The notes under the pieces: model-generated
Seen by the model: the letters and a program-made list of their open reading frames with translations, nothing else
Databases searched by the model: none
Told to the model about the DNA's origin: nothing
In this document: piece after piece, positions 1 through 64,000 of the stretch
How positions within the stretch are numbered: position 1 is the stretch's first letter
Layout: every line of letters starts with the position of its first letter
Assembly (NCBI GenBank): GCA_965220935.1
Contig: OZ244857.1
Span: 1,672,929-1,736,928 of the forward strand
DNA length: 64,000 nucleotides
Reading direction: 5' to 3'
Origin: Rhodothermales bacterium
GTDB taxonomy: Bacteria; Bacteroidota; Rhodothermia; Rhodothermales; Bin80
Translations under genes and position numbers: made by a program

Positions 1-34
1 AGTTGTAGACACGACATCAGCTGTCAGTGACTCA

Positions 35-949
35 TTGACAATGCATAGTCCAGTTGACACCTCAGCTGCAAGCACCTCTACAATTCCACAGGCCTTTATG
101 GATGCAGGCACTTTGGTATATGAGGGACGGTTCTCGGAAGCTTGGAGCGCTGTATCAATAGATATCGCTTCTGGCATTGCAGGTATGGCTCCAAAACTTG
201 TTGGAGCCATTGCAGTGTTGATCATTTTTTATTCAGCCTACCGAATTCTATACAATCTACTTCGACGGATTCTCAAACGAAGTAATGCAGTTCAAATTGG
301 GCTGCAGACTTTGGCCATGCAGTCATTCAGACTTCTCTCGTTCATCCTTATTGGAATCACTATTTTACAAACGCTCGGTGTTGATCTCGCCGCCCTCATA
401 GCTGGTATAGGAGTTGCTGGCATTGCTTTTGGCTTTGCCGCCCGCGATACTGTTGAAAACATCTTATCTGGCGTCAATATTCTGACTGATAAGGCGTTCC
501 GTATTGGTGATACCCTAATTGTATCTGATACCTATTGTGTGGTTGAAAATATTACACTGCGCACCACGCGACTGCGCACACCGAAGAATGAAGTTCTAAT
601 CATTCCTAACCAGCAAATGGCAAACGAACGAATTCTAAATCATACCATTGGTGGGCAGCTTAGAATTGAGATCCCTTTCTCCATAGCTTATAAAGAACAC
701 CCTGCCGAAGCACGAAAGGTTGTTTTAGATTTGACAAAAGATGATCCACGCCTCCTCACAGACCCTACTCCTAAGGTGATTGTCGTCGCCTTAAATGACA
801 GCAGTGTTGATATGAGTCTCTGGGTCTATGTGTCTAATCCTAGTGCTGAGCGCCAAATCATTTACTATTATACCGAGGCAATCAAAGAAGGACTAAATCA
901 AGCTGGCATTGAAATTCCGTTCCCTCACATTCAAGTCATTCAAGAATAA
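35..949 (+). CDS. MscS-family small-conductance mechanosensitive channel
   Basis: 304-aa ORF with three hydrophobic helices (GIAGMAPKLVGAIAVLIIF, LLSFILIGITILQTL, LIAGIGVAGIAFGFAA). These are followed by the MscS beta-domain signature ENILSGVNILTDKAFRIGDTLIV. The ATG at 41 is a likelier start than the TTG at 35. Confidence 0.85.
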   Translation: MTMHSPVDTSAASTSTIPQAFMDAGTLVYEGRFSEAWSAVSIDIASGIAGMAPKLVGAIAVLIIFYSAYRILYNLLRRILKRSNAVQIGLQTLAMQSFRLLSFILIGITILQTLGVDLAALIAGIGVAGIAFGFAARDTVENILSGVNILTDKAFRIGDTLIVSDTYCVVENITLRTTRLRTPKNEVLIIPNQQMANERILNHTIGGQLRIEIPFSIAYKEHPAEARKVVLDLTKDDPRLLTDPTPKVIVVALNDSSVDMSLWVYVSNPSAERQIIYYYTEAIKEGLNQAGIEIPFPHIQVIQE

Positions 950-1169
950 GGTTTCTGATAAGATTTTCTCATTTGATTGTCAATTCAGGAAAAACCGTGT
1001 GTCTATATTATATATTCCGTCATATTTGAGGTATCCCTAATTAGATGACTTTTTGCAATATCGAAAAATTATTCTCGTCTAAGTTACACCTTTAACTCCA
1101 TATCACGCTCATCAAAATCTTTTATGCGTTTCAACTTTCTATGGATATCCATGCTATGCATCTATTACA

Positions 1170-1276
1170 TCACTGCACCCGCATCAAGTGCCCGACCTGC
1201 ACCGCTGATGTGCTACTTTCCAGCGAGCTGGCCATGACCCGATAGAGATAGGCCCCCGCAGGCAGGCTAACTGATC
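1170..1276 (-). other. Out-of-frame 3' tail that encodes the missing end of the T9SS C-terminal domain of the 1184..6652 gene
   Basis: In the alternative minus-strand frame this stretch reads SLPAGAYLYRVMASSLESSTSAVQVGHLMRVQ*. That aligns with the paralog's C-terminus LPSGPYLYQLRAISLEDHSSSVYVGHFISVQ*. The annotated frame instead reads LACLRGPISIGSWPARWKVAHQRCRSGT*. This implies a 1-nt indel near 1266..1276 (minus strand gatcagttagc). Confidence 0.8.
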
Positions 1277-4200
1277 CAGCGTGAGTTCATGCTCCCACCC
1301 CGCGGTCAGGCTCACCAGAGGATGGGCATAAACGCGCCGACCCGTAACATCCAGCACATCTATCTCAACTTGGGCCGGCCACGGCAGATCAAACACAATG
1401 CGTGTGGAACGGGTAAACGGATTCGGATAATTGGCATGCACGGTCAACGTCTGCGGAAGCGCGGTCTGCGCTTCTGCATGGACAGTAGACACCACCTCAA
1501 TGCTAAAGTTCAGACTATCTTCCGCGCCATGCACATCCACGGCTTTAAACGTCATCGGCGTTGGTGGGGTGACGGCTAGTGGCGTTCCACTGACGGTTCG
1601 GGTGGGGAGGTCAAACAAAAGCCCACTCGGCAGGGACAACACCGTGAATGAATAGGTGACCGGGTCTTTTCCACCGCTCACCTCTGGCAGGACGAGCATT
1701 CCAATGGGTTGCCCCCTTGGAACCACCTGATCGTCCACACGCGTTGTAAAGGACATGCGATAGACCTCAAGGCCGAAGTCTTGACGGGCCACGCTCCCAG
1801 TTGCGTCCTGCACGGCCCAAGTAAATGATGTCATCGCCGTGAGTTCTGAAGGGGTGCCACGGAGTGTGCGCTCCGAGCGCGTCAGCCCCGCGGGTAAGTC
1901 GGGTGTCAAGGTGTAGGTATAGGGCATGGTGCCATCGGTCGCCTCTGGAAGCATCACCTGAGCGATGGGCTGCCCAATCGGATAGATTTGATCGCTGATC
2001 GTGCTGCTTAGCGATAAGGCCTTGGGCGTGACATTGACCACCTCTGATGGTGTGCCCTGACCAATGGCATTAAGCGCAATCACCCGAAAATAGACAGGAG
2101 GGGGCAGATTGGTGACGGTATACGTGGTCGACGGTGTACTGGCCACCAAGACCGTCCAATCCGATTGTCCATCAGACGATGTGTCAATGCGGTAGCCCGT
2201 GATCGCAGATCCTCCGTCATCTAAGGGCGCGGTCCACGAGAGAACCAGGGTCGATGGCCCCGACGCTGTGATCGTTAACTCTGTGGGCGCATCGGGCGTT
2301 GCCAGGGCATCGGTGGTGGCACTGACGGTATTGGATGCATCGCTATTGCCAACGCTATTGATCGCACGGACTCGATAAACCTGCGTCGTACCCGCAGCGA
2401 GATTGGTGTGCGTATAGGTGGTTGCCCTGGTCGTCGCCAGCTCCGACCAAGCCCCCGCATTAGAGACTTCAATCTGATAGCCGGTGATCGTCGCACCCCC
2501 ATTATCAGAGGGGGCAGTCCACGACAGGTTGATGCTGGTTCGCCCTGCAGCTGTCGCGGTGAGCTGCGAGGGAGCATCGGGCACTGTGGCATTGGGCGTG
2601 TCGGTAGTGGCGCTACTTGTCGACGATACAGCCCCCGGTCCAACCGAATTGATCGCACGCACCCGATAGTGACGCGTCACGCCTGCCGAAAGCCCTGTGT
2701 GCGCATAGGTGGTCGTGGTGGACTGGGTATTGGCCACCAAATTGGTCCATGTGTTCGCTGTTCCCGTATTAGACACTTCAATCTGGTAGCCCGTAATCGC
2801 CGCGCCGCCGGTATTGGTAGGTGCGGTCCACGACAGGTTGATGCTGGTTCGCCCTGTAGCTGTCGCGGTGAGCTGCGTGGGCGCAGCGGGCACGGTGGCA
2901 TTGGGCGTGTCGGTGGTGGCGCTCCTTGTCGCCGATACAGCCCCCGGTCCAACCGAATTGATCGCACGCACCCGATAGTGACGCGTCACGCCTGCCGAAA
3001 GCCCTGTGTGCGCATATGTGGTCGCAGTCGTATTCGCCACCAAGTCCGACCAGTTACTGGTGCCACTGGGCGAGACCTCAATCTGATAACCCGTGATGGG
3101 CGCGCCGCCGGTATTGGTAGGTGCGGTCCACGACAGGTTGATGATGGTTTGCCCGTCTGCCGTTGCGGTCAGTCCAGTCGGCGCGCCCGGTGCTGTCGCG
3201 GCTGCGGTGGTGGCATTGGCCACATTAGAAGGCGCCCCAGAGTTAACCGAGTTGATCGCACGCACCCGGTAATGCCGCGTGGTAGTGGCACTGAGTCCTG
3301 TATGGGCGTAGGTGGTCGCAGTGGATCTCGTATTGGCCTGCTGATTGGTCCAGTTTGACGTGCCATTGGGCGAAACCTCAATCCGATAGCCAGTAATATC
3401 TGCGCCCCCCGTATTGGATGGCGCCGTCCATGAAAGATTGATGATCGTCGGGCCCGAGGCCGTGGCCGTCAATCCCGTTGGCGCATCAGGGGCTGTGGCC
3501 GTAGCAATCGTTATCGTTAGAAAAGCGGCGGCGGAGAACTGACTCTGAAGGGATTCGTTCTCGCTCTGACCAATCCAGGTGGTAACCCGATACCCATAGG
3601 TCTTACCCGCCGATACCTGAGCATCGGTATAGGTTGTCGTGGTGACATCCCGTGCGAACAGTGACCAAAAATCCCCATCATCATCAGATTTGTAAACATT
3701 ATATCCAAACGTCTGATGGCCGGAAGGAAGATCGGTCGGGGCATCCCAGGAAATTTGCGCCGCGTTGGCCGACGTCTGGCGCACCCGTACATTGGTGGCA
3801 ATGCCTGACCCAGAGGCCGAGGCGGCTGTGACCGACACTGCATCCGAAGGGGCACTATCTCCCGATGCACTGCGTGCCAGAACCCGAAAATGAAACACGC
3901 TCCCCGGCGTCAAGCGACTACTGAGAAACTCGTACCTCGTCCGAGTCAGATCGTCGTATCCAATCAACGTCTCCCAGTTGGTGCCACCATCGGTAGACCA
4001 TTCCACCTTGTATCCTGTGATCGGCGAATCACTGGGCGGACGTCCCCAGGTAAGTCTCACATCATGAAAACCTGTAGGAAAAACCTGTAAATCGGGCGGG
4101 GCACCCGGGGCTCTGACGGCGGCGGTCGTGGCACTGGCCACATTGGACGCTGCTGCACTGGTCCCCTTTGAATTTCTGGCATAGACCCGGTAATGCCGCG

Positions 4201-6652
4201 TCGTACCCGCCGTGAGCCCCGTATGGCTGTAGGTGCGCCCCGTTCCCGTGTGTGCAGGCGTAACATTGGTCCACGTGTCCGTGCCATTGGGCGAGACTTC
4301 AATCTGGTAGCCCGTAATCGGTACCCCGCCTCTATTGGTCGGGGCTTTCCAAGACAGATTGATGGTCGTTTGCCCGTCGGCCGCAGCGGTCAACTCCGTA
4401 GGAGCCGCAGGGACCGTGGCAGGGAGGGTCGTGGTATTGGCCACATTGGAGACGGCCCCCGCTCCCTGCGAATTGATCGCGCTGACCCGGTAGTACCGCC
4501 TGGTGCCGGCATCCAAGCCCCCATGGACATAGCCGGTCGTGGTGGACCCAGTATTGGCCACCAAATCATCCCAGTTAGAGGTGCCATTGGGCGAGACTTC
4601 AATCTGGTAGCCCGTAATGGCTGCGCCCCCGGTATTGGTGGGCGCGTTCCAGGATAGGCTGATCGTTTCCGGGCCTTCAGCCTCGGCCCTTAACCCCGTG
4701 GGGGCCGCGGGCGTGGTGAGGGTCGGTGCCGCCGCCGTGGTCGCATTGACGGTACCAGAACTGGTGCCCTCACCCACCGAGTTGCGGGCAAAGACCCGGT
4801 AATGTCGCGTCGTGCCTGCGCTGAGCCCCGTATGGCGGTAGGTGCGACCTGTTCCGGTGTGTGCAGGCGTAACATTCGTCCATGGCGCATTTCCGTTGGA
4901 CGACCACTGCACCCGGTAGCCCGTAATGGCCCTGCCCCCATTATCGGCCGGGAGCGTCCATCTCAGATTGATCACCGTTTGCCCGTCGGCCGTGGCGGTT
5001 ACATTCCTGGGCACACCCGGAGCTGTGGCTGCGGCGGTCGTGGCATTGGCCACATTCGAGCGATCACTAAAGCCCAGCCCCGAACTATTGGCCGCAACCA
5101 CCCGGTAATCGCGCCGCGTCCCCGCCGAAAGTCCCGTATGCGAATAGGTGGTGGCTCCCCGGACGTCGGCCAAACCGGTCCAACTAGTTCCTTGATTCGT
5201 TGACACGCCAACGCGATAATAGGTAATGGGTGAGCCGCCGTCATCTGCAGGGGCCGTCCAGTTTAGGATGATCGTGGTGCGGCCCGAAGCCGTGGCCCTC
5301 AAGTTCCTGGGGGCACTGGGGCGCGAGGCGGCCGCGGTGATGGCCGTGGCGGAACTGGATGCCGCCCCTGCTCCTTCGGAATTGATCGCGCGGACCCGGT
5401 AAAACCGCTGGGTCGATGGCGCGAGTCCGGTATGTGTCGTGTCCGTTTTGGTGGTTTTGGTGTCAGTGACGAGAGTGCTGAAGCTGGTTTCGGATCGCAG
5501 CCTTGACTCAATCCGGTAGCCCGTGATGGCCGCGCCGCCGTTGTCGGTGGGGGCCGTCCATGTTAACTTGATCTTCGTCCGACCATCGGCGGTGGCCGTT
5601 AATCCCGTCGGAGCGGCGGGGGCGGTCAGGGCGGCGGTGGTAGGTTGAACCAATTTAAACGAATCATCACTACCAATGGCATTAATGGGTTGTACACTAA
5701 TGGTATATTTCGTGGATGCCATAAGCCCAGTGACCGTGTAACTTCTAACTGTTGGTTCAACATCAACGAAAGTTTCAGTACTAAAATCCTCGCCAACAAG
5801 AACGCGTACCCTGTACCCCGTGATCGGCGAGCCTCCCGTTTCTGTGGGTGGAGTCCACGAAATGTCAATGGTGGAAGGCCCCGTAACCGTCGCTGTAAGT
5901 GTCGCAGGTGAACCAGGGCGGGTGGCGCGACTAGTGGTGGGTTGAACAAATTTAAACGAACCATCACTACCAATGGCATTATTGGGTCGTACACTAATGG
6001 TATATTTCGTAGATGCCAGTAGCCCAGTGATCGTATAGCTTCTAACTGTTGGTTCAACATCAACGAAAGTTTCAGTTGTAAAATCCTCGCCAACAAAAAC
6101 GCGTACCCTGTACCCCGTGATCGGACTCCCCCCATCATCGCCGGGTGTCCATGAAACAGTAATCATGGAAGGGCTGTCAACTTTTGCTGTCAGTGTAGAT
6201 GGTGGACCAGGGCGGGTTCGCCCGTTGGTCGTTCCAGAGACGACATCGGACCAGGGACCATCCCCGTCGGCATCCCTACTTCGGATCCGGATATGGCGCG
6301 TGGTGCCTGGCGAGAGGCCAGTGAAAAGCGTTTCCGTTAGTCCGCCTGAAACCGTGCGAAGATCCTTCCAGTCTGAGGTTCCATCCGACGACCACTCAAT
6401 CTCATGCCCTGTGATGGCTTTATTCCCATTCGGGTTGGCCGTCCAGGAAATGGAAAGGGTCTCGCGTGCATTGCGCCCGGTTTGATAGGGTGCAACGGTC
6501 ACGCCTGTGGGTTTTCCGGGCGGGCGTTGGCCTGCCGTCGTCTCATGGAAGCGTTCTTGATCCGTGTCAGAAAGCGGAGTCGACTTTGAAGAAAGTAGGG
6601 CGTCGCCTGCAATCTTATTCTCACCGTCACGCTCTGATGCACTCAGCTGCAC
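1184..6652 (-). CDS. Giant fibronectin type III repeat surface protein with a T9SS C-terminal sorting domain. This is the central ORF; both the N-terminal signal peptide and the end of the CTD are out of frame.
   Basis: 1822-aa ORF. About 15 FN3 modules are recognisable from the recurring motif P..LTA.A.G.T.I.LSWTAP...GG..ITGY(Q/R)IEVS...HTGL..G..R.YRV.A.N. Two Ig/cadherin-like modules follow (MPYTYTLTPDLPAGL...GTPSE and VTYSFTVLSLPSGLLFD...SGTP). The sequence NYPNPFTRSTRIVFDLPWPAQVEIDVLDVTGRRV is a Por/T9SS CTD. The ORF starts at a GTG and has no signal peptide of its own. Confidence 0.9.
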   Translation of the reverse strand: MQLSASERDGENKIAGDALLSSKSTPLSDTDQERFHETTAGQRPPGKPTGVTVAPYQTGRNARETLSISWTANPNGNKAITGHEIEWSSDGTSDWKDLRTVSGGLTETLFTGLSPGTTRHIRIRSRDADGDGPWSDVVSGTTNGRTRPGPPSTLTAKVDSPSMITVSWTPGDDGGSPITGYRVRVFVGEDFTTETFVDVEPTVRSYTITGLLASTKYTISVRPNNAIGSDGSFKFVQPTTSRATRPGSPATLTATVTGPSTIDISWTPPTETGGSPITGYRVRVLVGEDFSTETFVDVEPTVRSYTVTGLMASTKYTISVQPINAIGSDDSFKLVQPTTAALTAPAAPTGLTATADGRTKIKLTWTAPTDNGGAAITGYRIESRLRSETSFSTLVTDTKTTKTDTTHTGLAPSTQRFYRVRAINSEGAGAASSSATAITAAASRPSAPRNLRATASGRTTIILNWTAPADDGGSPITYYRVGVSTNQGTSWTGLADVRGATTYSHTGLSAGTRRDYRVVAANSSGLGFSDRSNVANATTAAATAPGVPRNVTATADGQTVINLRWTLPADNGGRAITGYRVQWSSNGNAPWTNVTPAHTGTGRTYRHTGLSAGTTRHYRVFARNSVGEGTSSGTVNATTAAAPTLTTPAAPTGLRAEAEGPETISLSWNAPTNTGGAAITGYQIEVSPNGTSNWDDLVANTGSTTTGYVHGGLDAGTRRYYRVSAINSQGAGAVSNVANTTTLPATVPAAPTELTAAADGQTTINLSWKAPTNRGGVPITGYQIEVSPNGTDTWTNVTPAHTGTGRTYSHTGLTAGTTRHYRVYARNSKGTSAAASNVASATTAAVRAPGAPPDLQVFPTGFHDVRLTWGRPPSDSPITGYKVEWSTDGGTNWETLIGYDDLTRTRYEFLSSRLTPGSVFHFRVLARSASGDSAPSDAVSVTAASASGSGIATNVRVRQTSANAAQISWDAPTDLPSGHQTFGYNVYKSDDDGDFWSLFARDVTTTTYTDAQVSAGKTYGYRVTTWIGQSENESLQSQFSAAAFLTITIATATAPDAPTGLTATASGPTIINLSWTAPSNTGGADITGYRIEVSPNGTSNWTNQQANTRSTATTYAHTGLSATTTRHYRVRAINSVNSGAPSNVANATTAAATAPGAPTGLTATADGQTIINLSWTAPTNTGGAPITGYQIEVSPSGTSNWSDLVANTTATTYAHTGLSAGVTRHYRVRAINSVGPGAVSATRSATTDTPNATVPAAPTQLTATATGRTSINLSWTAPTNTGGAAITGYQIEVSNTGTANTWTNLVANTQSTTTTYAHTGLSAGVTRHYRVRAINSVGPGAVSSTSSATTDTPNATVPDAPSQLTATAAGRTSINLSWTAPSDNGGATITGYQIEVSNAGAWSELATTRATTYTHTNLAAGTTQVYRVRAINSVGNSDASNTVSATTDALATPDAPTELTITASGPSTLVLSWTAPLDDGGSAITGYRIDTSSDGQSDWTVLVASTPSTTYTVTNLPPPVYFRVIALNAIGQGTPSEVVNVTPKALSLSSTISDQIYPIGQPIAQVMLPEATDGTMPYTYTLTPDLPAGLTRSERTLRGTPSELTAMTSFTWAVQDATGSVARQDFGLEVYRMSFTTRVDDQVVPRGQPIGMLVLPEVSGGKDPVTYSFTVLSLPSGLLFDLPTRTVSGTPLAVTPPTPMTFKAVDVHGAEDSLNFSIEVVSTVHAEAQTALPQTLTVHANYPNPFTRSTRIVFDLPWPAQVEIDVLDVTGRRVYAHPLVSLTAGWEHELTLDQLACLRGPISIGSWPARWKVAHQRCRSGT
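2460..3160. repeat. Near-identical tandem DNA repeats with a 309-nt period (one FN3 module each) inside the giant gene
   Basis: The string caaccgaattgatcgcacgcacccgatagtgacgcgtcacgcctgccgaaagccctgtgtgcgcata occurs at 2641 and again at 2950, an offset of 309 nt or 103 codons. The flanking sequence is also nearly identical. Confidence 0.9.
5643..6236. repeat. Two tandem copies, about 297 nt each, of a low-G+C FN3 module
   Basis: Units start near 5643 and 5940 (ggttgaac(c/a)aatttaaacgaa(t/c)catcactaccaatggcatta...). They encode ...SPITGYRVRV(L/F)VGEDF(S/T)TETFVDVEPTVRSYT(V/I)TGL.ASTKYTISV... They are visibly AT-richer than the rest of the gene. Confidence 0.9.
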
Positions 6653-6659
6653 ACCCGTC

Positions 6660-6794
6660 TCACTGGATGAAGAAAATTGGGGGGGGGGGTAATCTCAAAA
6701 AGTAGTCACTCACATTTGTATGGAGAGAGTCAGCACTCACAACAGATCCGTGAGCCATAAAAGAAACGCAGAGTAAAGTATTGAGAATTAACAT
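6660..6794 (-). other. Detached leader ORF encoding the Sec signal peptide of the giant FN3 gene. It ends just after the poly-C tract.
   Basis: Hand translation from the ATG at 6794 gives MLILNTLLCVSFMAHGSVVSADSLHTNVSDYFLRLPPPPIFFIQ*. It has a hydrophobic signal-peptide core and then L-PPPP-IF, exactly as in the paralog (MPILNFLLVVLLAS...SSILPPPPIFSGD). It is in the +1 frame relative to ORF 1184..6652. Confidence 0.8.
6679..6689. repeat. G11 homopolymer (C11 on the coding strand) between the signal-peptide leader and the body of FN3 gene 1
   Basis: Counted directly from ...aaaatt gg ggggggggg taatc. A tract of C10 or C13 would fuse the leader to the 1822-aa ORF (TTA CCC CCC CCC CAA TTT TCT TCA TCC AGT GAG ACG GGT GTG CAG...). 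Confidence 0.95.
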
Positions 6795-7122
6795 AATAAA
6801 TTAATGAGGTTATGAACCGTACCAGTCACTAAAAAACAGTCTACAATCAAAAGACTGTAAAGGTTCCTTATGAATGATAACTACTGTGCTACTGTTGTGT
6901 TGATTAACTGCCAAAAACATCCAAAATATTAGATATCAATTCTCTAGGAAGCCAAAGGAAACAACGCCGAGTACAAAGAAAAACTTAGTGCCTCTAGACC
7001 ATTCTATCAGCCCAAAATACATTTTGGGCTTCTACTCAGTCTTTTTCAAGATGACACGTGATAACCGATAGATGCAGATAACAAAATCCTGTGTGAGGTT
7101 TACTGAGCGTGAATAATTGTTG

Positions 7123-8049
7123 CTATGATTCTGCCCAGGGAATCCATCCATCCCACTTATGACCAAAATCAAATTGTTCAGGATATAGACATTCAGCGAG
7201 AATTTCTGCCGACTCAACAACTCGGGGCCCAGGCCGATTAAAATACTGATTCCCATCGGTCACATAAATTCTGCCATTCTTCACAGCTGACAGGTTTTTC
7301 CATTCCAGATGTGAGGTCAGTGGCTCCATCTCACGAAGACATCGCTCTATACCAAACCCGCAGGGCATGATTGCAATAACGTCGGGTTGTTGCGATATGA
7401 GGTCGTCCATTGAATAGTATCCTGAATGCTTGCCAGACTCGCTAAATAGATTTTGGCCTCCAGCAAAATCTACAAGAGTCGGAACCCAGTTCGCTGCAAT
7501 CATCAATGGATCAGTCCATTCAATACAAGCGATCCTTGGCTTCCAGGCGATTTTTTGAGTCTGATGATGGATTGACCTTAGTCGATTTTGCAAATTGGCG
7601 GTTAATTCTACTCCCCTATCTGGAACACCTAGTGCACTTGCAACCAACTGGATGTCAACCCATATATCTTCAAGCGACATGGGTTCTAATGAGACAATAG
7701 CAGGCGCGGAGCTCACCAATCTGCTGACCGCTAGTTCAACATCCTTGAGACTCACAGCACAAACTTCGCACTGTGTTTGTGTGACGATGAGCGTTGGTGA
7801 CAGTTGATTCATCAGATCGGAATCAACCTTGTATACAGATAAGCCCTCGTTAACGATCCCACGAACCTGATCGTCTATTTCACCACTGGATAATTCAGTT
7901 TGTACCTTTGAAGAAGAGCATACGGGGATGTGTTTGATCGTAAGAGGATAGTCGCATTCATGTGATTTACCAACAAGATTCTTTTCAAATCCAAGAGCAC
8001 ATACAATTTCTGTAGCACTGGCAATGAGAGATATAATGCGATGATCCAT
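7123..8049 (-). CDS. BtuF/FhuD-like (cluster A/TroA-fold) cobalamin or iron-chelate binding protein without a signal peptide
   Basis: 308 aa. The N-terminus MDHRIISLIASATEIVCALGFEKNLVGKSHECDYP is typical of the periplasmic-binding-protein type 2 (BtuF-like) family. No hydrophobic leader is present, and no permease or ATPase genes are adjacent. Confidence 0.6.
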   Translation of the reverse strand: MDHRIISLIASATEIVCALGFEKNLVGKSHECDYPLTIKHIPVCSSSKVQTELSSGEIDDQVRGIVNEGLSVYKVDSDLMNQLSPTLIVTQTQCEVCAVSLKDVELAVSRLVSSAPAIVSLEPMSLEDIWVDIQLVASALGVPDRGVELTANLQNRLRSIHHQTQKIAWKPRIACIEWTDPLMIAANWVPTLVDFAGGQNLFSESGKHSGYYSMDDLISQQPDVIAIMPCGFGIERCLREMEPLTSHLEWKNLSAVKNGRIYVTDGNQYFNRPGPRVVESAEILAECLYPEQFDFGHKWDGWIPWAES

Positions 8050-8429
8050 TTAGTTCAAATCTACTAGATATTCTTGATCTGCTCATAATTAAATCATGTG
8101 CATATTTGACTGAATATAACGCTCGTCTAAGACCATGGACTTACGGTTTGTGTAATAAGAGAAAAGATTAAACCTGCGGAGCGGGTCTTCTGCTGATCGT
8201 TTTTCTCATTCACCTGAATTTACCCAAGATTCCGTTATTTTTGTGAATATATGGCAAAGTGCCTGAAAACGCATAAACATCATCTATTAGCAAGACGGCT
8301 TACTCAACGAAAAGAGCGATCTAAGACTGACGGATCTTATCTTAGTCCCATCGCATTCAATCAGGTGCTGAGGATTGACCTACCAGTACCGCTGGATAGT
8401 GTCCAATATGATGCTCACAGCCTTTCACT

Positions 8430-10670
8430 TCAATACCGTCGACGCGGTCCTCCTCTGGAATGTCCCCGCCGGTTGTTTCCTCTATAACTTGATGCCGATC
8501 CGCCTCGTTGAGGGCGAGGGCCCTGTTTATAATTCGCTGGCCGGGGTACCGTCACTTTATGGCTGAGACGAAGCCTCCCACGGTCACGAATTTCCATAAG
8601 TCTGACCGTAAGCCTATCTCCGACCTGTACAAAATCATGAGGGCTGTTTACCCATTCCCATGAAAGTTCGCTCTTGTGCACCATGCCCTCTTTCCCTGGC
8701 AAAATCTCAACAATCGCGCCAATATCTGTAACACTCCGCACAGTGCCTTCATATTCTTCACCAACCACTGGCATGACAACTAAAGAGCGAATAATTTCAA
8801 TTGCATGCTCAACTGAGTTCTCATCTGAACCCGCAATCGTTACATATCCCAAATTATCCCTTTCTTCTACCTCAATGATAACCCCCGTATCAGCCTGAAT
8901 TCCCCTGACGATCTTTCCTCCTGGCCCAATAATTGCACCAATTAAATCACTATCTATCGTGATCTGAGTGAGTCGGGGGGCATGAGGAGACATCTGATCC
9001 CTTGGAGTTTCTAAAGTCTCATCCATTATATCAAGGATATGCAATCTTGCATCTCTAGCCTGCTGCAGTGCCTGCAACATGACATCGCGTGAAAGACCGC
9101 TGATCTTGATATCCATCTGGCAGGCAGTGATCCCGTCACGTGTGCCAGTAACCTTGAAATCCATGTCTCCGAGATGATCCTCTGTCCCAAGAATGTCTGT
9201 CAGGACAACATGCCGGTTTTCATCGGCAATCATTCCCATAGCAACACCCGCGACTGCTTTACGAAGAGGGACACCAGCATCCATCAGTGCAAGACTCCCA
9301 GAACAAACACTCGCCATGGATGATGAACCATTAGATTCCAGAACATCTGCGTTCACACGGATCGTATATGGAAACTCGTCCTGATCTGGAATCATTCCCT
9401 GTAATGCACGCTCTGCTAAGTATCCATGTCCAATTTCACGCCGACTAGCTCCTCGTAAAAATTTGACTTCGCCCGTTGAGAATGGCGGAAATTCATAGTG
9501 GAGAAAGAAATGCTTGTCCTCTTGGTCAAATACTTGATCAACAGGCTGCTGATCGCGTGTTGTGCCAAGCGTGACCGATGCCATCACCTGAGTTTCACCA
9601 CGAGTAAATATGGACGAACCATGCACGCGCGGCAGATACCCCGCCTCACACCATATAGGCCTGACAGATTCAGGATCACGACCGTCAATTCTTCGGTGAT
9701 CGGCCATGACCATTTCACGCATAACATCTCGTGAAACAACCGATGCAGCACCACGAATGTGATGTTCAACAGAGTCGAGGTCATCCTCGGGGAACTCAGC
9801 AGAAATTGTTTCTACGGCTTCTTCAACAAGATCAGAAAGCCCACCATAGAATTTTTTCTTTTCATAAGGTGCTCGAATGTGAGACTCTATCTTGAATTGA
9901 ATGAGTTCCCGGACTCTCTGAACCATTTCTGGTTCAGGAACATCAACTTCATATTCCATAGACTCTATCAGGCCATGTGTCGCTTCAAATTGAGACTGTA
10001 AATCAAGTTGAGATTGACAGATCTTTTTGATAACCACATGGGCGGTGGCCAGCGCCTCAACAATTTCTTCTTCTGAACATTCATTCATTTCCCCCTCTAC
10101 CATCATAATTGCATCTGTTTTCCCTGCGACCACCAGATTAAAGTCACTTGACCTTAATTCGTCAACTGTCGGGTTCACAATAAATGCGCCGCCAATACGA
10201 CCAATCCGAACTTCAACAATTGGCCCGTCAAAAGGGGAGCCAGAGAGCATCAGAGCTGCCGATGCGCCAATTCCGTATAGCATATCGCCATCGTTCTCAC
10301 CATCGGCGGAAATAACCGACCCGATGAGTTGGACCTCATTTCGGAAGCCCTCGGGAAACAAAGGCCTGATAGCACGGTCAACAAGTCGAGACGTAAGAAT
10401 CTCCTTGTCATTGAGTCGTCCCTCTCGTTTGATAAACCCGCCTGGAATTTTACCTCCAGATGCGAATTTTTCACGGTAATCCACAGTCAGTGGAAAAAAG
10501 TTGTGACCAGATCGCGCGGAATCTGAAATCACAGCCGTCGCTATGACCATTGTATCACCAGCCCGCACTATTACAGCACCTCCAGCTTGCTTGGCCAGTC
10601 TACCCGTTTCTATTGTTATTACTTTGCCAGGTGCATACTCTGTCTGCACCGTTATTGCTTTAGGTTTCAT
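8430..10670 (-). CDS. pnp: Polyribonucleotide nucleotidyltransferase (PNPase)
   Basis: 746 aa with two RNase PH domains, KH and S1 domains (EGTVRSVTDIGAIVEILPGKEGMVHKSEL), and an Arg/Gly-rich C-terminal tail. It sits in the conserved position downstream of rpsO. Confidence 0.95.
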   Translation of the reverse strand: MKPKAITVQTEYAPGKVITIETGRLAKQAGGAVIVRAGDTMVIATAVISDSARSGHNFFPLTVDYREKFASGGKIPGGFIKREGRLNDKEILTSRLVDRAIRPLFPEGFRNEVQLIGSVISADGENDGDMLYGIGASAALMLSGSPFDGPIVEVRIGRIGGAFIVNPTVDELRSSDFNLVVAGKTDAIMMVEGEMNECSEEEIVEALATAHVVIKKICQSQLDLQSQFEATHGLIESMEYEVDVPEPEMVQRVRELIQFKIESHIRAPYEKKKFYGGLSDLVEEAVETISAEFPEDDLDSVEHHIRGAASVVSRDVMREMVMADHRRIDGRDPESVRPIWCEAGYLPRVHGSSIFTRGETQVMASVTLGTTRDQQPVDQVFDQEDKHFFLHYEFPPFSTGEVKFLRGASRREIGHGYLAERALQGMIPDQDEFPYTIRVNADVLESNGSSSMASVCSGSLALMDAGVPLRKAVAGVAMGMIADENRHVVLTDILGTEDHLGDMDFKVTGTRDGITACQMDIKISGLSRDVMLQALQQARDARLHILDIMDETLETPRDQMSPHAPRLTQITIDSDLIGAIIGPGGKIVRGIQADTGVIIEVEERDNLGYVTIAGSDENSVEHAIEIIRSLVVMPVVGEEYEGTVRSVTDIGAIVEILPGKEGMVHKSELSWEWVNSPHDFVQVGDRLTVRLMEIRDRGRLRLSHKVTVPRPANYKQGPRPQRGGSASSYRGNNRRGHSRGGPRRRY

Positions 10671-10729
10671 CTATCCTCTTTAAATTTATGTTCTCTGAAC
10701 AGCTGTTAATGAAGTTCAGAAAACCGTGC

Positions 10730-10996
10730 CTACTTTCGTAGACCCAATGCCTTAGCTATAGTCCGATAACGCTCAATATCCTTATTCATCAAGTAGTTGA
10801 GCATTCTACGACGCTTACCAACGAGTTTCAATAGTCCGTGTCTCGTTGCATGATCTTTCTTGTTTCTGTTCAAATGTTGCGTCAAATGACGAATTCGTTC
10901 CGAGAAAATCGCAATCTGAACTTCGGCCGTTCCCGTATCCGTGGGGCCACTACCATATTTTGTAGCAAATTCTTCTGTCTGTTCTTTTGTTATCAT
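10730..10996 (-). CDS. rpsO: 30S ribosomal protein S15
   Basis: 88 aa containing [53 protein letters not shown]. Confidence 0.95.
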
Positions 10997-11087
10997 CCTG
11001 TTGTTATAAAATGCCTTGTACTAATCTGGTCCATGTCATACACCTCTATCAAAGGGTAAATGATGTTGACTTGATAAAATCAACACA

Positions 11088-12035
11088 TCAAACCAGATGC
11101 CAATGAGAGTGTTCCAAAATCGCTCTTGAAATCTTTTCGTCCCCCATCATGGCCGCCCGAAGTTCGTCTAATGAGTCAAAATATTGCTGATCACGAATCT
11201 TCTCAATGAAATAAACCGTTAACTCTTTTCCGTAAATAGACCCCTTAAAGTCTAGCAAATGGACCTCTAAATGAACCCCCTCACTATCTTCTATGGCCGG
11301 CCGCGTTCCAATACTCATGATACCACCCCTGCGCTGACCAGAGACATCAACACTGACCACATAAACGCCGTGCGCGGGAATCACTTTATCAGGATCTATA
11401 AGGGTAATATTTGCAGTTGGATACCCCAAGTTCCGCCCTCTCCCATCTCCATAAACCACATTTCCAGTGAGTGTGTAAGGGGATGTTAATAATGTTGCTG
11501 CGCGAGCGACATCTCCATTTTCTTGGAGTAGATCTCGAATTTTGCGAGATGAAACCACCGACCCATCTACAGAATGAGGGGAAACCGTCAAAACACTGAA
11601 GTTCAGAAGTTTTCCCTGAGAGATAAGTAAATTCAGATCTCCTTTACGATCATTACCGAATCGGTGATCATAGCCGATCACAATGCTATCAAGTCCTATA
11701 GATTTGACAAGAAATTCTGTTATAAACTGTGTTGCACTTAACTGAGAGAATTCATGAGTAAATGGCACGACCACCATTCGGTCTATTCCAAGAGAAGATA
11801 AAATTGATTCACGCTCATTGATCGTTGTAAGTTTGGGTGTTTTTTCTCCCAGTAGCACCTCGCGCGGATGGGGATCAAAGGTGATTAAACTGCTGAACCC
11901 ATTGTACTTTTGGGCGAGCGCCATGAGATGGCTAATAATTTTACGATGTCCCAAATGGATCCCATCAAAGATGCCGACGGTAACGATACTGTGATCATGC
12001 CGTGTCACTGAGTCAAGCCCCTGCTCAAAGATCAT
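11088..12035 (-). CDS. ribF: Bifunctional riboflavin kinase / FMN adenylyltransferase
   Basis: 315 aa with VGIFDGIHLGHRKII, LGYPTANI, and a C-terminal riboflavin kinase domain. It overlaps truB by 4 nt. Confidence 0.9.
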   Translation of the reverse strand: MIFEQGLDSVTRHDHSIVTVGIFDGIHLGHRKIISHLMALAQKYNGFSSLITFDPHPREVLLGEKTPKLTTINERESILSSLGIDRMVVVPFTHEFSQLSATQFITEFLVKSIGLDSIVIGYDHRFGNDRKGDLNLLISQGKLLNFSVLTVSPHSVDGSVVSSRKIRDLLQENGDVARAATLLTSPYTLTGNVVYGDGRGRNLGYPTANITLIDPDKVIPAHGVYVVSVDVSGQRRGGIMSIGTRPAIEDSEGVHLEVHLLDFKGSIYGKELTVYFIEKIRDQQYFDSLDELRAAMMGDEKISRAILEHSHWHLV

Positions 12036-12823
12036 GAGTTTTCAAGTGTATTGATGAGATCATTGAGCTGTAATGCTTGTTGAACATGGTAGCAACCTAT
12101 TGCGGTTCGTCGTAGCGCAATGAGGTGCGCTCCAACACCTAAGGTTTGTCCTATATCGTGGGCTAATACCCTAATATAGGTTCCTTTGCTACACTCCACT
12201 GAAAAACGAATATCCGTACCACTGACATCCAGGATCTCTGCAGTATAAACTGTCACAAGATTGGGCTTGCGAGAAATTGTTTGTCCACGCCTTGCCTTTT
12301 TATAAAGTCGCTCTCCTTGAACCTTGATCGCAGAATACATGGGTGGAATCTGCTCAATGGTGCCAATCTGATTTTCAATCGCACATTGAATTTGCTCTGC
12401 TGTGATGCCAGAAATACATTTTTGCTCAGTCACCTCGGTTTCTGAATCCATTGATGGCGTCGTTTGTCCCAGGCACATGGTTGCTTGATATCGTTTTGAT
12501 AGATTCATAAACGCCTGTTGAGACTTGGTTGCTTTTCCAAATAATAGGATCAATAAGCCTGTGGCTAAAGGGTCAAGCGTTCCAGCATGCCCGATCTTGG
12601 TTGACTTTGGAAAATATCTCTTTAACCGTCTAATGCAATCGTAAGATGTCCATCCAGTTGGCTTATCTAGTAAGAGTGCAGATCCCATCAAGCCAGCGGC
12701 AGATTGGAGGCTTGCCATCAAGGACACATCCAGTACATCTACCGATTCAAGGCGTAGTAACGTCATCTGTTTATCAATTCTAGTCGCGAGAGGGGCTCTG
12801 CCTGAAAAATTAACGCCTATCAA
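12032..12823 (-). CDS. truB: tRNA pseudouridine(55) synthase
   Basis: Contains LLLDKPTGWTSYD and GHAGTLDPLATGLLILL. The true start is probably internal (for example M at MGSALLLDKP), so the 5' end is uncertain. Confidence 0.9.
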   Translation of the reverse strand: MIGVNFSGRAPLATRIDKQMTLLRLESVDVLDVSLMASLQSAAGLMGSALLLDKPTGWTSYDCIRRLKRYFPKSTKIGHAGTLDPLATGLLILLFGKATKSQQAFMNLSKRYQATMCLGQTTPSMDSETEVTEQKCISGITAEQIQCAIENQIGTIEQIPPMYSAIKVQGERLYKKARRGQTISRKPNLVTVYTAEILDVSGTDIRFSVECSKGTYIRVLAHDIGQTLGVGAHLIALRRTAIGCYHVQQALQLNDLINTLENS

Positions 12824-12856
12824 TGAAATAAGTTAATATCCACACATTAAATTGGA

Positions 12857-13213
12857 TTACGAGTTTGAACGTGTCACGTTAATCTTCTCAAACAACGCAT
12901 CAATGTGCTGAATGTGTTCCTGAGAGTTATCTAAAAAAAATCTAATCTCAGGAATCGTACGCAACTGATGTCGCATCCTCAGTGCAAGAGATTTTCGGAT
13001 GGATGGAATCTGATTAACAATCAAGTCAAAGATTTCTTGACGAGATTCCGATGTGTCACTCATGACGCTAAGATCAACATTGGCAATTGAGAGGTCACGC
13101 GTCACGCGAACGCCTGTCACAGTGACGATCATAGGGGTATAACACTCGCGTGCAAGGATCTCCGCAATTTCGCGGTGCATTAACTTAGCAACGCGCTGCG
13201 TTCGCACGCTCAT
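12857..13213 (-). CDS. rbfA: Ribosome-binding factor A
   Basis: 118 aa with R.QRVAKLMHREIAEIL and ...IPEIRFFLD. It sits in the conserved infB-rbfA-truB context. Confidence 0.9.
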   Translation of the reverse strand: MSVRTQRVAKLMHREIAEILARECYTPMIVTVTGVRVTRDLSIANVDLSVMSDTSESRQEIFDLIVNQIPSIRKSLALRMRHQLRTIPEIRFFLDNSQEHIQHIDALFEKINVTRSNS

Positions 13214-13215
13214 GA

Positions 13216-16044
13216 CTATGATTGGACCTCAAGTGTACGTTTCGTATGAACCATCTCAAAGGCTTCAATTTGATCTCCGACTTTGATATCATTATAATTC
13301 TCTACACCTATGCCACATTCATAGCCCGTTAAAACTTCGCGTACATCCTCTTTAAAGCGCCGTAAAGATGCCAGTCGTCCCTTGTAGATGACGATTCCCT
13401 CTCTTAACACATGAACTGTATCCGCTCGGCGGATACGACCTTCGGATATATAACAGCCTCCAACTGCACCAATTTTAGGTACTTTGAATATCTCTCGCAC
13501 CTCTGCGACTCCGATAATTTTTTCTGACTCTTCGGGAGTGAGCAATCCTTCAAGCGCATCTCTCACATCTTCAATTGCATCGTAAATGATTGAATAGGTT
13601 CGTATATCAATTTCTTCTCGCTCTGACGCTGATCTTGCACCAGCAGTGGGGCGTACCTGAAATCCAATGATCACAGCATCGGAAGCGGAAGCAAGCATCA
13701 CATCGCTTTCTGTAATGGCCCCTACCCCGGCATGAATAATGTTGACGGCCACCTCATCGGTGGAAATTTTATGAAGCGAATCACTGATGGCTTCTACTGA
13801 GCCACCAACATCCGCTTTGATAATGAGATTGAGTTCATTAAAGTCACCAAGTGCCATTCGGCGCCCAACATCTTCAAGTCGAACATGTTTGTACTGACGC
13901 ATCTTCTGCTCACGCCAAATCTGTTGACGTCGTTGAGCGACATCACGGGCTTCTGCTTCCTCATTCATGCCAGCAAGTTGATCTCCCACAGTAGGTTGGC
14001 CTGGAAGCCCCAGAACCAATGCTGGTTCGCTCGGACCGACTGATTTGATCTGATGATCACGTTCGTCAAACATCGCACGAACTCGTCCACCATAAATGCC
14101 AGCGACGAATGGATCCCCTACTCTGAGCGTTCCATTTTGAACAAGAACCGTTGCCACATTACCTCGTCCTCGATCCAGTCGACTCTCTATGACAATTCCT
14201 ATAGCGTGGCGTTTCGGATTCCCCTTTAACTCCATGAGATCTGCCTCAAGAAGTACTTTTTCTAGGAGGTCATCAATCCCCTCTCCTGTCTTGGCAGATA
14301 CGAATGCGCATTGAACCTTACCCCCATATTGCTCAACTAAGACTCCATGATCAGACAGTTCTTTCATGACCCGTTGGACATCTGCCTGCTCTAAGTCAAT
14401 CTTGTTGATTGCGATAATTAGCGGAACACCAGCAGCTTTGGAATGGTTGATCGCTTCAATGGTCTGAGGCATGACGGAATCATTGGCGGCTACAACCAAG
14501 ATGACTACATCTGTCACTTTGGCTCCACGGGCTCTCATCGCTGTAAACGCCTCATGTCCAGGTGTGTCAAGGAATGTGACCACCCGATGATCGTCAAGCG
14601 AAACCTTGTATGCGCCAATATGCTGAGTAATTCCTCCCGATTCTCCAGCAGCGACACTTGCGTTACGAACATAGTCAAGCAAAGAGGTTTTGCCATGATC
14701 CACATGTCCCATGACCGTCACTACTGGAGCACGAGGGATCAAATCTTCGGGGTGATCCTCGTCGATGTTAATATCCTCGTCGCCAAATTCTGTAATGAAT
14801 TCAATGGTATAATCAAACTCATCAGCAACGTAAGCGATGGTATCTGCATCAAGTCGTTGATTGATGGATACCATCATCCCAGAGCTAAATAACATACTGA
14901 TGACATCCGTAACGGGAATGCCCATCAAGTCCGCAAGCTCACCAGTGGCAATGAACTCGGTGACTCGTATGTGGCGATCTTTCTCTTCTTGTTCAACCTG
15001 GACATTAAGACGCTCCTCAGCACGTTGCTGTCGACGCGCTCGTCGACGTCGCTGGCGCACCCTAGCAGTCCCTTGGTCAAGACTCCGTAATGTCTCTTGA
15101 ACGGACTGACCAACCGCCTCGGAGTCTATCTTTGATTTTCGCTTTGACTTTCCACTAGTTTTCTTGTCTGGATCGGTAGACTTGCCATCGGATTGGTTTG
15201 TAGACTTCTGAGTAGATGAAGTTACTTTTTTACGCTTACGTTTTCGTTTACGCTTTCGCCTTCCTGCAGCCTCATCATCGGTCTCTACAGTTGCGAGATC
15301 AATTTTACCAATAATTTTTGTGCCCTGAAGTTGATACCTATCGGCAGAAATGATTGTATCTTCATCTGAAGATTCAAGTTTTTCAATTTGCGTATTTAGT
15401 TGATCATCGGAGGCTGGGAGCGATATATCCTGATCAATCTGCTTAGCTTCATCAGGTGCTATCTCACCTTGATTAGAGTCCGCCTGAGAATCAAGAGCTT
15501 CGTCAATCGCTGGATCTGCGGATTCAACCTCCTCCTGCTGAATATCTTCTTCCTCTGATTCCTCTTCAATTGGGTCAGTCGTAGCTTCATCAATCTGCCC
15601 TGAGACGGGCTCTTGTTCAATGGCTGATTCCTCTGTGATCAGGTCAGCCTCTTCCTTTTTGAGGGCTTCCAGTTCATCCGAGGGTTCGGACAGAATCGCA
15701 GTGTCATCGGTTTCTGATGGTTCCACTGATTGAATTTCTTCACTACTCTCCTCTAAATCAACATCATTAGTTTTTTGATATTCTTCGGCGCGCTGGGCTT
15801 CTCTAATTGAGCGGAGTTCTCGAATACGGGCATGATCCTTCACATCCTCAGCAAAATGTTCTAATAAATCAAGGTATGCATCTTCGGACGTGATTGCAGC
15901 CCGAATACCAGAACCAGATAATGCATCAGCATATCCATGTTCTTCTATATACTCGACAATTGTATCAGTTGTCCGATTTAATTCCCTTGATACTTTATGG
16001 AGGGGAATTTTTTTGAATTTCTTGGCTGAGTCAGTTGAAGGCAT
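13216..16044 (-). CDS. infB: Translation initiation factor IF-2
   Basis: 942 aa with G-domain motifs [20 protein letters not shown] and NKID. The N-terminal region has acidic and then KR-rich low complexity ([12 protein letters not shown]). Confidence 0.95.
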
Positions 16045-16083
16045 TACGGTATTTTTTCTGTTTATAGTGGGATGAGAATCTCA

Positions 16084-17358
16084 CTATAAATTGAATTCTT
16101 CCTCCAGTTCTTCGTCTTCCTCAAATTCTGACTTAATTGAATCCATAATTCGTTTAGCAACCTCAGGATTTAAATTGCTTCGACGAATCAGTTCATCTAC
16201 GGATAACTGGAGAACTGCCTTGGCGGAATCACATCCAATTTCTCGAAGCGTGTTGATGATTTCTTGACTGAATTCATCGGAGAATTCTCCAATTTCTACA
16301 TCTTCTTCATCTCCAGGGATTTCTCTGAAAATGTCCAATTCCACACCAGTCATTCGGGCCGCAAGTCTAATATTGATTCCAAGCTTTCCGATAGCTTGGC
16401 TGACCTCGTCGGCTTTAACAATAACCTTGGCTTTCGGAGGATCTAGTGCATCATTGATGGTCACCGAAACTGGAGTGGACGGTGAGAGTGCACGCTTAAT
16501 CAGCAGAATAGGGTCCTCGGTCCATTCCATGACATCAATATTTTCATTACTGAGTTCACGAACAACTGCATGGATACGATTCCCTTTGAGTCCTACGCAG
16601 GCTCCGACGGGATCTATTCGTTCGTCATGCGTAATGACAGCAACTTTCGCCCGATCTCCTGGCTCTCGCACGATGGATTTGATTTCCACAATCGCTTCAT
16701 CAATTTCGGGGACTTCTAATTCAAACAGGCGCTCCATCAGCTGGGGTGCAGAACGACTAATGATCACTTGAGGGTTACTACTTGCATCTCTACGCACCTC
16801 TTTGACTATAGCACGGATGATATCTCCTTTTCGATAACGATCTCTGGGGATTTGCTCCTCACGAGGCATGATGAGTTCTACTCTATTGTGAATCACTAAT
16901 ATTTCACGTCTTCGAATCTGATAGACTTCACCGACGACTAATTCACCAACGAGATCGGTATAATCTTTATAGATATTATCTTTTTCATGATCTCGGATTC
17001 GGTTATGAAACGTATAACGTGCCGTCTGAACCGCGCGTCTGCCAAAACCAGAGATTGAAATCTCTTCGGCGACTTCATCATCCACCTCATAATCATCTTC
17101 AATCTTGACCGCATCATTGAGCTCAATTTGCGTCACTGGATCAACAAGATCATAATCTTCAACGACCTCACGAATATGGAGAATCTGCATATCCCCGTGA
17201 TCAGGATTAAAAATAATTTCAAACGCCTCATCAGAGCCAAAGCGAGTTTTAATCATGGCCCGCATGACATCTTCAACGATGAGTTGGAGCGAATCCCGGT
17301 CAATACCTTTCTCCCGGGCAATTTCTGCAAATGACGAAACAAGATCACTATTATTCAT
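16084..17358 (-). CDS. nusA: Transcription termination/antitermination factor NusA
   Basis: 424 aa with an S1 domain (GELVVGEVYQIRRREILV) and KH domains (GACVGLKGNRIHAVVREL). Confidence 0.95.
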   Translation of the reverse strand: MNNSDLVSSFAEIAREKGIDRDSLQLIVEDVMRAMIKTRFGSDEAFEIIFNPDHGDMQILHIREVVEDYDLVDPVTQIELNDAVKIEDDYEVDDEVAEEISISGFGRRAVQTARYTFHNRIRDHEKDNIYKDYTDLVGELVVGEVYQIRRREILVIHNRVELIMPREEQIPRDRYRKGDIIRAIVKEVRRDASSNPQVIISRSAPQLMERLFELEVPEIDEAIVEIKSIVREPGDRAKVAVITHDERIDPVGACVGLKGNRIHAVVRELSNENIDVMEWTEDPILLIKRALSPSTPVSVTINDALDPPKAKVIVKADEVSQAIGKLGINIRLAARMTGVELDIFREIPGDEEDVEIGEFSDEFSQEIINTLREIGCDSAKAVLQLSVDELIRRSNLNPEVAKRIMDSIKSEFEEDEELEEEFNL

Positions 17359-17378
17359 TACGAAATATTAAGGATTTC

Positions 17379-17840
17379 TTACCAAGGTAATTGAACTTTG
17401 GCCCACAGAATATCTTCAAAAAGAATCTCAACCTGTGAATTACCATTCTGAATCTGGATAAATGAGCCTTGGGCACCTACTAATTTGCCATGAACCTCTG
17501 TAGATGAATCTTTGTCTTTACGATAATGAACTCTCAGATCACGGCCTAGATGCTTCTGGTACTGTCGGGGGATTTGCAGTGAACGATCGGCGCCTGGGCT
17601 TGACACATTAAGGGTATAGGCACCAGGCATTACCTCTTCGGTATCCATCAAAAATCCAATCTCCCGGCTGATTTGAGCTAACAGATCAACTCCGAGGGTA
17701 TCATCACTCTCAACAAATACATCCACAGCGTGGGAGCCACGGCTACCCCGAACGCATAGATCAACCAAAAATACAGGCCCGTTATTCAGTAAGTCTTCAA
17801 CTAAGGTGCGAACGCGCCCCTCAAATCCAATCGTTTCCAT
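17379..17840 (-). CDS. rimP: Ribosome maturation factor RimP
   Basis: 153 aa located immediately upstream of nusA. It contains ...YTLNVSSPGADRSL..., the typical RimP core. Confidence 0.85.
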   Translation of the reverse strand: METIGFEGRVRTLVEDLLNNGPVFLVDLCVRGSRGSHAVDVFVESDDTLGVDLLAQISREIGFLMDTEEVMPGAYTLNVSSPGADRSLQIPRQYQKHLGRDLRVHYRKDKDSSTEVHGKLVGAQGSFIQIQNGNSQVEILFEDILWAKVQLPW

Positions 17841-17853
17841 AAATGATTATATT

Positions 17854-17885
17854 AAAAACGCCCAGTCTCGCAAACGTGACGGGCG
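17854..17885 (-). terminator. Intrinsic terminator/attenuator hairpin with a U-tract, 14 nt upstream of the rimP start
   Basis: The minus strand reads CGCCCGTC-acgtttgcga-GAC(T)GGGCG followed by TTTTTAATATAAT. This is a GC-rich 8-bp stem with one bulge followed by T5. It lies downstream of nadB and in the rimP-nusA leader. Confidence 0.55.
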
Positions 17886-18022
17886 GAGTTCAAGCAAATT
17901 AAACAAAAAAGGGCTCAAATTGAGCGCCTCTCTGCCGTCGGGTATCCAGTGCAAGTGGCAATCCATGTATGCAACTAGACACACAATAGGCATTTAACCA
18001 TCAATAAAATTCTTGGTTCCAA

Positions 18023-19627
18023 TCAAACCAGAGTTGGTCTTCGCTCTGTCTCTACTGTTTCTGGGTAATCCAATGTATAATGAAGTCCGCGGCTTTCTCT
18101 TCGCATCTGGGCGCTCTGAATAATGAGATAGGACACAGCGATTAGATTTCGGAGCTCACAGAGAGGGCTTGATATGCGGGTTCTGTTATAAAATTCTTCC
18201 ACTTCTTCATAGAGGAGGCGTGTTCGCCGCAGTGCGCGCGCTAACCTTAGATCGGAGCGTACAATTCCTACATAATTCCACATCGTCCGCTGTAATTCTT
18301 CACGGTTATGTGAAATGAGGACCCATTCACGTGGTCGCTGTGTCCCTGAGGCATCCCAGTCAGGAATGGGCTCTTGAATGGTTCGTTTTTCTGCAATTTT
18401 CGGAGCGACCTGAACAGCTCTCTGACCAAATACCAGCGCTTCTAGTAATGAGTTACTAGCGAGGCGATTCGCTCCGTGCAATCCAGTATAAGCAACCTCA
18501 CCAATGGCTAATAGTCCCGCAATACTGGTTCTGGCCATAGAATCTGTTTGGACACCTCCACACTGATAATGAGCAGCAGGGACCACAGGAATTGGATCTG
18601 TAATAGGATTAATTCCCAGTTTGCGGCATGTATTGACGATGAGGGGAAAAGATTCTTCTGTTTTGGTAGAATCAAGATGAGAGACATCAAGCAAGACATA
18701 ATCTTCGCCCCGATGTTTGAGCTGATCATCAATGGCGCGAGCAACAATGTCACGGGGGGCTAATTCGGCTCGAGAATCATACTGTTCCATAAATGCTTCT
18801 CCACTCTGATTCATCAGGATGCCTCCATGACCACGAACCGCTTCAGAGATTAGAAATGTGCGCCCTTTATGAGTCGTACCATGATACAGAGCCGTGGGAT
18901 GAAACTGAACAAACTCCATATTCGCCACGCGAGCTTTGGCGCGATATGCCATTGCAACCCCATCTCCGGTGGCAATGGAAGGGTTCGTGGTATGTTGGTA
19001 TACTGCGCAACAGCCGCCCGTTGCTAATATAGTTACGCGGGCAAGAAACGTATGAATGTCTTCGGATTTTTCATCTAAAACATAGGCACCATAGCAATTT
19101 ATGTCTGGGCGTAATTTTGTTACATGTTGCCCCAAATGATGATCGGTAATTAAGTCAACAGTGTAGTGGTAGTCGTACACTGTGATGTTGGGATGGGACA
19201 TGACCTTATCAAGAAGCACCCGGTCAATCTCGCGGCCTGTAGCGTCTTTTGCATGAAGAATTCTTGGGCGTGCATGGCCTGCCTCGCGTCCTAGATGTAG
19301 CCGCCCCTCACTTTTGGTGAATGACATACCCATCTTGATGAGCGATTGAATTTCTTTGGGGCCTTCGGTGACGACATCACGAACAATATCATGATCACAG
19401 AGTCCTGCCCCTGCAACGACCGTATCTTCAATATGGCTTTCGGTGGAATCATTTTCGTCCCATACCCCTGCGATCCCACCTTGAGCATAATTCGTGTTGG
19501 ATTCTGCGGTTTCTTTTTTCGTGATGATGGCAACTTGTGCATGATCTGCAACTCCAACAGAGAACCACAACCCAGCGATACCGCTTCCTATGACTAAATA
19601 ATCGTATTCGTAGCGGTGCGCCATCAA
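18023..19627 (-). CDS. nadB: L-aspartate oxidase
   Basis: 534 aa with YDYLVIGSGIAGL (FAD), FVQFHPTAL and GLHGANRLASNSLLE. Confidence 0.9.
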   Translation of the reverse strand: MMAHRYEYDYLVIGSGIAGLWFSVGVADHAQVAIITKKETAESNTNYAQGGIAGVWDENDSTESHIEDTVVAGAGLCDHDIVRDVVTEGPKEIQSLIKMGMSFTKSEGRLHLGREAGHARPRILHAKDATGREIDRVLLDKVMSHPNITVYDYHYTVDLITDHHLGQHVTKLRPDINCYGAYVLDEKSEDIHTFLARVTILATGGCCAVYQHTTNPSIATGDGVAMAYRAKARVANMEFVQFHPTALYHGTTHKGRTFLISEAVRGHGGILMNQSGEAFMEQYDSRAELAPRDIVARAIDDQLKHRGEDYVLLDVSHLDSTKTEESFPLIVNTCRKLGINPITDPIPVVPAAHYQCGGVQTDSMARTSIAGLLAIGEVAYTGLHGANRLASNSLLEALVFGQRAVQVAPKIAEKRTIQEPIPDWDASGTQRPREWVLISHNREELQRTMWNYVGIVRSDLRLARALRRTRLLYEEVEEFYNRTRISSPLCELRNLIAVSYLIIQSAQMRRESRGLHYTLDYPETVETERRPTLV

Positions 19628-20729
19628 TTATTGTAATAGATACGCTTTGATAAAGCTGTGAATATCCCCATCCATGATAGACTGGACATCAGGAATCTTG
19701 AGTTCTGTTCTGTGATCATTGACCATTGTATAGGGTTGGAAGACGTAAGATCGAATTTGACTTCCGAAGTCAATTTTTTTCTTTTGCGATTCACGTTTGT
19801 TTTTCTCCTCTTCTTGGATGGCCAACTCTAACCGATACACTCGGCTTTTAAGCATTGTCATTGCACGTTCTCGATTCTGAAGTTGGCTACGCTCTTCTGT
19901 ACATTCGGCAGCAACGCGAACCTGTTCACCGTTTGATAGTTCACCTTCCCAGATCAACCGCACCCCCGTGTCTAGCTTATTAACATTTTGGCCTCCTTTA
20001 CCTCCAGAGCGAAAGGTTTGGAGTTCAATGTCTGCTGAACGGAGATCAATTTCTATTGTGTCATCAATTTCTGGATAGACAAAAACGCTGGCGAATGATG
20101 TATGGCGGCGTGAATTTGAATCAAATGGGGAGATACGAACTAAGCGATGTACACCTGATTCTGCCTTGAGGTAACCATAGGCAAAGTCTCCCTGAATACT
20201 CAGGGATGCACTTTTAATTCCAGCAACTTCTCCCGCTTGATGCCCAAGAAGGTGTACATTGAATCCTTGTCGCTCCGCGTAGCGGGTATACATCCGCAAT
20301 AGCATTTCGGCCCAGTCTTGACTTTCGGTGCCTCCAGCCCCAGGATTAATGGTTAGAATTGCGTTGCGCTTATCATCTCCAGCGGAAAGCATACTCCGCA
20401 ACTCCAACGACTCAATGGATTTTAGCAATGCTTCGCAGGATTCAGCAATCTCTGCGTCAAGGTCTTCGGACTCTTCTTCGGAGAGTTCAATCAATACGGA
20501 TATATCTTCTGCATGCCCTTTGACTATGCTATAGTCGTCTATCCACGTATTTTCTGAGGCGATTGCGCGTTCATTCTCTTGAGCCGATTCTGCGTCATCC
20601 CAGTAATCGGGGGCAAGGCGTTTTTGGCTTAGTTCTTCAACTTTTTCAGATCGCTTATCAACGTCAAAGATAGCCTCCGAGCGCATGGGCACGCTCAATT
20701 AAGTTTTCGATATCTGGTCTGGATAACAT
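19628..20729 (-). CDS. prfB: Peptide chain release factor 2, requiring a programmed +1 frameshift at 20664..20669
   Basis: Frame 0 from the ATG at 20729 reads MLSRPDIENLIERAHALGGYL then TGA. The +1 frame continues DVDKRSEKVEELSQK... into the 356-aa ORF (SGGKGGQNVNK = GGQ motif, and SPF). The listed ORF start at 20698 is an artefact of the frameshift. Confidence 0.9.
20663..20678 (-). promoter_or_regulatory. prfB +1 ribosomal frameshift site (SD-like GGAGG followed by TAT CTT TGA C)
   Basis: The minus strand reads tcGGAGGcTATCTTTGACg, which matches the canonical RF2 autoregulatory site (E. coli: AGGGGG TAT CTT TGA C). Confidence 0.85.
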
Positions 20730-20879
20730 CAAGGTAAAATGATTTATACTAAAGACTGAAGATTGTCTTACTCAAACATAAATCATAGGTTTAACTAAGA
20801 GCATGAAATGCTATCGTATAGTCTGAATATTCGGGACTATTGTTACTTGACTTCCCAGTCAAATTCAATACACCTGATG

Positions 20880-23516
20880 TTAACTGGAATCTAAAATTTC
20901 AAAAAATGCTTCCTTAAACTCCTCCTTATTATGCCCCATTTGATTGAAAAAGGGCAATCCGCGCACAATGTACTCTTCTACCTGAAACACTTCTTGAACT
21001 TTATCAGTCCATTGTATATTCGCCATAAAATCTTGTTTCCATAAATCATTGGATATGAGATGTTCTCCTTTGGGCTCAATAAATAACTGGAGAATATTTC
21101 CAACTTCTTCACCTTTTTTCCGAAGAAATAAGATAAAGTCAGGCTCAAATCCCTCCCCATTTTCAAAAGAGTAAAGTTTTACGGCCTTTTCATTTCTCAG
21201 AAGAAAAAAATCATCATATCGTTTTTTGAGGTTTTCGGCCTCGTAATACAAATACTCAATGAAGCGCTTTTCCTCGCTTGTTCCATAACTCGTATCATAA
21301 GCGTGCCAATCTTCATCAATTGGATTAATAAGGTTTAGGTTCGGTAAATTGCTCTCCTTCCAGCTAAGCCCTTTTTCACCTTGAATTTTAATTTTCAGTG
21401 TCTTATCAACAAAGCACTGGCTGATTTTCTTACGCGTGAACTCAGTTGTTCCGACGAATTCTGCCCTACGACGCTTCAAACTAATCTCAATTTGATTAAG
21501 GGCATATTGTACAATTTTAACACTCTGACGAGCAGTTATTCGTTCAAGATCTTCACGATTTCCTCGAACCTGAATATTCACATTTCTTAGGAATAATTCC
21601 GAAGTTTGAAACTCTAGTGTACTTCGGAGGTGTGGAAAATATCTTTGTAGGTTAACGAAGTGAAAAAAATCATTGGAGTCCATGGCAAAATCCAAAATAG
21701 ATCTGTCAAATTCTGATACATTCAAGTTTTTAGAAACCACTGTAGAATTATTGCCACATTGACTTCCCCCTTCGTCATTGTGATTAAAGGCTGATATTTC
21801 GGTGACTTGTCCTGTCATCAGAGTGTGTGGAAATACAAAGTTTGTTTCTATTTCGTAGGATCTCAATTGGCCAATACTTTCAGGTAAGAACTTGCTTCTC
21901 CGATCATTGACCCACACATAACCGATCTTATAAAACTGTGATTGCTTAAAACTGTCTTTCAGACGTAGATGTACTGTACGGCTTTTTTCATCATGCATTC
22001 CGATTTTTTTAAGTGCTCGCTTAAGCTCATCAATGTATCTTGGATTATGGGAGCAGTGATAATGTAGCTCCTCCAAAATTCTTAGATTGTGTTCTATATT
22101 TCTATCGTACTTACGCTTTTCTGGTGTGGCTTCTGGTAAATCGGGATCCATAAACGGGAAATATCTGGCACCCCGCCCTATGAGTTGCGCCTCTGACATA
22201 GTTGTTGCGCCAATCCTTTCGCCTCTACTATCTCTAGTATTATATAGGCGCACAATGTCAAATAAATTTAGAACGTCCCATCCCTCATCCAACTTATTGA
22301 CTGCAAAAATTACTCGAAGATCATTAGATTTGTCTTCCAGATTGTTTAAGTCTATCTGAAGATCCTCAAGATCTATAAGTCTGTTTACATTTGCGGTCTT
22401 CCCGTCTCCAAAATCCCCTTTTAACTCAAGTGCAAAATCATCAAATTCTATTCCGCATTCGTCAATGATATATTCAAAAGCTCCTGATAAGGTCATGTCG
22501 TTCACTGATGAATTACGAATTTGTCTAAGATTATCACCAGACAATCCATTGACCATGGATACAAATAAAGTCTCATTTTCGGCCGATTGGGCAATAGTTT
22601 TGGACTTCATTAGAATCACAGGCTTACAAAATATTCCATGTGCTTCTGCTACTTTTCGCCTGTATTGACTTAACACCATGGCTTGTAGCATTCGATCATG
22701 CGGAGTTAAATCGGCCTGCCTTAATTCAATATCTTTTGAATATCCATCCGCCCTAAAATGCTTTAATTGGTAATCATAAATGACCTTGTCGTAATACTTT
22801 ATCTTAATTTCACTGTGATTGAGATCAGCAGTAGCAGTAAACTCCAATAGAATATTTTTAGAGTGTTGATCAAAAATAGATGTGACGGTATTTTCCCAGC
22901 TTTTGAGCCCAGTAACCTCGGTAGATGTTAAATTGTTTCTTGTGTGTGCATTTAGATGGTGAGCCTCATCCGAGATCATAACTATTTGGTGTTCCTGAAA
23001 ATCTTCCATTGTTACAGCATCTTCTCTGGGATTGAGCATTCTTGTGTGTAACCCTTGAATTGTAGTAAAATGAATATTGATCGTTTGAAGATTCGCTGCC
23101 TCAAAGGTATCAACTGCTTGAACTTCCACTTGCTTACCATCAATGCGTATGTTCTGACTGAATAAATATTTCAGCGATTGTGAGTTAAGAAAATTATCTC
23201 TGGTTTTTTCAATTATCTGATTTGAGTTTACAAAAAACAGGAAATTCCTATAGCCCCGACGATAAAGATCAAGTATTAAAGCAGCCATCAATACTGTTTT
23301 ACCGCTTCCTGTTGCCATGTGAAACAGCAAATGAGGTCTTGGTGATCTGTGGTTATACTTATCAATGTAGTAAAACCACCGTTCAATTGCTTCAACTTGA
23401 TAAGGACGAAGATTAATTCTTTGGGCAAGATTGTCAGTGATATTGGATGGTAAGTCTTTTTTTAAGATATCCTGCTCTGACAATGTGTCAAATGTTTCAA
23501 GAAGACTCCGTTTCAT
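20880..23516 (-). CDS. res: Type III restriction enzyme Res subunit (SF2 helicase + PD-(D/E)xK nuclease)
   Basis: 878 aa with motif I FHMATGSGKT, motif II MISDEAHHL and motif VI QLIGRGARY. The C-terminal nuclease-like segment is GFEPDFILF...LQLFIEPKGEHL. The start overlaps the upstream mod stop (ATGA at 23513..23516). Confidence 0.85.
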   Translation of the reverse strand: MKRSLLETFDTLSEQDILKKDLPSNITDNLAQRINLRPYQVEAIERWFYYIDKYNHRSPRPHLLFHMATGSGKTVLMAALILDLYRRGYRNFLFFVNSNQIIEKTRDNFLNSQSLKYLFSQNIRIDGKQVEVQAVDTFEAANLQTINIHFTTIQGLHTRMLNPREDAVTMEDFQEHQIVMISDEAHHLNAHTRNNLTSTEVTGLKSWENTVTSIFDQHSKNILLEFTATADLNHSEIKIKYYDKVIYDYQLKHFRADGYSKDIELRQADLTPHDRMLQAMVLSQYRRKVAEAHGIFCKPVILMKSKTIAQSAENETLFVSMVNGLSGDNLRQIRNSSVNDMTLSGAFEYIIDECGIEFDDFALELKGDFGDGKTANVNRLIDLEDLQIDLNNLEDKSNDLRVIFAVNKLDEGWDVLNLFDIVRLYNTRDSRGERIGATTMSEAQLIGRGARYFPFMDPDLPEATPEKRKYDRNIEHNLRILEELHYHCSHNPRYIDELKRALKKIGMHDEKSRTVHLRLKDSFKQSQFYKIGYVWVNDRRSKFLPESIGQLRSYEIETNFVFPHTLMTGQVTEISAFNHNDEGGSQCGNNSTVVSKNLNVSEFDRSILDFAMDSNDFFHFVNLQRYFPHLRSTLEFQTSELFLRNVNIQVRGNREDLERITARQSVKIVQYALNQIEISLKRRRAEFVGTTEFTRKKISQCFVDKTLKIKIQGEKGLSWKESNLPNLNLINPIDEDWHAYDTSYGTSEEKRFIEYLYYEAENLKKRYDDFFLLRNEKAVKLYSFENGEGFEPDFILFLRKKGEEVGNILQLFIEPKGEHLISNDLWKQDFMANIQWTDKVQEVFQVEEYIVRGLPFFNQMGHNKEEFKEAFFEILDSS

Positions 23517-24782
23517 AGATCTATTTTGTAGAATTTTCTGGTAATTTCTACATTTTCATCAGAGATTGAAAACCACTCATCGCCGAGTGAATGGATGTTA
23601 ACATATAAATGATTGGCATCCATACAATCTTTCAGCGCTCGCTTCGCATCATCCATGGAAAGATTCGTAAATTTTTCTGATGCAAAAGATTTCATATTGA
23701 CATCATAGCGAAGAAAACCAGTCTTTTGTATTTCGTTTTTGATGCAAAGTAGAGTTTTGAAGTCAGTAGCTGCGTCAATTTTCTCCATAAATTGTGAGTT
23801 AGAGTCTGCAAGTTGAGCATAAATAAATGAACCACCTCCTGCCCAGTCAACTACCTTAGAAACTCCACCCTGTTCGCCTTCAATGACCTTTTTTAGGCGG
23901 ATCTTGATTAAGTCATCAACATAGTTCATCTGTTCAATTGCAATCCATTGACGCCCCATCTTGTGAGCAACTGCTGGCGTGGTGCCTGACCCTGCAAAGA
24001 AATCCATCACAATATCATTCGGATTTGTTGATGCGCGGATGATTAGTTCTGCAAAGGCTTCTGGCTTTGGATAGGCAAAATCCACTTTCCCAAATATCTT
24101 ATTTCGTTCTTTGGTTGCTTTCTGATTCATGTATTGATTATCTGCACCTTCAAGGCTTCCAAGTAAATTATATTCGCTTTTGATTTCACTTAAATAGCGC
24201 TTAAAAATAAAGCCTCTCTGATTTTCAGAATGCTTTTTTCTAAATTTGATTTTTCCAGATTTAATGTAATCTCGAAGTCTCCCTCCCGAAAATAGCCACT
24301 GGCGATTTTCGGGAGGGAGATCAACTTTCCCTGTATATGGGTTCTTAATTGGAAAATAATAATCACCCGACCGAGCACTTGGATTATCACTTGCCCATGG
24401 TCCATTGGGATCATTGTCGGGGTTCTTGTAATTCTCAAATGTCTTTTTTTTACCAACTAATTCAATCTTGGACTTATCCTTTGCATAGATGAGTGTATTT
24501 TCGTGCTGAATATTAAATCCAGTTCTCGCATCATTAGTTGTTGACTTTGTCTTCCTTATTAAATCTCCCACGAAGTTCTCTCTTCTGAATATCTCATCCA
24601 TCAACACTTTGAGATAGGCCTGTTCATTATCGTCAATATGGATAACTATCAACCCATCATCTGTAAGAAACTGTTTGGCCACTTCAAGTCGATTACGCAT
24701 GAACGTGAGCCACGAACTGTGATTGAATCTGTCATTATATCTGAACCCATCATTCCCCGTATTGTAAGGGGGATCAATGTAA

Positions 24783-25391
24783 ATCAATTTCACTTTCCCC
24801 GCATAGCGAGTTTTCAGTGAATGGAGAGCTAAGAGATTATTACCCTTAATCAGCAAATTGTCATCTTCACGCACCTCACCTACTGCACTGGAAAATGCCC
24901 CCCCCCCCCCCCCATTTTTTCTGGATTGACACTCCAGCGCTCCCATCCTGTCAACACCTTTGGCTCAAACAATCTTGTAATGTCATCTGGAGACAACACA
25001 GTGTTCCAGAATATCTCTTTTCTCCCCCGATCTTCCTTTGTCATACCACCCTCCAAAACACAGTCCTTGTAAGGCCATGTAAGGACTACATCGCGTGACT
25101 GACTTAAATGATTCCCTCGCCCATCTACCAGACCAATACGATTTTTGAATGCCGTGTAACTGTTTGGGAGAAAGGTCTTGTTTGACACAAAACTTTGGAA
25201 TTTCACCTTGTCAAAAACCAGGGTTTTACCAACTTTGACAAAAAAGTGTGATTTGATTTTTTCGGATTGAAGTAGCAGTTCAAGAAGCCTTTTATCCAAA
25301 CGCAAGGCCGCTTCAATGACAACATTTCGGAGAATCTCTCCATCAGAAATATACTCAGACTCAGACTCTAATAACTTGATTAAATCGTTAA
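24783..25391. repeat. Direct repeat copy A: 5' module of mod copy 1 (609 nt including C16)
   Basis: By-eye alignment to 26830..27433 shows no differences apart from homopolymer length. The encoded N-terminal ~175 aa are identical in the two ORF translations. Confidence 0.85.
24898..24913. repeat. C16 homopolymer (G16 on the mod coding strand)
   Basis: Counted directly: ...gaaaatg ccc / cccccccccc / ccc atttttt. Tracts of G11, G14 or G17 would be in frame; G16 is not. Confidence 0.95.
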
Positions 25392-25562
25392 AGAGATTTT
25401 GCATGTTTGATGCTTATGACCGTGATTGTTCGGTTTGAAAGTTTATAAATTGATAGATCAATTAATGTTACCGTTAAATAGTATTCCAAATAAGACATAC
25501 GGGAGATCATCTCAAAGTCAAACCCTCAAAACCAGAAATATACGAACTTCTAAGTATAATCA

Positions 25563-27488
25563 TTACGAAATGCCGTAAAATTTACGAGTCAATTCTGCAT
25601 CTTCTTTGGAAATTGTATGCACTTCATCGCCGAGCGAGTTGAGGTTTACATATAGATTATTGGTATCCAAGCAATCCATCAACAAACGCTTTGCATCATC
25701 CAGAGGAATATTGAAGAAATCATTATCATCAAATGGTTCCAAGTTAACATCATATCTGAGAAAACCTGTTGCTTGAATTTGATTCTTTATCGCATAGAGT
25801 TTTGAAATATCAGTAGCGATAGAAATTTGATCTACAAAAACCGAATTTGAATCCGCAAGCTCTGCATAAATAAATGATCCACCTCCAGTCCATCCGATAG
25901 TTTTTGATATTCCACCTTGCTCACCTTCAATCACCCTCTTCATTCGTTCAATCGTAGTATTTTGGATATAATCCATTTGTTCAATTCCAATGAATCTCCG
26001 TTTCATTTTATGTGCGGTGCTAATAGTGGTACCGCTTCCTAAATGATAATCTAGCACAATATCTCCTTCATCGGTTGACAGTTGTATAATTCTTTCCATT
26101 AACCCCTCTGGTTTAGGATTAGCAAATACTTTTTGCCCAAATAACTGTTTAAGGTGTTGTGTGCCATTTGTAGTTGTTTGTAAATCTCTCCACAAGGTAG
26201 TTGTAACTTCCCCTCGTGATTTCGCTTCAGACCAAAATCTTTTTCTCTGAGGACCGGCTTCGCCAGAAATACCAAATACAATCCGACCATCAGCGAGTAA
26301 TTCATCAAAAACTTTTTTTTCATTTTTCCAACTATTTCCTTTATTGGGCTTATATACCACTCCTGTATGTGGATTAGTAATTTCATATAACTGATTAGGT
26401 CTTTTTCCCCCAACCTGGAAGGGATCTGCCACCCATTTGCCTCTTGCATCATTATCTGGATTTGAAAATTTACTTTCATCACTGGGGAGTCTAAACTGAG
26501 TTCTATTTTTCTTCAACTGTTTTATATCCTTTGAGTACAATAACAAATGAGTATGTGCATTGGAAATTAAAGCTGTATTGGTCACTGACTTTGTGGAATT
26601 CCATATGACATCAGCTACAAAATTATCTCTTCCAAAAATTTCATCCATCAATATTTTACAATAGTGCGCCTCTTCATCAGACAGTGAAATCCAGAATAAA
26701 CCATCCTTAGATAATAATTCTCTTGCCGCTTCCAAACGATTTCGCATAAACGTCAGCCATGTTGAATGCCTGAATCGGTCGTTATACTGGAAACCGTCAT
26801 TTCCTGTATTGTAAGGGGGGTCAATAAAGATCAATTTCACTTTCCCCGCATAGCGAGTTTTCAGTGAATGGAGAGCTAAGAGATTATTACCCTTAATCAG
26901 CAAATTGTCATCTTCACGCACCTCACCTACTGCACTGGAAAATGCCCCCCCCCCCATTTTTTCTGGATTGACACTCCAGCGCTCCCATCCTGTCAACACC
27001 TTTGGCTCAAACAATCTTGTAATGTCATCTGGAGACAACACAGTGTTCCAGAATATCTCTTTTCTCCCCCGATCTTCCTTTGTCATACCACCCTCCAAAA
27101 CACAGTCCTTGTAAGGCCATGTAAGGACTACATCGCGTGACTGACTTAAATGATTCCCTCGCCCATCTACCAGACCAATACGATTTTTGAATGCCGTGTA
27201 ACTGTTTGGGAGAAAGGTCTTGTTTGACACAAAACTTTGGAATTTCACCTTGTCAAAAACCAGGGTTTTACCAACTTTGACAAAAAAGTGTGATTTGATT
27301 TTTTCGGATTGAAGTAGCAGTTCAAGAAGCCTTTTATCCAAACGCAAGGCCGCTTCAATGACAACATTTCGGAGAATCTCTCCATCAGAAATATACTCAG
27401 ACTCAGACTCTAATAACTTGATTAAATCGTTAAGGATATTTTGTTGATTTCCTGAATAATCCTGATTTCTGTTCATGATTGATGCCAT
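25563..27488 (-). CDS. mod: Type III DNA methyltransferase Mod (copy 2, intact, N6-adenine beta-class order IV-TRD-I)
   Basis: 641 aa with IFIDPPYNTGNDGF (motif IV), a central region divergent from copy 1 (candidate target-recognition domain), and VLDYHLGSGTT (motif I). The poly-G tract encodes GGG in frame. Confidence 0.9.
   Translation of the reverse strand: MASIMNRNQDYSGNQQNILNDLIKLLESESEYISDGEILRNVVIEAALRLDKRLLELLLQSEKIKSHFFVKVGKTLVFDKVKFQSFVSNKTFLPNSYTAFKNRIGLVDGRGNHLSQSRDVVLTWPYKDCVLEGGMTKEDRGRKEIFWNTVLSPDDITRLFEPKVLTGWERWSVNPEKMGGGAFSSAVGEVREDDNLLIKGNNLLALHSLKTRYAGKVKLIFIDPPYNTGNDGFQYNDRFRHSTWLTFMRNRLEAARELLSKDGLFWISLSDEEAHYCKILMDEIFGRDNFVADVIWNSTKSVTNTALISNAHTHLLLYSKDIKQLKKNRTQFRLPSDESKFSNPDNDARGKWVADPFQVGGKRPNQLYEITNPHTGVVYKPNKGNSWKNEKKVFDELLADGRIVFGISGEAGPQRKRFWSEAKSRGEVTTTLWRDLQTTTNGTQHLKQLFGQKVFANPKPEGLMERIIQLSTDEGDIVLDYHLGSGTTISTAHKMKRRFIGIEQMDYIQNTTIERMKRVIEGEQGGISKTIGWTGGGSFIYAELADSNSVFVDQISIATDISKLYAIKNQIQATGFLRYDVNLEPFDDNDFFNIPLDDAKRLLMDCLDTNNLYVNLNSLGDEVHTISKEDAELTRKFYGIS
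26830..27433. repeat. Direct repeat copy B: 5' module of mod copy 2 (604 nt including C11)
   Basis: See 24783..25391. The copies are offset by about 2.04 kb in the same orientation. Confidence 0.85.
26945..26955. repeat. C11 homopolymer (G11 on the mod coding strand), in frame
   Basis: Counted directly: aatg cccccc / ccccc atttt. Confidence 0.95.
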
Positions 27489-27618
27489 TCTAACTTACAA
27501 TTGATCTGTTATTAATGTATCGGGGCCGGTCACCTTTTATTGGCACACAGTACGGTCCCATTCTATTTTCAACTAATATACTCAGATATCATGTTGCAAG
27601 ACCATGCTGAGGCAAAAT

Positions 27619-28848
27619 CTATTCATGGGGGGACGGTTTGGCCCAGATGGTTAAAACCAACTCCTCACCATATAAATTATACACGGGGGTTTGACCTGAA
27701 TGACTTTTGCATATGCTTAATATAGTCCTAACTCCCTCACCACGAGATTCAAGGATCACTTTACCAGTAGATGAGGCTTTTATTCGTGATAAAAAATTGA
27801 CCAATAGCTGATTTCTAGTGAATACGCGATACGCCATTAGCTCAATGGTAATTGCATTGGGTAAGTCACCAGGGCTATAAATCTCAATCCGGTCTGAAAA
27901 TAAAAACATCCGAATCTTAGATCCACGGATTGAGTAATCTCTGTGCGCCACAGCATTGACGATTGCCTCACGAATTGCGCGGAGGTCATACTGAGGATAC
28001 TCAATTCGTCCAGCAGGCTTACGAGCAGGTTTCAGCATAAATCGATCTACAAACTTAATCGCACTCTCAATCTGAGTATCCACAGTGCTCTCAATACGCT
28101 CACTATGGACTAAGTCATCCGAAGTAAATTGAATACTTTTATACACGGCTGCTTCAATATATGCGTTCTGCATGTAGTTCTGAGGTGACGTACCGAATAT
28201 CAAAAGTCCTGTAACAGTTGTGCGAAATAAATCATCATCAATTCTTGAAATTACTTTGGTGTTTCTTAGTAAATCAACCCATGAAAGAGTCTTGGAGTGC
28301 CCTCCAAAATAAGATTCTAATTTACTTTGATCAAGATCATCTATTGTGGTACCTGGAACTAATTGTTCATCAAAAATAAATGTGCGCTCCCTTTCTTGGT
28401 ATAGCCGGGGAAGCATAGGCCCTTTGAGCAATTGTTTAGTTGATCCAACGCGCACATAATGACGACCACTGCTGGTAATATGAACATATAATCCTTTTGG
28501 AATTTTGACTAATAAAATTGTAGCATTTTCACCGTTCGGCATGGGAAGATACTCCCACTGGAGTGAGGGATTTAATGGCGGATCGCAGCTATTTGTAGCT
28601 ACATTGATGATCCAGTGCTCAATATCCTTGAGACGATCTTTCGGAAACCCTCTAACAATTCCATCGTCATCTACCCCTAGGAAGATCGTACCTCCGTTAG
28701 AATTGGCAAAAGCAACCATTTCCGAAGCAATTGCATCCTCGTTTGGTGATCGCACGCCATGCTTTGCCATAACTACTTGTTTAAATTCAGAGTGAGAACC
28801 CTCTCCAAGAGATAACTGCTTAAAAATTTGATTTGTTGTGTAGTGCAT
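27619..28848 (-). CDS. AlbA_2 (Schlafen-like) DNA-binding domain + HATPase_c_4-like ATP-binding protein (COG2865-type putative regulator)
   Basis: 409 aa. The N-terminal SEFKQ...EMVAFANSNGGTIFLGVDDDGIVRGF is the AlbA_2 signature. The C-terminal IREAIVNAVAHRDYSIRGSKIRMFLFSDRIEIYSPGDLP...TRNQLL is the RecG-C-terminal-like HATPase_c_4 signature. Confidence 0.7.
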   Translation of the reverse strand: MHYTTNQIFKQLSLGEGSHSEFKQVVMAKHGVRSPNEDAIASEMVAFANSNGGTIFLGVDDDGIVRGFPKDRLKDIEHWIINVATNSCDPPLNPSLQWEYLPMPNGENATILLVKIPKGLYVHITSSGRHYVRVGSTKQLLKGPMLPRLYQERERTFIFDEQLVPGTTIDDLDQSKLESYFGGHSKTLSWVDLLRNTKVISRIDDDLFRTTVTGLLIFGTSPQNYMQNAYIEAAVYKSIQFTSDDLVHSERIESTVDTQIESAIKFVDRFMLKPARKPAGRIEYPQYDLRAIREAIVNAVAHRDYSIRGSKIRMFLFSDRIEIYSPGDLPNAITIELMAYRVFTRNQLLVNFLSRIKASSTGKVILESRGEGVRTILSICKSHSGQTPVYNLYGEELVLTIWAKPSPHE

Positions 28849-28854
28849 AGTTTT

Positions 28855-31839
28855 CTAAAATCCGTATCGTTTCCTCCGAAGACGAAATGCTTCTTCGCTA
28901 CCTTCTATGATGGCTGCAACAAGTTCCTTTATTTGTGATTTGTCAATACTTCCTGCACCCATCACTTTCCCTACTTTATTATCTGAACCCAATGCAACGA
29001 TGAGTTCAGCATCTCCATTCACTGGAACATTAGCATTATGGGTGGCAATTAGAATTTGGCGCTTGAATTTTTGTTGACGTAGAAGATCAACGATGATGTT
29101 GTAAACATATTGATTGTCAAGATCATCTTCTGGCTGGTCAATGAATATGGGTTGATTTCGTGCCGAAAGTAAAAGACTGATGATGGCCGTGTTCTTCTCA
29201 CCTACCGATCCAGTTTCAATTGTCTTAAACGTTCCATCCTTCGCGCGAACCTGCGCATGAACTAAATCCTCTGGCAAATAAGACTCCATTTCGTCTATTC
29301 TTGCATGGTCAAATTTTAGCAGTGCATTGAAAAAATATTTGGTGAGTGCTGTCTCCCCAACAAGAGACGCAACCTGTGAATCATCTGCAACTGTAGATTT
29401 GCCTTTATCTTTTGATGAGTTGATGTCTGTTCTAAGTGCTTGAAGAAGTGTTCTTAGGTTATATGGCACTTCGCTATCAGCAGAGAAGACATAATCACAT
29501 AAGACAAGCCAGTCACATTCTTGAAGTCCAGTGCCCCCAAACCATTAATCTCGTCTATTTTCAAAATCATTCCGATCACGAAAAGCATGAATCTGGATGC
29601 GAACATCTGCATCAATATCTTCAAGAGCATGAGCAATTTTCATACGGGCATTGTATCGATCGTGATGAATCAGTTGCAGTTCAATCTGAACATTCTTAAT
29701 TTTTTCTTCCACCTGGTTTAATTCGTCTTCAATATTTTTGATTGAACCCTTTTCATGTTCTAATCTTGCACGTTCTTGAAGGAGTTTTTCGTGATTAATT
29801 AAGTGTCCCTCTATATTCTCCGTTTCTTTAATTAGAGCATTGTATTCTAATTTGATTTCGTCGTAGTTCGGTTTCCAGTTTTCTAATTGCTCTGAACGAA
29901 TTTTTTCACTCAGTATCTTAATGGCCTTGACCTGATCATTAAGTGCTAGAAGTATCTTATCTCGGGTACTACGAATCTGATCTGTAATTGATTGTGACCA
30001 GAGTTCCTTCGGGGATGATTCAAGCTTTTCTTCACCTAAGTCCTCAACAGGTTCAATTGAACTCAATAAAATATTACTAACATTATTTATCTCTCTTAAT
30101 TGATCATCTATCCACCTACGTTCTTGCTCCACTTCATTGAAACGAGTAAATACCTGCTTATGCTTCTCTTTTTCAAAGAATGCAATCTTGTCTTGAACTT
30201 TCTGTAACGCAGTTAACACCGCGGGTGCGTTATTTTTTGATTCAACCAAACTGGTACGTAATGATTGACATTTACGAAGTGCAGAGGTAAGCCTTTTTTT
30301 ATCCTCATTGAAGTTGCGACGAGCACTGCTGTCCATTAATGAGTCAATCTCTCTACGCTGGGACACTGGATCATGGGCAATCTCAGCAATCTGTCGCTGA
30401 GATAAAATTCGAGGTGCAATCAAAGTTCGAACATCTAATGGAACTGATTCAGAATTATCTTTGTCTGAATGAAGTGTAGTGTTAATTCTATTTGAACATC
30501 TGATGACGCGATATATCCTTCCAGCTATTACAATTTCTACAATGATTTGATAGTCAGTAATCAGAGTTCCTCTGCTTTGACCAAAATCTTGTTGACTCTT
30601 CATTGAGAGAATAGATCGGATAGAATCATATACATGGCTATTCCTGTCCGATAGGTCAGCATCCCGATCACGGTCTAATACATGCCGTAAATACTCAATT
30701 ACGGTAGATTTTCCACTCCCACGCCCACCTATAGTGTTGTGAGGCAGGGACTAAGTGGAATTGTAATTTCTTCAAAGAAGTCTGTATTACGGATTATAAT
30801 TTGTTTAATGTATGGATAATCTGACCTTGGGGGGCCATGATCCATGCGGCGAAGACGTGACTCTGGATCAAGTAGAGCTATAGAATTCCTTCAACATCAG
30901 GAACCTCCATTTTAAGCCACGAAAATCGCGAGCCGATACACTCGTATTTCCTCGGATCTGAGCACTCAATTAAAGACCAATGTTTCTGATTCCGATAGCG
31001 TTGTTGTTCATCAGTCGAGAGATTCTTCCAATCATATCCTCGACGGGCCACATCCCATTGAAGTAGTAAATCTTGAAACCCCTCTGGCAATTCAAAGAAT
31101 GATTTGGATGTCTGAAACCCATCCCAATCCTTTCGTGCGATTGCATATTGTCTCAAATGGCCTTTCATTTGATCAATTATATCTCCAGTATTCTTAGAAC
31201 GTAGACCCGTTTCTTTAGCGACTCCCCGGTTGCTATCGGCATGAGCAGGAAGTAGAACTAATTGCATGTCACGTTCACCCGATTCTGGACGACAGTACTC
31301 AAACAAGCGGTCTATAAATGTGCTAATTGATTCGCCATTTGTCAACGGAATACCGGTTTGAGGATGGAAGCGTTCTTTATTTCCAAACATATGCCGGATT
31401 GTACTATTGATATTCTCAGTAGACGTTTCTGATGAGAATATCACTAAAAAATGAATAGGACGCTCCCCACCAATACTAAATTCAACCCTGGAAGAATCAC
31501 GGGTATATGAAACCCTTGATTTAGTAATTTCTCAGATAGTTGATCAAAATGAGGTTTTAGATAACTATACCCGTCAATACTATTATGATCGGTGATGGCT
31601 ACGAGGTCTAATCCTTTCCCATTTGCTCCGTTTTGACAGGCATTTATGAATTTTGACGCGATCTTGTATAGATCCTGTGACTTACTTTTCTTAAAATTTT
31701 CAATCGCCAGTTTCGTATTTTCACCAAATTTTTTCTCATGATCAAATGGAGTATGCACATGTAAGTCACAACGGAGCCATTGGGCGCCTTGACCAATATT
31801 ATTTTTAGGTTCCGATGTTGACATTCCAATAAAATTCAC
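28855..31839 (-). pseudogene. Decayed gene for a ~990-aa PHP-domain + SMC/RecF-like ABC ATPase (candidate single-protein defence ATPase)
   Basis: Pieces identified: PHP N-terminus WLRCDLHVHTPFDHE...LVAITDHNSIDGY...VILPG|VEFSIGGERPIHFLVIF; LLDPESRLR...; Walker A IGGRGSGKSTVIEYL (read by hand at ~30690..30735); a coiled-coil segment 29545..30603; and a C-terminal Walker B/H-loop PIFIDQPEDDLD...ILIATHNANVP. Lesions: frameshifts near 31485..31492, 30880..30890 and 30740..30760, plus an in-frame TAA at 29545..29547. Confidence 0.75.
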
Positions 31840-31884
31840 GGAGCTGCTAATGATAATCTACACAATGTAAATCAGATCCCCCAT

Positions 31885-32132
31885 TTATAAGCGAGTAAAT
31901 GTATAGAAAAATTTGAAAGTGCTTTCGCCTTTTCTTTGAACCGCTCTACGAACAAAATCAATTGCCTGAGGTATATCCAATTTCTCAAAGAATTCTAGCC
32001 AGTTTACAGTAGGTATTCTTCTTTGATCCTTAACCTAAATGCACTTGATATAGGTAGTCAATCTTTCCCAATAGATGATGGCTTGCAGTAGCGAGAGACG
32101 TGATGTTCGTCTTCAATCTTCAGATTAGACAT
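31885..32132 (-). pseudogene. Small decayed gene (~82 codons), translationally coupled to the upstream 113-aa gene
   Basis: Hand translation gives MSNLKIEDEHHVSRYCKPSSIGKD*LPISSAFRLRIKEEYL (in-frame TGA at 32058..32060). After a frameshift near 32000..32015 it continues ..TVNWLEFFEKLDIPQAIDFVRRAVQRKGESTFKFFYTFTRL*. The ATG overlaps the upstream stop (TAATG at 32130..32134). Confidence 0.45.
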
Positions 32133-32473
32133 TAAGGAATTGCTCTTATTATTGGTTTAATCATTTGCATGGCAGTCTCTTTGTTAGCTGAACCCTGTAA
32201 TCTAAGTGGAGGCTCTCGATTTTCCAGAGTTCCTGGAAATTCCACACTTCCGTCAGGCATGAAATTGACTAGTGCACAAGCAGGGGGAGAATTCCATTCA
32301 ATTTGAAGTGTTCCGTCAGGACATATGCCTATCTGAGGATAAGGTAAAATCCTTCCAAAATGTGAGAAAAACAAAGCTATTTGCATCAGAGAGGCAAACT
32401 GCATAGCAGGATTATCATCTATTGTAATTTCATTTTGATACCTTAAACGGTTAGCAATTTTCCCATATTCCAT
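32132..32473 (-). CDS. Hypothetical protein (113 aa), first gene of the decayed minus-strand cluster
   Basis: Intact ORF with no motif I can name. It is co-oriented with, and overlaps by 1 nt, the next (decayed) gene. Confidence 0.45.
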   Translation of the reverse strand: MEYGKIANRLRYQNEITIDDNPAMQFASLMQIALFFSHFGRILPYPQIGICPDGTLQIEWNSPPACALVNFMPDGSVEFPGTLENREPPLRLQGSANKETAMQMIKPIIRAIP

Positions 32474-32606
32474 CTTATAAAAATCTCTTCCTTTTCATGA
32501 GCATTTTGAATCTGATAAGAAAGCTGCCTGGGCTTGAAAGATATAATAGAAAGGAAGGTTCCCTCAGGAGTGTTATTTTTCGAGGTAACCAAATTTTCAT
32601 TTTATT

Positions 32607-33692
32607 ATGTCTTCTACATCTCATTGTTCACCTGTTCGCTACTACGTTGGATTAGACGTTCATCGTGACACAATCTCGGCGTATGTTTACGATGCGACTG
32701 AGAAGCGTTACTGTGATGAGCAGATGCTCACAAGCCGAAGAGTCTCGCTCGGTTTGTGGAATCTACGCGTTCAAAGTATGGGCCTTTCCGCTGTTGTTAT
32801 GAGGCATCCTTTTCGGGGACTGTGCTCTATGACACATTGACCGAACACGGCGTGGATTGCGCCATCATTGCTTGATTCCCAAGCGCTCAGGCGATCGAAT
32901 CAAAACCGATCAGCGCGATGCCAGGAATTTGTCCAAGTATTTTGGATCTGGGCTTTTGACTGAATGTTTCGTCCTGGACGAAGAGCTCCGAGCCGTGCGA
33001 GGACTTTTACGCAGTCGTGAGGCACTGATAAAAAGTCTTCACCAATCCAAAATGCGCGTGATTCATTTTTTGCATGCGCACGGGCACTGTTATACAACAG
33101 GAAGCTACTGGACAAAAAAGTTTAAGACTTGGATCAATCAGATTGAGTTAGAGCGTTCCCATGACGAGTTTGTACTACGCGGGCACTTGAATGATATTGA
33201 TTATCATCAGGGACGCATCTAAGAACAGCAAGTCAAAGCAGCATCCGAGTCCGAAAAGTTTCAGCAAGCAGTTCAGATTCTGCAAGGCTTCCGAGGCATT
33301 GGACTGATCTCGGCCATGCAGTTGGTTTGTGAGATTGGAGACTTTCGGCGGTTTGAGAGTCCGACGGCACTGATGGCGTATCTTGGATTAGTTCCATCTC
33401 CTCAGGAAACACCATCCGCACGGGTTCAATCACCAAAACTGGTAACACTCACGCACGAAAGGTCTTGGTCAGCGCAGCATGGAAATACATCTACGCGATC
33501 AGTGTTGCACTTCAAGAGCGGCAAAAACACTGCAGTGCTAAAGTCATCGCCATTACCCAGAAAGCACAAACACGCTTATACAAACGTTACAACGCAAACC
33601 TCCGAAAGTCGCGGTGGATCGTGAACTGGTTGGTTTTCTCTGGGAGGCGTTGCAACTTCCTGTTGAAACAGCCTAAACAACCTATACGATAA
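32607..33692 (+). pseudogene. IS110-family DEDD transposase, inactivated
   Basis: Pieces identified: YYVGLDVHRDTISAYVYD; (frame b) FRCCYEASFSGTVLYDTLTEHGVDCAIIA; LIPKRSGDRIKTDQRDARNL...; LQGFRGIGLISAMQLVCEIGDFRRFESPTALMAYLGLVPS; and ITKTGNTHARKVLVSAAWKY-type C-terminus (33465..33692). At least 3 frameshifts (near 32715..32725, 32865..32875 and 33420..33465) and an in-frame TAA at 33220..33222. Confidence 0.8.
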
Positions 33693-33893
33693 CTCGTCAT
33701 GGAGAAAGAGTCCAAAGCAACGATGGAGAGCCCAAGTCCATCCTTTTCGGTAGCGATTATCGCGAGCCCGAGTTTCAAGATCTTGGCAGCTCCGACGTAT
33801 TCAAATATTGAGCATTATGGCTTTTGCCTAGCATGCGGACACCAGATTGATAGACCGTCGACATTGCTATAAGACTCTTTCTCCATGACGAGT
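33693..33893. repeat. Perfect 21-bp inverted repeat (arms 33693..33713 and 33873..33893) immediately 3' of the IS110-type ORF
   Basis: actcgtcatggagaaagagtc and gactctttctccatgacgagt are exact reverse complements separated by 159 nt. Confidence 0.9.
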
Positions 33894-34883
33894 TGTCTAA
33901 ATTTATAACAAAATGTAACCCGAAACAAATACATACCAACCCCCGAAAGGGAACCTTCCTTTCTACACCAGTATTATCAGAAACCCTTGTAGGACTCAGA
34001 ATGGTGTGGGAAGTCCCATTTTCAAGCCCTATATCTGAATTATACTGCTCCACACATTCTCTCACATGACGGTTCGTGTTCAAAAATACACGGACATTTC
34101 GAAAGGACGAATCATCCAAATCCTTCCAATCAAACAGTGGCTATCGTCAACAAATATTGTTGTCATAATTAACGAATTATTAGTGAAAGTTTTATGTCGT
34201 CCAGATCTGATAAACTTTTGGGCATGGGAAAAAGTCTACTATCTCTTGGGGGAAATCAGAACGACCTGTAAACTGGAAGTAAATCTATAAGCGACAATAG
34301 ACAAACATAGAACGGACTGTTACACTTTTTTCTCAAACTAATGTTCCATCTGAAGTCTTCAGTGTAATTTCACTAAGTTGCACCTTAGGCAAAACCTCTG
34401 GATCAATCCCAACCTGAGTTAGAGACTTCCTTTTTCTCAGAGTCACTGAGGATAGAATTGAATGTTCCATTGGGATGTATATATTGGATTCATGATTGAA
34501 TCTGTTCATCCAGAATATGAGAATTACAATGACAGAGCAAAACCATGGTTGTTACACCTCACCTATGATTGTTTCTTGCATCTGGCCAATAATCATAGAT
34601 TTTTAGTCGCTCCGTTATCTGCATTTCCATCACGGACATTGGATGACATCTAGCAACGTAATTTTGAAAATATTTTGATTGCTAAACTATGGTGATTTTT
34701 TTGGCTTTAGATCTTGTCCATCTATGGCAATTACATAGAACACTGCATTATATGAATCAAGATTCTGATTAATTCGTTGAATGCCTTTCTTTTGAGTTTC
34801 CTTTATTGAATCATTTGCGGATGGCATGCGATTCAAAGAGGTAAAACATATTCAATCTTAGCTTAGAACATTTTTACATTATT

Positions 34884-35894
34884 ATGGCGCATAAACTTGC
34901 AATCAATGGTTTTGGTCGTATTGGCCGCCTTACACTCCGTTCAATCTTAGAACGTAATCTAACTGCGTTAGAAGTCGTTGCAGTCAACGACCTCACAGAT
35001 GCAGCCACGCTTGCTCATTTATTTAAGTATGATTCAGTCCATGGTCAGTGGTCTGGCCACGTATCTGCAGATGAGAATCATCTTCTGATAGATAGTCACA
35101 AAATTCCCGTATTAAGCGAACGTGATCCCTCATCATTACCTTGGATGTCGCTCGGGTGTGATGTTATAATTGAGTCAACTGGATTTTTCCGCGATCGCGC
35201 CAGCGCTGCTAAGCACCTAAGTGCTGGTGCTAAAAAAGTTGTCATTTCTGCACCTGCAAAGGACGAAGTTGACGCAACCATCGTGATTGGTGTCAACGAT
35301 CATGTCCTAACCGGACATGAAGAAATCATATCAAATGCTAGTTGTACAACCAATTGCATTGCCCCGATGATCAAGGTTGTTGATGAAGCATTTGGAATCC
35401 AAAGTGGATTGATGACGACTGTTCATGCCTATACTAGTGACCAGCGCATTCAGGATGCTCCTCATAAAGACCTCCGTCGGGCACGTGCTGCCGCATACTC
35501 TATTGTTCCAACCACCACGGGAGCCGCCAAAGCAGTTGGGCTGGTTCTACCCCATATGAAAGGTAAACTTGATGGGATGGCGCTGAGAGTCCCAATCCCA
35601 AATGGATCACTTACGGATCTGACTGTTCAGGTGTCTGCAACTCCCACGAAGGAGAATGTTAATTCAGCATTTAAATCTGCTGCGATCGGTCCCCTTGCAG
35701 GAATTCTTGAATATGCTTCGGATCCAATCGTATCCATTGACATCGTTCATAATTCACATTCTGTCATTTTTGATAGTCTTGCAACGATGGTTCAAGGAAA
35801 TACAGTAAAAATTCTTGGCTGGTATGACAACGAATGGGGATACGCAAACCGTGCGGTAGATATTGCCGCGCTATTGCTTTCAATAGATAGCTAA
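34884..35894 (+). CDS. gap: Glyceraldehyde-3-phosphate dehydrogenase (type I)
   Basis: 336 aa with INGFGRIGR, SNASCTTNC and WYDNEWGY. Confidence 0.95.
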   Translation: MAHKLAINGFGRIGRLTLRSILERNLTALEVVAVNDLTDAATLAHLFKYDSVHGQWSGHVSADENHLLIDSHKIPVLSERDPSSLPWMSLGCDVIIESTGFFRDRASAAKHLSAGAKKVVISAPAKDEVDATIVIGVNDHVLTGHEEIISNASCTTNCIAPMIKVVDEAFGIQSGLMTTVHAYTSDQRIQDAPHKDLRRARAAAYSIVPTTTGAAKAVGLVLPHMKGKLDGMALRVPIPNGSLTDLTVQVSATPTKENVNSAFKSAAIGPLAGILEYASDPIVSIDIVHNSHSVIFDSLATMVQGNTVKILGWYDNEWGYANRAVDIAALLLSIDS

Positions 35895-35905
35895 CATCAT
35901 GGAGA

Positions 35906-37135
35906 ATGCCAAAATTAACGATTGCAGATTTAGAGTTGCACGGCAAATGTGTGCTTGTTCGTGTGGATTTCAATGTGCCTTTGCACTTATCGTCTGATTC
36001 TGATTACTATAATGTAACTGACGATACTCGAATCCGTGCTGCGCTACCGACCATTCAAACCATCACAGAATCTGGAGGAAAAGCTATTCTGCTGAGCCAC
36101 TTAGGACGCCCAAAAGGGACTCCTGATGAGAAGTTTAGCCTCGCTCCTGTTGCAGATCAATTAAGTCAGATATTAAGTACAAACGTTCGGTTTTCAAGTG
36201 AAACCGTTGGACCTGTTGTAGAGAAGACCATCCGAACGATGCCTAATGGAAGTATTCTTCTGTTGGAGAATACGCGTTACTTTTCAGGTGAAACCACAAA
36301 TGATCCCACACTCGCTGCGGAACTTGCTCAATTAGGAGATATGTTCATTAACGATGCATTTGGGACGGCTCACCGCTCACACGCTTCAAATGTGGGCGTC
36401 GCAAGTCACTTCCCTGATCACGCAGCGGCTGGATATCTACTTGAAGAGGAACTACATGTGCTTGGAAAAGCGCTACAATCTCCCTCCCCTCCTATGGTTG
36501 CCCTATTAGGTGGAGCAAAAGTATCAGATAAAATGGGGGTCATCGCTAACCTCACTACGATTGTAGACCACATCCTCATTGGAGGTGCGATGGCCTATAC
36601 CTTCTTACTGGCCAAGGGAGTTAGTGTTGGAAAATCTCTTGTAGAGAAAGAGCGTCTCCATGATGCATCCGACTTGATGGACATTGCTGGTGACAAACTC
36701 CACTTACCTAGTGATCATATTGTAAGCACATCTCTGGATACACCGTCGGATAGTCAAACTATGGCGGGTGGCATTGATGATGGCTTACTCGGGGTTGATA
36801 TAGGTCCTCAAACCATCGCCACCTACTCCGACTTACTACGCCAAGCTAAAACCTGCATTTGGAATGGTCCAATGGGTATTTTTGAAGTTTCTGAATATGC
36901 ATCAGGAACCAATGCCATGGCCCAAGCAGTCGCATCTGCAACCGATCATGGTGCAGTCACTATTGTCGGAGGAGGAGACTCTGTTGCAGCGATGACTCAG
37001 GCGAATCTCCACCACAATGTTTCCCATGTATCTACTGGTGGTGGTGCAATGCTCAGATTCCTTGAAGGAAAATCACTTCCTGGAGTTGACGCACTGACAG
37101 ATATCAATGAAAGCGGTGAATCGTCCAAAACATAA
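35906..37135 (+). CDS. pgk: Phosphoglycerate kinase
   Basis: 409 aa with VLVRVDFNVP, SHLGRPKG and VGGGDSVAA. Confidence 0.95.
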   Translation: MPKLTIADLELHGKCVLVRVDFNVPLHLSSDSDYYNVTDDTRIRAALPTIQTITESGGKAILLSHLGRPKGTPDEKFSLAPVADQLSQILSTNVRFSSETVGPVVEKTIRTMPNGSILLLENTRYFSGETTNDPTLAAELAQLGDMFINDAFGTAHRSHASNVGVASHFPDHAAAGYLLEEELHVLGKALQSPSPPMVALLGGAKVSDKMGVIANLTTIVDHILIGGAMAYTFLLAKGVSVGKSLVEKERLHDASDLMDIAGDKLHLPSDHIVSTSLDTPSDSQTMAGGIDDGLLGVDIGPQTIATYSDLLRQAKTCIWNGPMGIFEVSEYASGTNAMAQAVASATDHGAVTIVGGGDSVAAMTQANLHHNVSHVSTGGGAMLRFLEGKSLPGVDALTDINESGESSKT

Positions 37136-37149
37136 TGGGATTAGAATCA

Positions 37150-38880
37150 TCAGAGATTAAGGCGCTTCAACTCCTGAACTGCATAACTTGCAGCTCTGGC
37201 CGTTAGCGCCATATATGTGATGGATGGATTCTGGCAGGCCGATGAGGTCATACATGCCCCGTCAGTAATAAATACATTTGGAACTGAATGGCACTGGTTG
37301 TGCGCGTTCAGAATGCTGGTGGCTGGGTCATGTCCCATACGTGCAGTACCCATCTCATGGATTCCAAGTCCTGGCTCTGCCCCAAGCTCCCCCTCAGCAT
37401 AATGGTCAAACATCTGAATGTTTTTCGCTCCTGACGCATCAAGCATCTCGGCTGCTGACTGTTTCATATCCTCACGCATAGCCAATTCATTTTCTCCCCA
37501 TGTACAGTGAATTTGAAGAACTGGGATCCCCCATTTATCTGTGATTGATTCATCAAGGGCCACGTAATTTTCATATCTGGGTAATGTCTCACCAAACGCT
37601 TCCAGAACCATTTCCCAGGGACCAGGATTTCTAAGTTCATTTTTGAGTGGCACTCCAAATCCTGGAACTGTTCGCCTCCAAGATGGCCGAGATGCTTCCC
37701 CCTGATATCCGAAACCTCTCAAATAATCGCTCTGATGTGTCCGCTTGGACACATTTCGAAATCTTGGAATATAAATCCCATTTGGGCGGTTGCCTTGATA
37801 ATATCGGTTTTCCCCGCCGACTAGTTGTCCCGTCGCTCCAATATGAAAATGGTGATCCATCAAGTAATGTCCTAAAACTCCACTATCATTAGCAAGTCCA
37901 TTGGGGAACCTTGATGATTTTGAATTCAGCATGATTTGCGTTGAGCCGAGTGCTGAAGCACATAGAAATATGACTCTTGCGTAGGCTTCTCGCATCATTC
38001 CTGTTTGACGATCAATATAGCGAACACCGATGGCTTTCCCTTTCTTATCATCATAGATCACGCTATGAACGATGCTCTCGGGTTGCAGTGTGAGATTCCC
38101 CGTTGCAGAGGCTGCGGGAAGTGTCGCACTCAGGCTACTGAAGTATGCTCCTGCTGAACAGCCTCTATAGCATTCACCGCAATAATGACATGCCGCCCTC
38201 CCAAGGTGAGGTTTCGTAAGAATTGCAGCTCGCCCAATCGTCAGTAAGCGATCGTCAAAATGTGTCGATATCGCTTCTTTGACTTGTTGCTCCCCCCAGT
38301 TCAAGTCCATAGGAGGAAGAAAAACGCCATCTGGACACTGATCCAATCCCTCTGGTTGCCCCGTAATTCCTACGAATTTTTCCACATAGTCGTACCATGG
38401 AGCGATCTCTTCATACCGAATTGGCCAATCAATGGCGGCTCCATCTCTTAGGTTCGCTTCAAAATCCAGGGCACCCCACCGGTAGCACTGTCGCGCCCAT
38501 AGCAGGGAACGTCCACCAACGACATCAGCTCTAATCCATGTAAATGGATCACGTTCAATATATGGATTTTCGTTGTCATTGATAAAGAAGTGTTCGGTGT
38601 GTTCGCCAAAAGCATATGTGCGAGATTGTACTGGGTATATATGCTTATGCCTGCGTGAGCCTTTACTGTTTCGGGCGGGAAATTCCCAGCTTTCTAGAAA
38701 TTCTGTGATATACCCTGCGCCATGAACAAGATTTAATCCTCGCTCTAACAAAAGCACATCCAGCCCAGCCTCTGTCAGCTCTTTTGCAGCAAATCCTCCA
38801 CTAATACCAGATCCAACAACAATGGCATCACTCTCTGTGTGAGGCCGTGCGATATGTGGAATTTTCGGGGACATCTTCAA
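37150..38880 (-). CDS. GMC-family FAD-dependent oxidoreductase
   Basis: 576 aa with an N-terminal VVGSGISGGFAAKELTEAGLDVLLLERG Rossmann motif and C-terminal HEMGTARMG...FITDGACM. Confidence 0.85.
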   Translation of the reverse strand: MKMSPKIPHIARPHTESDAIVVGSGISGGFAAKELTEAGLDVLLLERGLNLVHGAGYITEFLESWEFPARNSKGSRRHKHIYPVQSRTYAFGEHTEHFFINDNENPYIERDPFTWIRADVVGGRSLLWARQCYRWGALDFEANLRDGAAIDWPIRYEEIAPWYDYVEKFVGITGQPEGLDQCPDGVFLPPMDLNWGEQQVKEAISTHFDDRLLTIGRAAILTKPHLGRAACHYCGECYRGCSAGAYFSSLSATLPAASATGNLTLQPESIVHSVIYDDKKGKAIGVRYIDRQTGMMREAYARVIFLCASALGSTQIMLNSKSSRFPNGLANDSGVLGHYLMDHHFHIGATGQLVGGENRYYQGNRPNGIYIPRFRNVSKRTHQSDYLRGFGYQGEASRPSWRRTVPGFGVPLKNELRNPGPWEMVLEAFGETLPRYENYVALDESITDKWGIPVLQIHCTWGENELAMREDMKQSAAEMLDASGAKNIQMFDHYAEGELGAEPGLGIHEMGTARMGHDPATSILNAHNQCHSVPNVFITDGACMTSSACQNPSITYMALTARAASYAVQELKRLNL

Positions 38881-39065
38881 TTTCTCGGTGCAGTCCTAAG
38901 TTACAATATATTTACGCGGGTAGCGCAGGTTTTGCTCAGCCAGACAATTCACATATTACCACTTTGTCAGGTGCTCACATGCCAAGATATGCGATGGAAA
39001 CCCCAGATATAGCCTACAAAATAAGTAGGTTCATTTGATGTTTTTTAATGCGCTGATTTATTAAT

Positions 39066-40448
39066 GGGCCTCCCATTTTTTAAGTGGGTGATATTTTCAG
39101 AAATGGGTAAACGAGGGTAACAAGAATAAGGTTCGGTAAGGATTTTTATAGTAGTTTAGATTTGTTTATCTATCCTTCAACTTATCAAAAAAAGATGGCT
39201 TTAAAAATAACGGATGTGAATCATTTGATTGGTATTGCGTCACCGTGTCCGAGATTGAGCAGGAGACGAGTCGTTATGCGGCGAGGATCCATGTAGCGCT
39301 TTCGGGGGATGCGGAGTTAAGGTGTCCGGAGTGTGGGAAGGCGTGTCCGGGGTATGATCACCGAGAGCGACGCTGGCGCCATACTAATATCTGTGATTAT
39401 CGTACGGAGGTCGTCGCGAAGGTGCCCCGTGTGCAGTGTCCACAGCATGGTATGAGTACGATTTCGGTTCCTTGGGCCGATGCTCGTGTGCAATTCACGT
39501 CCAGTTTTGAGGCCTGTGTGATGGATTGGTTGCATGATGCAACCAGCATTTCAGTGATCGCGAAACGCTTAGGGGTGAGTTGGACGATGATCGCTCATAT
39601 TATGGATCGTGGAATCAAGCGTGGATTGGAGCGCAAGCCAGAGAAGATCGTGCCTCATATTTGCGTAGATGAGACAGCGTCCAAGAAGGGGCACAACTAT
39701 GTGACGATTGTATCGGATCCTGCAACGGGTACGGTGTTACATGTGTCAGAGGGGCGAACAATAGAGAGTTTATTAGAGTACTACGATAGTTGTTCACCTG
39801 AGCAAATTGCAGGGATTGAAAGTGTGAGTATGGATATGTGGCCTGCCTACATCACTGCAACAAGGATGCGTATACCCGATGCCGATTGCATTTGACCATT
39901 TTCATATCTCTAAATATGTTGGAACTGGGGTGGATGAGGTTCGCAGAGAGGAGAATCGTGCGTTAAAGAAACTGGGGATTCTGGATTTGGTAGGGACAAA
40001 GTATGATTGGCTTAAGAATCGGGCCAGCATGTCGGCCAAGCAAAAGAAGCGGTTTAACCTCTTGAAAAACAGTGCACTGAAAACAGCACGCGCTTGGGCG
40101 ATGAAAGAAGTGTTCCAGACGCTGTGGAAGTATAAACATCGCACTTGGGCGCTCAAAGCATGGAACCGTTGGTTAGGGTGGCTCTCACGCAGTCGTCTGG
40201 AGCCGATGAAAAAAGTGGCTAAAACCATTAGAAGTCATCTTTGGAGCATGATCAATGCGGTGGTTTTAGATGTGAGTAATGGGCCGGCTGAAAGCATCAA
40301 TAGTCGCATCAAAATGATCAAAATCCGTGCGCGTGGATTCAGAAATCCTGAACGATTAAAGAATGCAATTTACTTCTATCTTGGTGGACTTGATTTGTAT
40401 CCAGAAGGCACCAAAAATCGGCCAACCCACTCTTAAAACGGGAGGCCC
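39066..40448 (+). mobile_element. ISL3-family insertion sequence, copy 1 (degenerate)
   Basis: Imperfect terminal IRs are gggcctcccattttttaagtgggt (left) and the reverse complement of acccactcttaaaacgggaggccc (right). It is about 98-99% identical to copy 2. The flanks ttattaat and gatttaat are not a clean 8-bp duplication. Confidence 0.85.
39195..40436 (+). pseudogene. ISL3-family transposase in three pieces
   Basis: zf-ISL3 CPECGKAC...; DDE_Tnp_ISL3 (CVDETASKKGHNYVTIVSD, MDMWPAYI, FDHFHISKY). Relative to copy 2, a 7-nt net deletion at ~39246 shifts the N-terminus. The shared frame break is at 39879..39895 (RIPDADCI* / MPIAFDHFH). Confidence 0.85.
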
Positions 40449-40735
40449 GATTTAATTAGCTCATTAAACTGAATACCCCTATCAGGTGGGTCACTGATTT
40501 TGAGCATTTGCTCAGGGCAGTCATGCACAGAGGTACCTTGAGGCTTGAATGTTGGATGTTTTCTTGAACGAATGCTTTTTACACTGACATACCTTTGTTG
40601 ATAAACACTTTCGTCAAGAAATGCGTGCTGTCCGAAGAAAATTTGACCGATTGAACGACAGTAATCAACAAAACACTTTGATCCTTTAAGCTGCTGTATG
40701 ATCTGAAACGATTTGCCATGTTTACCGTGTTTCAT
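40433..40735 (-). pseudogene. Remnant ORF whose 3' end runs into the ISL3 right end (possible PD-(D/E)xK-like fragment)
   Basis: The last ~5 codons and the stop lie inside the IS terminal repeat. The frame is open upstream to ~40845 without an ATG (..GRALIISSEGSHRNWIIYIEMKHGKHGKS..). No secure family assignment. Confidence 0.25.
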
Positions 40736-41214
40736 TTCAATATAAATGATCCAATTGCGATGACTACCTTCGCTGCTGATAATTAGTGCCCGTCCAGAAA
40801 AGCATCTAACAGCGCTGAATCGCCTATTCTGTATGGGTTTATAGATTCAAAATAAACGTTATTTTGTTGCGAAGATTTTGCGGCCATTTTCTAGATTACG
40901 CGTTAGAGGTACCAAAAATGGGAGTTTTCAGTATACACCCTGTCATTTGTTACCTTGAATTCACACATCTTCTTAAATCTTCAAGCGAAATGATCGGCGA
41001 TAAATGTCATATAGAATAGGAACTTCAAAGAAAATTTTCTATTTCTGGACGGACACTAGTTACAAAATCACCCCTTTTGCATTCTCCCTTAATATGTCGG
41101 AAAATACTTATTGGCGCAGGAAACATGTCAGATTTGATCGGGATTGTATCCTCAGGAGGGTTAAGGATTTTCAATTGGTAGCCTGCCGAATTTCCTTGCC
41201 CAGATTCATAGAGT

Positions 41215-41517
41215 TTAAGAAACGTCCCTGTCATACTGATTTTGTGCTACGGTTATCAGGGCTTCGTCATTGATGAGATCGTGTAGAATATCAAAGTCAG
41301 TCTCCCATATGATGGCATCATAAATCTTGTTCATTTGATTAATGGTATCATCAAAGCTATAAGCATTAATTCCTTGTTGCTTAGTGATCTCCGCCTTCTT
41401 GAGTGTCTGATAGTGGTGCGGGCGTGTCCCAATAAAAATGACACGAATTTGATTCCATATTATGAATTGGGGTGTGTCACTTTTTATTGACACGCAGAGT
41501 TGACGAATCTTCAACAA
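41215..41517 (-). CDS. Hypothetical protein or gene fragment (TTG start, no recognisable motif)
   Basis: ORF only. It lies in an 1.1-kb poorly coding stretch between ISL3 copy 1 and menD. Confidence 0.25.
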   Translation of the reverse strand: MLKIRQLCVSIKSDTPQFIIWNQIRVIFIGTRPHHYQTLKKAEITKQQGINAYSFDDTINQMNKIYDAIIWETDFDILHDLINDEALITVAQNQYDRDVS

Positions 41518-41553
41518 TTATATAATGATTCAATCACTTACTAAGAGTTAAAA

Positions 41554-43263
41554 TTAGGGTGCAGTTGATTCTGTTACGTGGTTGAAGAGAGTTTGATGGA
41601 ACAGTGCATTTTGAACCCTATCCGTTTGAACTTCTATAATAGATGGTCCTGATGTGGTAATGGACGACCTGATTGATTCCCGAAACTCAATACATGAGCT
41701 CACTGCTGAATAAGGAATGTGGAATTGCTCGGCAGCATTTTGAAAATTCAGTCCATGAGGAGTTCCCAGAACTTTTTCAAATGCCTCGCTCTCCAAAGCT
41801 ATTGGGAGCATATTAAATATTCCTCCGCCATTATTATTGATTACAATGATGGTGACGTTGCACTCTTTCAATAATGTTAGGGAGTTAATATCATGTAACA
41901 TAGCAAGATCTCCTAAAAGTACAATACCCTGTCTAGAATCAGAATGAGCAATTCCAGCAACTGTGCTTAATGTGCCATCAATGCCACTCGCTCCACGATT
42001 AGCATAAACTTGTATATCAGAACGCTCTCTCCTATTTAAGAATGTCTGCAAATCTCTGATCGGCATGCTATTCGCACCAAAAATCCATCCTATCTGTTTG
42101 AGTAAATCGGATAGTAGCCATGCCACACATGGCTCTGAAATTTCCTTACCTAGTTCTGTGGAAAGGACACTTGATACATGTTGATCCGCTTGATACCAGT
42201 GATCCAACCATGATTTATTCGTCATTTTTTCGGATACATCATTGATGACTCCACTGCAAAATTCAGTAATTGATGCCTGTATACGGTCCGTGACTACATG
42301 AAAAGGATCAATGCGAATAGGTGCAGGCGAAATTATTGCATAAGTATCCGCTGAAGCATTCACTAAATACTTTTGCAATTCCTTAGAAACAGATGGAAGT
42401 CCAAAGTGCAAAATGACGTCTGGAGAATATCTTTGGCAAAACGTAGGGATACGAACGATTAAGTCAAAAAAATTTATAAAATTTTCAACTGAACCTACGG
42501 GAGCACAAATATCTGCCAGAAGAGGCCAACCTAAGTGTTGAGCCAAGTCTGCAATAGCCTTTCCATCTTCTTGTGTGCGTAATCTCCCAGCGATGATCAG
42601 CCCACGCTGCGCATTCAAAATAGTCTCACTCAGGTTTTCAATAGAGTATGATCTGCTTACCTGTACATTGTAGGAGGTTTGTGGGCGTTTTGTAGGTGTC
42701 CATGAAATCGATGGAATTGATTGGTGTTTATCGTCCATTTCTATCAATGGCTCTCTGAACATGCAATTCAGATGTACAGGACCATTGCGTGATTGATAGA
42801 CAGCATAATCAATGGTAGAGCGTACGGATGATTCTTGACAATTGCTATCTGGAGCAGGCAGATCCGCAAACCATCTTGGATAACGGCCAAAGATGTGAAT
42901 TTGATCAATCGTTTGATTAGACGCAGTGTCACGAAGATCTGATGGTCGATCGGCTGTAAGGCATATCATGGGCACATTATCCATTGAAGATTCAACCACG
43001 GCAGGCATGCCATTAGCAACTGCGGTGCCTGAAGTCGTGATCCACACACATGGCTTATGCGTAGTGCGGCCATAACCAAGTGCAAAAAATGCACTTCCAC
43101 GCTCATCAAAATGAACGGTTACATGGGCGGCTGGGTGACTAATGGCTGCCAGTGATAAGGGTGCACTCCGAAACCCTGGCGCGATGATAAATTCATCAAT
43201 ACCACAACGGATGAACTCGTCAATGATCAAGCGTGCTCGCTCGGCATTCGCTTGAATCATCAT
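41554..43263 (-). CDS. menD: 2-succinyl-5-enolpyruvyl-6-hydroxy-3-cyclohexene-1-carboxylate (SEPHCHC) synthase
   Basis: 569 aa with the ThDP motif GDLAMLHDINSL...INNNGGGIF. It overlaps menF by 4 nt. Confidence 0.9.
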   Translation of the reverse strand: MMIQANAERARLIIDEFIRCGIDEFIIAPGFRSAPLSLAAISHPAAHVTVHFDERGSAFFALGYGRTTHKPCVWITTSGTAVANGMPAVVESSMDNVPMICLTADRPSDLRDTASNQTIDQIHIFGRYPRWFADLPAPDSNCQESSVRSTIDYAVYQSRNGPVHLNCMFREPLIEMDDKHQSIPSISWTPTKRPQTSYNVQVSRSYSIENLSETILNAQRGLIIAGRLRTQEDGKAIADLAQHLGWPLLADICAPVGSVENFINFFDLIVRIPTFCQRYSPDVILHFGLPSVSKELQKYLVNASADTYAIISPAPIRIDPFHVVTDRIQASITEFCSGVINDVSEKMTNKSWLDHWYQADQHVSSVLSTELGKEISEPCVAWLLSDLLKQIGWIFGANSMPIRDLQTFLNRRERSDIQVYANRGASGIDGTLSTVAGIAHSDSRQGIVLLGDLAMLHDINSLTLLKECNVTIIVINNNGGGIFNMLPIALESEAFEKVLGTPHGLNFQNAAEQFHIPYSAVSSCIEFRESIRSSITTSGPSIIEVQTDRVQNALFHQTLFNHVTESTAP

Positions 43264-44654
43264 TCTTTACATCCCGGGTGACGTGAAGATGTGTTCAATT
43301 TAAGAAAATCTTCAAGGTCACCAATCTTGTGCCCAACCTCATTCCACTCATCTATTGGCGTTGAGCCCCGAACAATTCCAGCCCCAGAGTAGAGTCGAAG
43401 AATAGATCCTGACACTAATGCAGATCGTATGGCGACGGCGAATTCTGCTTCATTTACTCCGATCCAGCCAATTGGACCCGCATACCAACCCCTATCAAAT
43501 GCCTCATTGTCTTGAATAAACTTCAAAGCAAGGTCTGATGGATACCCTCCAACGGCGGGCGTCGGATGCAATGCTTCTAACACATCAAGACTTGTATACT
43601 CCTGTTTCATGATTGCGCGTAACCTAGAAACGAGGTGTCTTTCAGAGGCCAAACGCATAATTGAAGGGAGTGTATCCATGGTAACATGAGCAGCCAGTAA
43701 TGAAACCTCTTCCTGAAGACTCATCCGTACAAATTCATGTTCTCTCTGCTCTTTCGCACTTCTGACTAATTCGTCAATCATTCTTTCATCGTCAATATCG
43801 GATTCTCCACGAGGGCATGTTCCTGCGACTGCTTCGCTTTCAATTGATCGCCCCTCTCGTCTGAACAACCTTTCTGGAGAGCCTCCTATAAATGCTCCAT
43901 CTGAAGTTGGTTCAAAAAGAAAATGAAAACAGTTGATATTGATTTTTTTTAGATAACGAATCAATGCGATTGGATTCAAATCTTCAGTCACTCTTACAGC
44001 TGCCTCTCTTGCTAGAACCACTTTATCTAGTGGCGTTGATATGAATTGATTAAGTGCATACTGAACGGCCTCAGACCATTTTTGGTAATCTGGACGAAAG
44101 GTATGGTCAAGAGCGGTCAGTCGTTGCCCAGAGTCTCGTGAGTTGCAAGACAGATTATCGATCTGTTTGATGATGGAATCTAATTGATGTAGATCGTCTG
44201 GGAAGACAAGATTACAAACGAGAAGGGTCGAATGAGATTTTTTCTGAAGTTCAAATCTGGGTAGAACGAATCTCCACGAACCGAATGAAGTCCAATGCTT
44301 TTCAATTGGTGCATCAAGGTCAAATCGAATCCCACCATAATATCTGATACCTTGATTGCAATCTGAAAGTCTATCCATAAGATTTGTGCGCAACTCTTTC
44401 AGGTCAGTCGACTGAGACGAGTAATGGTAATCTGCCTCTCCAATTGCCGCAACCTCAATTCCATAATCTCTACCAGACCAGTAAATTCGCCGACCGGCGG
44501 GTTGACCAGCGAGCCAATCCAATGGATCTACTCCTTCAACTTGAACAGACAGTTTGACAATCTGTGTTTTCGGTAAGATGGACTGATCCTTAAATTGATG
44601 AATGATGGCATGTTTTAATTCATGAACAGAATCAACATATCTGTGACTAATCAT
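43260..44654 (-). CDS. menF: Isochorismate synthase
   Basis: 464 aa with the chorismate-binding motifs IGGSPERLF, LHPTPAVGGYP, DRGWYAGPIGW and AIRSAL. Confidence 0.9.
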   Translation of the reverse strand: MISHRYVDSVHELKHAIIHQFKDQSILPKTQIVKLSVQVEGVDPLDWLAGQPAGRRIYWSGRDYGIEVAAIGEADYHYSSQSTDLKELRTNLMDRLSDCNQGIRYYGGIRFDLDAPIEKHWTSFGSWRFVLPRFELQKKSHSTLLVCNLVFPDDLHQLDSIIKQIDNLSCNSRDSGQRLTALDHTFRPDYQKWSEAVQYALNQFISTPLDKVVLAREAAVRVTEDLNPIALIRYLKKININCFHFLFEPTSDGAFIGGSPERLFRREGRSIESEAVAGTCPRGESDIDDERMIDELVRSAKEQREHEFVRMSLQEEVSLLAAHVTMDTLPSIMRLASERHLVSRLRAIMKQEYTSLDVLEALHPTPAVGGYPSDLALKFIQDNEAFDRGWYAGPIGWIGVNEAEFAVAIRSALVSGSILRLYSGAGIVRGSTPIDEWNEVGHKIGDLEDFLKLNTSSRHPGCKE

Positions 44655-45310
44655 GAACTATTCTCGCCTCCCATTTGCTTTTTCCTCAACACATCTTGAA
44701 CAATACTCTGCTCAATATCCCGAAAATCTGATAGCGTAATTCCTTGACGCAATGCACCACGAATGATGAATGACCTTAAGATGTGGTCAGGAACTGGAAG
44801 TCTGTACATTGCATTCCAACACCTACTTACAACTGGGCGAATTAAATAGATCAAAACGCCCCACCGTAGAAGTACAAAGCCAATCAAGCCTACAGAGACA
44901 GCATGATATTTTCCCGACATTGCTAACAGAGACATGGTCGTTGCATAGAGTAATGCTTGTAGCAATACAGCATCAAATATCCTAAGGATTAGAGAAAAAT
45001 TGCAACTGACCAAAGACGGGGCAATGATTTGCCAAATCATAAAAAATATCACCACAGTTATGGCAACCTGCCATGGATTGAAATACATGACTCCAATAGC
45101 CAGAATCCAGAGTGACAAGGTATGCGGTGATCGTAGCCAAGTATCCGCGAGTGCTAATTGGACTTCAATCGGCTCCCGCTCAAAAAGCTCAGCGGCATAT
45201 TCATTGAGATGGTCAACTGTGGTTTTATACCAGATACCTGATTCGGTCAAGATGCCCTGAGGAGTGTTGTGATACTTAACTGCGCTCTTTGGCCAAAGCG
45301 GCCATCTCAT
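44651..45310 (-). CDS. Hypothetical polytopic membrane protein, translationally coupled to menF (ATGA overlap)
   Basis: 219 aa with several hydrophobic helices (LSLWILAIGVMYF, VAITVVIFFMIWQII, LLQALLYATTMSLLAM, VGLIGFVLLRWGVLIYLI). Confidence 0.5.
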   Translation of the reverse strand: MRWPLWPKSAVKYHNTPQGILTESGIWYKTTVDHLNEYAAELFEREPIEVQLALADTWLRSPHTLSLWILAIGVMYFNPWQVAITVVIFFMIWQIIAPSLVSCNFSLILRIFDAVLLQALLYATTMSLLAMSGKYHAVSVGLIGFVLLRWGVLIYLIRPVVSRCWNAMYRLPVPDHILRSFIIRGALRQGITLSDFRDIEQSIVQDVLRKKQMGGENSS

Positions 45311-45370
45311 ATTACAAGAATTTTGTCAAGTTTGAACCTGATCTCTGTAAGATTGTTGCGATTAGTAGCA

Positions 45371-46411
45371 TCATTGTGATCCGATGTTGATAAAATATCT
45401 CAGTTGACTCGGAGAAATCGTCACCTGACGCAACATTAAATCAGAGGGAAATTCAACCGTAGGTTGTATTCGCCCCGTGGTATCAGCATAGATTTGGCCA
45501 TAGGAAACCAGCGCACGAATAAGGTCTGTTTGCTGTGTCTCAGAAAATTTTGATAGAGGTACCTGATACGTAATCGTCACCGATTCAGGTTCTAATTGAA
45601 CAATACTTTGGGCATTAGGAATTCCGATAATCTCGACTTTGACCTGCTGCTTTTGCCCTTCGGTATATTGAGGCGCAACTGCTGTCAGCATCGTTCTTTT
45701 ATGAGACAAAATCACCAATCCACTAAGAGAATCACTTAATTCCACATAATGGTATATCGTATCATTGACGCCAAATAAAGTATCAATTTCCGTAGCCCAT
45801 GAGTAAATTTGACGAACCATTGACGCTGGTCCAGATATCTGGATGCTATCAGGATCAAGTTGGGGTGTACCTATGAAGAAATGTGGTGGACGAGAGATTT
45901 GAGTCACTCGTGACTCAATTGGAATCCGGCGCTCTACTCTCACCTCTTTTTGAACATCAATTCTTTCAGGAACGATAGATTCAATGGACACTCGCTCTGG
46001 AAGACCAAGGAGTAGTTGCGTATCAAGAGTACTTATTTCGGAATTAATTGTAATCGGATTCCCCCAATACCTCACCCATAATTGTTCCCAGATGAGGCTA
46101 TATCCAGGGCCATATAATGTCGTTCGGATGGCCTCTGGCAGAGGGTGAGTGAGCGCTGAGTCCTCATCTAATCCTATAACGCAGGATGACGATATTTCCT
46201 CGCCTTCCAGGTCACACATAGGATAGTCTACAGATAGGTAGTAATTCTCGTATAGGCTAAGAATAAACCAGATAAGAACGGACGCAGACAAACTGAAAAT
46301 CATAGTACGGCGGCGAATCCCAGAGGGCTTTGATGGTTCATTGAGCTTCGCTTGTTCACCCAAAATAACCCATCTCACATCACGCCATAACTTCTCTAAT
46401 CTATCAATCAT
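45371..46411 (-). CDS. Membrane-anchored protein with YbbR-like repeats (tentative)
   Basis: 346 aa with one N-terminal TM helix (MIFSLSASVLIWFILSL). Repeated segments of the type V.P..V.I.GP....I (PDSIQISGPASMVRQI, LEPESVTITYQVP) follow. Confidence 0.4.
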   Translation of the reverse strand: MIDRLEKLWRDVRWVILGEQAKLNEPSKPSGIRRRTMIFSLSASVLIWFILSLYENYYLSVDYPMCDLEGEEISSSCVIGLDEDSALTHPLPEAIRTTLYGPGYSLIWEQLWVRYWGNPITINSEISTLDTQLLLGLPERVSIESIVPERIDVQKEVRVERRIPIESRVTQISRPPHFFIGTPQLDPDSIQISGPASMVRQIYSWATEIDTLFGVNDTIYHYVELSDSLSGLVILSHKRTMLTAVAPQYTEGQKQQVKVEIIGIPNAQSIVQLEPESVTITYQVPLSKFSETQQTDLIRALVSYGQIYADTTGRIQPTVEFPSDLMLRQVTISPSQLRYFINIGSQ

Positions 46412-47041
46412 TGCGAATGATAATCAGTGGATATAAGCATTGATTTGCGTCAAAATGTATAACATCATCAAAATATACTAATTATGATCTATTCTCCAAC
46501 CAACTCACACTGCGTTGTGTCAATGAAAACTTCGTTGGCAACGATTAGGATTTTCAATGAATAGAGGTGGTCTACATCGTTGGGATTTGATTTTTCACAA
46601 GACTATTCAAGTTCTTCATGACTATTGAACTGATGGGCTTGACGAGAGATTTCTATCTGGCGATTCTTGTCAAGCCCAGAAGCCCAATGCCAGAGAATCA
46701 TCAGACAGGAGATGCAAATGATCATTGGTTACTAAATTTCGGACCAGAGCGGTCATTCAGGATATAAAAATCCGAGGTTTGGTTATTGTGCCAAAAATTT
46801 CAGTTGATGACTCTGTAATCATCACCCTCTGACCACACCCAACGGCGTTATGCGATGGATGCCTGTTCCTGATACGTCATGTATGATGATGCACATCTCC
46901 ATGCAGTCAGATAATCGTGCTACTATCTTTTTTGATCTTCAAATTTATGACCCAGACGAACCGAGTCATTTATCGGCGCAACCCAGTAAATCTATTCAAA
47001 ACTAAAATCGCTGGACATGTAATTTTCTGGATAATCCAAAT

Positions 47042-47290
47042 TTGCACCAAAAGCAAGGCATTACCCACTTGAACAAAGTCTTACAGTATGCTCCAATGGT
47101 TGCTACTGGTCAGGAAGCTGTAGTGCATTTAACGACTGAAGATTGGTATGTCGTTGCTGATACTCTCTTTCAGATGGATACACCCAAAGAGTTTTTGCCT
47201 GAAAGCATCAAAACTTTCCGCTTACGCGACGATCATAAAGCCATTGAGTTAGATACCGGTGAGCTACAGATCAGCATAGAGATGTTCTGA
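47042..47290 (+). CDS. Hypothetical small protein (82 aa, TTG start)
   Basis: ORF only, in a ~1-kb otherwise non-coding gap. Confidence 0.25.
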   Translation: MHQKQGITHLNKVLQYAPMVATGQEAVVHLTTEDWYVVADTLFQMDTPKEFLPESIKTFRLRDDHKAIELDTGELQISIEMF

Positions 47291-47440
47291 ATCCGACAGT
47301 CATTCAAGACTGTATAAAGAGATGACTGCTACGTAGAGCAAAGTAGTTATGTACTGTCTGATGATACCACCTAATTTATTCTGCCATTGAACAGTGAATT
47401 GTTCAGATTTTCCACATCGCCCGATAAATGGTCAGCCTCA

Positions 47441-50400
47441 TCACTGGACGCTGATAAAGTGCCCGACATAGACCGAAGATGAATGGTCTTCAAGAGAGAT
47501 CGCCCGCAATTGATAGAGATACGGCCCTGAGGGGAGTCCCAAATCGCTCAGTTCTAGTTCATGCCGCCATCCCGCGCTGAGGTGTACTTCTTGGGGCGCA
47601 GCCATGCGCCGCCCAATGATATCCAGAACCTCCACCTGCACCTGCGCAGGCCACGGCAGATCAAAGACTAAATGTGTTGACCTGTAGAATGGATTCGGAT
47701 AATTCGGATACACTTGAAACGCCTCAGGCAGCCCCGCTTCATCTTCGGTGTTGACCGGTGACACAACCTCTATGGTAAACATCAGACTGTCGCTCGCTCC
47801 ATTGGCATCGGTGGCCTTGTAGGTCAAAGAGACTGGCGGTATAACGTCTGTGGGCGTGCCACTGATCGTTCGGGCTAAGCCATCATAGCGAAGCCCAAGT
47901 GGGAGATCCAGTAGTGTTAAGGTGTAGGTAATCGGAGCTACGCCTGTGACTTCTGGAAGCACAAGTGGAGCAATGGGCTGAGCGCGGGAGTACGTCTGAT
48001 TTGGCACCGTCTCGGCAAACGACAGTTGATACACCTCAAGCGTGAAGGTTTGCTCTGTGCGCGTTCCCGCCTGATCTTGTACGCTGTAGGTATAGGTCTG
48101 AGCCGTGGCCACCTCGGAGGGCGTTCCGCTCAGCGTGCGCGTGGTCGCATCAAACATCAGTCCACTGGGGAGCTCTGGGGTTAAGGTGTAGCTGTAAGGG
48201 GCAATGCCGCCTGTGGCAACGGGAAAGACGAGGTCTTTCAGCAGCCTCTGCACGGGAACTCTCTGATCGTTGACCGTTTCGGTCAAGGTCAAGGCCTCGG
48301 CCTGAACAATCGCAATGGTAAACTGCTGCATCACTGAATGAGCACTGGCATCGGTCGCCGTGTAGGTATAGGTTTTCGGGGCCGTGACTTCGGTGGGAGT
48401 ACCACTTAAAGCCCGCGTAGACGCATTAAAGGTGAGACCCTTTGGCAACTCTGGGGTGAGCGTGTAACTGTAGGGAGGCGTTCCTTGCCGCGCGGCTGGA
48501 AGCATGAGAGCGTCAATGGCTAACCCGACATAATAGGATTGATCATCCAGCGTCTGAGCAAACGATAAGGCCACAGCATCATTATCGGTAATGGTGAGCG
48601 TAAACGCTGTGATGGATCCAAGTGTATAGGCGGTGCTACTGACCAGGGTCACGATGACGGTTTCGTCGGGTTCTTCGTCTTGGTCATCGACGATCACAAT
48701 GGGAATCTGTGCAGAGGTGCCATTGAGTGTGACCGAGGATTGAATCGTATAGTCCGAGCCCTGGGTGGCCGTCCCTGACAGGGTATAACTGAGCGTGGTC
48801 GCCGTGCTGGATGAGGCGCTGAGAGTCACGCTGATCGGATAGGTGCCCGCCGCTTCATCTACGCTGGCCGAGGCCACGGTAAAGGTGAGTGCTGGCGCAG
48901 TTGCGTCATCCTCTCCACCACCGTCGTCATCATCCCCATCTCTGTCATCACTCGCCGTGGTCGCATTAGCCACATTGGATGGCATCCCTGCACCTGCCGA
49001 GTTGATCGCACTGACCCGGTAATGCCGCGTCACACCTGCGGTCAGGCCCGTATGAGAATAGGAAGTCGTCGGATGACGCGCGACCAGCGAGCCAAATGTG
49101 GTCCCACCATCCGTGGATACTTCAATCTGGTAGCCTGTAATTCGCCCACCGCCATTACTTGATGGGGCCGTCCAGCCTAGGTTGATGATCGTTTGCCCAG
49201 AGGCGGTTGCGGTGAGCGATGTTGGCGCGCCGGGCACCGTCGGGTTTGCCGCATCCGCGGTCGTCGCCGTGGCCACATTAGATGCGGGGCCGGTATTAAC
49301 CGAGTTGATCGCACTAACGCGGTAATGCCGTGTCGTGGCTGCGGAGAGGCCGGTGTGCGCGTAAGGAGGCGTTGGGTGACTCGCTACCAGATCCGTAAAT
49401 GTGTTACCATCCGTGGATACTTCAATCTTGTATCCTGTGATTTCTGCACCACCCGTACTTGTCGGCGCTGTCCAACTCAGATTGATCGTCGTTTGCCCTG
49501 AAGCGGTGGCGTTGAGCGACGTCGGCGCACCGGGCGCCGTGGCTACAGCTGCGGTTGTGGCCATGGCCACATTGGACGGTGTACTTGTGTCCACATTATT
49601 GATGGCGCTGACCCGGTAGTGCCGCGTCGTACCTGCACTCAAGCCCGTATGAGAATAGGTCGTAGCCGTGGATTCGGTATTGTCCGCCAGATCGGTCCAC
49701 TCCGAGGTGCCATTGGGCGAGACCTCAATCTGATATCCCGTAATGCGCGTGCCACCCGTACTTTCGGGTGCTGTCCAACTCAGGTTGATGATCGTTTGTC
49801 CATCGGCCATAGCGGTCAGCGATGTCGGCGCACCGGGGGCGGTGATGGCCGGAGGGGTGCCCGTCTCGCCACGCACCACCTCGGACACAATGCCGACTGG
49901 AAAACGTCCCGTGATGGCGGTGACCCGATAATGACGCGCATCTCCTCTGGATAGTCCAGTATGTTGATAGAATGTGGCCGTGGACATGGTATTAGCCACC
50001 AGATCCGTGAAACTAGTGCCATCGGTGGATACTTCAATCTTGTATCCTATGACCAGAGAGCCTCCATGGCTCTCGGGCGGAGACCATCTCAGGTTGATGA
50101 TCGTATGCCCGCCCGGGGTTGCCGTCAGAGACTGGGGCGCCGTGGGCGCAGTCACCGTTCCTGTGATGCGGGCACGCACGATCTCAGACCGACTCCCCTC
50201 GCCCTTCGCATTGATGGCGCGTACAAAATAACGATAGGTCGAGTCCACCACTAAATCCATATGCGTATAACTTCGGATCGCCGGTCCAACGCTGGGCTGG
50301 TTATTCCATATATAATCACGCTCTCCGCTGAAATTATAATTCACCTCATAGCCCGTGATGGGAGACCCTCCGTCGTAGGGAGCGGTCCAGGTGATGGTGG

Positions 50401-51964
50401 CCGATCGATCCGTGCCGGCGGTCGCTGTCACTCCTGGTGGACGATTGGGTCTCACGCTTGGCCCCGTTGTGATGCGGATGATATTGGAGGGGTGTATGCT
50501 TTCTCCTGCCTGTCTGCTGATGGCATACACCCTGTAGTGATATACGGTCTCCAGGGTCAGCCCAGTATGGGTATAGGACGTCTCTACGGTCGTGAAGGAA
50601 GTAATGGGGCCCACCGTAGTCCAGCTATCGGTTCCATTAGGAGACACCTCAATCCGGTAGCCTGTGATTTGAAGGGTGCTCGCTGCGGGTGCGGTCCATT
50701 TCAGGCTCACTCGGGTGGGCGATCCCGAAGTGATGATCAGATTATCCGGCCGTCCCGTCATGGCCAAAGGGGGCGTCGGAGGGCCAGTCCCCGCCAAACT
50801 GATTGCACTGACGCGGTACTGGCGCGCCTGTCCCAACCAGACCTGCCCAGCATCGGTGGTATGGTCATGCGAGTAGGTTGTAGTCGTTGATTCGGTATCG
50901 TCTTCTAGCGTAATCCAGCTGCTCCCTGGAACTGTGAGTGAGAGGGCTTCCACCTTGTACCCCGTGATCGAGCTGCCTCCATCATCGGCGGGGGCAGTCC
51001 AGGAAAGATCCGTGGATTCAGATCCAGCGGTTGCACGTAATGCGGTTGGAGCATCCGGGGGATCCGTGAACGCAATGAAGACAGGATCTGAAAAATGACT
51101 GCTTCTAGTAATGAACTGATTACGACCATATTCCGAAGATATTACGTACCCATAGGTTTTGCCTATCTGTACATTATTGTCGGTATAGGTCAATGAGGTT
51201 GCGGGATGGGTCCTTTCAATTCGAGTGAGAAAATCTCCATTATTATCGGCACGAAACAAGGCATAAAAATAAACCTGATTTCCATCGGGGAGATCCGTCG
51301 GGGCATCCCAAGAAATCTGGGCTACATCAGTGGACGTTTTTGTTACCCTCACATTCGTGGCGATGCCTGGCCCTGAGGCAGCTATGGCCGTAGTGGAAGA
51401 TTCATTCGATGGAGCACTTTCTCCCTCCATATTCAGGGCACGAACCCGATAATGAAAGGTGGCACCTGGCGTCAATCGCAAACTCAGATGAGAGAATCGA
51501 CTAAGAGTTCTTTGGGTATCTCCAACCAAAACCTCCCAGTTTGTGCCACCATCGGTGGACCATTCAATCTTGTACCCCGTGATGGGAGAACCACCATCAT
51601 TGACCGGGGCAAACCATGACATATTGATTTGGTAAATGCCTGTGGGCGGCCCTGCCGAGAAATTCGTGGGGGGATCTGGTACGGCTTGACCTGTTGTCTC
51701 GGTGGAAACGAGTGTTGACCCTGCTGTCCAAGCCGTGATGGTTGTTGGTGTAATAGACGTTACGTCAGGTATTTCGCCAGCCAAGAGAGATGTACCCTCT
51801 AAAGACTCTGGCTCGGAAAATCCATCTGGCAAACTGCCTATGACGCGATCGCCCGAAAAAATGGGGGGGGGGGGCAGAATGGAAGAGTGACTATGAATCG
51901 CCCCACTTCCATCATTGGAAGCCAGTAAGACTACTAAAAGAAAATTAAGTATTGGCATTGTCAA
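47441..51964 (-). CDS. Giant FN3-repeat / Calx-beta / Ig-like surface protein with signal peptide and T9SS C-terminal sorting domain (intact paralog)
   Basis: 1507 aa. The signal peptide is MPILNFLLVVLLAS (likely ATG at 51958). About 9 FN3 modules carry the ..ITGY(K/Q)IEVS.. motif. A poly-Asp linker precedes a Calx-beta-like module (TLSYTLSGTATQGSDYT...IVIVDDQDEEPDETV). Four Ig-like modules follow (PYSYTLTPELP.GL.F...R.LSGTP). The CTD is YPNYPNPFYRSTHLVFDLPWPAQVQVEVLDIIGRR...GPYLYQLRA. Confidence 0.92.
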   Translation of the reverse strand: MTMPILNFLLVVLLASNDGSGAIHSHSSILPPPPIFSGDRVIGSLPDGFSEPESLEGTSLLAGEIPDVTSITPTTITAWTAGSTLVSTETTGQAVPDPPTNFSAGPPTGIYQINMSWFAPVNDGGSPITGYKIEWSTDGGTNWEVLVGDTQRTLSRFSHLSLRLTPGATFHYRVRALNMEGESAPSNESSTTAIAASGPGIATNVRVTKTSTDVAQISWDAPTDLPDGNQVYFYALFRADNNGDFLTRIERTHPATSLTYTDNNVQIGKTYGYVISSEYGRNQFITRSSHFSDPVFIAFTDPPDAPTALRATAGSESTDLSWTAPADDGGSSITGYKVEALSLTVPGSSWITLEDDTESTTTTYSHDHTTDAGQVWLGQARQYRVSAISLAGTGPPTPPLAMTGRPDNLIITSGSPTRVSLKWTAPAASTLQITGYRIEVSPNGTDSWTTVGPITSFTTVETSYTHTGLTLETVYHYRVYAISRQAGESIHPSNIIRITTGPSVRPNRPPGVTATAGTDRSATITWTAPYDGGSPITGYEVNYNFSGERDYIWNNQPSVGPAIRSYTHMDLVVDSTYRYFVRAINAKGEGSRSEIVRARITGTVTAPTAPQSLTATPGGHTIINLRWSPPESHGGSLVIGYKIEVSTDGTSFTDLVANTMSTATFYQHTGLSRGDARHYRVTAITGRFPVGIVSEVVRGETGTPPAITAPGAPTSLTAMADGQTIINLSWTAPESTGGTRITGYQIEVSPNGTSEWTDLADNTESTATTYSHTGLSAGTTRHYRVSAINNVDTSTPSNVAMATTAAVATAPGAPTSLNATASGQTTINLSWTAPTSTGGAEITGYKIEVSTDGNTFTDLVASHPTPPYAHTGLSAATTRHYRVSAINSVNTGPASNVATATTADAANPTVPGAPTSLTATASGQTIINLGWTAPSSNGGGRITGYQIEVSTDGGTTFGSLVARHPTTSYSHTGLTAGVTRHYRVSAINSAGAGMPSNVANATTASDDRDGDDDDGGGEDDATAPALTFTVASASVDEAAGTYPISVTLSASSSTATTLSYTLSGTATQGSDYTIQSSVTLNGTSAQIPIVIVDDQDEEPDETVIVTLVSSTAYTLGSITAFTLTITDNDAVALSFAQTLDDQSYYVGLAIDALMLPAARQGTPPYSYTLTPELPKGLTFNASTRALSGTPTEVTAPKTYTYTATDASAHSVMQQFTIAIVQAEALTLTETVNDQRVPVQRLLKDLVFPVATGGIAPYSYTLTPELPSGLMFDATTRTLSGTPSEVATAQTYTYSVQDQAGTRTEQTFTLEVYQLSFAETVPNQTYSRAQPIAPLVLPEVTGVAPITYTLTLLDLPLGLRYDGLARTISGTPTDVIPPVSLTYKATDANGASDSLMFTIEVVSPVNTEDEAGLPEAFQVYPNYPNPFYRSTHLVFDLPWPAQVQVEVLDIIGRRMAAPQEVHLSAGWRHELELSDLGLPSGPYLYQLRAISLEDHSSSVYVGHFISVQ
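51863..51874. repeat. G12 homopolymer (C12 on the coding strand), encoding PPPP directly after the signal peptide of FN3 gene 2, in frame
   Basis: Counted directly: at gggggggg / gggg cagaat. The minus strand reads ATT CTG CCC CCC CCC CCC ATT TTT TCG. Confidence 0.95.
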
Positions 51965-52079
51965 ATTTTAAGTAGTTGATTGTGAAACACCTTGCTGTTG
52001 GTTGTCTACAAATCTGGATAAAAGCACCAGTGCGTAGTTGTAGTTTTTTACTGGGTTTTGATAGATGATTTCTCAAAAT

Positions 52080-53471
52080 GGGCCTCCCGTTTTAAGAGTG
52101 GGTTGGCCGATTTTTGGTGCCTTCTGGATACAAATCAAGTCCACCAAGATAGAAGTAAATTGCATTCTTTAATCGTTCAGGATTTCTGAATCCACGCGCA
52201 CGGATTTTGATCATTTTGATGCGGCTATTGATGCTTTCAGCCGGCCCATTACTCACATCTAAAACCACCGCATTGATAATGCCCCAAAGATGATTTCTAA
52301 TGGTTTTAGCCACTTTTTTCATCGGCTCCAGACGACTGCGTGAGAGCCACCCTAACCAACGGTTCCATGCTTTGAGCGCCCAAGTGCGATGTTTATACTT
52401 CCACAGCGTCTGGAACACTTCTTTCATCGCCCAAGCGCGTGCTGTTTTCAGTGCACTGTTTTTCAAGAGACTAAACCGCTTTTTTTGCTTGGCCGACATG
52501 CTGGCCCGATTCTTAAGCCAATCATACTTTGTCCCTACCAAATCCAGAATCCCCAGTTTCTTTAACGCACGATTCTCCTCTCTGCGAACCTCATCCACCC
52601 CAGTTCCAACATATTTAGAGATATGAAAATGGTCAAATGCAATCGGCATCGGGTATACGCATCCTTGTTGCAGTGATGTAGGCAGGCCACATATCCATAC
52701 TCACACTTTCAATCCCTGCAATTTGCTCAGGTGAACAACTATCGTAGTACTCTAATAAACTCTCTATTGTTCGCCCCTCTGACACATGTAACACCGTACC
52801 CGTTGCAGGATCCGATACAATCGTCACATAGTTGTGCCCCTTCTTGGACGCTGTCTCATCTACGCAAATATGAGGCACGATCTTCTCTGGCTTGCGCTCC
52901 AATCCACGCTTGATTCCACGATCCATAATATGAGCGATCATCGTCCAACTCACCCCTAAGCGTTTCGCGATCACTGAAATGCTGGTTGCATCATGCAACC
53001 AATCCATCACACAGGCCTCAAAACTGGACGTGAATTGCACACGAGCATCGGCCCAAGGAACCGAAATCGTACTCACGCCATGCTGTGGACACTGCACACG
53101 CGGCACACTCGCGACCACCTCCGTACGATAATCACAGATATTCGTATGGCGCCATCGTCGCTCTCGGTGATCATATCCCGGACACGCCTTCCCACACTCC
53201 GGACACCTTAACTCCGCATCCCCCGAAAGCGCTACATGGATCCTCGCCGCATAACGACTCGTCTCCTGCTCAATCTCGGTCACCTCCCACGGTGACGCAA
53301 TACCAATCAAATGATTCACATCCGTTATTTTTAAAGCCATCTTTTTTTTTGATAAGTTGAAGGATAGATAAACAAATCTAAACTACTATAAAAATCCTTA
53401 CCGAACCTTATTCTTGTTACCCTCGTTTACCCATTTCTGAAAATATCACCCACTTAAAAAATGGGAGGCCC
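52080..53471 (-). mobile_element. ISL3-family insertion sequence, copy 2, with a perfect 8-bp target-site duplication
   Basis: It has the same terminal IRs as copy 1. CTCAAAAT occurs at 52072..52079 and again at 53472..53479, directly abutting both ends. An 8-bp TSD is typical for ISL3. Confidence 0.9.
52092..53340 (-). pseudogene. ISL3-family transposase split into two ORFs (52633..53340 and 52092..52649) by the same frame break as copy 1
   Basis: MALKITDVNHLIGIASPWEVTEIEQE...CPECGKAC...MDMWPAYITATRMRIPDADCI* then MPIAFDHFHISKYVG... Skipping one nt (the g of gcc-g-att) would give a continuous IPDA-IAFDHFH. Confidence 0.85.
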
Positions 53472-53769
53472 CTCAAAATATACAAACATTGAGATAATTT
53501 AGACGCATACAACCATCATATCCAACAAAAATTGAAGAAACAAATCAATGGGAAAATATAAGAAATCAGACTCCTATGAATGAAGACAGATATAGAACCC
53601 TCACTGTTACATTACTCTATGCCAGTGGATTCATCTGACCTGCATAACCATGGAAAAACCAACATTTTTTCATCTGGATCAATCCAGAAAATTAGTCCAT
53701 TATTTGGGCAACTTCTTTTCAAAAAAACTGCTGGATGATTTTCATTTTAGCAATCATATACAAATCCTT

Positions 53770-55878
53770 CTACAGCAATGGAGCAATCACCAAGGCAACA
53801 ACAGCTATCAATTTAATTAAGATATTTAGGCTTGGCCCAGATGTATCCTTGAAAGGATCCCCTACCGTGTCCCCAACAACTGCAGCCTTATGTGCTTCAC
53901 TGCCCTTACCCAGACTCTTCCCATTAATTGTCATCCCTCCTTCTATGCGCTTCTTCGCATTATCCCAGGCACCACCAGCGTTAGATTGAAATATGGCAAA
54001 TAGAACGCCCGAAACAGTTACGCCAACCAATAAACCCCCTAACATATCAATACTTATGAATCCTATAATCACGGGCACTAAGATTGCGAGTAGGCCAGGT
54101 GCAATCATTTCGCGAATCGCTGCCGCGGTGGAGATGTCCACACATTTGGCATATTCAGCCGTTGCAGTCCCATCGCGCAACCCTTTAATTTCGTTGAACT
54201 GGCGTCCAACTTCAACGATCATATCAGCCGATGCTCGTCCTACAGCACTCATCGCCATGGCGCTAAATACATAGGGAAGCGTTGCACCAATCAATAGTCC
54301 AGCCAATATGTTTGGCTGAGCAACATTAATGGTTTCAAGACCTGTCTGCTGCATGAACGCGGCAAATAGCGCTAATGCCGTCAACGCAGCCGACCCAATA
54401 GCAAATCCCTTTCCAATCGCCGCAGTTGTATTACCAACAGCATCAAGCTTGTCAGTCCTTTCCCGAACTTCGGCTGGAAGGTGCGTCATCTCTGCAATCC
54501 CGCCAGCATTATCACTGATCGGTCCATAGGCATCCACGGCTAATTGAATTCCAGTCACTGATAACATTCCAACCGCAGCGATGGCAATGCCGTAAAGCCC
54601 AGCCATAGAAAATGCACCAATGATGGCTAATGCAAGCACTAGTGCAGGAACTCCAGTTGAATACATGCCCGTCCCTAGTCCAGAAATAATATTTGTTGCC
54701 GCACCCGTGATACTCTGTTTGGCAATTTGATACGTGGGCCTAGTGTTAGTCGCCGTAAAATATTCTGTCGCTAATCCAATCAAAACCCCTGCAGTTAATC
54801 CGATCAACATAGCAAAAAAAACACCTACAGCAGTATATGAACGCTCCCCAACAATACTGGTGGTTGCAACCCACTCGGCAGGAAGCATCCATGAAATCAC
54901 AAAAAATGCGAGCACGGCCATGACCGCACTCGCCCCAAACTCACCAAGATTGAGCCCTCTCTGTGGATTACCACCTTCCTTGACTCGAACAAAAAAGGAT
55001 CCAAGAATAGAAACAAGAATCCCTACCGCACCCAATACCAACGGAAGTAAAACTGCACTCAAACTCCCAAAAGCTGCACTGGAACCACTAAAAACCGTCA
55101 GAAACCCTGTCCCTAATACCATCGCACCTATGATAGATCCAACATAACTCTCAAAAAGGTCTGCGCCCATTCCAGCCACATCCCCAACGTTATCCCCAAC
55201 GTTATCGGCAATGGTAGCAGGATTTCGTGGATCATCCTCTGGGATACCCTCATAGACCTTGCCAGCAAGGTCGGCCCCAACATCAGCTGCCTTTGTGTAA
55301 ATTCCACCTCCAACGCGAGCAAATAACGCAATAGATGATGCCCCAAGTGAAAACCCCGAAATGACTTCAATCACTCGCATAGGAGTCCAGTTGGTCAATT
55401 CACTGTAGACCATAAACAGTCCACCAAGCCCCAAAATTCCTAGTCCTACAACACATAATCCCATCACCAATCCACCAGAAAATGCAATATTGAGTGCTGG
55501 AGCCAAACCACTACGCGCGGCATTTGTCGTTCTTACATTCGCCTTTGTGGCGACACGCATCCCAATAAAGCCGGCAGCTCCACTACACAGTGCACCCACA
55601 AAAAAGGAAAGTGCTGTCATCGGTGACTGCCCACTATCAGAGTCACTGATGAGTCCTGTAAAGACTAAAATTGTAGCAACCGAAGCGACAAAGATCGCAA
55701 TGACACGATATTCACGTTTTAGAAATGCCTGTGCTCCACGAGCAATATACCCTGAAATTGCAACCATCTCCTGTGTACCTGGATCCTGTTTTGAAACCCA
55801 TCGTGCCCGAATCCAAGCGAATAAAAGTGCAATGATACCACAAAAGCACACGATAAGTATTAGATGAATTGATTGCAT
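53770..55878 (-). CDS. hppA: Membrane-bound proton/sodium-translocating pyrophosphatase
   Basis: 702 aa, highly hydrophobic, with [39 protein letters not shown] and [21 protein letters not shown]. Confidence 0.95.
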
Positions 55879-55935
55879 AATCTGTTAAAAAAATTCAATT
55901 AGCTAAGCGAAGTTTAATACATGATGGTTCAATCC

Positions 55936-56589
55936 TTAGTCCTGATGACTCTGCTCTGATTGAGCAACATCTGATTGTGTTTTTGATGACCGAACCCGCC
56001 GATTAAATCGGTTCATCGCTGTTTGTATTCCTTCTGCAACAAACATAAGTGCTGCATCCCGGGCGCGATTGAGGGCATCATCAATGACCTCAACTTCTTT
56101 ATGTTCAAAGCCAGAGAGAACATAATCTGACTGATGTCCCCGCTCAAATTCTTGCCCGATCCCTATACGTAATCGAGGAACGTTATGATCACCCAAAACA
56201 TCTATGACATTTTGCATTCCATTATGCCCTCCTGCACTTCCTCCACTGCGCAATCGAAATACGCCAAGCGGTAAGTTAATATCATCAAAAATAACTAACA
56301 GCTGCTGACACTCCAAATGCATCTTCTTCTGAAAGCTACGAGCGGATTCTCCACTAAGATTCATCCAAGTCTGAGGTTTAGCAATCGTCAATGGATACCC
56401 TCTCCAACTCCCTGTACCACTAATTGAGTTCGTTCGCGGATCTAATCTTAGGATGATTGCACATTGATGAGCAATCCGATCTATGATTTCAAATCCAACG
56501 TTATGGCGAGTTCCTTGATACGCCTCACCTGGGTTGCCTAACCCAAAGATTAGGCGTTGTTTATTTGACATGTGCCAGCACGCTGCCAA
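55936..56589 (-). CDS. pth: Peptidyl-tRNA hydrolase
   Basis: Contains LIFGLGNPG..Y.GTRHNVGF and GHNGM. The true start is probably the ATG at 56571 (MSNKQRLIFG). Confidence 0.9.
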   Translation of the reverse strand: MAACWHMSNKQRLIFGLGNPGEAYQGTRHNVGFEIIDRIAHQCAIILRLDPRTNSISGTGSWRGYPLTIAKPQTWMNLSGESARSFQKKMHLECQQLLVIFDDINLPLGVFRLRSGGSAGGHNGMQNVIDVLGDHNVPRLRIGIGQEFERGHQSDYVLSGFEHKEVEVIDDALNRARDAALMFVAEGIQTAMNRFNRRVRSSKTQSDVAQSEQSHQD

Positions 56590-56600
56590 TTTGATTCAGG

Positions 56601-57206
56601 TTATTCCTCGGTCTCTTCCTCTGCTTCATCTTCCGCACCATCTTCAATTGTTTCTTCCTCCTCAACACGAGGACGAACAACCGACATTAATATTTGATCT
56701 TGCGGTGCAAGAAACTCAAGCGCCTCTTCATCAAGATCACGAAGATAAATTGAATCACCAATTTCAAGATGGCGAACATCAATGTCTATCTGAGTAGGAA
56801 TATCTCGGGGATAGCACACAACGGTAAGTTCATTCATAAGATATCTCGGAAGGCCTCCCTTTGACTGACCTACTGATGTTCCCACAAAATTTAGTGGGAC
56901 AGACAGAGTAATCTTCTCTCCCGCTTGGAGGGCTTGAAAATCTACATGCATTGGGCGATCTGTCACTGGATGATACGCAATGTCCTTGACAATACACTCC
57001 CAGTTATCATCTCCAAGGCTTAGATTCACAATATGCGTTCGATTCGTAAAGATCAGCGGGTGTAGGCTCTGCTCACTCGTCACAAAGGGGTGTGAATCCA
57101 CATGCCTACCATACAAAATACAAGGAACATTGCCTTCACGACGTGCAGCCTTAGCCGAAGACTTTCCAGGCGTTCTCAATTGAGCATTAATTGTGATTAC
57201 GTTCAT
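56601..57206 (-). CDS. rplY: 50S ribosomal protein L25 / general stress protein Ctc
   Basis: 201 aa with GKSSAKAARREGNVPCILYG and an acidic C-terminal tail. It sits in the conserved prs-ctc-pth order. Confidence 0.9.
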   Translation of the reverse strand: MNVITINAQLRTPGKSSAKAARREGNVPCILYGRHVDSHPFVTSEQSLHPLIFTNRTHIVNLSLGDDNWECIVKDIAYHPVTDRPMHVDFQALQAGEKITLSVPLNFVGTSVGQSKGGLPRYLMNELTVVCYPRDIPTQIDIDVRHLEIGDSIYLRDLDEEALEFLAPQDQILMSVVRPRVEEEETIEDGAEDEAEEETEE

Positions 57207-57212
57207 AGATCG

Positions 57213-58154
57213 TTACTGATTAAATAATGTAGATACTGAATCGTCGGTTGAGATTCTACGAATTGCGTCGGCAAACATTTCTGCGACACTAACAACTTCA
57301 ATACGAGAAGATTGGCGTTTAAGAGGAATACTGTCGGTGACCAAGAGTTTACTTAAGACAGATGCTTCAATTCGCTCGTAAGCTTTTCCAGATAACAAAG
57401 GATGAGTGCAGGCGGCCATGATTTCATGGGCACCGGCATCCCTGAGAGAGTTTGCAGCCTTGGTGAGCGTTCCTGCAGTGTCAATGATGTCATCAATCAA
57501 CAGAACATTCTTCCCTTTCACTTCACCTATAATATTGACGATCTCAGCCTCATTCTGATGGGGTCTGCGTTTATCTATCACAGCCAGCTCAGCATCTAAA
57601 TTATTCGCATAGGCCCGTGCCATCTTAATCGCTCCTACATCAGGCGCGACAACGACAAGATTGGTCAACTGAATTTTTTGGAAGTAACCTGCGAACACTG
57701 CAGAAGCATACAAATGATCCACAGGTACATCAAAAAAACCCTGAATCTGAGACGCATGAAGATCCATGGTTAACAAGCGATTGATCCCTGCGGTTTGCAG
57801 TAGATCTGCCATGAGCTTCGCAGCAATCGGAACTCTTGGCTGATCTTTTCTTTCTTGACGCGCATATCCAAAGTAGGGGATCACGGCATTGATCCTATCG
57901 GCGGAAGCGCGCTTGGCTGCATCAATTAATAGAAGGAGCTCCATCCAGTTATCTGCGTTTGGGTAGGTGCTCTGTACGATAAATAGGTCTCTACCACGAA
58001 TTGACTCTTGATATTTTGCATAGAGCTCACCATCTGAAAAGATCACACGACTCAGCTGGCCGAGTGATTGACCGTATACTTCAGCAATCTTTTCTGCCAA
58101 AGCGGGGTTACTACTACCAGTAAAGATTCCAATGGGTAATTCGCGAGATGACAT
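57213..58154 (-). CDS. prs: Ribose-phosphate pyrophosphokinase
   Basis: 313 aa with YFGYARQERKD, DLHASQIQGFF and GKNVLLIDDIIDTAGT. Confidence 0.95.
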   Translation of the reverse strand: MSSRELPIGIFTGSSNPALAEKIAEVYGQSLGQLSRVIFSDGELYAKYQESIRGRDLFIVQSTYPNADNWMELLLLIDAAKRASADRINAVIPYFGYARQERKDQPRVPIAAKLMADLLQTAGINRLLTMDLHASQIQGFFDVPVDHLYASAVFAGYFQKIQLTNLVVVAPDVGAIKMARAYANNLDAELAVIDKRRPHQNEAEIVNIIGEVKGKNVLLIDDIIDTAGTLTKAANSLRDAGAHEIMAACTHPLLSGKAYERIEASVLSKLLVTDSIPLKRQSSRIEVVSVAEMFADAIRRISTDDSVSTLFNQ

Positions 58155-58178
58155 TAATGAGTCTAATTATGCCAGAAG

Positions 58179-58249
58179 TTGCCCGGGGAGGATTCGAACC
58201 TCCACCGACGGCTCCAAAGGCCGCTGTCCTGCCATTAGACGACCGGGCA
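58179..58249 (-). tRNA. tRNA-Gln (anticodon UUG)
   Basis: Hand fold of the minus strand: TGCCCGG TC GTCT AATGGCA GGAC A GCGGC CTTTGGA GCCGT CGGT GGAGG TTCGAAT CCTCC CCGGGCA A. It has a 7-bp acceptor, 4-bp D, 5-bp anticodon and 5-bp T stems, and a TTCGAAT T-loop. No CCA is encoded. Confidence 0.88.
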
Positions 58250-59082
58250 ATTGTGAACAATGATTGATACTAAATTAAATTTAAAATAGCTGGACACTTA
58301 TTTTCAAGCATCATCGTATATTGGAGTTAAGATCTACTCAGAATGAACCTAAAACCAAGCGATTTTATGGATGATTAAGCAAAAATATTTATAAATTCCG
58401 TGTTAAACTCACTATATATGGAAAATGCTCAAATTTACGCACATGCTGTGATTTGTTGGGTAATATTAGGATCTGAAGCCTTAAAATTTTTCATGTTTAC
58501 ACAAAACCTCAACAGACCATATACGAAAAAACGGTTTGAAAATCATTGATCAATGTAATTGTCATGACTTCTGGCAATCCAGAAAAAACCGTCACCATCT
58601 GCGAATCGGATCATAGGTCATAGTCATACAAATAGCCTCCATCAATTAACCTCTTAATATCAAAATTTGCCAGTTGACTGAAAAAGGGTCTCTTTGGGCT
58701 AAACTATCATTTTGTCTGAATATAGACGGATCTTAACGACCATCAATCAAAATGTCAAGTTTATACAATAACGAAAGTGAATGTTCCCTGTACGATTTTA
58801 TTCAGGAAGCTCAGGGTATAATATTGAACCCTCTAATCAATAAATCAAATGAAAATGATTAAATTTACATGCTCATCATTTCGGATTTAATGAATTTCAA
58901 TCTTGAGGTCTACCAATTTTCAACCATAGGTAGAGCATTTCGGTCTAGCATGATGCATGGTCAAACTAATTGACAACAGTCTACATCCACGGTGTCTCAC
59001 AATTTCAATTAACATCTATCCATATGATCCTCTGGCTTCAATTAGCCATCTTGCATCGGAATTCTCAACCAATTAATCAGAA

Positions 59083-59841
59083 TTGATGAGCACTCCTACG
59101 ATCGGAATTATCGGAGGGATGGGGCCTCAAGCTGGATTAGACTTGGCTGCTAAAGTGATCTCAGAAACAACGGCCAATACCGATCAAGAGCATCTTCCAA
59201 TGGCACTGTTGTCCTTCGGACACCTGATTGGTGATCGAAGTGCATATGTATTCGGTGATCCAATCCCAAATCCAGCCATAGCCATCGCATCTGTGGCGCG
59301 TAAATTAGCCCAACTTGGCGTTGAGGTTGCTGGAATTCCCTGCAATTCCGCCCATGCCCCTCAAATCATGAATGTAACGAAAGAAGAACTAAAGGGTGTG
59401 AACATCCGGATTTTACATCTTATTCAGGAAACAATCCGCTATCTGAAACAGTCTACACCAGATATCACACATGTCGCACCCCTTTCTACATTAAGTGTTC
59501 ACCGCTTAGGTCTCTATGAATTTGCACTGCAAGATGCCAATTTCTCGGCTGTAATGCCATCCGAAGATGTCGCAGAAAATCTGGTGCACCGGGCAATCTT
59601 TGACCATGATTTTGGAATCAAAGCACATTCATCCCCAATTACATCTAAGGCGAAAACGATGATCTTAGATGCAATTGATCACTGTTACAGAAAAGGAGCA
59701 CAGGCCGTTATTTTAGGATGCACTGAGCTACCCCTGGCTGTTTCAGCTGCAGATCATGTCCATCTGATTGATCCTGCCCGTGCTTTGGCAAGGGCCTTGA
59801 TTCGCGAAACCGCTCCAGAAAAACTAATTCCGCTCAATTAA
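59083..59841 (+). CDS. Aspartate/glutamate racemase family protein
   Basis: 252 aa with IGIIGGMGPQAG, GIPCNSAH and ILGCTELPL (the two catalytic Cys motifs). Confidence 0.8.
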   Translation: MMSTPTIGIIGGMGPQAGLDLAAKVISETTANTDQEHLPMALLSFGHLIGDRSAYVFGDPIPNPAIAIASVARKLAQLGVEVAGIPCNSAHAPQIMNVTKEELKGVNIRILHLIQETIRYLKQSTPDITHVAPLSTLSVHRLGLYEFALQDANFSAVMPSEDVAENLVHRAIFDHDFGIKAHSSPITSKAKTMILDAIDHCYRKGAQAVILGCTELPLAVSAADHVHLIDPARALARALIRETAPEKLIPLN

Positions 59842-59924
59842 ATTTATTGCAAGTGAGTACTTCATCGTTGACCATGAGTATAATGGCGCTAAATGCAACT
59901 GCCTAGATTGAACTTCCATCATTT

Positions 59925-60890
59925 ATGCTACGAACCTTGATCACAGGCGGTGCTGGATTCCTGGGATCTCATCTCTGCGACCGACTACTTGATGACGGTC
60001 ATGATGTTGTTTGTATAGACAATTTTCTCACTGGATCCCGAGAAAATATTTCTCATTTAACCGATCATCCACATTTTCAATTCTTGGAGCATGATGTGAC
60101 AAAATATATTACAGTAGATGGCCCACTAGATTATGTACTCCATTTCGCAAGCCCCGCTTCACCTATTGATTATCTGCGACTTCCAATCCAAACACTCAAA
60201 GTCGGTGCACTAGGAACTCACAACGCACTTGGATTGACGAAAGCTAAAAATGCATGCTTTCTTCTGGCATCCACCAGCGAAGTGTATGGCGACCCGCAAG
60301 AGCACCCACAAAAAGAGTCCTACTGGGGAAATGTGAATCCCGTCGGACTGCGCGGAGTCTATGATGAAGCAAAACGATTTGCTGAAACACTTACTATGGC
60401 ATATCATCGTTTTCATGGGGTGCAAACGCGAATCGTGCGGATCTTTAATACATATGGACCTCGAATGCGCCTCCATGATGGTAGAGCACTTCCTACATTT
60501 ATGCGACAAGCGCTCTGTGGAGAGGCCATCACCGTTCACGGAAGTGGAGAACAAACCCGATCTTTTACCTATGTGGATGACACCGTGGAAGGAATTGTAC
60601 GACTCCTATATAGCCAAATATTGACACCGATCAATATCGGATGCTGTGAGGAGATTTCTATTATTGAATTTGCAAAAAAAATTATTGCTATGACCAATAG
60701 TTCAAGTATAATTGAGCATCATCCACTACCAGAAAATGACCCCAAAAACCGTCAGCCAGATATTTCGTCAGCCCAACAGCTATTAAATTGGTCCCCCCAA
60801 GTTGACCGTGAAGAGGGGTTGCAACGGACGCTTGCTTACGTATCGGATAAGATCACACATTCTATAAACACCACTCATGCACCTCAATAA
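59925..60890 (+). CDS. UDP-glucuronate decarboxylase (UDP-xylose synthase), SDR family
   Basis: 321 aa with [18 protein letters not shown], and high similarity of pattern to UXS ([25 protein letters not shown]). Confidence 0.85.
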
Positions 60891-61848
60891 CTCTGAATCA
60901 TCAATCTATATTGCGGGGCATTCTGGGCTCCTGGGAAGAGCGGTGGTCAGTCAGCTTCAGAATAATGGATACCATAACCTCATCGTTCGGCCTAGCTCTG
61001 ATCTTGATCTTCGCTGTCAGAAATCCGTAAACGATTTCTTTAAGCAGACTAAGCCTGAATTTGTGATCCTTGCCGCAGCTCGCGTCGGAGGAATCCTTGC
61101 CAATGATCAATTCCCCGCAGATTTTCTTACTGACAATCTTTCAATTCAATTGAATGTTCTCAATGCAGCGCATCAATCTGGCATCAAGCGACTGATCTTT
61201 TTAGGCAGCACCTGTATCTACCCTCGCGAAGCGCCCCAACCCATTAAAGAAACTGCACTGCTCAGCGGACCACTTGAGGTTACCAATCAGTGGTATGCGG
61301 TTGCAAAGATTGCAGGGGTTCTGCAGTGTCAGGCACTCCGACAGCAGCATGGCCGTGATTTTATTGCTCTTATGTCCACGAATCTCTATGGACCTGGTGA
61401 TAACTTTGACCTCAAGACTAGTCATGTGCTACCCGCACTCATGCGACGACTCCATGAAGCCCATGTATCTGGAACCAAAGCGATCTCTGTGTGGGGATCT
61501 GGAAATCCGCGCCGTGAATTTCTTTACAGTGAAGATATGGCTAATGCCTGCGTATTTGTTCTCAAAACTCCCGAAGAGGATCTGATGCACATTGCACCTG
61601 ATTCAATGTTGAACGTAGGGTACGGAGAAGACCTCAGTATTCGAGATCTTTGTGGTATGCTTCAGCAAGTCATGCAAACCGATTGTATCCTGAACTTTGA
61701 TCCTTCAAAACCAGATGGTACTCCACGCAAGTTAGTTGATAATTCTCGACTGAAACAATTAGGATGGACTGCGCCGACTCCTCTGAGAAAAGGAATTCGT
61801 ATGACGTATGAATGGTACAAGTCTCAACAAATTAGCCTAAAGCATTAG
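60877..61848 (+). CDS. fcl: GDP-L-fucose synthase
   Basis: 323 aa with [25 protein letters not shown] and NLYGPGDNF. Confidence 0.9.
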
Positions 61849-62072
61849 CTCTGAATAAAACCTCTCCATGAGAGTTTAAACTTCATCTATGCTTCAATAT
61901 TAACTATATCTATATCATTATAATCTTGATGACTGCCATCAGTGTTGATCATATATTAATTTGATGGCTTTCTATCAATGCAGGCCAGTGTAACCGCATT
62001 TTATGATGGTGTGTCACTTGTCCGAACTTATTCACTCCATGATCTCCCTTAAATCTTACATGAACTCTTGTC

Positions 62073-63140
62073 ATGACCAATAAAACAGCACTCATCACTG
62101 GCGTTACTGGCCAAGATGGCGCTTACCTCTCTGAGCTTCTATTAAGCAAAGGGTATACCGTGCATGGCATTAAGCGCCGCGCAAGTCTCATCAATACGAA
62201 AAGAGTTGATCATCTGTTCGGCCATCCGATTGCGCATAAGGAGCGCTTTCATCTGCATTTCGGGGATTTAACTGACTCGACAAATCTCATTCGCATTGTG
62301 GAAGAAGTTCAACCTGATGAGATCTATAACCTTGGCGCACAAAGCCATGTTAAGGTCAGCTTTGATACGCCCGAGTACACGGCAAATGTTGATGCTGTTG
62401 GCGTGTTAAGGTTATTGGAATCTGTGCGAATCTTAGGACTCACCGATGCCATTCGATTTTATCAAGCATCTACAAGCGAATTATTTGGGAATGCTCCTGA
62501 ATCCCCACAATCGGAAAAAACTCCATTTCACCCTCGTAGCCCTTATGGTGCTGCAAAACTATATGCGTACTGGATCACCGTTAATTACCGTGAATCTTAT
62601 GGAATGTTTGCTTGTAACGGGGTCCTATTCAATCATGAGAGTCCCTTACGTGATGAGGCCTTTGTGACGCGTAAGATCACCAGAGCTGCTGCTCGAATTA
62701 AACTTGGGATTGATCAAAAATTATATCTTGGAAACCTTGATGCAAAACGAGATTGGGGGCATGCGCGTGATTATGTCAAAGGGATTTGGATGATTTTGCA
62801 ACAAGAAACACCCTGCGACTATGTCCTTGCAACTGGTCAAGCAACTTCTGTACGAACGCTCTGCTCACTGGCATTCAATGGGGTAGGACTACCCTTAGAG
62901 TGGGTTGGCAGTGGAATTGATGAGCAGGGACGATGCAAAAAAACTGGAAAAATTTTGGTAGAAGTCAATTCACATTTCTATCGACCTGCTGAAGTGCATC
63001 ATTTGTTGGGGGATGCCTCACTTGCTCGGAAAGAGTTAGGATGGGAACCAACAACGACCTTTGAAGAAATGGTCCATGAGATGGTGCAACATGACTTAAA
63101 ACACGAGCAGGCAATTTTAGACATCGGCGAAAACATTTAA
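62073..63140 (+). CDS. gmd: GDP-mannose 4,6-dehydratase
   Basis: 355 aa with [35 protein letters not shown] and NHESPLR. Confidence 0.95.
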
Positions 63141-63150
63141 CCTCTCTGAG

Positions 63151-63912
63151 ATGGATCAGCCCTTGAGCGGAATTGTTCTGGCTGGCGGCACTGGAAGCAG
63201 GCTTTATCCTCTGACCAAGGTAACCAATAAGCACCTGTTACCCGTTGGAAATTATCCAATGATCTATCATCCCCTGTTACGACTCCGCGAAGCTGGGATT
63301 ACCCGCGTCGCGGTTGTCACAAGTCCAGAACATATGGGTGATGTGGTAAATCTTCTTGGAAGTGGCCGTGATCTGGGATTGGATTTAACCTATCGTGTAC
63401 AAGATAAACCTCAGGGAATCGCACAAGCTCTAGGACTCTGTGAAAATTTTGCCCGAGAAAAACCATTTTTGGTGGCGCTCGGCGATAATATTTTACAAGA
63501 TAACCTATCAGATGAAGTAAAGATTTATCAAAGACAAAAAGGTGGTGCACGTATTCTACTGAAATCAGTCCCTGATCCAGAACACTACGGAGTTCCAGAG
63601 TTTGAGGGCGCTCAAATTACTGGTATTATTGAAAAGCCTAAGCATCCTCCAAGTGAATATGCGGTCACTGGACTTTATTTCTATGATGCAAAGGTTTTTG
63701 ACTACATCAAAAAGTTATCTCTTAGCGGACGTGGAGAATATGAGGTGAGCGATCTCAACTCCGCATATGTGGAACACGATCATTTGACGTATGGAATATT
63801 GAAAGGTTGGTGGGGTGATGCTGGAACCATTGAAGGTTGGCATCAGGCTAATGAACTTGCTAAAAACCTTGAATATCCTATTTTAAACCAGAAAGAATCT
63901 CTACCCGAATGA
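63151..63912 (+). CDS. Sugar-phosphate nucleotidyltransferase (glucose-1-phosphate thymidylyltransferase-like, short form)
   Basis: 253 aa with GIVLAGGTGSRLYPLTKVTNKHLLPV and GDNI. Confidence 0.8.
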   Translation: MDQPLSGIVLAGGTGSRLYPLTKVTNKHLLPVGNYPMIYHPLLRLREAGITRVAVVTSPEHMGDVVNLLGSGRDLGLDLTYRVQDKPQGIAQALGLCENFAREKPFLVALGDNILQDNLSDEVKIYQRQKGGARILLKSVPDPEHYGVPEFEGAQITGIIEKPKHPPSEYAVTGLYFYDAKVFDYIKKLSLSGRGEYEVSDLNSAYVEHDHLTYGILKGWWGDAGTIEGWHQANELAKNLEYPILNQKESLPE

Positions 63913-64000
63913 TCTGGAATAATGGCCGTGTCCACGACTGTGAAGTCACACATCTTGGTCGTTATGACGATCACCGCGGCTGGCTATCTGAATTATTCCG
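63909..64000 (+). CDS. Partial 5' end of a cupin-type sugar epimerase (dTDP-4-dehydrorhamnose 3,5-epimerase-like), truncated by the window
   Basis: The ATG overlaps the upstream stop (ATGA). It reads MIWNNGRVHDCEVTHLGRYDDHRGWLSELF, and D.RG.L.E.F is the RmlC-family N-terminal motif. Only 30 codons are visible. Confidence 0.4.
   Translation, partial: MIWNNGRVHDCEVTHLGRYDDHRGWLSELF

What the first reader, a model, noticed from the sequence alone, without database searches (positions are those of the whole stretch)
6660..6794. The signal peptide of giant FN3 gene 1 is a separate 44-codon ORF, uncoupled from the body by a C11 tract
The 1822-aa ORF (1184..6652) starts at a GTG and has no signal peptide, although it ends in a T9SS sorting domain that requires Sec export first. 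Hand translation upstream finds MLILNTLLCVSFMAHGSVVSADS...LRL-PPPP-IFFIQ*, a typical signal peptide. It runs into a C11 tract (6679..6689) and terminates 17 nt later in the +1 frame relative to the body. C10 or C13 would fuse it in frame. The paralog at 47441..51964 has the same layout (signal peptide, L-PPPP-IF) with C12 in frame. This is the classic geometry of slipped-strand phase variation of a surface protein.
Basis: partly seen in the sequence, partly recalled or inferred. Interest (0 to 1): 0.85.

Follow-up and report, generated by a model that had tools for sequence, protein, structure and literature searches.

The report
Poly-C on/off switch, surface-protein gene
A run of 11 cytosines separates the export signal from the body of a giant surface-protein gene; related genomes show that this run changes length freely, so it is a textbook slippage-type on/off switch in an unusual bacterial group, here set to "off" in a copy that is also broken at its far end.

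Summary
A 44-codon leader ORF (6794..6660, minus strand) runs through a C11 tract (6679..6689) and stops 8 nt before the GTG of the 1822-aa FN3 ORF. C10 or C13 would fuse the two, and the paralog (C12, 51863..51874) is in frame.

The phase-variation reading is supported by comparison, not by reads:
- A second strain of the same species (about 98% identical, 1281x) has C14 at this site and C10 at the paralog, with nearly identical flanks.
- Three near-identical leader cassettes in another genome carry C9, C9 and C10.
- Across nine cassettes, two are ON and seven OFF, and both OFF frames occur.
- The window holds four G/C runs of 11 or more and none of 7-10. The other two sit in tandem Type III mod genes.

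- This copy's T9SS sorting domain is broken by a separate 1-nt deletion near 1266/1267. The other strain has it intact. Resetting the tract would not restore a secretable protein.
- The leader has a hydrophobic core but no basic n-region.

Several homologs are multiply frameshifted. This is a new member of a known kind, resembling Neisseria pilC. Within-population switching is untested.

The parts
6660..6794 (-). Leader ORF of 44 codons. It has a signal-peptide-like hydrophobic N-terminus, then the tract read as PPPP, then IFFIQ and a stop.
   Evidence: Hydropathy and absence of K/R. Homologous 44-codon leader ORFs in L003 and L008.
6679..6689 (-). C11 homopolymer (G11 on the plus strand). This is the hypermutable element that sets the reading frame between leader and body.
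   Evidence: The orthologous tract in the second strain is C14. It is one of only 8 indels in 11.8 kb between the strains.
1184..6652 (-). Body ORF of 1822 aa from GTG. It contains about 15 FN3 repeats, He_PIG/Ig domains and the first half of a T9SS type A sorting domain.
   Evidence: dN/dS against the ortholog in the second strain is 0.45.
1170..1429 (-). T9SS C-terminal sorting domain (starts NYPNPF). It is interrupted by a 1-nt deletion between 1267 and 1266 (TTAG[A]CCTG). The authentic tail continues in another frame to a TGA at 1170..1172.
   Evidence: TIGR04183 scores 19.1 bits as it stands and 30.4 bits repaired, cut-off 23. The same broken protein is on two contigs.
47441..51964 (-). 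Paralogous FN3/Calx-beta/He_PIG gene with a T9SS tail. Leader and body are in frame (ATG at 51958).
51863..51874 (-). C12 tract of the paralog, the ON length. The ortholog in the second strain has C10 (OFF).
   Evidence: There is 1 substitution in about 390 flanking nt.
52080..53471 (-). ISL3 element inserted about 115 bp upstream of the paralog's start codon. It is absent at this site in the second strain.

Best explanation
The C11 run is a hypermutable homopolymer of the contingency-locus type. It sits exactly between the export leader and the mature part of a giant FN3 surface protein destined for type IX secretion.

Proposed mechanism:
1. Slipped-strand mispairing during replication adds or removes cytosines (inferred).
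2. Lengths of 10 or 13 join leader and body into one pre-protein that can cross the inner membrane and then be sorted by its C-terminal domain.
3. Lengths of 11, 12 or 14 yield only a 44-residue leader peptide. The body is then untranslated, or at best made without an export signal.

State of this genome (read from the sequence): the switch reads OFF. The copy has also lost the last third of its T9SS sorting domain through an unrelated 1-nt deletion. It is therefore best described as a locked-off, probably decaying copy of a switchable gene family. The sister paralog in the same window is ON.

What is shown: the geometry, the length differences between strains and between paralogs with conserved flanks, an ON and an OFF allele at the same locus (the paralog), and the second lesion.

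What is inferred: that length changes happen fast enough to give mixed populations, that they are selected for, and that the leader works as a Sec signal.
For: Geometry:
- Leader, tract and body are as described, and C10 or C13 fuse them.

Length differences with conserved flanks:
- Gene 1 is C11 here and C14 in a strain of about 98% identity assembled at 1281x. The tract is one of only 8 indels in 11.8 kb, and none of them lies in a housekeeping gene.
- The paralog is C12 (ON) here and C10 (OFF) in that strain, with 1 substitution in about 390 flanking nt.
- Three cassettes with identical flanks in contigs of one sample carry C9, C9 and C10.
- A Flavobacteriaceae MAG has the same design, with one copy OFF and one ON.

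Distribution of states:
- Nine cassettes give 2 ON and 7 OFF, and both OFF frames are seen.

Company the tract keeps:
- All four long G/C runs in the window lie in the 5' part of genes of the classic phase-variable classes: two surface proteins and two Type III mod genes.

Selection on the body:
- The bodies evolve with dN/dS of 0.45 and 0.34, so they were under selection until recently.

Precedent:
- Neisseria pilC has a poly-G tract in its signal-peptide region (PMC5354566).
Against: - There are no reads, so heterogeneity within a population is unproven.
- Gene 1 and its five closest homologs are all OFF, and no ON allele of them exists in the protein collection. The cluster of the window protein has a single member.
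- The window copy has a second frameshift, in the sorting domain.
- L003, L009 and L004_a are multiply frameshifted. This fits decay as well as it fits switching.
- The leader lacks the basic n-region usual for Sec signals.
- Coverage of the window contig is only 11x.
Confidence: 0.65

Rival explanations
1. Plain pseudogenes. The gene family is being lost in these genomes, and the tract-length differences are neutral drift in dead genes. No adaptive or reversible switching is involved.
For: - Seven of nine cassettes are OFF.
- The window copy has a second frameshift in the sorting domain.
- L003 is split into 200 + 91 + 1505 aa, L009 into 399 + 1251 aa, and L004_a into 146 + 226 aa and then truncated.
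- The loci are surrounded by IS elements of the ISL3, IS66, IS605 and Tn5-like types.
- In the second strain the Type III system is also decayed: the mod genes are gone and res is split.
Against: - dN/dS of 0.45 and 0.34 over 1,800 and 1,470 codons is well below 1.
- L002 and L008 have bodies of 1834 and 1829 aa whose only lesion is the tract.
- The paralog and L004_b are ON.
- Neutral decay does not explain why long G/C runs sit only at the 5' ends of surface-protein and mod genes, with no runs of length 7-10 anywhere in the window. It also does not explain why the tract is kept at the same site in diverged genomes.
Confidence: 0.2
2. Consensus error at a long homopolymer in a low-coverage long-read assembly. 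The true length would be C10 or C13 and the gene would be in frame.
For: - The contig name gives 11x coverage.
- Long G/C homopolymers are the main indel error mode of long-read consensus (my own knowledge).
Against: - The same OFF protein is called on two contigs.
- Relatives assembled at 240x to 1281x are also out of frame.
- C12 in the paralog and G11 in one mod gene are in frame in the same assembly, so there is no systematic bias.
- There are no indels in any housekeeping gene relative to the second strain.
- Even with an in-frame tract, the sorting-domain deletion, which is not in a homopolymer, remains.
Confidence: 0.08
3. Programmed recoding. The out-of-frame genomic state would be the expressed state, with the frame restored either by +1 ribosomal slippage of tRNA-Pro on CCC-C during a poly-proline stall, or by RNA-polymerase stuttering on the C run.
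For: - Six of the seven OFF cassettes are in the same frame, ON+1.
- About 30 nt after the tract are conserved at the nucleotide level between genes whose leaders are unrelated.
- CCC-C sites are known to be prone to +1 shifts (my own knowledge).
Against: - L009 is in the other OFF frame, and two cassettes are in frame.
- mod2 is OFF in the ON-1 frame.
- Folding downstream of the tract gives no stable or conserved RNA structure, with z-scores from -0.7 to +1.8.
- Nothing in Rfam matches.
- The zero-frame stop lies 5 codons after the tract, not at it.
Confidence: 0.07

Closest known systems
Neisseria pilC (poly-G tract in the signal-peptide coding region)
   Same: A homopolymeric G/C run inside or just after the leader-coding part of a surface or adhesion protein gene. 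Frameshifts uncouple the export signal from the mature protein. Two paralogs switch independently (PMC5354566).
   Different: The phylum and export route differ: type IV pilus tip protein there, a giant FN3 protein with a T9SS C-terminal domain here. Switching is shown experimentally in Neisseria. Here it is only inferred from comparison of assemblies.
Poly-G/C contingency loci of Campylobacter, Helicobacter and Haemophilus (my own knowledge)
   Same: Several long G/C tracts per genome, concentrated at the 5' ends of surface-structure and restriction-modification genes. Tract length differs between strains, and many loci are found OFF in genome sequences.
   Different: Those are cultured pathogens with measured switching rates. 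Here the genomes are uncultured metagenome-assembled ones that rarely use Shine-Dalgarno sites (Bacteroidota-like), and the tract also marks the junction between interchangeable leader cassettes and different gene bodies.
Type III mod phasevarions
   Same: The same window has two Type III mod genes with a G11 (in frame) and a G16 (out of frame) tract in the ORF. [quoted passage not shown]
   Different: This concerns the neighbouring genes, not the finding itself. It is used here as evidence that the genome uses tract-based switching.
Invertible-promoter phase variation of Bacteroides surface structures (my own knowledge)
   Same: ON/OFF variation of surface molecules in Bacteroidota.
   Different: The mechanism is site-specific DNA inversion, not homopolymer slippage. 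No invertase or inverted repeats were looked for or seen at this locus.

Membership tests
Simple-sequence-repeat (homopolymer) phase-variable contingency locus | A long repeat tract inside the ORF (or promoter) whose length determines whether the product is made | tested here: met
   C11 lies between leader and body, and C10 or C13 fuse them. Tracts of this length are far above chance.
Simple-sequence-repeat (homopolymer) phase-variable contingency locus | Tract length differs between closely related strains or copies while the flanks are conserved | tested here: met
   C11 vs C14. C12 vs C10 with 1 substitution in about 390 nt. C9, C9 and C10 in identical cassettes.
Simple-sequence-repeat (homopolymer) phase-variable contingency locus | Both ON and OFF lengths occur at the same locus | tested here: inconclusive
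   Met for the paralog: ON in the window, OFF in L006. Not seen for gene 1 and its five close homologs, which are all OFF.
Simple-sequence-repeat (homopolymer) phase-variable contingency locus | High-frequency, reversible length change within a clonal population | not testable with these tools
   No sequencing reads or cultures are available, only consensus assemblies.
Simple-sequence-repeat (homopolymer) phase-variable contingency locus | The ON length yields a functional product | tested here: not met
   For the window copy, the fused ORF still ends in a frameshifted sorting domain. The ortholog in L002 would be intact.
T9SS type A cargo protein | C-terminal type A sorting domain (TIGR04183 / PF18962) | tested here: not met
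   As it stands: 19.1 bits against a cut-off of 23, and only model positions 2-35 match. With the 1-nt deletion repaired: 30.4 bits, positions 2-61. The ortholog's tail is intact. The paralog scores 21.5 bits, just under the cut-off.
T9SS type A cargo protein | N-terminal Sec signal peptide | tested here: inconclusive
   There is a hydrophobic core (Kyte-Doolittle 2.2 over 11 residues) and a VSA|D site, but no basic residue before it. The homologous L004 leader is a clear lipoprotein-type signal, with K/R and a Cys after the hydrophobic core. No signal-peptide predictor was available.
T9SS type A cargo protein | T9SS machinery encoded in the same genome | not tested
   None lies in the 64-kb window, and the rest of the genome could not be fetched.
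Programmed frameshift / transcriptional slippage site | The same frame offset is conserved in all homologs | tested here: not met
   Six are ON+1, one is ON+2 (L009), and two are in frame.
Programmed frameshift / transcriptional slippage site | A stimulatory element (RNA structure, or a stop codon at the shift site) | tested here: not met
   Fold z-scores run from -0.7 to +1.8, and no structure is shared. The stop codon lies 5 codons downstream of the tract.

The most novel reading that the evidence does not exclude
The tract may be part of a portable 5' switch module. In that reading, a leader cassette that ends in a C(n)-A-T(n) junction is exchanged by recombination between different surface-protein genes, with the homopolymer as the crossover point. 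In the Flavobacteriaceae MAG the cassette also carries a second G9 tract in what looks like a promoter spacer.

The same C(n)ATTTT junction recurs, on the opposite strand, in the Type III mod genes. That would point to a lineage-specific DNA-level process that creates or maintains such tracts. The predominance of ON+1 lengths would then reflect leaky expression through +1 slippage on poly-proline codons.

This would be a dedicated, modular phase-variation system for T9SS cargo in uncultured Bacteroidota, a phylum known for inversion-based rather than repeat-based switching.
Probability: 0.15. Interest if true: 0.65.

Novelty: new member of a known kind. Interest (0 to 1): 0.4.

Why it matters
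If switching is confirmed, it would show that uncultured T9SS-bearing bacteria vary giant FN3 adhesin-like proteins by homopolymer slippage. That mechanism is mostly documented in proteobacterial pathogens, whereas Bacteroidota are known mainly for invertible promoters. My literature searches found no report of repeat-based phase variation of T9SS cargo.

There is also a practical point. Genes like this are called as signal-less ORFs or as pseudogenes in MAG annotation. Tract-aware annotation would change the predicted surface proteome.

For this particular copy the importance is limited, because it is OFF and also damaged at the C-terminus.

Tried and rejected
- **Fixed-frame recoding (+1 PRF or transcriptional slippage).** I considered this seriously when the first four homologs were all in the same OFF frame. 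I rejected it as the main explanation after finding L009 in the other OFF frame, two in-frame cassettes, and no RNA structure.
- **Systematic homopolymer miscalling.** Rejected because C12 and G11 tracts in the same assembly are in frame, and because there are no indels in housekeeping genes relative to the second strain.
- **GTDB genome scan with the conserved post-tract motif.** Only one hit, OZ244911.1, which is the same genome as L004.
- **JGI metagenome scans.** Both the DNA motif and a protein-alignment query returned nothing.
- **Homolog search with the fused N-terminus.** Only two hits. More copies came from cluster membership.
- **Rfam.** Only a tRNA in the window.
- **Exact look-up of the 44-aa leader.** Not in the collection.
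- **Taxonomic name for the window genome.** None obtained. Bacteroidota affinity is inferred from the T9SS tail, from Shine-Dalgarno motifs in only 1 of 31 genes, and from the Flavobacteriaceae label of one homologous locus.
- **Literature searches for phase variation of T9SS cargo.** Nothing relevant found.

Full report
**1. The observation**

On the minus strand an ATG at 6794 opens a 44-codon ORF (MLILNTLLCVSFMAHGSVVSADSLHTNVSDYFLRLPPPPIFFIQ*). It runs through exactly eleven cytosines (6679..6689) and stops at 6662..6660, 8 nt before the GTG (6652) of an 1822-aa ORF. The body is +1 relative to the leader. Editing the tract in silico to C10 or C13 gives a single ORF of 1869 or 1870 aa.

The body carries about 15 FN3 repeats plus He_PIG/Ig domains, and its own N-terminus is hydrophilic. 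The paralog at 47441..51964 has the same layout with C12 (51863..51874) in frame.

Long C/G runs are far above chance: 18 overlapping 9-mers against 0.29 expected. Run lengths are bimodal. Runs are either 6 or shorter, or 11 or longer, and none has length 7-10.

**2. Two corrections**

*The T9SS sorting domain of this copy is not intact.* After ...HELTLDQL the ORF reads ACLRGPISIGSWPARWKVAHQRCRSGT*. The sequence expected from the paralog (LPAGAYLYRVMASSLESSTSAVQVGHLMRVQ*) lies in another frame and ends at 1170.
- The ortholog in a second strain reads TTAGACCTG where the window reads TTAGCCTG. This is a 1-nt deletion between 1267 and 1266, and it is not in a homopolymer.
- On TIGR04183 the C-terminus as it stands scores 19.1 bits (cut-off 23, model positions 2-35 only). 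The repaired version scores 30.4 bits.
- The broken protein is recorded on two contigs.

*The leader is signal-peptide-like but not typical.* It has a hydrophobic core and a VSA|D site, but no Lys or Arg in the n-region. The paralog and L003 leaders share this property. No signal-peptide predictor was available.

**3. Source and quality of the sequence**

The window is identical to an ENA metagenome contig named ctg52284_11x_l (L001). The same proteins also sit on a 4.08-Mb NCBI contig. The contig names carry coverage values, and 11x is low for calling a C11 run to the base.

The assembly is otherwise clean. Against a second strain (L002, circular 4.15 Mb, 1281x, 98.2% identity over 11.8 kb) there are only eight indels. 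Seven are intergenic and one is the tract. None lies in a housekeeping gene.

Shine-Dalgarno-like motifs precede only 1 of 31 genes. Together with the T9SS tail this points to Bacteroidota (inference). One homologous locus lies in a MAG labelled Flavobacteriaceae, OZ244911.1.

**4. Comparative evidence on the tract**

| Cassette | Source | Tract | State | Body |
|---|---|---|---|---|
| Gene 1 | window | C11 | OFF (ON+1) | 1822 aa, sorting domain frameshifted |
| Gene 1 ortholog | L002, second strain | C14 | OFF (ON+1) | 1834 aa, sorting domain intact |
| Paralog | window | C12 | ON | 1505 aa |
| Paralog ortholog | L006, second strain | C10 | OFF (ON+1) | 1498 aa as called |
| L003 | another genome, sample ERZ25070844 | C9 | OFF (ON+1) | split 200 + 91 + 1505 aa |
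| L008 | same sample | C9 | OFF (ON+1) | 1829 aa, intact |
| L009 | same sample | C10 | OFF (ON+2) | split 399 + 1251 aa |
| L004_a | Flavobacteriaceae MAG | C9 | OFF (ON+1) | decayed FN3 remnant |
| L004_b | same MAG | C9 | ON | 1355 aa, a different protein |

- At the paralog locus there is a single substitution in about 390 flanking nt between the two strains.
- L003, L008 and L009 come from contigs at 240x to 294x. Their cassettes have identical sequence for 150 nt upstream and 60 nt downstream of the tract.
- L004_a and L004_b share a lipoprotein-type leader followed by C9.

In total there are nine cassettes, with tract lengths from 9 to 14. Two are ON and seven OFF, and both OFF frames are represented. 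The predicted pattern, that length varies while flanks are conserved, is seen at two orthologous loci and among paralogs.

**5. Context**

The other two long tracts in the window lie in tandem Type III mod genes.
- G11 (26945..26955) is in frame in a 641-aa Mod.
- G16 (24898..24913) splits the next mod gene into 174 + 477 aa. G14 or G17 would restore it.
- The two Mods are identical for about 240 residues and then diverge in the central region. A single res gene follows.
- Repeat-bearing Type III mod genes are a recognised class of phase-variable regulators, making up 17.4% of such genes (PMC5909438).

So all four long tracts of the window are in the 5' parts of gene classes that are classically phase-variable.

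The FN3 bodies evolve with dN/dS of 0.45 and 0.34. Their dS (0.21 and 0.13) is several-fold above that of neighbouring housekeeping genes (0.003 to 0.065). That pattern fits selected but fast-diverging or recombining surface genes, not long-dead ones.

**6. Mechanism and rivals**

*Best explanation (confidence about 0.65).* This is a hypermutable homopolymer switch between leader and mature protein, working by slipped-strand mispairing. The geometry matches Neisseria pilC (PMC5354566). In this strain gene 1 is OFF and additionally carries the sorting-domain lesion, so it is a locked-off, probably decaying copy. The paralog is ON, although an ISL3 element sits about 115 bp upstream of its start codon.

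*Plain pseudogenisation without adaptive switching (about 0.2).* It is favoured by the many secondary lesions and the IS-rich surroundings. It is disfavoured by dN/dS below 1, by bodies that are intact apart from the tract in L002 and L008, by the ON alleles, and by the specific placement of the tracts.

*Consensus error (about 0.08).* It is disfavoured by the high-coverage relatives, by the in-frame C12 and G11 tracts in the same assembly, and by the clean housekeeping genes.

*Programmed recoding (about 0.07).* This was attractive while the first four homologs all sat in the ON+1 frame and the about 30 nt after the tract looked conserved. L009 (ON+2), the two in-frame cassettes, and the lack of any significant or shared RNA fold argue against it as the design principle. 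Leaky +1 slippage on CCC-C codons remains possible but untested.

**7. Novelty and score**

Repeat-mediated phase variation of a surface protein through a tract next to the signal peptide is textbook biology. What is new is the host and the cargo: uncultured, Bacteroidota-like genomes and giant FN3 proteins with T9SS tails. The modular leader cassettes are also new.

My searches found no paper on repeat-based phase variation of T9SS cargo. This library is incomplete, so absence there is weak evidence.

The verdict is a new member of a known kind, with interest 0.4. The decisive missing datum is the read-level distribution of tract lengths.

Noticed in passing
window 23513..27488 (tracts 24898..24913 and 26945..26955), with res at 20880..23516: Two tandem Type III mod genes, each with a poly-G tract in the ORF. 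G11 is in frame (641 aa). G16 is out of frame (174 + 477 aa), and G14 or G17 would restore it. The two proteins are identical for about 240 residues including the tract region, then diverge in the central part, which is presumably the target-recognition region. A single res gene follows. In the second strain (L007) the mod genes are missing and res is split into 389 + 312 aa, next to transposases.
   Followed up: partly
window 1259..1276: A 1-nt deletion (TTAG[A]CCTG) truncates the T9SS sorting domain of gene 1. It is not in a homopolymer, it is intact in the second strain (L002 16790..16800), and the same broken protein is on two contigs.
   Followed up: yes
window 52080..53471, and 39245..40436: An ISL3 element is inserted about 115 bp upstream of the paralog's start codon and is absent at that site in L006. 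Both ISL3 copies in the window (98% identical) have the transposase split at the same point into two overlapping ORFs (...IPDADCI* / MPIAFDHFH...). They therefore share a frameshift, or use one.
   Followed up: partly
L004 7744..7752 and 10065..10073 (Flavobacteriaceae MAG OZ244911.1): Each of two adjacent surface-protein genes has a G9 tract about 190 nt upstream of its coding C9 tract. The G9 tract sits a few bases before a TATCTTTG box that matches the Bacteroidetes -7 promoter consensus TAnnTTTG (consensus from my own knowledge). This may be a second, promoter-spacer switch. The two genes share the whole leader cassette but have unrelated bodies.
   Followed up: partly
L008 10822..10832: There is a C11 tract four codons into an IS66-family transposase ORF (ATGAATACCAAA-C11-GTTTCTGAC). 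C12 would join the ATG to the downstream frame. The homologous IS66 copy in L003 (start 5270) has no tract at this position.
   Followed up: partly
window 6672..6689, 24898..24921, 26945..26963, 51855..51874; L002, L003, L004, L006, L008, L009 tracts: Nearly all long C tracts seen (four of four in the window, plus most in the related loci) are followed on the C strand by A (or AA/TA) and a T run: C(n)ATTTTTTC, C(n)AATTTTC or C(n)TATTTT. The IS66 tract in L008 is an exception. The C strand is the coding strand in the FN3 genes and the antisense strand in the mod genes and the L004 promoter tracts. In the window 4 of 4 long tracts show this, against 6 of 263 shorter C runs. This is unexplained.
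   Followed up: partly
alignment A1 (window 6600..6960, L002, L003, L004, L006): The tract is a homology breakpoint. L004_a shares its leader with L004_b up to and including the tract. After the tract it shares about 30 nt (TTTTCTTCATCCAGTGAGACGGGTG) with window gene 1, whose leader is unrelated. This suggests that leader cassettes and gene bodies have been recombined at the homopolymer.
   Followed up: partly
window 1184..6652 and 47441..51862 vs L002 / L006: Synonymous divergence of the two FN3 genes between the strains (dS 0.21 and 0.13) is several-fold higher than in adjacent housekeeping genes (0.003 to 0.065). Synteny downstream of gene 1 is also broken: MscS follows it in the window, and rplK-rplA-rplJ-rplL-rpoB in L002.
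   Followed up: partly

Follow-up and report, generated by a model that had tools for sequence, protein, structure and literature searches.

The only long G/C homopolymers in the 64-kb window analyzed here (a stretch of 64,000 nucleotides from the genome of an uncultured Rhodothermales) are four tracts located in two gene families, namely, two tandem Type III mods that are accompanied by one res gene and two genes for FN3-repeat T9SS cargo proteins. All four tract-bearing genes are on the minus strand, and in each of them the tract is within the 5' coding region. The lengths of these tracts differ between identical or near-identical genomes, indicating that they act as random on/off switches. 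We consider it probable that all four homopolymers are hypermutable and that slippage at these sites reversibly shifts the reading frames of the four genes. The first-pass annotation of the window had proposed contingency loci in mods and surface protein genes of a T9SS-bearing bacterium of the FCB group, and the differences in tract length and frame revealed by comparison of genomes agree with that proposal.

Long homopolymers and the genes that contain them

The window contains four G/C homopolymers of at least 7 nt which, in the letters of the forward strand, are G11 (6679-6689), C16 (24898-24913), C11 (26945-26955) and G12 (51863-51874). There are no runs of 7 to 10 nt, the second-longest class being that of the 6-nt runs (n = 10), and under an order-0 model, 0.002 + 0.007 runs of 11 nt or longer (about 0.009 in total) are expected compared to the four observed. 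Tandem Repeats Finder detected no further short-unit repeats in the window; for the genome to which the window belongs, the census covered approximately 80 kb. These counts reproduce those of the first-pass annotation, which had listed only four homopolymers of at least 11 nt, all in 5' coding regions of two paralog pairs, and no comparable G/C tract elsewhere in the window. Its placement of the tracts within the first ~190 codons is accurate for the mods (codons 164-182), whereas in the cargo genes the tracts come earlier (codons 29-39). As is typical of contingency loci, all four tracts are polymorphic in length between assemblies or strains but have conserved flanks, and the gene classes involved, as identified with Pfam, are R-M and surface proteins.

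The R-M locus consists of two adjacent mods followed by the sole gene for a Type III restriction subunit (res, 20880..23516, minus strand, 878 aa). The upstream gene, modA (25563..27488, minus strand), encodes a Type III DNA methyltransferase of 641 aa (637 aa in the public record) with a type A TRD. The modA tract, G11 in the sense orientation (26945..26955, minus strand, codons 178-182), encodes a Gly run in a variable linker and is in frame, that is, the gene is ON. A product of 637 aa is recorded for the 4,076,850-bp contig that contains the window; the 641-aa form has no exact match in the protein collection or the public record. The second methyltransferase gene of the tandem, modB (23513..25404, minus strand), has a type B TRD and is split into 174 + 477 codons, with a sense G16 tract (24898..24913, minus strand, codons 164-169) that is out of frame, that is, OFF; the frame is restored to 629-631 aa by G14 or G17. 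The stop codon of modB overlaps the start codon of res (ATGA), and, in contrast to the related locus L010, the window has no res remnant separating modA from modB. Both mods match PF12564 (TypeIII_RM_meth) and PF01555 (N6_N4_Mtase) above the Pfam cutoffs and contain the methyltransferase motifs IDPPYNTGND (DPPY) and (L/A)GSGTT. The res product matches PF04851 (ResIII, E = 3.5e-32 in the Pfam ResIII/DEAD comparison), and public records assign it to the HI_1054_N and HI_1054 families. By these gene-level criteria the locus is a Type III R-M system, with methylation and restriction activities predicted from the sequence.

ModA and ModB are nearly identical over residues 1-255, diverge in the central TRD and are ~75% similar at the C-terminus. 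The two tracts are 2,047 bp apart. The locus accordingly has the traits of a tandem array of switched mods, with adjacent genes, conserved ends, a divergent central TRD and an SSR at the same position in both copies. The criteria for a phase-variable mod were those of Atack et al. 2018 (PMC5909438), in which mononucleotide tracts of at least 9 nt inside the ORF are the accepted indication; the respective tracts are G11 and G16 in the window, and range from G9 to G17 in the second assembly and the related species described below. In the alignment of Mod proteins, the tract site corresponds to a linker of variable length, in which distant Mod homologs lack the Gly run, and because of this variability, length changes of 3 nt are tolerated.

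The two FN3-repeat genes, surf1 and surf2, are located on either side of the R-M locus. The surf1 gene (1170..6795, minus strand, ATG at 6795) encodes a protein of ~1870 aa that ends in a type A sorting domain of the T9SS and is OFF, given that its tract, C11 in the sense orientation (6679..6689, minus strand, codons 36-39), which comes after a hydrophobic N-terminus, is out of frame; the in-frame lengths are C10 or C13. The surf2 gene (47441..51958, minus strand, ATG at 51958) encodes a protein of 1505 aa with FN3 repeats, He_PIG and Calx-beta domains and a T9SS-type C-terminal domain (CTD). Here, the tract, C12 in the sense orientation (51863..51874, minus strand, codons 29-32, encoding PPPP), likewise follows a hydrophobic N-terminus and is in frame (ON). 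Pfam identifies 15 fn3 copies in surf1 and 8 in surf2. The surf2 CTD scores 20.4 bits against TIGR04183, just under the cutoff of 23, and aligns as a homolog of the surf1 CTD. The N-termini of the two proteins (MPILNFLLVVLLA... and MLILNTLLCVSFMA..., respectively) are hydrophobic and have no basic or charged n-region, and their designation as signal peptides is not certain. An ISL3-family insertion (52080..53471, minus strand) with an 8-bp target duplication, CTCAAAAT, is located 121 bp upstream of the surf2 start; a sister strain lacks this insertion, which may influence the promoter of surf2. No orthologs of surf1 or surf2 outside the species were identified by synteny among 22 related loci, and a scan of JGI metagenome contigs with exact flanks yielded no match for additional alleles of the surf2 tract.

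Tract lengths in strains and species

The 4,076,850-bp contig was compared with a second assembly of the same strain (ENA ERZ25072152, ctg52284_11x_l); both appear to be long-read metagenome assemblies, one of them at 11x. There are no mismatches over 55.4 kb between the two, and they differ at the two mod tracts only. The modA tract is G11 in the window and G13 in the second assembly, where the gene is OFF (183 + 452 aa), and the modB tract is G16 in the window and G17 in the second assembly, where the gene is ON (630 aa). Thus, the states are reciprocal, with ModA ON and ModB OFF in the window, and ModA OFF and ModB ON in the second assembly, such that both ON and OFF alleles of the mods are observed across assemblies that show no other differences. 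The surf tracts, C11 and C12, are exactly the same in both assemblies and therefore consensus calling is stable at 11-12 nt.

The mod-res locus is syntenic in related species, where tracts of G9-G12 are found at the equivalent linker, following GAAAAAAT. In particular, L008 carries G9 (OFF) and G10 (ON), L010 carries G10 (OFF) and G10 (ON), L011 carries G9 (ON), L016 carries G12 (OFF) and L025 carries G9 (OFF). The species of the window is not among the GTDB representatives that were scanned, the best NusA match being 91%. The position of the tract is shared by species with 72% Mod identity, several of which have ON alleles, and the 430,635 bp of the 22 related loci contain four G/C runs of at least 9 nt, all in DNA methyltransferase genes. 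L008, L010 and L016 also have the dual-mod architecture, with their TRDs in the opposite order. In all four dual-mod loci, exactly one Mod is ON, which for independent loci would have a chance probability of ~0.04; because these loci are not independent, the pattern was set aside as evidence. The relatives presumably come from sponges, a provenance suggested by the names of the MAGs and studies (CAR3, RHO1/3, SB0661, bin80, KELL22/jk18/p16), and the lineage is apparently sponge-associated.

The sister strain, which has ~96-98% nucleotide identity to the window strain and was assembled at 1281x coverage, differs at the surf tracts. The surf1 tract is C14 in the sister strain compared to C11 in the window, which is the same OFF frame, and the surf2 tract is C10 compared to C12, so that the frame of the putative signal peptide is separated from the main ORF. 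Both surf genes are thus OFF in the sister strain, and the ORFs downstream of the tracts are intact (1834 and 1498 aa, respectively); in addition, both mods have been lost to IS elements, and res is split. In the window strain, surf1 has another lesion, a 1-nt deletion (1266..1267, minus strand; an A is missing, TTAG-CCTG vs TTAGACCTG in the sister strain), which lies outside any homopolymer, recurs unchanged in the two assemblies of this strain and frameshifts the C-terminal sorting domain. When repaired, the surf1 CTD scores 29.7 bits against TIGR04183 (cutoff 23); as it stands in the window, it is frameshifted. A third FN3 paralog, surf3 (on L076), is degraded (165 + 365 + 657 aa) and has the same flanks but a tract of only C5, as expected once selection for mutability is lost. 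The OFF state of surf1 in both strains, its second lesion and the degraded paralog together indicate that the FN3 family is partly decaying rather than cleanly switching, and surf1 of the window strain is probably decaying. The first-pass annotation had assigned one ON and one OFF member to each pair; this describes the states in the window but does not hold as a rule, given that the sister strain has neither surf gene ON, that surf1 of the window is additionally broken, and that a degraded third paralog exists.

One-way decay could be extended to all four tracts, in which case the homopolymers would be weak points in the genome of a host-restricted symbiont and the interrupted genes would be pseudogenes rather than switches. 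The non-homopolymer frameshift in the surf1 sorting domain, the fragmentation of surf3, the loss of both mods, split res and OFF surf genes of the sister strain and the nearby ISL3 copies are all compatible with such a scenario. We nevertheless regard it as unlikely because the same modA and modB alleles occur in both states in genomes that do not differ otherwise, the OFF alleles retain intact downstream ORFs of 450-1834 codons, the tract is kept at one site in species with 72% Mod identity, several of which have it ON, and the one paralog that has truly decayed has no long tract but C5.

In long-read metagenome assemblies, errors at long G/C homopolymers are the principal class that remains. 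The contig names (ctgN_11x_l and ctgN_1281x_c) suggest assemblies of this type, one of them at 11x, and the G16 and G17 alleles are distinguished by a single base, a difference that could be a consensus error. That all the variation is a sequencing or assembly artefact, with the real genes intact and unvarying, is however very improbable. The C11 and C12 tracts are exactly repeated in both assemblies, G11 and G13 differ by 2 nt, the 1281x assembly is likewise out of frame, and contigs of related species with the names given by short-read assemblers (k141_, NODE_) carry G9-G10 at the equivalent site, with split ORFs. Furthermore, there are zero frameshifted housekeeping genes in the compared regions, and an artefact would produce errors in length, not tracts of 11-17 nt restricted to two gene families.

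The mod and surf tracts also share a flanking sequence. The 8-mer ATTTTTTC, with a per-site frequency of 1.2e-4, is adjacent to the tract on the antisense strand of the mods and on the sense strand of surf2 and surf3. The shared flank C(n)-ATTTTTTC pointed out in the first-pass annotation is present as described, but for the mods it is trivial because modA and modB are duplicates that are 100% identical over the 300 nt adjoining the tract on one side, and the likeness of the mod flank to that of surf2 amounts to one coincidence noticed post hoc (roughly 5e-4). Spread of a switch cassette (TG/TA-C(n)-ATTTTT(T)C), mobile or templated, between the mod and FN3 families would explain the occurrence of the 8-mer next to the tract in the mods, surf2 and surf3, and also the retention of the nucleotide motif in the mods of species that read across it in different frames. 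Such a cassette seems highly unlikely to us, given that the common stretch is only ~10 nt, in opposite orientations relative to coding, and that convergent selection for an A/T run beside a G/C run, or chance, fits the data equally well. The candidate mod-specific cassette GAAAAAAT-G9 was ruled out, with at least 120 unrelated JGI metagenome contigs among the matches listed and no Mod or Res homolog encoded by any of these; the same matches are uninformative on the Rhodothermales clade.

Long homopolymers cause transcriptional slippage in bacteria, and the composite A6-T-G(n) context at the mod tracts is slippery, but recoding, in which slippage of the RNA polymerase or the ribosome would yield some full-length protein from every allele and DNA length would matter little, has a very low probability because variation in length is seen directly at the DNA level, and it could coexist with DNA switching, merely leaking the OFF states.

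Probable switching mechanism and relation to known systems

Under the contingency-switch account, which we favor, slipped-strand mispairing during replication would alter the tract length and thereby reversibly shift the reading frame; we infer the reversibility from the fact that one and the same allele exists in both states. The poly-G of the mods encodes a run of Gly that links the N-terminal domain to the methyltransferase core; tracts of 11, 14 or 17 nt are ON, and other lengths truncate Mod after ~175 residues. Because each mod would be switched by its own tract, the TRDs differ and there is one res, the population is predicted to be mixed, individual cells having specificity A, specificity B, both specificities or none. 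As far as can be judged at the sequence level, switching would change which DNA gets methylated and restricted and, by analogy with phasevarions, possibly gene expression as well. In the surf genes, the poly-C encodes a Pro run directly after the putative signal peptide, and an out-of-frame length would uncouple the signal peptide, so that the protein would be gone from the cell surface. The pay-off is likely to be bet-hedging against phage and host recognition. A more specific version of this account holds that the two Mods sharing one Res toggle reciprocally as a two-state specificity switch instead of being turned ON and OFF independently, that an SSR system maintained throughout a clade of invertebrate-associated Rhodothermales gates the display of eukaryote-like FN3 proteins that interact with the host or with phages, and that the C(n)-ATTTTT(T)C flank shared by the tracts reflects selection or a mechanism for mutability; we consider this version possible but doubtful.

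Phase variation by homopolymer slippage is textbook biology of vertebrate pathogens with small genomes and, to our knowledge, is hardly documented in uncultured marine symbionts. Type III mods switched by SSRs are common, comprising 17.4% in REBASE, with environmental bacteria included (PMC5909438). The mods described here resemble modH, modJ and modL of Helicobacter pylori and modU of Campylobacter upsaliensis (PMC5909438) in having a G tract of at least 9 nt inside the mod ORF, the length of which varies by strain and determines the ON or OFF state by frameshift, and in the presence of several TRD alleles on a conserved 5'/3' scaffold. Unlike in those systems, the tract is in a linker at approximately codon 165-180, is of independent origin and is confined to this Rhodothermales clade, and the host is an uncultured marine organism rather than a vertebrate pathogen. 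The tandem arrangement is similar to that of M1/M2/M3.Mbo45ORF167P in Mycoplasma bovis PG45 (PMC5909438), which also consists of mod duplicates with conserved ends, differing TRDs and equally placed SSRs. In contrast to the GA[n] repeat of M. bovis, however, the repeat is a homopolymer, there are two copies and one intact res, the ON and OFF states are reciprocal within one strain, and the two TRDs change places from one species to another. Specificity-switching Type I R-M systems in which hsdS is duplicated (PMC7394358) similarly combine one restriction machine with alternative specificity modules in a mixed population; their switching is by recombination or inversion of hsdS, whereas here independent SSR frameshifts occur in two whole mods.

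For the surf genes, analogous cases are the poly-G/C homopolymers in genes for surface structures of Campylobacter jejuni and Neisseria meningitidis, such as those within the coding regions of NalP and MspA, which are contingency loci switched by frameshift (PMC3025981, PMC3723659), and the poly-A tract in the 5' coding region of Listeria inlA, which encodes a secreted or surface protein (PMC2831843). Unlike NalP, MspA and inlA, the genes in the window encode T9SS cargo of 1500-1870 aa with FN3 repeats, the tract comes right after a putative signal peptide, and some members of the family are decaying.

Given that phase-variable Type III mods are already widespread, the novelty of these findings lies in the lineage and in the FN3/T9SS targets rather than in the mechanism. 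The first-pass annotation had regarded a contingency repertoire as uncharacterized, to its knowledge, for the T9SS-bearing FCB group. Our literature search for phase variation by SSRs turned up no specific reports on Rhodothermales, on sponge symbionts or on T9SS cargo. Sponge microbiomes are reported to be enriched in a set of features that includes FN3 proteins and components of Type III R-M systems (PMC9531527). In the annotation of MAGs, genes of this kind will appear split or as pseudogenes, which calls for caution. If the switches are real, the symbionts would diversify phage resistance and surface display without gain or loss of genes, and if both the two-state toggle and its clade-wide reading were true, the contingency repertoire would be the first one to be described in sponge symbionts and in T9SS cargo.

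Four G/C tracts and their host genes

Only four G/C homopolymers in the window (45% G+C) exceed 6 nt: G11 at 6679, C16 at 24898, C11 at 26945 and G12 at 51863; all four host genes are on the minus strand, and the tracts are named below in the sense of these genes. The spectrum of G/C run lengths comprises ten runs of 6 nt and then nothing until 11 nt, with about 0.009 runs of 11 nt or more expected in the window under an order-0 model. A/T runs are no longer than 8-9 nt, and no further short-unit repeats in the window were detected by Tandem Repeats Finder.

Two of the tracts belong to FN3-repeat T9SS cargo genes. In surf1 (1170-6795, minus strand), which encodes 15 fn3 domains, He_PIG domains and a T9SS type A sorting domain, a C11 tract occupies codons 36-39 immediately 3' of the hydrophobic N-terminus and is out of frame, the main frame being closed two codons before the tract. 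In surf2 (47441-51958, minus strand; 1505 aa with fn3, Calx-beta and He_PIG domains), a C12 tract at codons 29-32 (PPPP) is in frame. Because the Pro-coding C run comes right after the hydrophobic N-terminus, only in-frame lengths would join the putative export signal, which has uncharged n-regions, to the FN3 body of 1500-1870 aa.

The other two tracts are found in the tandem Type III genes modA (25563-27488) and modB (23513-25404), both on the minus strand and both encoding PF12564 and PF01555 domains. The modA tract (G11, codons 178-182) is in frame; the modB tract (G16) breaks the gene into 174 + 477 codons, and with G14 or G17 the product is again full-length at 629-631 aa. A single res gene (20880-23516, minus strand; ResIII) follows both mods, its start overlapping the modB stop. 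The products called in the public record agree with these frames (ModA, 637 aa; ModB fragments, 174 and 395 aa). The description of the four tracts and their host genes in the first-pass annotation is correct and matches the run scan, the frames and the Pfam assignments. Directly upstream of modA lies a 409-aa gene (27619-28848, minus strand) with SLFN/AlbA_2 and HATPase_c_4 domains and without an NCBIfam match, which may share a defence neighbourhood with modA.

Tract length variation within and between strains

Three independent sequence comparisons agree in indicating that the tracts are hypermutable. A second assembly of the window strain (ENA ERZ25072152 ctg52284_11x_l, 1.8 Mb) aligns with window positions 1-33513 and 42092-64000 (55.4 kb) with 0 mismatches and differs only at the mod tracts, where modA has G13 instead of G11 and modB has G17 instead of G16. 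The mod states of the two assemblies are thus reciprocal: in the window ModA is ON and ModB is OFF, and in the second assembly ModA is split (183 + 452 aa) and ModB is an intact protein of 630 aa. The C11 and C12 surf tracts, a deletion in the C-terminal sorting domain of surf1 and the split ISL3 transposases are identical in both assemblies, which implies that consensus calling is stable at 11-12 nt and that these other frameshifts are real.

The circular 4.15 Mb contig of a sister strain (ERZ25070844 ctg10149_1281x_c) is 98.4% identical over the 14.4 kb adjoining surf1. Its surf1 has C14, in the same OFF frame as the window, followed by an intact 1834-aa ORF with an intact sorting domain. 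Its surf2 has C10, so that the signal-peptide frame is disconnected and a 1498-aa ORF restarts at an ATG further 3'. Both mods are gone from this strain (L005 1-6500), with the transposase genes DDE_Tnp_1 and DDE_Tnp_ISAZ013 in their place, and res is split (389 + 312 aa); the R-M locus as a whole can be dispensed with and is undergoing erosion by IS elements.

The mod tract across the clade

Relatives were sought with NusA as the anchor in a set of one genome per GTDB species from which the species of the window is absent. The nearest NusA proteins (80-91% identity) come from uncultured Rhodothermales and "Bacteroidetes bacterium" MAGs, followed at ~63% by Salinibacter-group genera. Many of the relatives bear names that we take to originate from sponge and coral MAG studies, with KELL22/jk18/p16 probably denoting the Ircinia study PMC9531527, a lead taken from the names.

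Two of these relatives, L008 (Rhodothermales MAG, JAJECE01) and L010, with ~72% Mod identity and 83% NusA identity, share with the window the mod-mod-res architecture upstream of a release-factor gene and carry poly-G in both mods at the same site, after GAAAAAAT. The L008 mods are G9 OFF (183 + 453 aa) and G10 ON (636 aa), and those of L010 are G10 OFF (177 + 475 aa) and G10 ON. Three more species have a tract at this site (L011, G9 ON; L016, G12 OFF; L025, G9 OFF). Across 22 clade loci (430,635 bp), all four G/C runs of at least 9 nt are in DNA methyltransferase genes, three of them at the orthologous mod site and one being A8G9 in L024; 8-nt G/C runs are present in frame in IF-2 and an S1-like gene. 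A further 42 loci, more distantly related (694 kb), yielded one C9. Long tracts scattered through essential genes, the pattern named in the first-pass annotation as contrary to its reading, do not occur in the sequence reached in these clade and distant loci. Two runs are possible further switch loci of the clade: the A8G9 of L024 (position 1116, OZ219800.1), which splits a different N6_N4 DNA methyltransferase into 167 + 381 codons, and a G8 in L018 (position 1876, OZ241874.1), which splits a large protein with a signal peptide and a T9SS C-terminal domain into 325 + 1494 codons.

ModA and ModB are nearly identical in residues 1-255, diverged in the central target-recognition domain (TRD) and ~75% similar at the C-terminus, as is classical for mod alleles. 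On the 5'-coding side of the two tracts, 300 nt (24903-25202 and 26945-27244) are 100% identical, compared with 84% identity over 258 nt on the opposite side; this sequence pattern suggests that recent gene conversion homogenised the region including the tract flank. The TRD order in L008 and L010 is B-like (85%) first and A-like (79%) second, the reverse of the window, and in L010 a short piece of the res N-terminus is left behind the first mod (7655-7906), which suggests that the array began as a duplicated mod-res unit in which TRDs were later exchanged. When the Mods are aligned with 12 homologues, the Gly run falls in a linker of variable length that separates the N-terminal domain from the methyltransferase core, so that G11, G14 and G17 can all be functional; GGG is found at this position in the closest relatives only, which shows that the tract arose within this clade. 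Replication slippage would alter the tract length, and out-of-frame lengths would end Mod after ~175 residues. Since Type III Res is active only in complex with Mod, restriction and methylation in each cell would depend on which Mod is in frame.

Read as C(n), the flanks are (tg/ta)-C(n)-ATTTTTTC in the mods, tg-C(n)-ATTTTTTCGGG in surf2 and in surf3, a third, degraded FN3 paralog, and ta-C(n)-A(A/T)TTTTC in surf1. The 3' flank that the first-pass annotation saw in three tracts is indeed present. The identity between the mods reflects paralogy, and the match between mods and surf2 is a single coincidence, an 8-mer with a per-site frequency of 1.2e-4 in the opposite orientation relative to coding. 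The mod flank motif is kept at the nucleotide level even though species differ in the frame in which it is read. Scanning metagenomes for GAAAAAAT-G9 gave hits in at least 120 contigs, and among the matches listed there is no contig encoding a Mod or Res homologue. A spreading cassette seems less likely than chance or convergent selection for an A/T run next to a G/C run.

Decay of the FN3 genes and relation to known switches

The FN3 surf family is in flux. Besides being OFF at its tract, surf1 has a second lesion, added here to the first-pass annotation: compared with the sister strain, which is intact at this site (L075, ...DQLDLPAGAYLYRV...), the window-strain gene lacks an A between 1266 and 1267, outside any homopolymer, which frameshifts the T9SS sorting domain in both assemblies. 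In the window strain, surf3 (L076 7756-11873; 88-91% nt identity to surf2) is reduced to ORFs of 165 + 365 + 657 aa, with a tract of only C5 in the same flanks as surf2 and an ISL3 remnant upstream. Two ISL3-family copies in the window (52080-53471 and 39066-40453) are ~98% identical to each other, and in both the transposase is split (235 or 216 aa + 185 aa) at profile position 202/203. The sister strain lacks the copy at 52080-53471, which is flanked by an 8-bp target duplication (CTCAAAAT) and located 121 bp upstream of the surf2 start. Synteny breaks right after surf1 (window ~1-1170 versus L075 19517-22241), with MscS, FolD and SpoIIE genes beyond it in the window strain and rplK-rplA-rplJ-rplL in the sister strain, which places a rearrangement end-point at the 3' end of the FN3 gene.

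One-way gene decay fits the data in part: it suits surf1 and surf3 but is at odds with the reciprocal mod states, the intact ORFs 3' of the tracts and the conservation of the tract across species. We read surf2 as switching and surf1 as switching and then decaying. Transcriptional slippage may make the OFF states leaky but is no substitute for the observed variation in DNA. That the tract lengths are sequencing artefacts is very improbable, given that the surf tracts are the same in both assemblies and that the poly-G mod site also appears on related-species contigs named in the style of short-read assemblers (k141_, NODE_), which points to a phenomenon independent of any one sequencing platform. 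The four-tract observation is real, and its reading as a set of contingency loci is well supported by comparative evidence.

Simple-sequence repeats (SSRs) were identified in 662 of 3805 (17.4%) Type III mod genes in a REBASE survey that included G[n] tracts and environmental species, with at least 25 independent origins estimated by the authors; Mycoplasma bovis PG45 has three co-localised GA[n] mod alleles (PMC5909438). Campylobacter, Neisseria and Listeria offer classical examples of surface-protein genes with a homopolymer in the 5' coding region (PMC3025981, PMC3723659, PMC2831843). The literature searched contained no report of SSR switching in Rhodothermales, sponge symbionts or T9SS cargo. 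The kind of switch is already known, and these loci add a new member; what they bring to it is a strain seen in reciprocal states, a mod tract conserved across the clade, tandem mods with one shared res, and FN3/T9SS proteins as switch targets.

Follow-up and report, generated by a model that had tools for sequence, protein, structure and literature searches.

A tandem pair of Type III mod genes with poly-G tracts and one res in a Rhodothermales bacterium: a probable phase-variable restriction-modification locus

[quoted passage not shown] The cluster of M. bovis PG45, Mbo45ORF167P (Mbo45V), has the order mod3-mod2-mod1-res, i.e. three mod genes bearing simple repeats (SSR) and one res. These co-oriented paralogues are ~70% identical overall and have conserved 5' and 3' ends, different recognition domains (TRDs) and an SSR (dinucleotide AG/GA) at a matching site. 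The res-proximal mod overlaps the start of res, and a mod is out of frame in the reference sequence. In M. agalactiae 5632, two tandem poly(GA) mod genes (MAGa1570/MAGa1580, or M1/M2.Mag5632ORF1570P; ~65% identity) carry their SSR near the 5' end and are followed by one res. The frameshifted copy differs by strain; methylation of GAAG follows the frame of one copy, and one Mod has no assigned motif.

Other SSR-switched mod genes are organized differently. modH, modJ and modL of Helicobacter pylori and modU of Campylobacter upsaliensis carry a G[n] tract within the ORF and have multiple TRD alleles, but are located at separate loci, with their own res or none, and not in tandem with one res. 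modA of Haemophilus influenzae and Neisseria is the prototype of the phasevarion, in which a switch of Mod alters methylation of the genome and the expression of a gene set. It also combines an allele-defining, hypervariable TRD in the centre with 5' and 3' regions that are conserved, and has an SSR that acts as an ON/OFF switch, but there is one allele per genome, the repeat is a tetranucleotide and an effect on a regulon has been demonstrated. Work on multi-allelic Type III methylases switched by SSRs has dealt almost wholly with small-genome host-adapted pathogens, and many environmental species showed just one non-diversified phase-variable mod gene in a 2018 REBASE survey.

The window analysed here, a stretch of 64,000 nucleotides from contig OZ244857.1 of a Rhodothermales bacterium, carries a cluster of the mycoplasma kind. 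An earlier note on this DNA had described an intact mod2 of 641 aa, a split mod1 and res, in this order on the minus strand, and all the coordinates and lengths hold. With its co-oriented mod paralogues, matching SSR site and single res, the locus belongs with the multi-mod/single-res clusters. It differs from that of M. bovis PG45 by its repeat (a G homopolymer), by the number of copies (two instead of three), by the 100%-identical 5' block shared by its pair and by the organism that carries it, as M. bovis is a pathogen adapted to its host, with a genome of about 1 Mb, whereas the window organism is uncultured and Rhodothermales-like, with its products recorded on a contig of about 4 Mb. Methylome and fragment-length data exist for M. 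agalactiae, and a regulon effect comparable to that of modA is a conjecture here. The features of the locus and its neighbourhood are as follows.

28855..31839, minus strand: TrlF/Ppl-family AAA ATPase, split into four consecutive ORFs
27619..28848, minus strand: upstream neighbour, Schlafen/AlbA_2 + HATPase_c_4 protein, in a defence-island context
25563..27488, minus strand: mod2, the upstream of the two copies ('a'), coding for a Type III Mod of 641 aa, in frame at G11, TRD class A (ORF, Pfam, PDB matches)
26830..27433, minus strand: shared 5' module, mod2 copy, identical to the mod1 copy save for tract length
26956..26962, minus strand: A6-T run abutting the G tract of mod2 on its 5' side, with which it forms a composite A6-T-Gn motif
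26945..26955, minus strand: poly-G tract of mod2, G11 here and G13 in a second assembly, coding for Gly loop residues ~177-180
26169..26591, minus strand: approximate TRD of mod2 (aa ~300-440), class A
25405..25562, minus strand: spacer of 158 nt from the mod2 stop to the mod1 start, outside the repeat
23513..25404, minus strand: mod1, the copy next to res ('b'), coding for a Type III Mod, with a frameshift at G16, TRD class B
24783..25391, minus strand: shared 5' module, mod1 copy
24914..24920, minus strand: A6-T run directly 5' of the mod1 G tract
24898..24913, minus strand: poly-G tract of mod1, G16 here and G17 in the second assembly
24880..24882, minus strand: stop codon that ends mod1 prematurely at G16
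24110..24538, minus strand: approximate TRD of mod1, class B
20880..23516, minus strand: res, 878 aa, intact

Both Mods harbor IDPPYNTG (motif IV) before ..GSGTT.. (FxGxG, motif I), with the TRD in between, and match PF12564 and PF01555 as well as three Mods of the PDB (EcoP15I Mod 4zcf, Mod 6k0w and Mbo45V 7dsu). Motif order, Pfam domains and PDB matches identify them as predicted beta-class N6-adenine methyltransferases. They resemble the Mod of Mbo45V in the methylase core only, with E values of 4e-19 and 9e-25. Res matches PF04851 (ResIII, E=3.5e-32), and the GSGKT and DEAH motifs found in the alignment indicate an N-terminal SF2 helicase/ATPase domain; an identical Res protein has precomputed assignments to HI_1054 families. 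Its C-terminal part, which has no profile or PDB match, includes, near the C-terminus, a candidate 'EPDF...IEPKG' motif for the PD-(D/E)xK endonuclease domain of Type III Res, which was picked by eye only and is conserved in a related genome (L003). Comparison of Res with PDB sequences gave no match at 1e-5, and no Type III-specific NCBIfam model scored above its cut-off for Mod or Res. The order of EcoP1I/EcoP15I-type systems, mod being upstream of res and usually overlapping it, holds here: mod1 and res share 4 nt at the junction of stop and start (ATGA, 23513-23516), likewise in two relatives (L003 and L004). Systems of this type have an asymmetric site with hemimethylation, and their cleavage depends on ATP and on two sites in inverse orientation. 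A scan of 20500-29000 for sigma-70-type promoters and terminators gave fewer matches than in shuffles.

The two mod genes share an identical block of 593 nt (478 nt 5' and 115 nt 3' of the tract) and diverge beyond it. This module begins within the coding region, and the start codon and promoter are not common to mod1 and mod2. Because the block is identical in both genes, the matching position of the two tracts is no independent coincidence. In contrast, the TRD regions of mod1 and mod2 are 25% identical. The class A TRD of mod2 is 76-79% identical to those of the res-proximal copies of L003 and L004, and the class B TRD of mod1 is strongly similar to the Mod 6k0w and 81-85% identical to those of L003_a, L004_a, L027_b, L039_b, L045 and L048. 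Judging from these comparisons, mod1 and mod2 are of the allelic type, with conserved 5' and 3' ends and differing central TRDs.

Both tracts, ~2 kb apart, are embedded in the same context (..NPEKM-Gn-AFSSAVGEV..) and read as C-runs of 11 and 16 on the plus strand. In the G16 phase, mod1 runs into a stop at 24880-24882 and is split into an N-terminal fragment of 174 aa (24880..25404, minus strand) and an open downstream frame of 477 aa (23513..24946, minus strand), and G17 gives an intact protein of 630 aa. The in-frame lengths are 2 mod 3 (11, 14, 17), and the G17 thereby predicted for mod1 is the one present in the second assembly. G11 and G16 both pass the threshold of at least 9 for phase-variable mononucleotide tracts (Atack et al. 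2018), and tract-length variation predicted to give ON and OFF frames, as in the criterion of the same authors, is found for both genes. Runs of at least 11 G occur at four loci in the window and in 0 of 100 dinucleotide-preserving shuffles. The AF2 model places the Gly tract in a low-confidence loop joining two strands, and this region varies in length between homologues.

These data suggest, with a probability of about three in four, that the locus is a chromosomal Type III R-M system with two independently phase-variable Mod specificities and one shared Res; the tandem mod-mod-res feature is real and probably functional. The A6-T-Gn tract would be hypermutable, within a stretch coding for a short Gly loop that links the N-terminal domain to the methyltransferase core. 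The tract length would change by slipped-strand mispairing during replication, presumably in a reversible way. A length of 2 mod 3 would give a full-length Mod and any other a truncation after ~174-183 aa. As the two tracts would vary independently, a clonal population would comprise cells that make Mod2 alone, Mod1 alone, both Mods or none. The TRDs being unrelated, these states would differ in the asymmetric site that is m6A-methylated and, as we propose from the intact state of res and its coupling to mod1, also in the foreign DNA that is restricted. The model supposes that Mod and Res are active and that Res serves both Mods; gene expression might also be affected.

The OFF states are possibly leaky: leakiness is reported for mod1 of M. 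bovis, in which frameshift suppression, including at an upstream A5T motif, was described in E. coli. If 'OFF' alleles yielded some functional Mod by RNA-polymerase or ribosome slippage on A6-T-G11-17, or by restart at the in-frame ATG 24946, the level of expression would be tuned by tract length. This graded control, which modifies the model above and does not replace it, is possible although unlikely. The A6-T run adjoins the G tract in both mod genes, and with G16 the downstream frame of mod1 begins at an ATG 33 nt ahead of the tract and stays open. However, the A-run may be just a second mutable run, as it is A6 in L048 and A7 in L045. In favour of the main model, and indicative of selection at the DNA level, the A5-7-T-Gn motif is conserved, yet it is translated in three different frames, and homologues from Rhodobacterales have an unrelated sequence at the tract site.

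For the same organism, a second assembly is public (ENA, ERZ25072152, contig of 1.80 Mb, the products of the window being recorded on a contig of 4.08 Mb). It matches ~63 kb of the window, the two mod tracts being the sole differences; apart from these, it is identical over window positions 1-20670, 10880-33513 and 35371-56411. It carries mod2 with G13 (OFF) and mod1 with G17 (ON), which is the opposite state to that of the window (G11/G16); the ON/OFF assignment of mod1 and mod2 depends on the assembly. Long G runs are error-prone on all sequencing platforms, and the name of the second contig suggests a coverage of 11x, so that homopolymer consensus errors could explain the difference. The tracts would then be fixed in frame (e.g. 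G11, G17) and both Mods would be constitutive, without any switching. This would be in line with one gene being in frame per assembly and with in-frame G11 (mod2) and G17 (mod1) both being seen. However, the mod2 tracts differ by 2 nt rather than by a single one, the window's C11 and C12 tracts have the same length in both assemblies, no other indel is found in ~63 kb, and out-of-frame G9 or G10 recurs in independent short-read assemblies of L003, L004, L045 and L048. An assembly artefact is therefore improbable. A chimera of two strain alleles assembled in tandem was also considered and was rejected, as the 3' ends and the 158-nt spacer are unique and the layout is the same in the two separate assemblies and in relatives, including complete MAG chromosomes.

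The comparison of tract lengths in related genomes, which the earlier note had put forward as a check, shows that the layout is kept and that the G tract is kept in most. The mod-mod-res layout is also present in six related genomes (L003, L004/L007, L027, L039, L002/L047 and L082), four of which carry G tracts at the matching place in the linker. In a set of relatives that takes in short-read assemblies, these linker tracts are G10/G10 in L003, G9/G10 in L004, G10/G12 in L039 and G9 in L027_b, L006, L037, L045 and L048, and the lengths at this site range overall from G9 to G17. Five of the 15 linker tracts are in frame, about one-third being expected under random phase. The clade has four TRD classes, with N and C regions that are 57-100% identical and TRDs that are 10-32% identical between classes. 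The two tracts had been claimed to give up to four epigenetic states: three of them (ON/OFF, OFF/ON and OFF/OFF) are observed across the assemblies and relatives, whereas ON/ON, with both copies in frame, was found in none of the genomes compared.

This distribution of states also bears on an obligate partnership, in which a heterodimer of Mod1 and Mod2, one recognizing and the other methylating, would work as an AND gate and not as two alternative specificities. For the M. agalactiae pair, this possibility was brought up by the authors of that study; the Type III Mod dimer does comprise one recognizing and one methylating subunit, and identical N-terminal modules could favour mixed dimers. 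Nevertheless, we give it little credence, as each Mod has complete catalytic motifs and its own TRD, a single mod is associated with res on long contigs of L006, L037 and L044, both copies are ON in no genome and Mbo45V functions as Mod2Res1 with a single Mod species. It is very improbable that one duplicated mod is a pseudogene being lost, the G tract being merely its break site: although 10 of the 15 linker tracts are out of frame and the defence island also has a clearly degraded gene (TrlF-like, broken in four places), the disrupted copy is not the same in the two assemblies of one organism, OFF copies have no lesion besides the tract over ~1.9 kb (every copy, ON or OFF, is open over ~172-180 aa upstream and ~460 aa downstream of it), the tract is kept across lineages whose N-modules are 71-81% identical, though synonymous GGN changes would erase it, and a contracted tract is exemplified by L027_a (G4), whose copy is in frame. 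The divergent TRDs, the reversed state of the second assembly, the conservation in relatives and the intact OFF copies together support the earlier claim of two mod alleles with different TRDs, each switched by its own G tract and both with one Res.

Within each genome, the ends of the tandem mod genes are homogenized. Gene conversion or recombination between the tandem copies would keep these ends near-identical, and TRD cassettes would be swapped over evolutionary time. TRD classes are common to several genomes at 76-85% identity, and the A/B order is reversed in the window compared with L003 and L004. Furuta and Kobayashi (2012; PMC3467074) describe TRD 'domain movement' among Type III mod genes within a genome of H. 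pylori, via flanking similar sequences; the swap of classes A and B would be comparable, but the partners are adjacent paralogues in the window and their flanks are homogenized to 100% identity. A more far-reaching proposal, which is tentative and rather doubtful, is that the mod genes form one integrated switch. Conversion-kept 100%-identical 5' modules would copy tract length, and hence ON/OFF state, and TRD cassettes between positions, and slippage together with recombination would diversify methylome and restriction, as part of a genome-wide contingency-locus strategy that would include poly-C-switched giant adhesins in a non-pathogenic, possibly host-associated marine bacterium.

The earlier note did not know of tandem alleles with a common switch module as a standard arrangement. 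M. bovis PG45 and M. agalactiae 5632 are precedents, and the layout itself, being already published for mycoplasmas, does not support a claim of novelty. A test for common descent with the mycoplasma clusters was negative (core-only similarity, another repeat type and single-copy nearest homologues). The window layout thus most likely arose independently, its likeness to the mycoplasma clusters lying in the way it would work and not in descent. Single-copy genes, from Rhodobacterales among others, are the closest Mod homologues; a protein-based scan of the 80 closest JGI metagenome loci found no tandem mod locus (0/80) and a G8 run near the linker site in only one, and the DNA pattern TGGGARCGCTGG-N(10-20)-AAAAAATG8 had no match in JGI metagenome contigs. 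What is new here is the uncultured, non-pathogen lineage, the composite A6-T-Gn tract in a loop-coding linker, the homogenization of gene ends within each genome and, in nearby genes for giant surface proteins, two more putative poly-C switches. Uncultured Rhodothermales-type genomes carry a diversified tandem system with at least four TRD classes and an intact res, and the genome of the window also has the putative homopolymer switches in surface-protein genes. If switching is true, bet-hedging by epigenetic and defence heterogeneity would extend to environmental or symbiotic Bacteroidota-related bacteria, and both 'pseudogene' calls in MAGs and binning by methylation motifs would hinge on the tract length that the assembler wrote.

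Concerning the neighbourhood, the TrlF/Ppl-family ATPase gene is, unlike the mod genes, a true decayed defence gene. A tRNA is the sole Rfam match in the whole window. The C11 and C12 tracts elsewhere in the window are located at 6679-6689 and 51863-51874.

On the minus strand, the locus encodes two Type III Mod proteins (PF12564 and PF01555), which correspond to the first ORF below and to the second and third ORFs joined across a frameshift. Both match the solved Type III Mod structures 6k0w, EcoP15I 4zcf and Mbo45V 7dsu. The two mod genes are separated by a spacer of 158 nt of unique sequence, and the start of res overlaps the mod1 stop by 4 nt.

Genes and tracts of the locus
25563..27488, minus strand: mod2 ORF, 641 aa (ORF call; PF12564 and PF01555)
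26945-26955, minus strand: mod2 tract, G11 (context ..NPEKM-Gn-AFSSAVGEV..)
24880..25404, minus strand: mod1 N-terminal ORF, 174 aa (ORF call)
24898-24913, minus strand: mod1 tract, G16 (context ..NPEKM-Gn-AFSSAVGEV..)
23513..24946, minus strand: mod1 downstream ORF, 477 aa (ORF call)
20880..23516, minus strand: res ORF, 878 aa (ResIII-family protein)

With G16, mod1 runs into a stop at 24880-24882; in-frame tract lengths are 11, 14 or 17. ORFs, tract positions and stop were rechecked, and the earlier note, which had described these genes, tracts and frames from the sequence, was right in all details. The window has four loci with a run of at least 11 G, whereas no such run arises in 100 shuffles.

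The two mod genes share a block that is 100% identical over 478 nt 5' of the tract and 115 nt 3' of it (26830-27433 in mod2, 24783-25391 in mod1). As this block starts within the coding region, the start codons and the upstream DNA are not common to both genes. Outside the block, identity drops to 45-70%, and the central recognition domains (TRDs), already said to differ, are only 25% identical at the protein level. In an AlphaFold model, the glycines encoded by the tract lie in a short loop of low confidence flanked by two strands, and this region differs in length among homologues; three, four or five glycines would therefore be tolerable.

An exact look-up of the Res protein retrieved a second assembly (1.80-Mb ENA contig ERZ25072152, ctg52284_11x_l) that equals the window across 10880-33513, save for both mod tracts. 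Its mod2 carries G13 and is split into 183 + 452 aa, whereas its mod1 is intact (630 aa) and carries G17, one of the lengths predicted to restore it. Comparison with 1-20670 and 35371-56411 gave 0 mismatches and 0 gaps, the C11 and C12 tracts of the window included. The window's own products (637-aa mod2 and 174-aa mod1 fragment) are on record on another contig of 4.08 Mb. Thus, the organism has two separate assemblies that differ solely by the two mod tracts and show opposite ON/OFF states (frame intact or shifted). These differences may come from heterogeneous reads or from consensus noise; the 2-nt difference of the mod2 tract and the stability of the window's other tracts of similar length speak against simple noise.

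Among full-length homologues, the closest ones (70-73% identity) share the mod-mod-res layout (loci L003, L004/L007, labelled Rhodothermales, and L002/L047). L003 is syntenic with the window, the locus being followed by release-factor and nadB genes (release factor 84% and Res 66% identical). When each GTDB species was represented by a single genome, five tandem loci turned up among the top 80 matches, including three from Rhodothermales MAGs; none was found among the best 80 JGI metagenome loci. The comparison of tract lengths in relatives proposed in the earlier note shows that lengths and frames vary at the same position within mod (the linker site).

Tracts at the linker site (a, upstream copy; b, res-proximal copy)
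Window: a, G11 ON; b, G16 OFF
Second assembly (L001): a, G13 OFF; b, G17 ON
L003: a, G10 OFF; b, G10 ON
L004: a, G9 OFF; b, G10 ON
L039: a, G10 OFF; b, G12 OFF
L027: a, no tract (G4); b, G9 OFF
L006: one copy, G9 ON
L037: one copy, G9 OFF
L045 and L048: one copy each, G9 OFF; sequence ends just past mod, second copy possible

L002/L047 (OY764222.1) instead has G8 near codon 22 (7984-7991 and 9923-9930), identical and out of frame in both copies, which is an independent tract elsewhere in the shared module. This locus (41% G+C) belongs to a MAG labelled Paracoccaceae, and the gene caller began both mod genes at an internal Met past the tract. Further long homopolymers (G15, C16; L049, OZ244855.1, 5208-5222, and L162, 2611-2626) lie in genes flanking unrelated loci with homologous mod genes.

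Linker tracts are in frame in 5 of 15 cases, close to the third that random phase would give; the A run varies between close relatives (A6 versus A7), and the L027_a tract has contracted to G4. All copies, ON or OFF, are otherwise open across about 172-180 + 460 codons, in contrast to the TrlF-family ATPase gene just upstream, which is split among four ORFs. Within the clade, the DNA motif A5-7-T-Gn persists, yet it is read in three different frames, and the sequence of Rhodobacterales homologues at the linker site is unrelated. Taken as a whole, these data speak for selection that keeps the tract mutable rather than for pseudogene decay.

On the best-supported reading, each Mod would be turned ON or OFF independently by slipped-strand mispairing at its tract, and the locus would have as many as four states of methylation and restriction, all served by one Res. 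Three states (ON/OFF, OFF/ON and OFF/OFF) are seen across assemblies and relatives. One Res probably serves both Mods, since their N-terminal 213 residues are identical, different mod alleles elsewhere pair with conserved res genes, and a Mod2Res1 architecture is known for Mbo45V. With mod1 OFF, res probably loses its translational coupling, so this state may, conjecturally, favour methylation without restriction. OFF states may also be leaky, as frameshift suppression, with an A5T motif as one of its sites, was reported for M. bovis mod1, and the window tract directly adjoins an A6-T run.

Recognition-domain classes are common to several genomes, and the positions of classes A and B are swapped between the window and L003/L004.

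Recognition-domain classes (protein identity)
A: window mod2, L003_b, L004_b (76-79%)
B: window mod1, L003_a, L004_a, L027_b, L039_b, L045, L048 (81-85%)
C: L006, L039_a
D: L037

The mod gene ends are more alike within than between genomes (5' end: window 100%, L002 100%, L039 94-100%; 3' end: L003 100%). Such homogenised ends bear the mark of recombination or gene conversion acting on the tandem pair, together with TRD cassette exchange. The class B TRD of window mod1 (~24110-24538) is strongly similar to the 6k0w Mod (domain E 4e-84, 253 aa, recognition region included); if the recognition sequence of that enzyme is known, it would suggest a Mod1 site that can be tested.

The tandem layout, which the earlier note did not know as standard, is already known. 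In M. bovis PG45, three mod alleles lie together, each with GA/AG repeats in the same place, and there is a single res, which mod1 overlaps; in M. agalactiae 5632, two tandem poly(GA) mod genes share one res and methylation follows the reading frame; a similar cluster is cited in M. pulmonis. H. pylori and C. upsaliensis also have Type III mod genes with a G tract. The locus in the window operates as these systems do but is not orthologous to them, as likeness to Mbo45V is restricted to the methylase core and its closest relatives are single-copy genes that lack tracts. The observation is confirmed and its interpretation supported; four features are new, namely the lineage, a homopolymer tract of composite make-up, a perfectly homogenised 5' module and the presence of further homopolymer switches alongside. 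Its main value is to show tandem, diversified and phase-variable Type III systems in genomes that are uncultured and not those of pathogens, and to warn that the tract lengths written in MAG assemblies are unreliable.

All four long G/C runs of the window lie within classic contingency-type genes, namely the two mod genes and two FN3 surface-protein genes. A C11 run (6679-6689, coding minus strand; same in the second assembly) lies just past a signal-peptide-like start (MLILNTLLCVSFMAHGSVVSA...LPPPPIFF*) and puts it out of frame with a downstream 1822-aa FN3-repeat surface protein (ORF 1184..6652, minus), which looks like a phase-OFF contingency gene. At the equivalent position of its paralogue, a 1507-aa FN3/He_PIG surface protein (ORF 47441..51964, minus) ending in the same conserved C-terminal segment, a C12 run (51863-51874) encodes PPPP (..SSILPPPPIFSGD..) in frame (ON).

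Directly upstream of mod2 lies a 409-aa Schlafen/AlbA_2 and HATPase_c_4 protein (27619-28848, minus), and beyond it a TrlF/Ppl-family AAA-like (anti-phage) ATPase (28855-31839, minus), whose consecutive ORFs of 131, 188, 352 and 204 aa cover profile positions 2-84, 95-259, 376-728 and 786-944, and which is a decayed defence gene beside the R-M locus. With these two, the region resembles a small defence island inserted beside the release-factor and nadB genes. An ISL3-family element is present in two copies about 98% identical (52076-53471 and 39066-40453). The copy examined (52092-53340) has its transposase split into ORFs of 235 + 185 aa (profile 3-202 and 203-369), with a T9 run (53342-53350) just upstream of the first; the other copy is likewise called as two short ORFs in the second assembly.

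Follow-up and report, generated by a model that had tools for sequence, protein, structure and literature searches.

In an uncultured Rhodothermales-like bacterium, two methyltransferase genes share one restriction gene within a Type III restriction-modification operon, and it is very likely that their 5' block was homogenised recently by gene conversion. The operon lies in the window, i.e. the whole stretch of 64,000 nt that was analysed (OZ244857.1, positions 1,672,929-1,736,928 of the forward strand), and all coordinates are window-based. The genes follow each other in the order mod2-mod1-res, all on the minus strand, and form one Type III locus. Two Type III mod paralogs with a single res had been proposed in the initial annotation, and the domain content agrees with this. 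The module which it described as duplicated across the two mod genes is present, with the correction that the genes lie on the minus strand.

Results

Layout of the locus

25563..27488, minus strand: mod2, upstream Type III methyltransferase gene, 641 aa, in frame with G11; PF12564 and PF01555 domains, DPPY at aa 223, motif I YHLGSGTT at aa 481, TRD type A
23513..25404, minus strand: mod1, the Type III methyltransferase gene next to res, which G16 puts out of frame (ORF pieces in the window 24880..25404 and 23513..24946); PF12564 and PF01555 domains, DPPY at aa 211, FFAGSGTT at aa 469, TRD type B
20880..23516, minus strand: res, the only Type III restriction subunit gene, 878 aa, PF04851 ResIII / SF2 helicase
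25405..25562, minus strand: mod2-mod1 spacer, 158 nt, unique sequence
26830..27433, minus strand: 5' module copy in mod2, 604 nt
24783..25391, minus strand: 5' module copy in mod1, 609 nt
26945..26955, minus strand: mod2 tract, C11 on the plus strand and thus poly-G on the coding strand, in frame
24898..24913, minus strand: mod1 tract, C16 on the plus strand and thus poly-G on the coding strand, out of frame

In both Mods motif IV (DPPY) stands ahead of motif I with the TRD in between, which is the Type III order, and PF01555 is matched with E-values of 6e-47 and 6e-49. Their closest PDB matches in sequence and in fold (AlphaFold/Foldseek for the fold) are the Type III Mods 6k0w, 4zcf and 7dsu, covering EcoP15I, H. 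pylori and Mbo45V Mod. Res carries an SF2 helicase/ATPase domain (PF04851 ResIII, E-value 3.5e-32), and its gene follows directly downstream of mod1 with an overlap of the res ATG and the mod1 stop as ATGA (23513..23516). mod2 is without translational coupling to res. Neither a res remnant nor a terminator-like hairpin was found in the 158-nt spacer between mod2 and mod1, so that co-transcription can be envisaged and, as judged from the sequence, mod2-mod1-res would possibly be a single transcript. A sigma-70 promoter scan, which is ill-suited to this phylum, gave fewer matches than shuffled sequences. Neighbouring genes include Schlafen/AlbA_2, TrlF-like fragments and prfB.

The C-terminal domains of Mod1 and Mod2 are 61% identical at the amino acid level and their TRDs 28%. 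Because the TRDs (types A and B) are unrelated, the two Mods presumably methylate different short asymmetric motifs. Activity of Mod2 is not certain, as its motif I is non-canonical. We infer that both Mods may be able to use the one Res.

An identical 5' module in two divergent genes

Global alignment with exact extension showed that the two module copies are 100% identical save for homopolymer length (16 versus 11). The initial annotation had described the segments as identical bar tract length, and the alignment (609 versus 604 nt, no substitutions) confirms it. A repeat search likewise picks up both copies (families D1 and D2), which lie about 2.04 kb from each other in direct orientation. 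The module starts 13 nt past the mod1 ATG, at codon 5 of mod1 and codon 19 of mod2, and spans the N-terminal domain up to the Met ahead of the tract (residue 164 in mod1, 178 in mod2); after the tract, which is translated as a run of Gly, come another 39 codons, and the module ends about 10 nt short of the DPPY (motif IV) codons. Beyond this point the paralogs diverge, their identity being about 80% just past the module and then 42–65% at the nucleotide level by segment. The 3' parts (MT_C, CTD) show 55–65% nucleotide identity. At the other side, the edge of identity falls inside the ORF and the start regions of mod1 and mod2 are unrelated.

In a permutation test with 20,000 shuffles of aligned sites, the longest identical run of 604 aligned nt compared with a shuffle maximum of 46 nt (all sites) or 61 nt (non-TRD sites). 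The N-terminal domain is highly conserved across the family with many invariant positions, so purifying selection on this common protein domain alone might be thought to preserve the 5' identity without any recombination. This explanation has next to no probability and is refuted by the synonymous-site comparison. Among codons for the same amino acid, 196 of 198 in the module are also identical in nucleotide sequence. The corresponding figure for the C-terminal domain is 33 of 66, and in paralog pairs that are not homogenised it is only 67–73%. Moreover, the same domain differs by 18–22% at the nucleotide level between paralogs in the related loci L001, L004 and L037. Since synonymous sites are identical and the run of 604 nt far exceeds the 46–61 nt reached by shuffling, the identity points to recombinational homogenisation and not to selection.

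Relatives of the locus and the origin of the identity

The order res-prfB-nadB-rimP-nusA is common to the window and to L004, L005, L025, L026 and L089, and this preserved synteny indicates that the locus is real and orthologous to that of its relatives. In a search for conspecific sequences, the JGI metagenomes contained 0 exact matches to a 42-mer of the module and the genome of the window was absent from the GTDB species representatives. The nearest relatives of the N-terminal domain among 5.8 billion proteins were 80–81% identical at most.

Segment-wise nearest-neighbour tables revealed that different parts of the genes have different relatives. When the 5' module is compared, mod1 and mod2 come out as mutual nearest neighbours (99%), and the next best match is 77%. 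The type A core groups with L001_dn, L004_dn and L003_up of other genomes at 71–75%, and the type B core with L026_dn, L037_dn, L001_up, L004_up, L033 and L036 at 74–79%. There is thus phylogenetic incongruence, the 5' module clustering by genome and the cores clustering by TRD type across genomes. L001 and L004 also combine A and B cores and their 5' ends are 78–82% identical (BLAST), which argues that the homogeneous 5' state in the window is derived. No preference for donor or recipient was found among six related loci, the window module being 66–77% identical to A- and B-type genes. The proposal in the initial annotation that gene conversion took place recently is therefore supported by the run length, the sharp edges, the synonymous identity and the phylogenetic incongruence.

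Near-identical blocks were also observed in other mod pairs. They lie at the 5' end in L026 (96% over 739 nt), in L003 (99.8% over 490 nt) and in the inverted pair of L035 (99.9% over 1049 nt), and the homogenised block of L004 lies at the 3' end (96% over 752 nt). The codon at which the simple sequence repeat (SSR) occurs differs by lineage, being ~20 in L003, ~92 in L035 and ~165–180 in the Rhodothermales clade. At all three tract positions the SSR is inside the homogenised block and common to both paralogs, and the G tract is included in every one of the 5' blocks.

A recent tandem duplication of an SSR-bearing mod, followed by replacement of the core/TRD and the 3' part with horizontally acquired DNA, would yield the same end state. 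Duplication followed by TRD replacement is the route proposed by Atack et al. for the three mods of M. bovis (PMC5909438), and acquisition or movement of TRDs via conserved flanks is documented (PMC5909438, PMC3467074). TRD/core types do move in this family, since Rhodothermales-like MAGs carry at the same chromosomal site A-B, B-A and D-B pairs or single B, D or E genes. A remnant of res of ~250 nt behind the upstream mod of L001 and L004 indicates that whole mod-res units were inserted there. However, with 3' parts at 55–65% nucleotide identity the replacement must run from motif IV to the stop codon, and the 5' edge of identity within the ORF, with unrelated start regions, speaks against a tandem duplication. 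The variable position of the blocks (5' in L026, L003 and L035, 3' in L004) is a better fit to repeated short conversion. Duplication with replacement is thus rather improbable, and we infer that the block arose by conversion.

Conversion in this locus would be an intrachromosomal, non-reciprocal homologous recombination between paralogs 2 kb apart, homogenising a 5' block of 0.6 kb. The converted block would comprise nearly all of the PF12564 domain, the poly-G slippage tract and the next 39 codons. Such an event would explain why mod1 and mod2 bear one and the same frameshift switch at an equivalent codon and why their N-terminal domains are identical, each gene having retained its own start region, core and C-terminal domain.

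A third explanation is technical. The contig comes from a metagenome assembly with ~11x coverage, and the mismatch of both homopolymers between its two public versions shows that the consensus is not perfect here, so that one may think of a collapsed or misjoined repeat or of cross-polished 5' ends. Such an artefact is very unlikely, as each copy is embedded in a unique and fully open reading frame, the flanks differ between the copies, and the rest of the 7.4 kb is identical between the two contig versions. In addition, L026 and L037 independently show the order mod-mod-res with a B-type gene beside res, tandem mod pairs occur also in L001, L003 and L004, and near-identical blocks of the same kind are present in independent assemblies (L003, L026 and L035).

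The tandem mod arrangement is rare and is no family-wide rule. It was found in 4 of 80 species-level genome loci, which contained one inverted pair besides, and among ~24 metagenome loci with enough flank there was 1 mod pair. The direct repeat is a plausible substrate for deletion or duplication, and single B-type mods such as its deletion is predicted to produce are located at the same site in L033 and L036.

Poly-G tracts and reading frame

The same frame rule applies to both mods, a full-length protein (629–641 aa) being encoded only when the tract length n = 2 mod 3. With G14 or G17, mod1 encodes an uninterrupted protein of 629/630 aa. The mod2 tract encodes the Gly run at aa 179–181, which in the AlphaFold model is a predicted loop between strands 165–173 and 182–185. 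In many relatives, too, the mod ORF is broken at this junction.

A public record of the same contig (ena:ERZ25072152:ctg52284_11x_l) has G13 in mod2 and G17 in mod1, and mod1 is called there as 630 aa. Over the 7,359 nt compared (1,552,508-1,559,866 of the public contig), the sole differences between the window and this record are the lengths of the mod tracts, G11/G16 versus G13/G17. As a result the in-frame mod swaps between the contig versions; mod2 is in frame and mod1 out in the window, and mod1 is in frame and mod2 out in the public record. For the same reason the module lengths of 609 and 604 nt are specific to this assembly version. Two further long tracts of the window, C11 and C12 at 6679 and 51863, do not differ in length between the versions. 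The variation in mod tract length between versions may be biological. It could also be a homopolymer consensus error of long reads, given that the contig coverage is ~11x and that the two differing tracts are also the longest (13–17 nt versus 11–12 nt). It follows for practice that ON/OFF calls for SSR-bearing mod genes in long-read MAGs vary with the assembly version.

Polymerase slippage in each tract would switch each Mod ON or OFF independently, and two independent switches would create four possible methylation/restriction states.

The N-terminal domain

The initial annotation had considered the shared N-terminal module as a Res-docking or dimerisation element. Res docking is at odds with EcoP15I, the only solved holoenzyme, where one Mod touches Res through its C-terminal and MTase domains, and the N-terminal domain contributes to the interface between the two Mods (PMC4490356). 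By analogy, dimerisation is a plausible role of the N-terminal domain in the window Mods, by position only. The N-terminal region (160–180 aa, PF12564) has no sequence match to any solved structure, the best profile E-value being 0.5. Nor was homology detected to the N-terminal domain of EcoP15I (aa 14–60), a segment that is intertwined in the Mod dimer, since the PDB alignments start at query aa 187–190, corresponding to EcoP15I aa 88–90. Half of the region is modelled at pLDDT <50 in the AlphaFold monomer, which is confident solely for aa 14–92 and has pLDDT <50 for the highly conserved aa 93–154.

Discussion

The design described here is already known from Mycoplasma, where co-located, repeat-bearing mods are combined with one res, and the window provides a further example of it, since its co-located mods have a common 5' part and matching SSR positions, differ in their TRDs and are accompanied by one res. 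Multi-mod Type III loci are Mbo45ORF167P of M. bovis PG45 with three mods and one res, MAGa1570/1580 plus res of M. agalactiae 5632, and that of M. pulmonis. In these loci too the 5' (and 3') parts are conserved among the mod paralogs and the central TRD is variable, the simple sequence repeat is in the same place in every copy, copies are often out of frame and the single res overlaps the last mod (PMC5909438; bioRxiv 10.64898/2026.05.01.722158; PMC9465063). The Mycoplasma repeat is (GA/AG)n whereas here it is poly-G, the host is a different one, and the Mods of the window carry the PF12564 N-terminal region of 160–180 aa. Mycoplasma paralogs are reported to be ~65–70% identical overall, in contrast to a 5' block at 100% and 3' parts at 55–65% nucleotide identity in the window; compared with M. 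bovis, for which 3' conservation is reported, the 3' parts here are only weakly conserved (CTD 61% aa).

The mods of phasevarions (modA, modB, modD, modH, modM, modP/Q and modS) likewise have an SSR inside the ORF with frameshift ON/OFF switching; their 5' part is conserved, and the methylation motif is set by a TRD that varies (PMC5909438, PMC10123105). Their TRD variants are alleles of different strains, whereas two stand side by side in the window with the same switch module. Because Res is intact, defence is at least as likely here as a putative regulon role. In H. pylori, TRDs move between non-orthologous Type III mod genes (Furuta & Kobayashi 2012, PMC3467074). The likeness lies in recombination at conserved TRD flanks and in a TRD phylogeny that is incongruent with that of the remaining gene. 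In H. pylori, however, the TRD moves between distant loci, and here it is a non-TRD 5' module with its tract that would have been copied between adjacent paralogs.

With EcoP15I and EcoP1I (Mod2Res1) the window enzymes share the order of a beta-class m6A MTase (DPPY before FxGxG), a TRD between the motif groups, a C-terminal domain, the mod-res overlap and a Res of SF2 helicase type. EcoP15I differs in having one mod, no repeat tract and an N-terminal domain of 47 aa (aa 14–60); the window Mods have ~100 extra N-terminal residues without a solved homologue. Type I hsdS shufflons such as SpnD39III resemble the locus in having several specificity modules, one restriction subunit and stochastic choice. 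Their switch is an inversion of DNA between inverted repeats, in many cases aided by a recombinase, unlike the direct repeats and proposed slippage here. A shufflon or inversion switch is ruled out for the window locus, as its repeats are direct and no inverted repeats of at least 30 nt were found in 22000..32000.

A broader reading can be put forward tentatively, in which the 5' module is a portable switch cassette. Any mod paralog arriving next to a resident one would receive the tract together with the N-terminal domain by conversion, and every newly acquired specificity would thereby gain its own stochastic ON/OFF control. Identical N-terminal (dimerisation) domains would allow mixed Mod dimers and common use of Res, and the A-ON/B-OFF and A-OFF/B-ON contig versions would be snapshots of a population alternating between two specificities. 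In the OFF state a free N-terminal domain of 174–183 aa would be made, which could modulate the ON paralog. That the cassette, the mixed dimers and the population alternation all hold jointly is doubtful, though it deserves some weight.

With the present analysis, the design of several switchable mods with one res, known from Mycoplasma, is extended to Rhodothermales-like bacteria, whether free-living or symbiotic. The analysis also offers clean sequence evidence on how multi-mod loci stay coherent. The part bearing the switch is repeatedly homogenised between paralogs, in four independent lineages and at three independent tract positions, and the specificity cores are exchanged among lineages. 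If the differences in tract length are biological, the locus would be a two-specificity switch of restriction and methylation, and such a switch would bear on phage defence and on the interpretation of methylomes in uncultured bacteria.

Organization of the locus

The features of the locus and its flanks are as follows.
25563..27488, minus strand: mod2, 641 aa
26945..26955: poly-G tract of mod2 (C11 on the plus strand)
23513..25404, minus strand: mod1, split in the window into ORFs 24880..25404 and 23513..24946
24898..24913: poly-G tract of mod1 (C16 on the plus strand, G16 in the gene)
20880..23516, minus strand: res, 878 aa, its ATG overlapping the mod1 stop
19628..20698: prfB, downstream flank of the R-M locus
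27619..28848: gene with Schlafen AlbA_2 and HATPase_c_4 domains, directly upstream of mod2
28855..29469 and 29545..30603: adjoining ORFs of TrlF/Ppl type, matching only the C-terminal and middle parts of these anti-phage ATPases

Both Mods contain PF12564 (TypeIII_RM_meth) and PF01555 (N6_N4_Mtase), and Res contains PF04851. Mod2 matches the solved Type III Mods of H. pylori (6k0w), EcoP15I (4zcf) and Mbo45V (7dsu) in sequence and predicted fold, and in the Mods DPPY precedes an FxGxG-type motif, which is the beta-class order. [quoted passage not shown] Motif I of Mod2 (26044..26067, aa 481-488) reads YHLGSGTT against a family consensus of FFxGSGTT. The two TrlF/Ppl-type ORFs upstream are apparently a broken defence gene, so the R-M locus belongs to a small defence island (neighbours at 27619..30603) that is missing from syntenic relatives.

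Recent homogenization of the 5' ends

The initial annotation had described the 5' ends of the two mod genes as identical except for tract length and had attributed this to recent gene conversion. Alignment of 24783..25391 with 26830..27433 confirmed that every position is equal except in the homopolymer. The block starts 13 nt into the mod1 ORF and ends about 10 nt short of the DPPY codons; the sequences upstream of the two copies are unrelated and mod2 has 14 additional N-terminal codons. Beyond the block, nucleotide and amino acid identity are 64% and 67% in the first MTase half, 42% and 28% in the TRD, 55% and 54% in the second MTase half, and 65% and 61% in the C-terminal domain. The longest identical run is 604 nt; when the variable sites were shuffled 20,000 times, the maximum was 46 nt (61 nt without the TRD). 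Codons for the same amino acid are also identical in nucleotides at 196 of 198 positions in the module, against 33 of 66 in the C-terminal domain; selection on the protein cannot therefore account for the identity of the block and was ruled out.

A scan with the N-terminal domain, covering one genome per species in a set from which the window's own genome was absent, gave 80 loci. The nearest were those of L005, a "Bacteroidetes bacterium" MAG, and of several MAGs of Rhodothermales. In these genomes res-prfB-nadB-rimP-nusA is syntenic with the window (72-82% nucleotide identity), so their sites are orthologous to that of the window. Protein and codon alignments placed the core and TRD of the mods in five types.

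Core/TRD types of the mod genes (L-numbers are loci of relatives; up and dn are the upstream and downstream mod of a pair)
Type A: window mod2, L001_dn, L004_dn, L003_up
Type B: window mod1, L001_up, L004_up, L026_dn, L037_dn, L033, L036
Type C: L003_dn
Type D: L026_up, L037_up, L005
Type E: L025, L047

The orthologous site is occupied by a single gene (B, D or E) or by a pair, in the order A-B in the window, B-A in L001 and L004, and D-B in L026 and L037. Type A genes differ in motif I: that of L003 likewise has YH (DYHVGSGTT), but those of L001 and L004 have FF. The closest relatives of Mod2 (70-73% amino acid identity) also sit in mod-mod-res loci.

Judged by the core, the nearest relatives of each window gene are same-type genes from other genomes (71-79% nucleotide identity). 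In the 5' module the window genes are closest to each other (99%; next best 77%), and the module is likewise nearest within its own genome in L026, L003 and, more weakly, L037. Such incongruence is a classical mark of gene conversion. L001 and L004 have the same A and B cores, yet their 5' ends are just 78-82% identical; the window's homogeneous state is thus a derived one. Recent recombinational homogenization of the 5' ends is strongly supported by the sharp 604-nt run, the synonymous identity and the incongruence of core and module, and conversion is more likely than duplication followed by replacement of the core.

The N-terminal module

It had also been suggested that the shared N-terminal domain serves for Res docking or dimerization. 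In the Mod dimer of EcoP15I the N-terminal domains (aa 14-60) of the two subunits are intertwined, and contacts to Res come from the MTase and C-terminal (aa 539-644) domains of a single Mod (PMC4490356). Alignments of Mod2 to solved Mods start only at aa 187-190, equivalent to EcoP15I aa 88-90, and a profile of the N-terminal 164-177 aa had no match in the PDB. Res docking is therefore unsupported, while dimerization is plausible by position only. In the AlphaFold model (pLDDT 80), aa 14-92 are predicted with confidence as a helical bundle and a hairpin, which span PF12564. The pLDDT falls below 50 at aa 93-154 though this stretch is among the most conserved of the family; one possible reason is that it orders only within a complex. 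The Gly run encoded by the tract (Mod2 aa 179-181) falls in the loop that joins predicted strands 165-173 and 182-185, which would account for tolerance of in-frame length changes. The OFF state still encodes the full N-terminal domain (174-183 aa), and many PF12564-only ORFs of this size occur on long contigs.

Poly-G tracts as a probable phase-variable switch

Both window mods are in frame at a tract length of 2 mod 3 (8, 11, 14, 17), so by reading frame mod2 (G11) is ON and mod1 (G16) is OFF. In the other public version of the same 1,797,819-bp contig (ena:ERZ25072152:ctg52284_11x_l) the tracts are G13 in mod2 and G17 in mod1, and the gene calls are the reverse of the window, with mod2 split (183 + 452 aa) and mod1 intact (630 aa). 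Over 7,359 nt the two versions differ at three gap positions, all within the two mod tracts. The window's two other long tracts, C11 (6679..6689) and C12 (51863..51874) on the coding strand, are unchanged. The discordance may be consensus error, as the two tracts concerned are also the longest and contig coverage is about 11x; it is also the pattern expected if the population were heterogeneous at the mod tracts. Tract aside, neither mod frame is interrupted over its 630-641 codons and no motif is missing, which argues against decay. Independent switching of the two specificities by slippage is likely. Single-mod relatives at the same chromosomal site (L005, L025, L033, L036, L089, L090, L091) have a tract of G9-G11 at the corresponding junction, past the N-terminal domain, and most of these mods are split there in the assemblies. 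The poly-G switch is therefore common to the clade of these Rhodothermales-like bacteria rather than peculiar to the window.

The C11 and C12 tracts (C on the coding minus strand) lie at the 5' ends of giant ORFs with fibronectin-III repeats. C11 precedes the called start of ORF 1184..6652 (1,822 aa, 15 fn3 stretches) by 27 nt and C12 is about 30 codons into ORF 47441..51964 (1,507 aa; fn3, Calx-beta, He_PIG); both resemble slippage switches for surface proteins of eukaryote-like type. The window also has two copies of an ISL3-family transposase that is split into two ORFs (52092..53340 and 39066..40453, about 98% identical over 1.4 kb); one copy adjoins the second fn3 giant gene.

Recurrence in other mod pairs

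Co-located mods of the same kind have been described in M. pulmonis. M. bovis PG45 has three with one res (Atack et al. 2018, PMC5909438; bioRxiv 10.64898/2026.05.01.722158) and M. agalactiae 5632 has two (PMC9465063). In these Mycoplasma loci the mods are conserved at both ends, 5' and 3', but vary in their TRDs; the repeat tract has the same position in each, and there is only one res. Atack et al. (PMC5909438) proposed that duplication came first and TRD acquisition second, and in H. pylori TRDs are known to be exchanged via conserved flanks (PMC3467074). The window locus belongs with these loci of co-located mods and one res, but is set apart from the Mycoplasma loci by its phylum, its type of repeat, the architecture of the N terminus and how sharply the homogenized block is bounded.

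Few loci of the family hold tandem pairs: 4 of the 80 species loci, to which one inverted pair can be added, and 1 in about 24 metagenome loci whose flanks were long enough. In L004 a homogenized block is at the 3' end (96.4%, 752 nt) and extends into a res remnant of about 250 nt. In both B-A-res loci, L004 (7655..7905) and L001 (about 7670..7900), some 250 nt after the upstream mod correspond to the beginning of res; in L004 the identity to the start of its own res is 96%. This remnant shows that the pair arose when a mod-res unit inserted into, or recombined with, a resident mod-res.

Homogenized blocks are also present in L026 (96.1% over 739 nt), in L003, a Paracoccaceae MAG (99.8% over 490 nt), and in the convergent mods of L035, an Arenicellales MAG (99.9% over 1,049 nt). 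The L035 block is an inverted repeat (7692..8740 / 15306..16353) spanning the 5' ends of two mods convergent around one res; its tracts are G10 and G9, with the free-standing mod in frame and the res-linked mod out of frame. Recombination between the repeats would invert the 7.6-kb segment between them. A poly-G tract lies inside every 5' homogenized block, at codon ~20 in L003, ~92 in L035 and ~165-180 in the window and the Rhodothermales clade, and each of the three positions is common to both paralogs of its genome. Therefore, the switch and its flanks travel together between paralogs.
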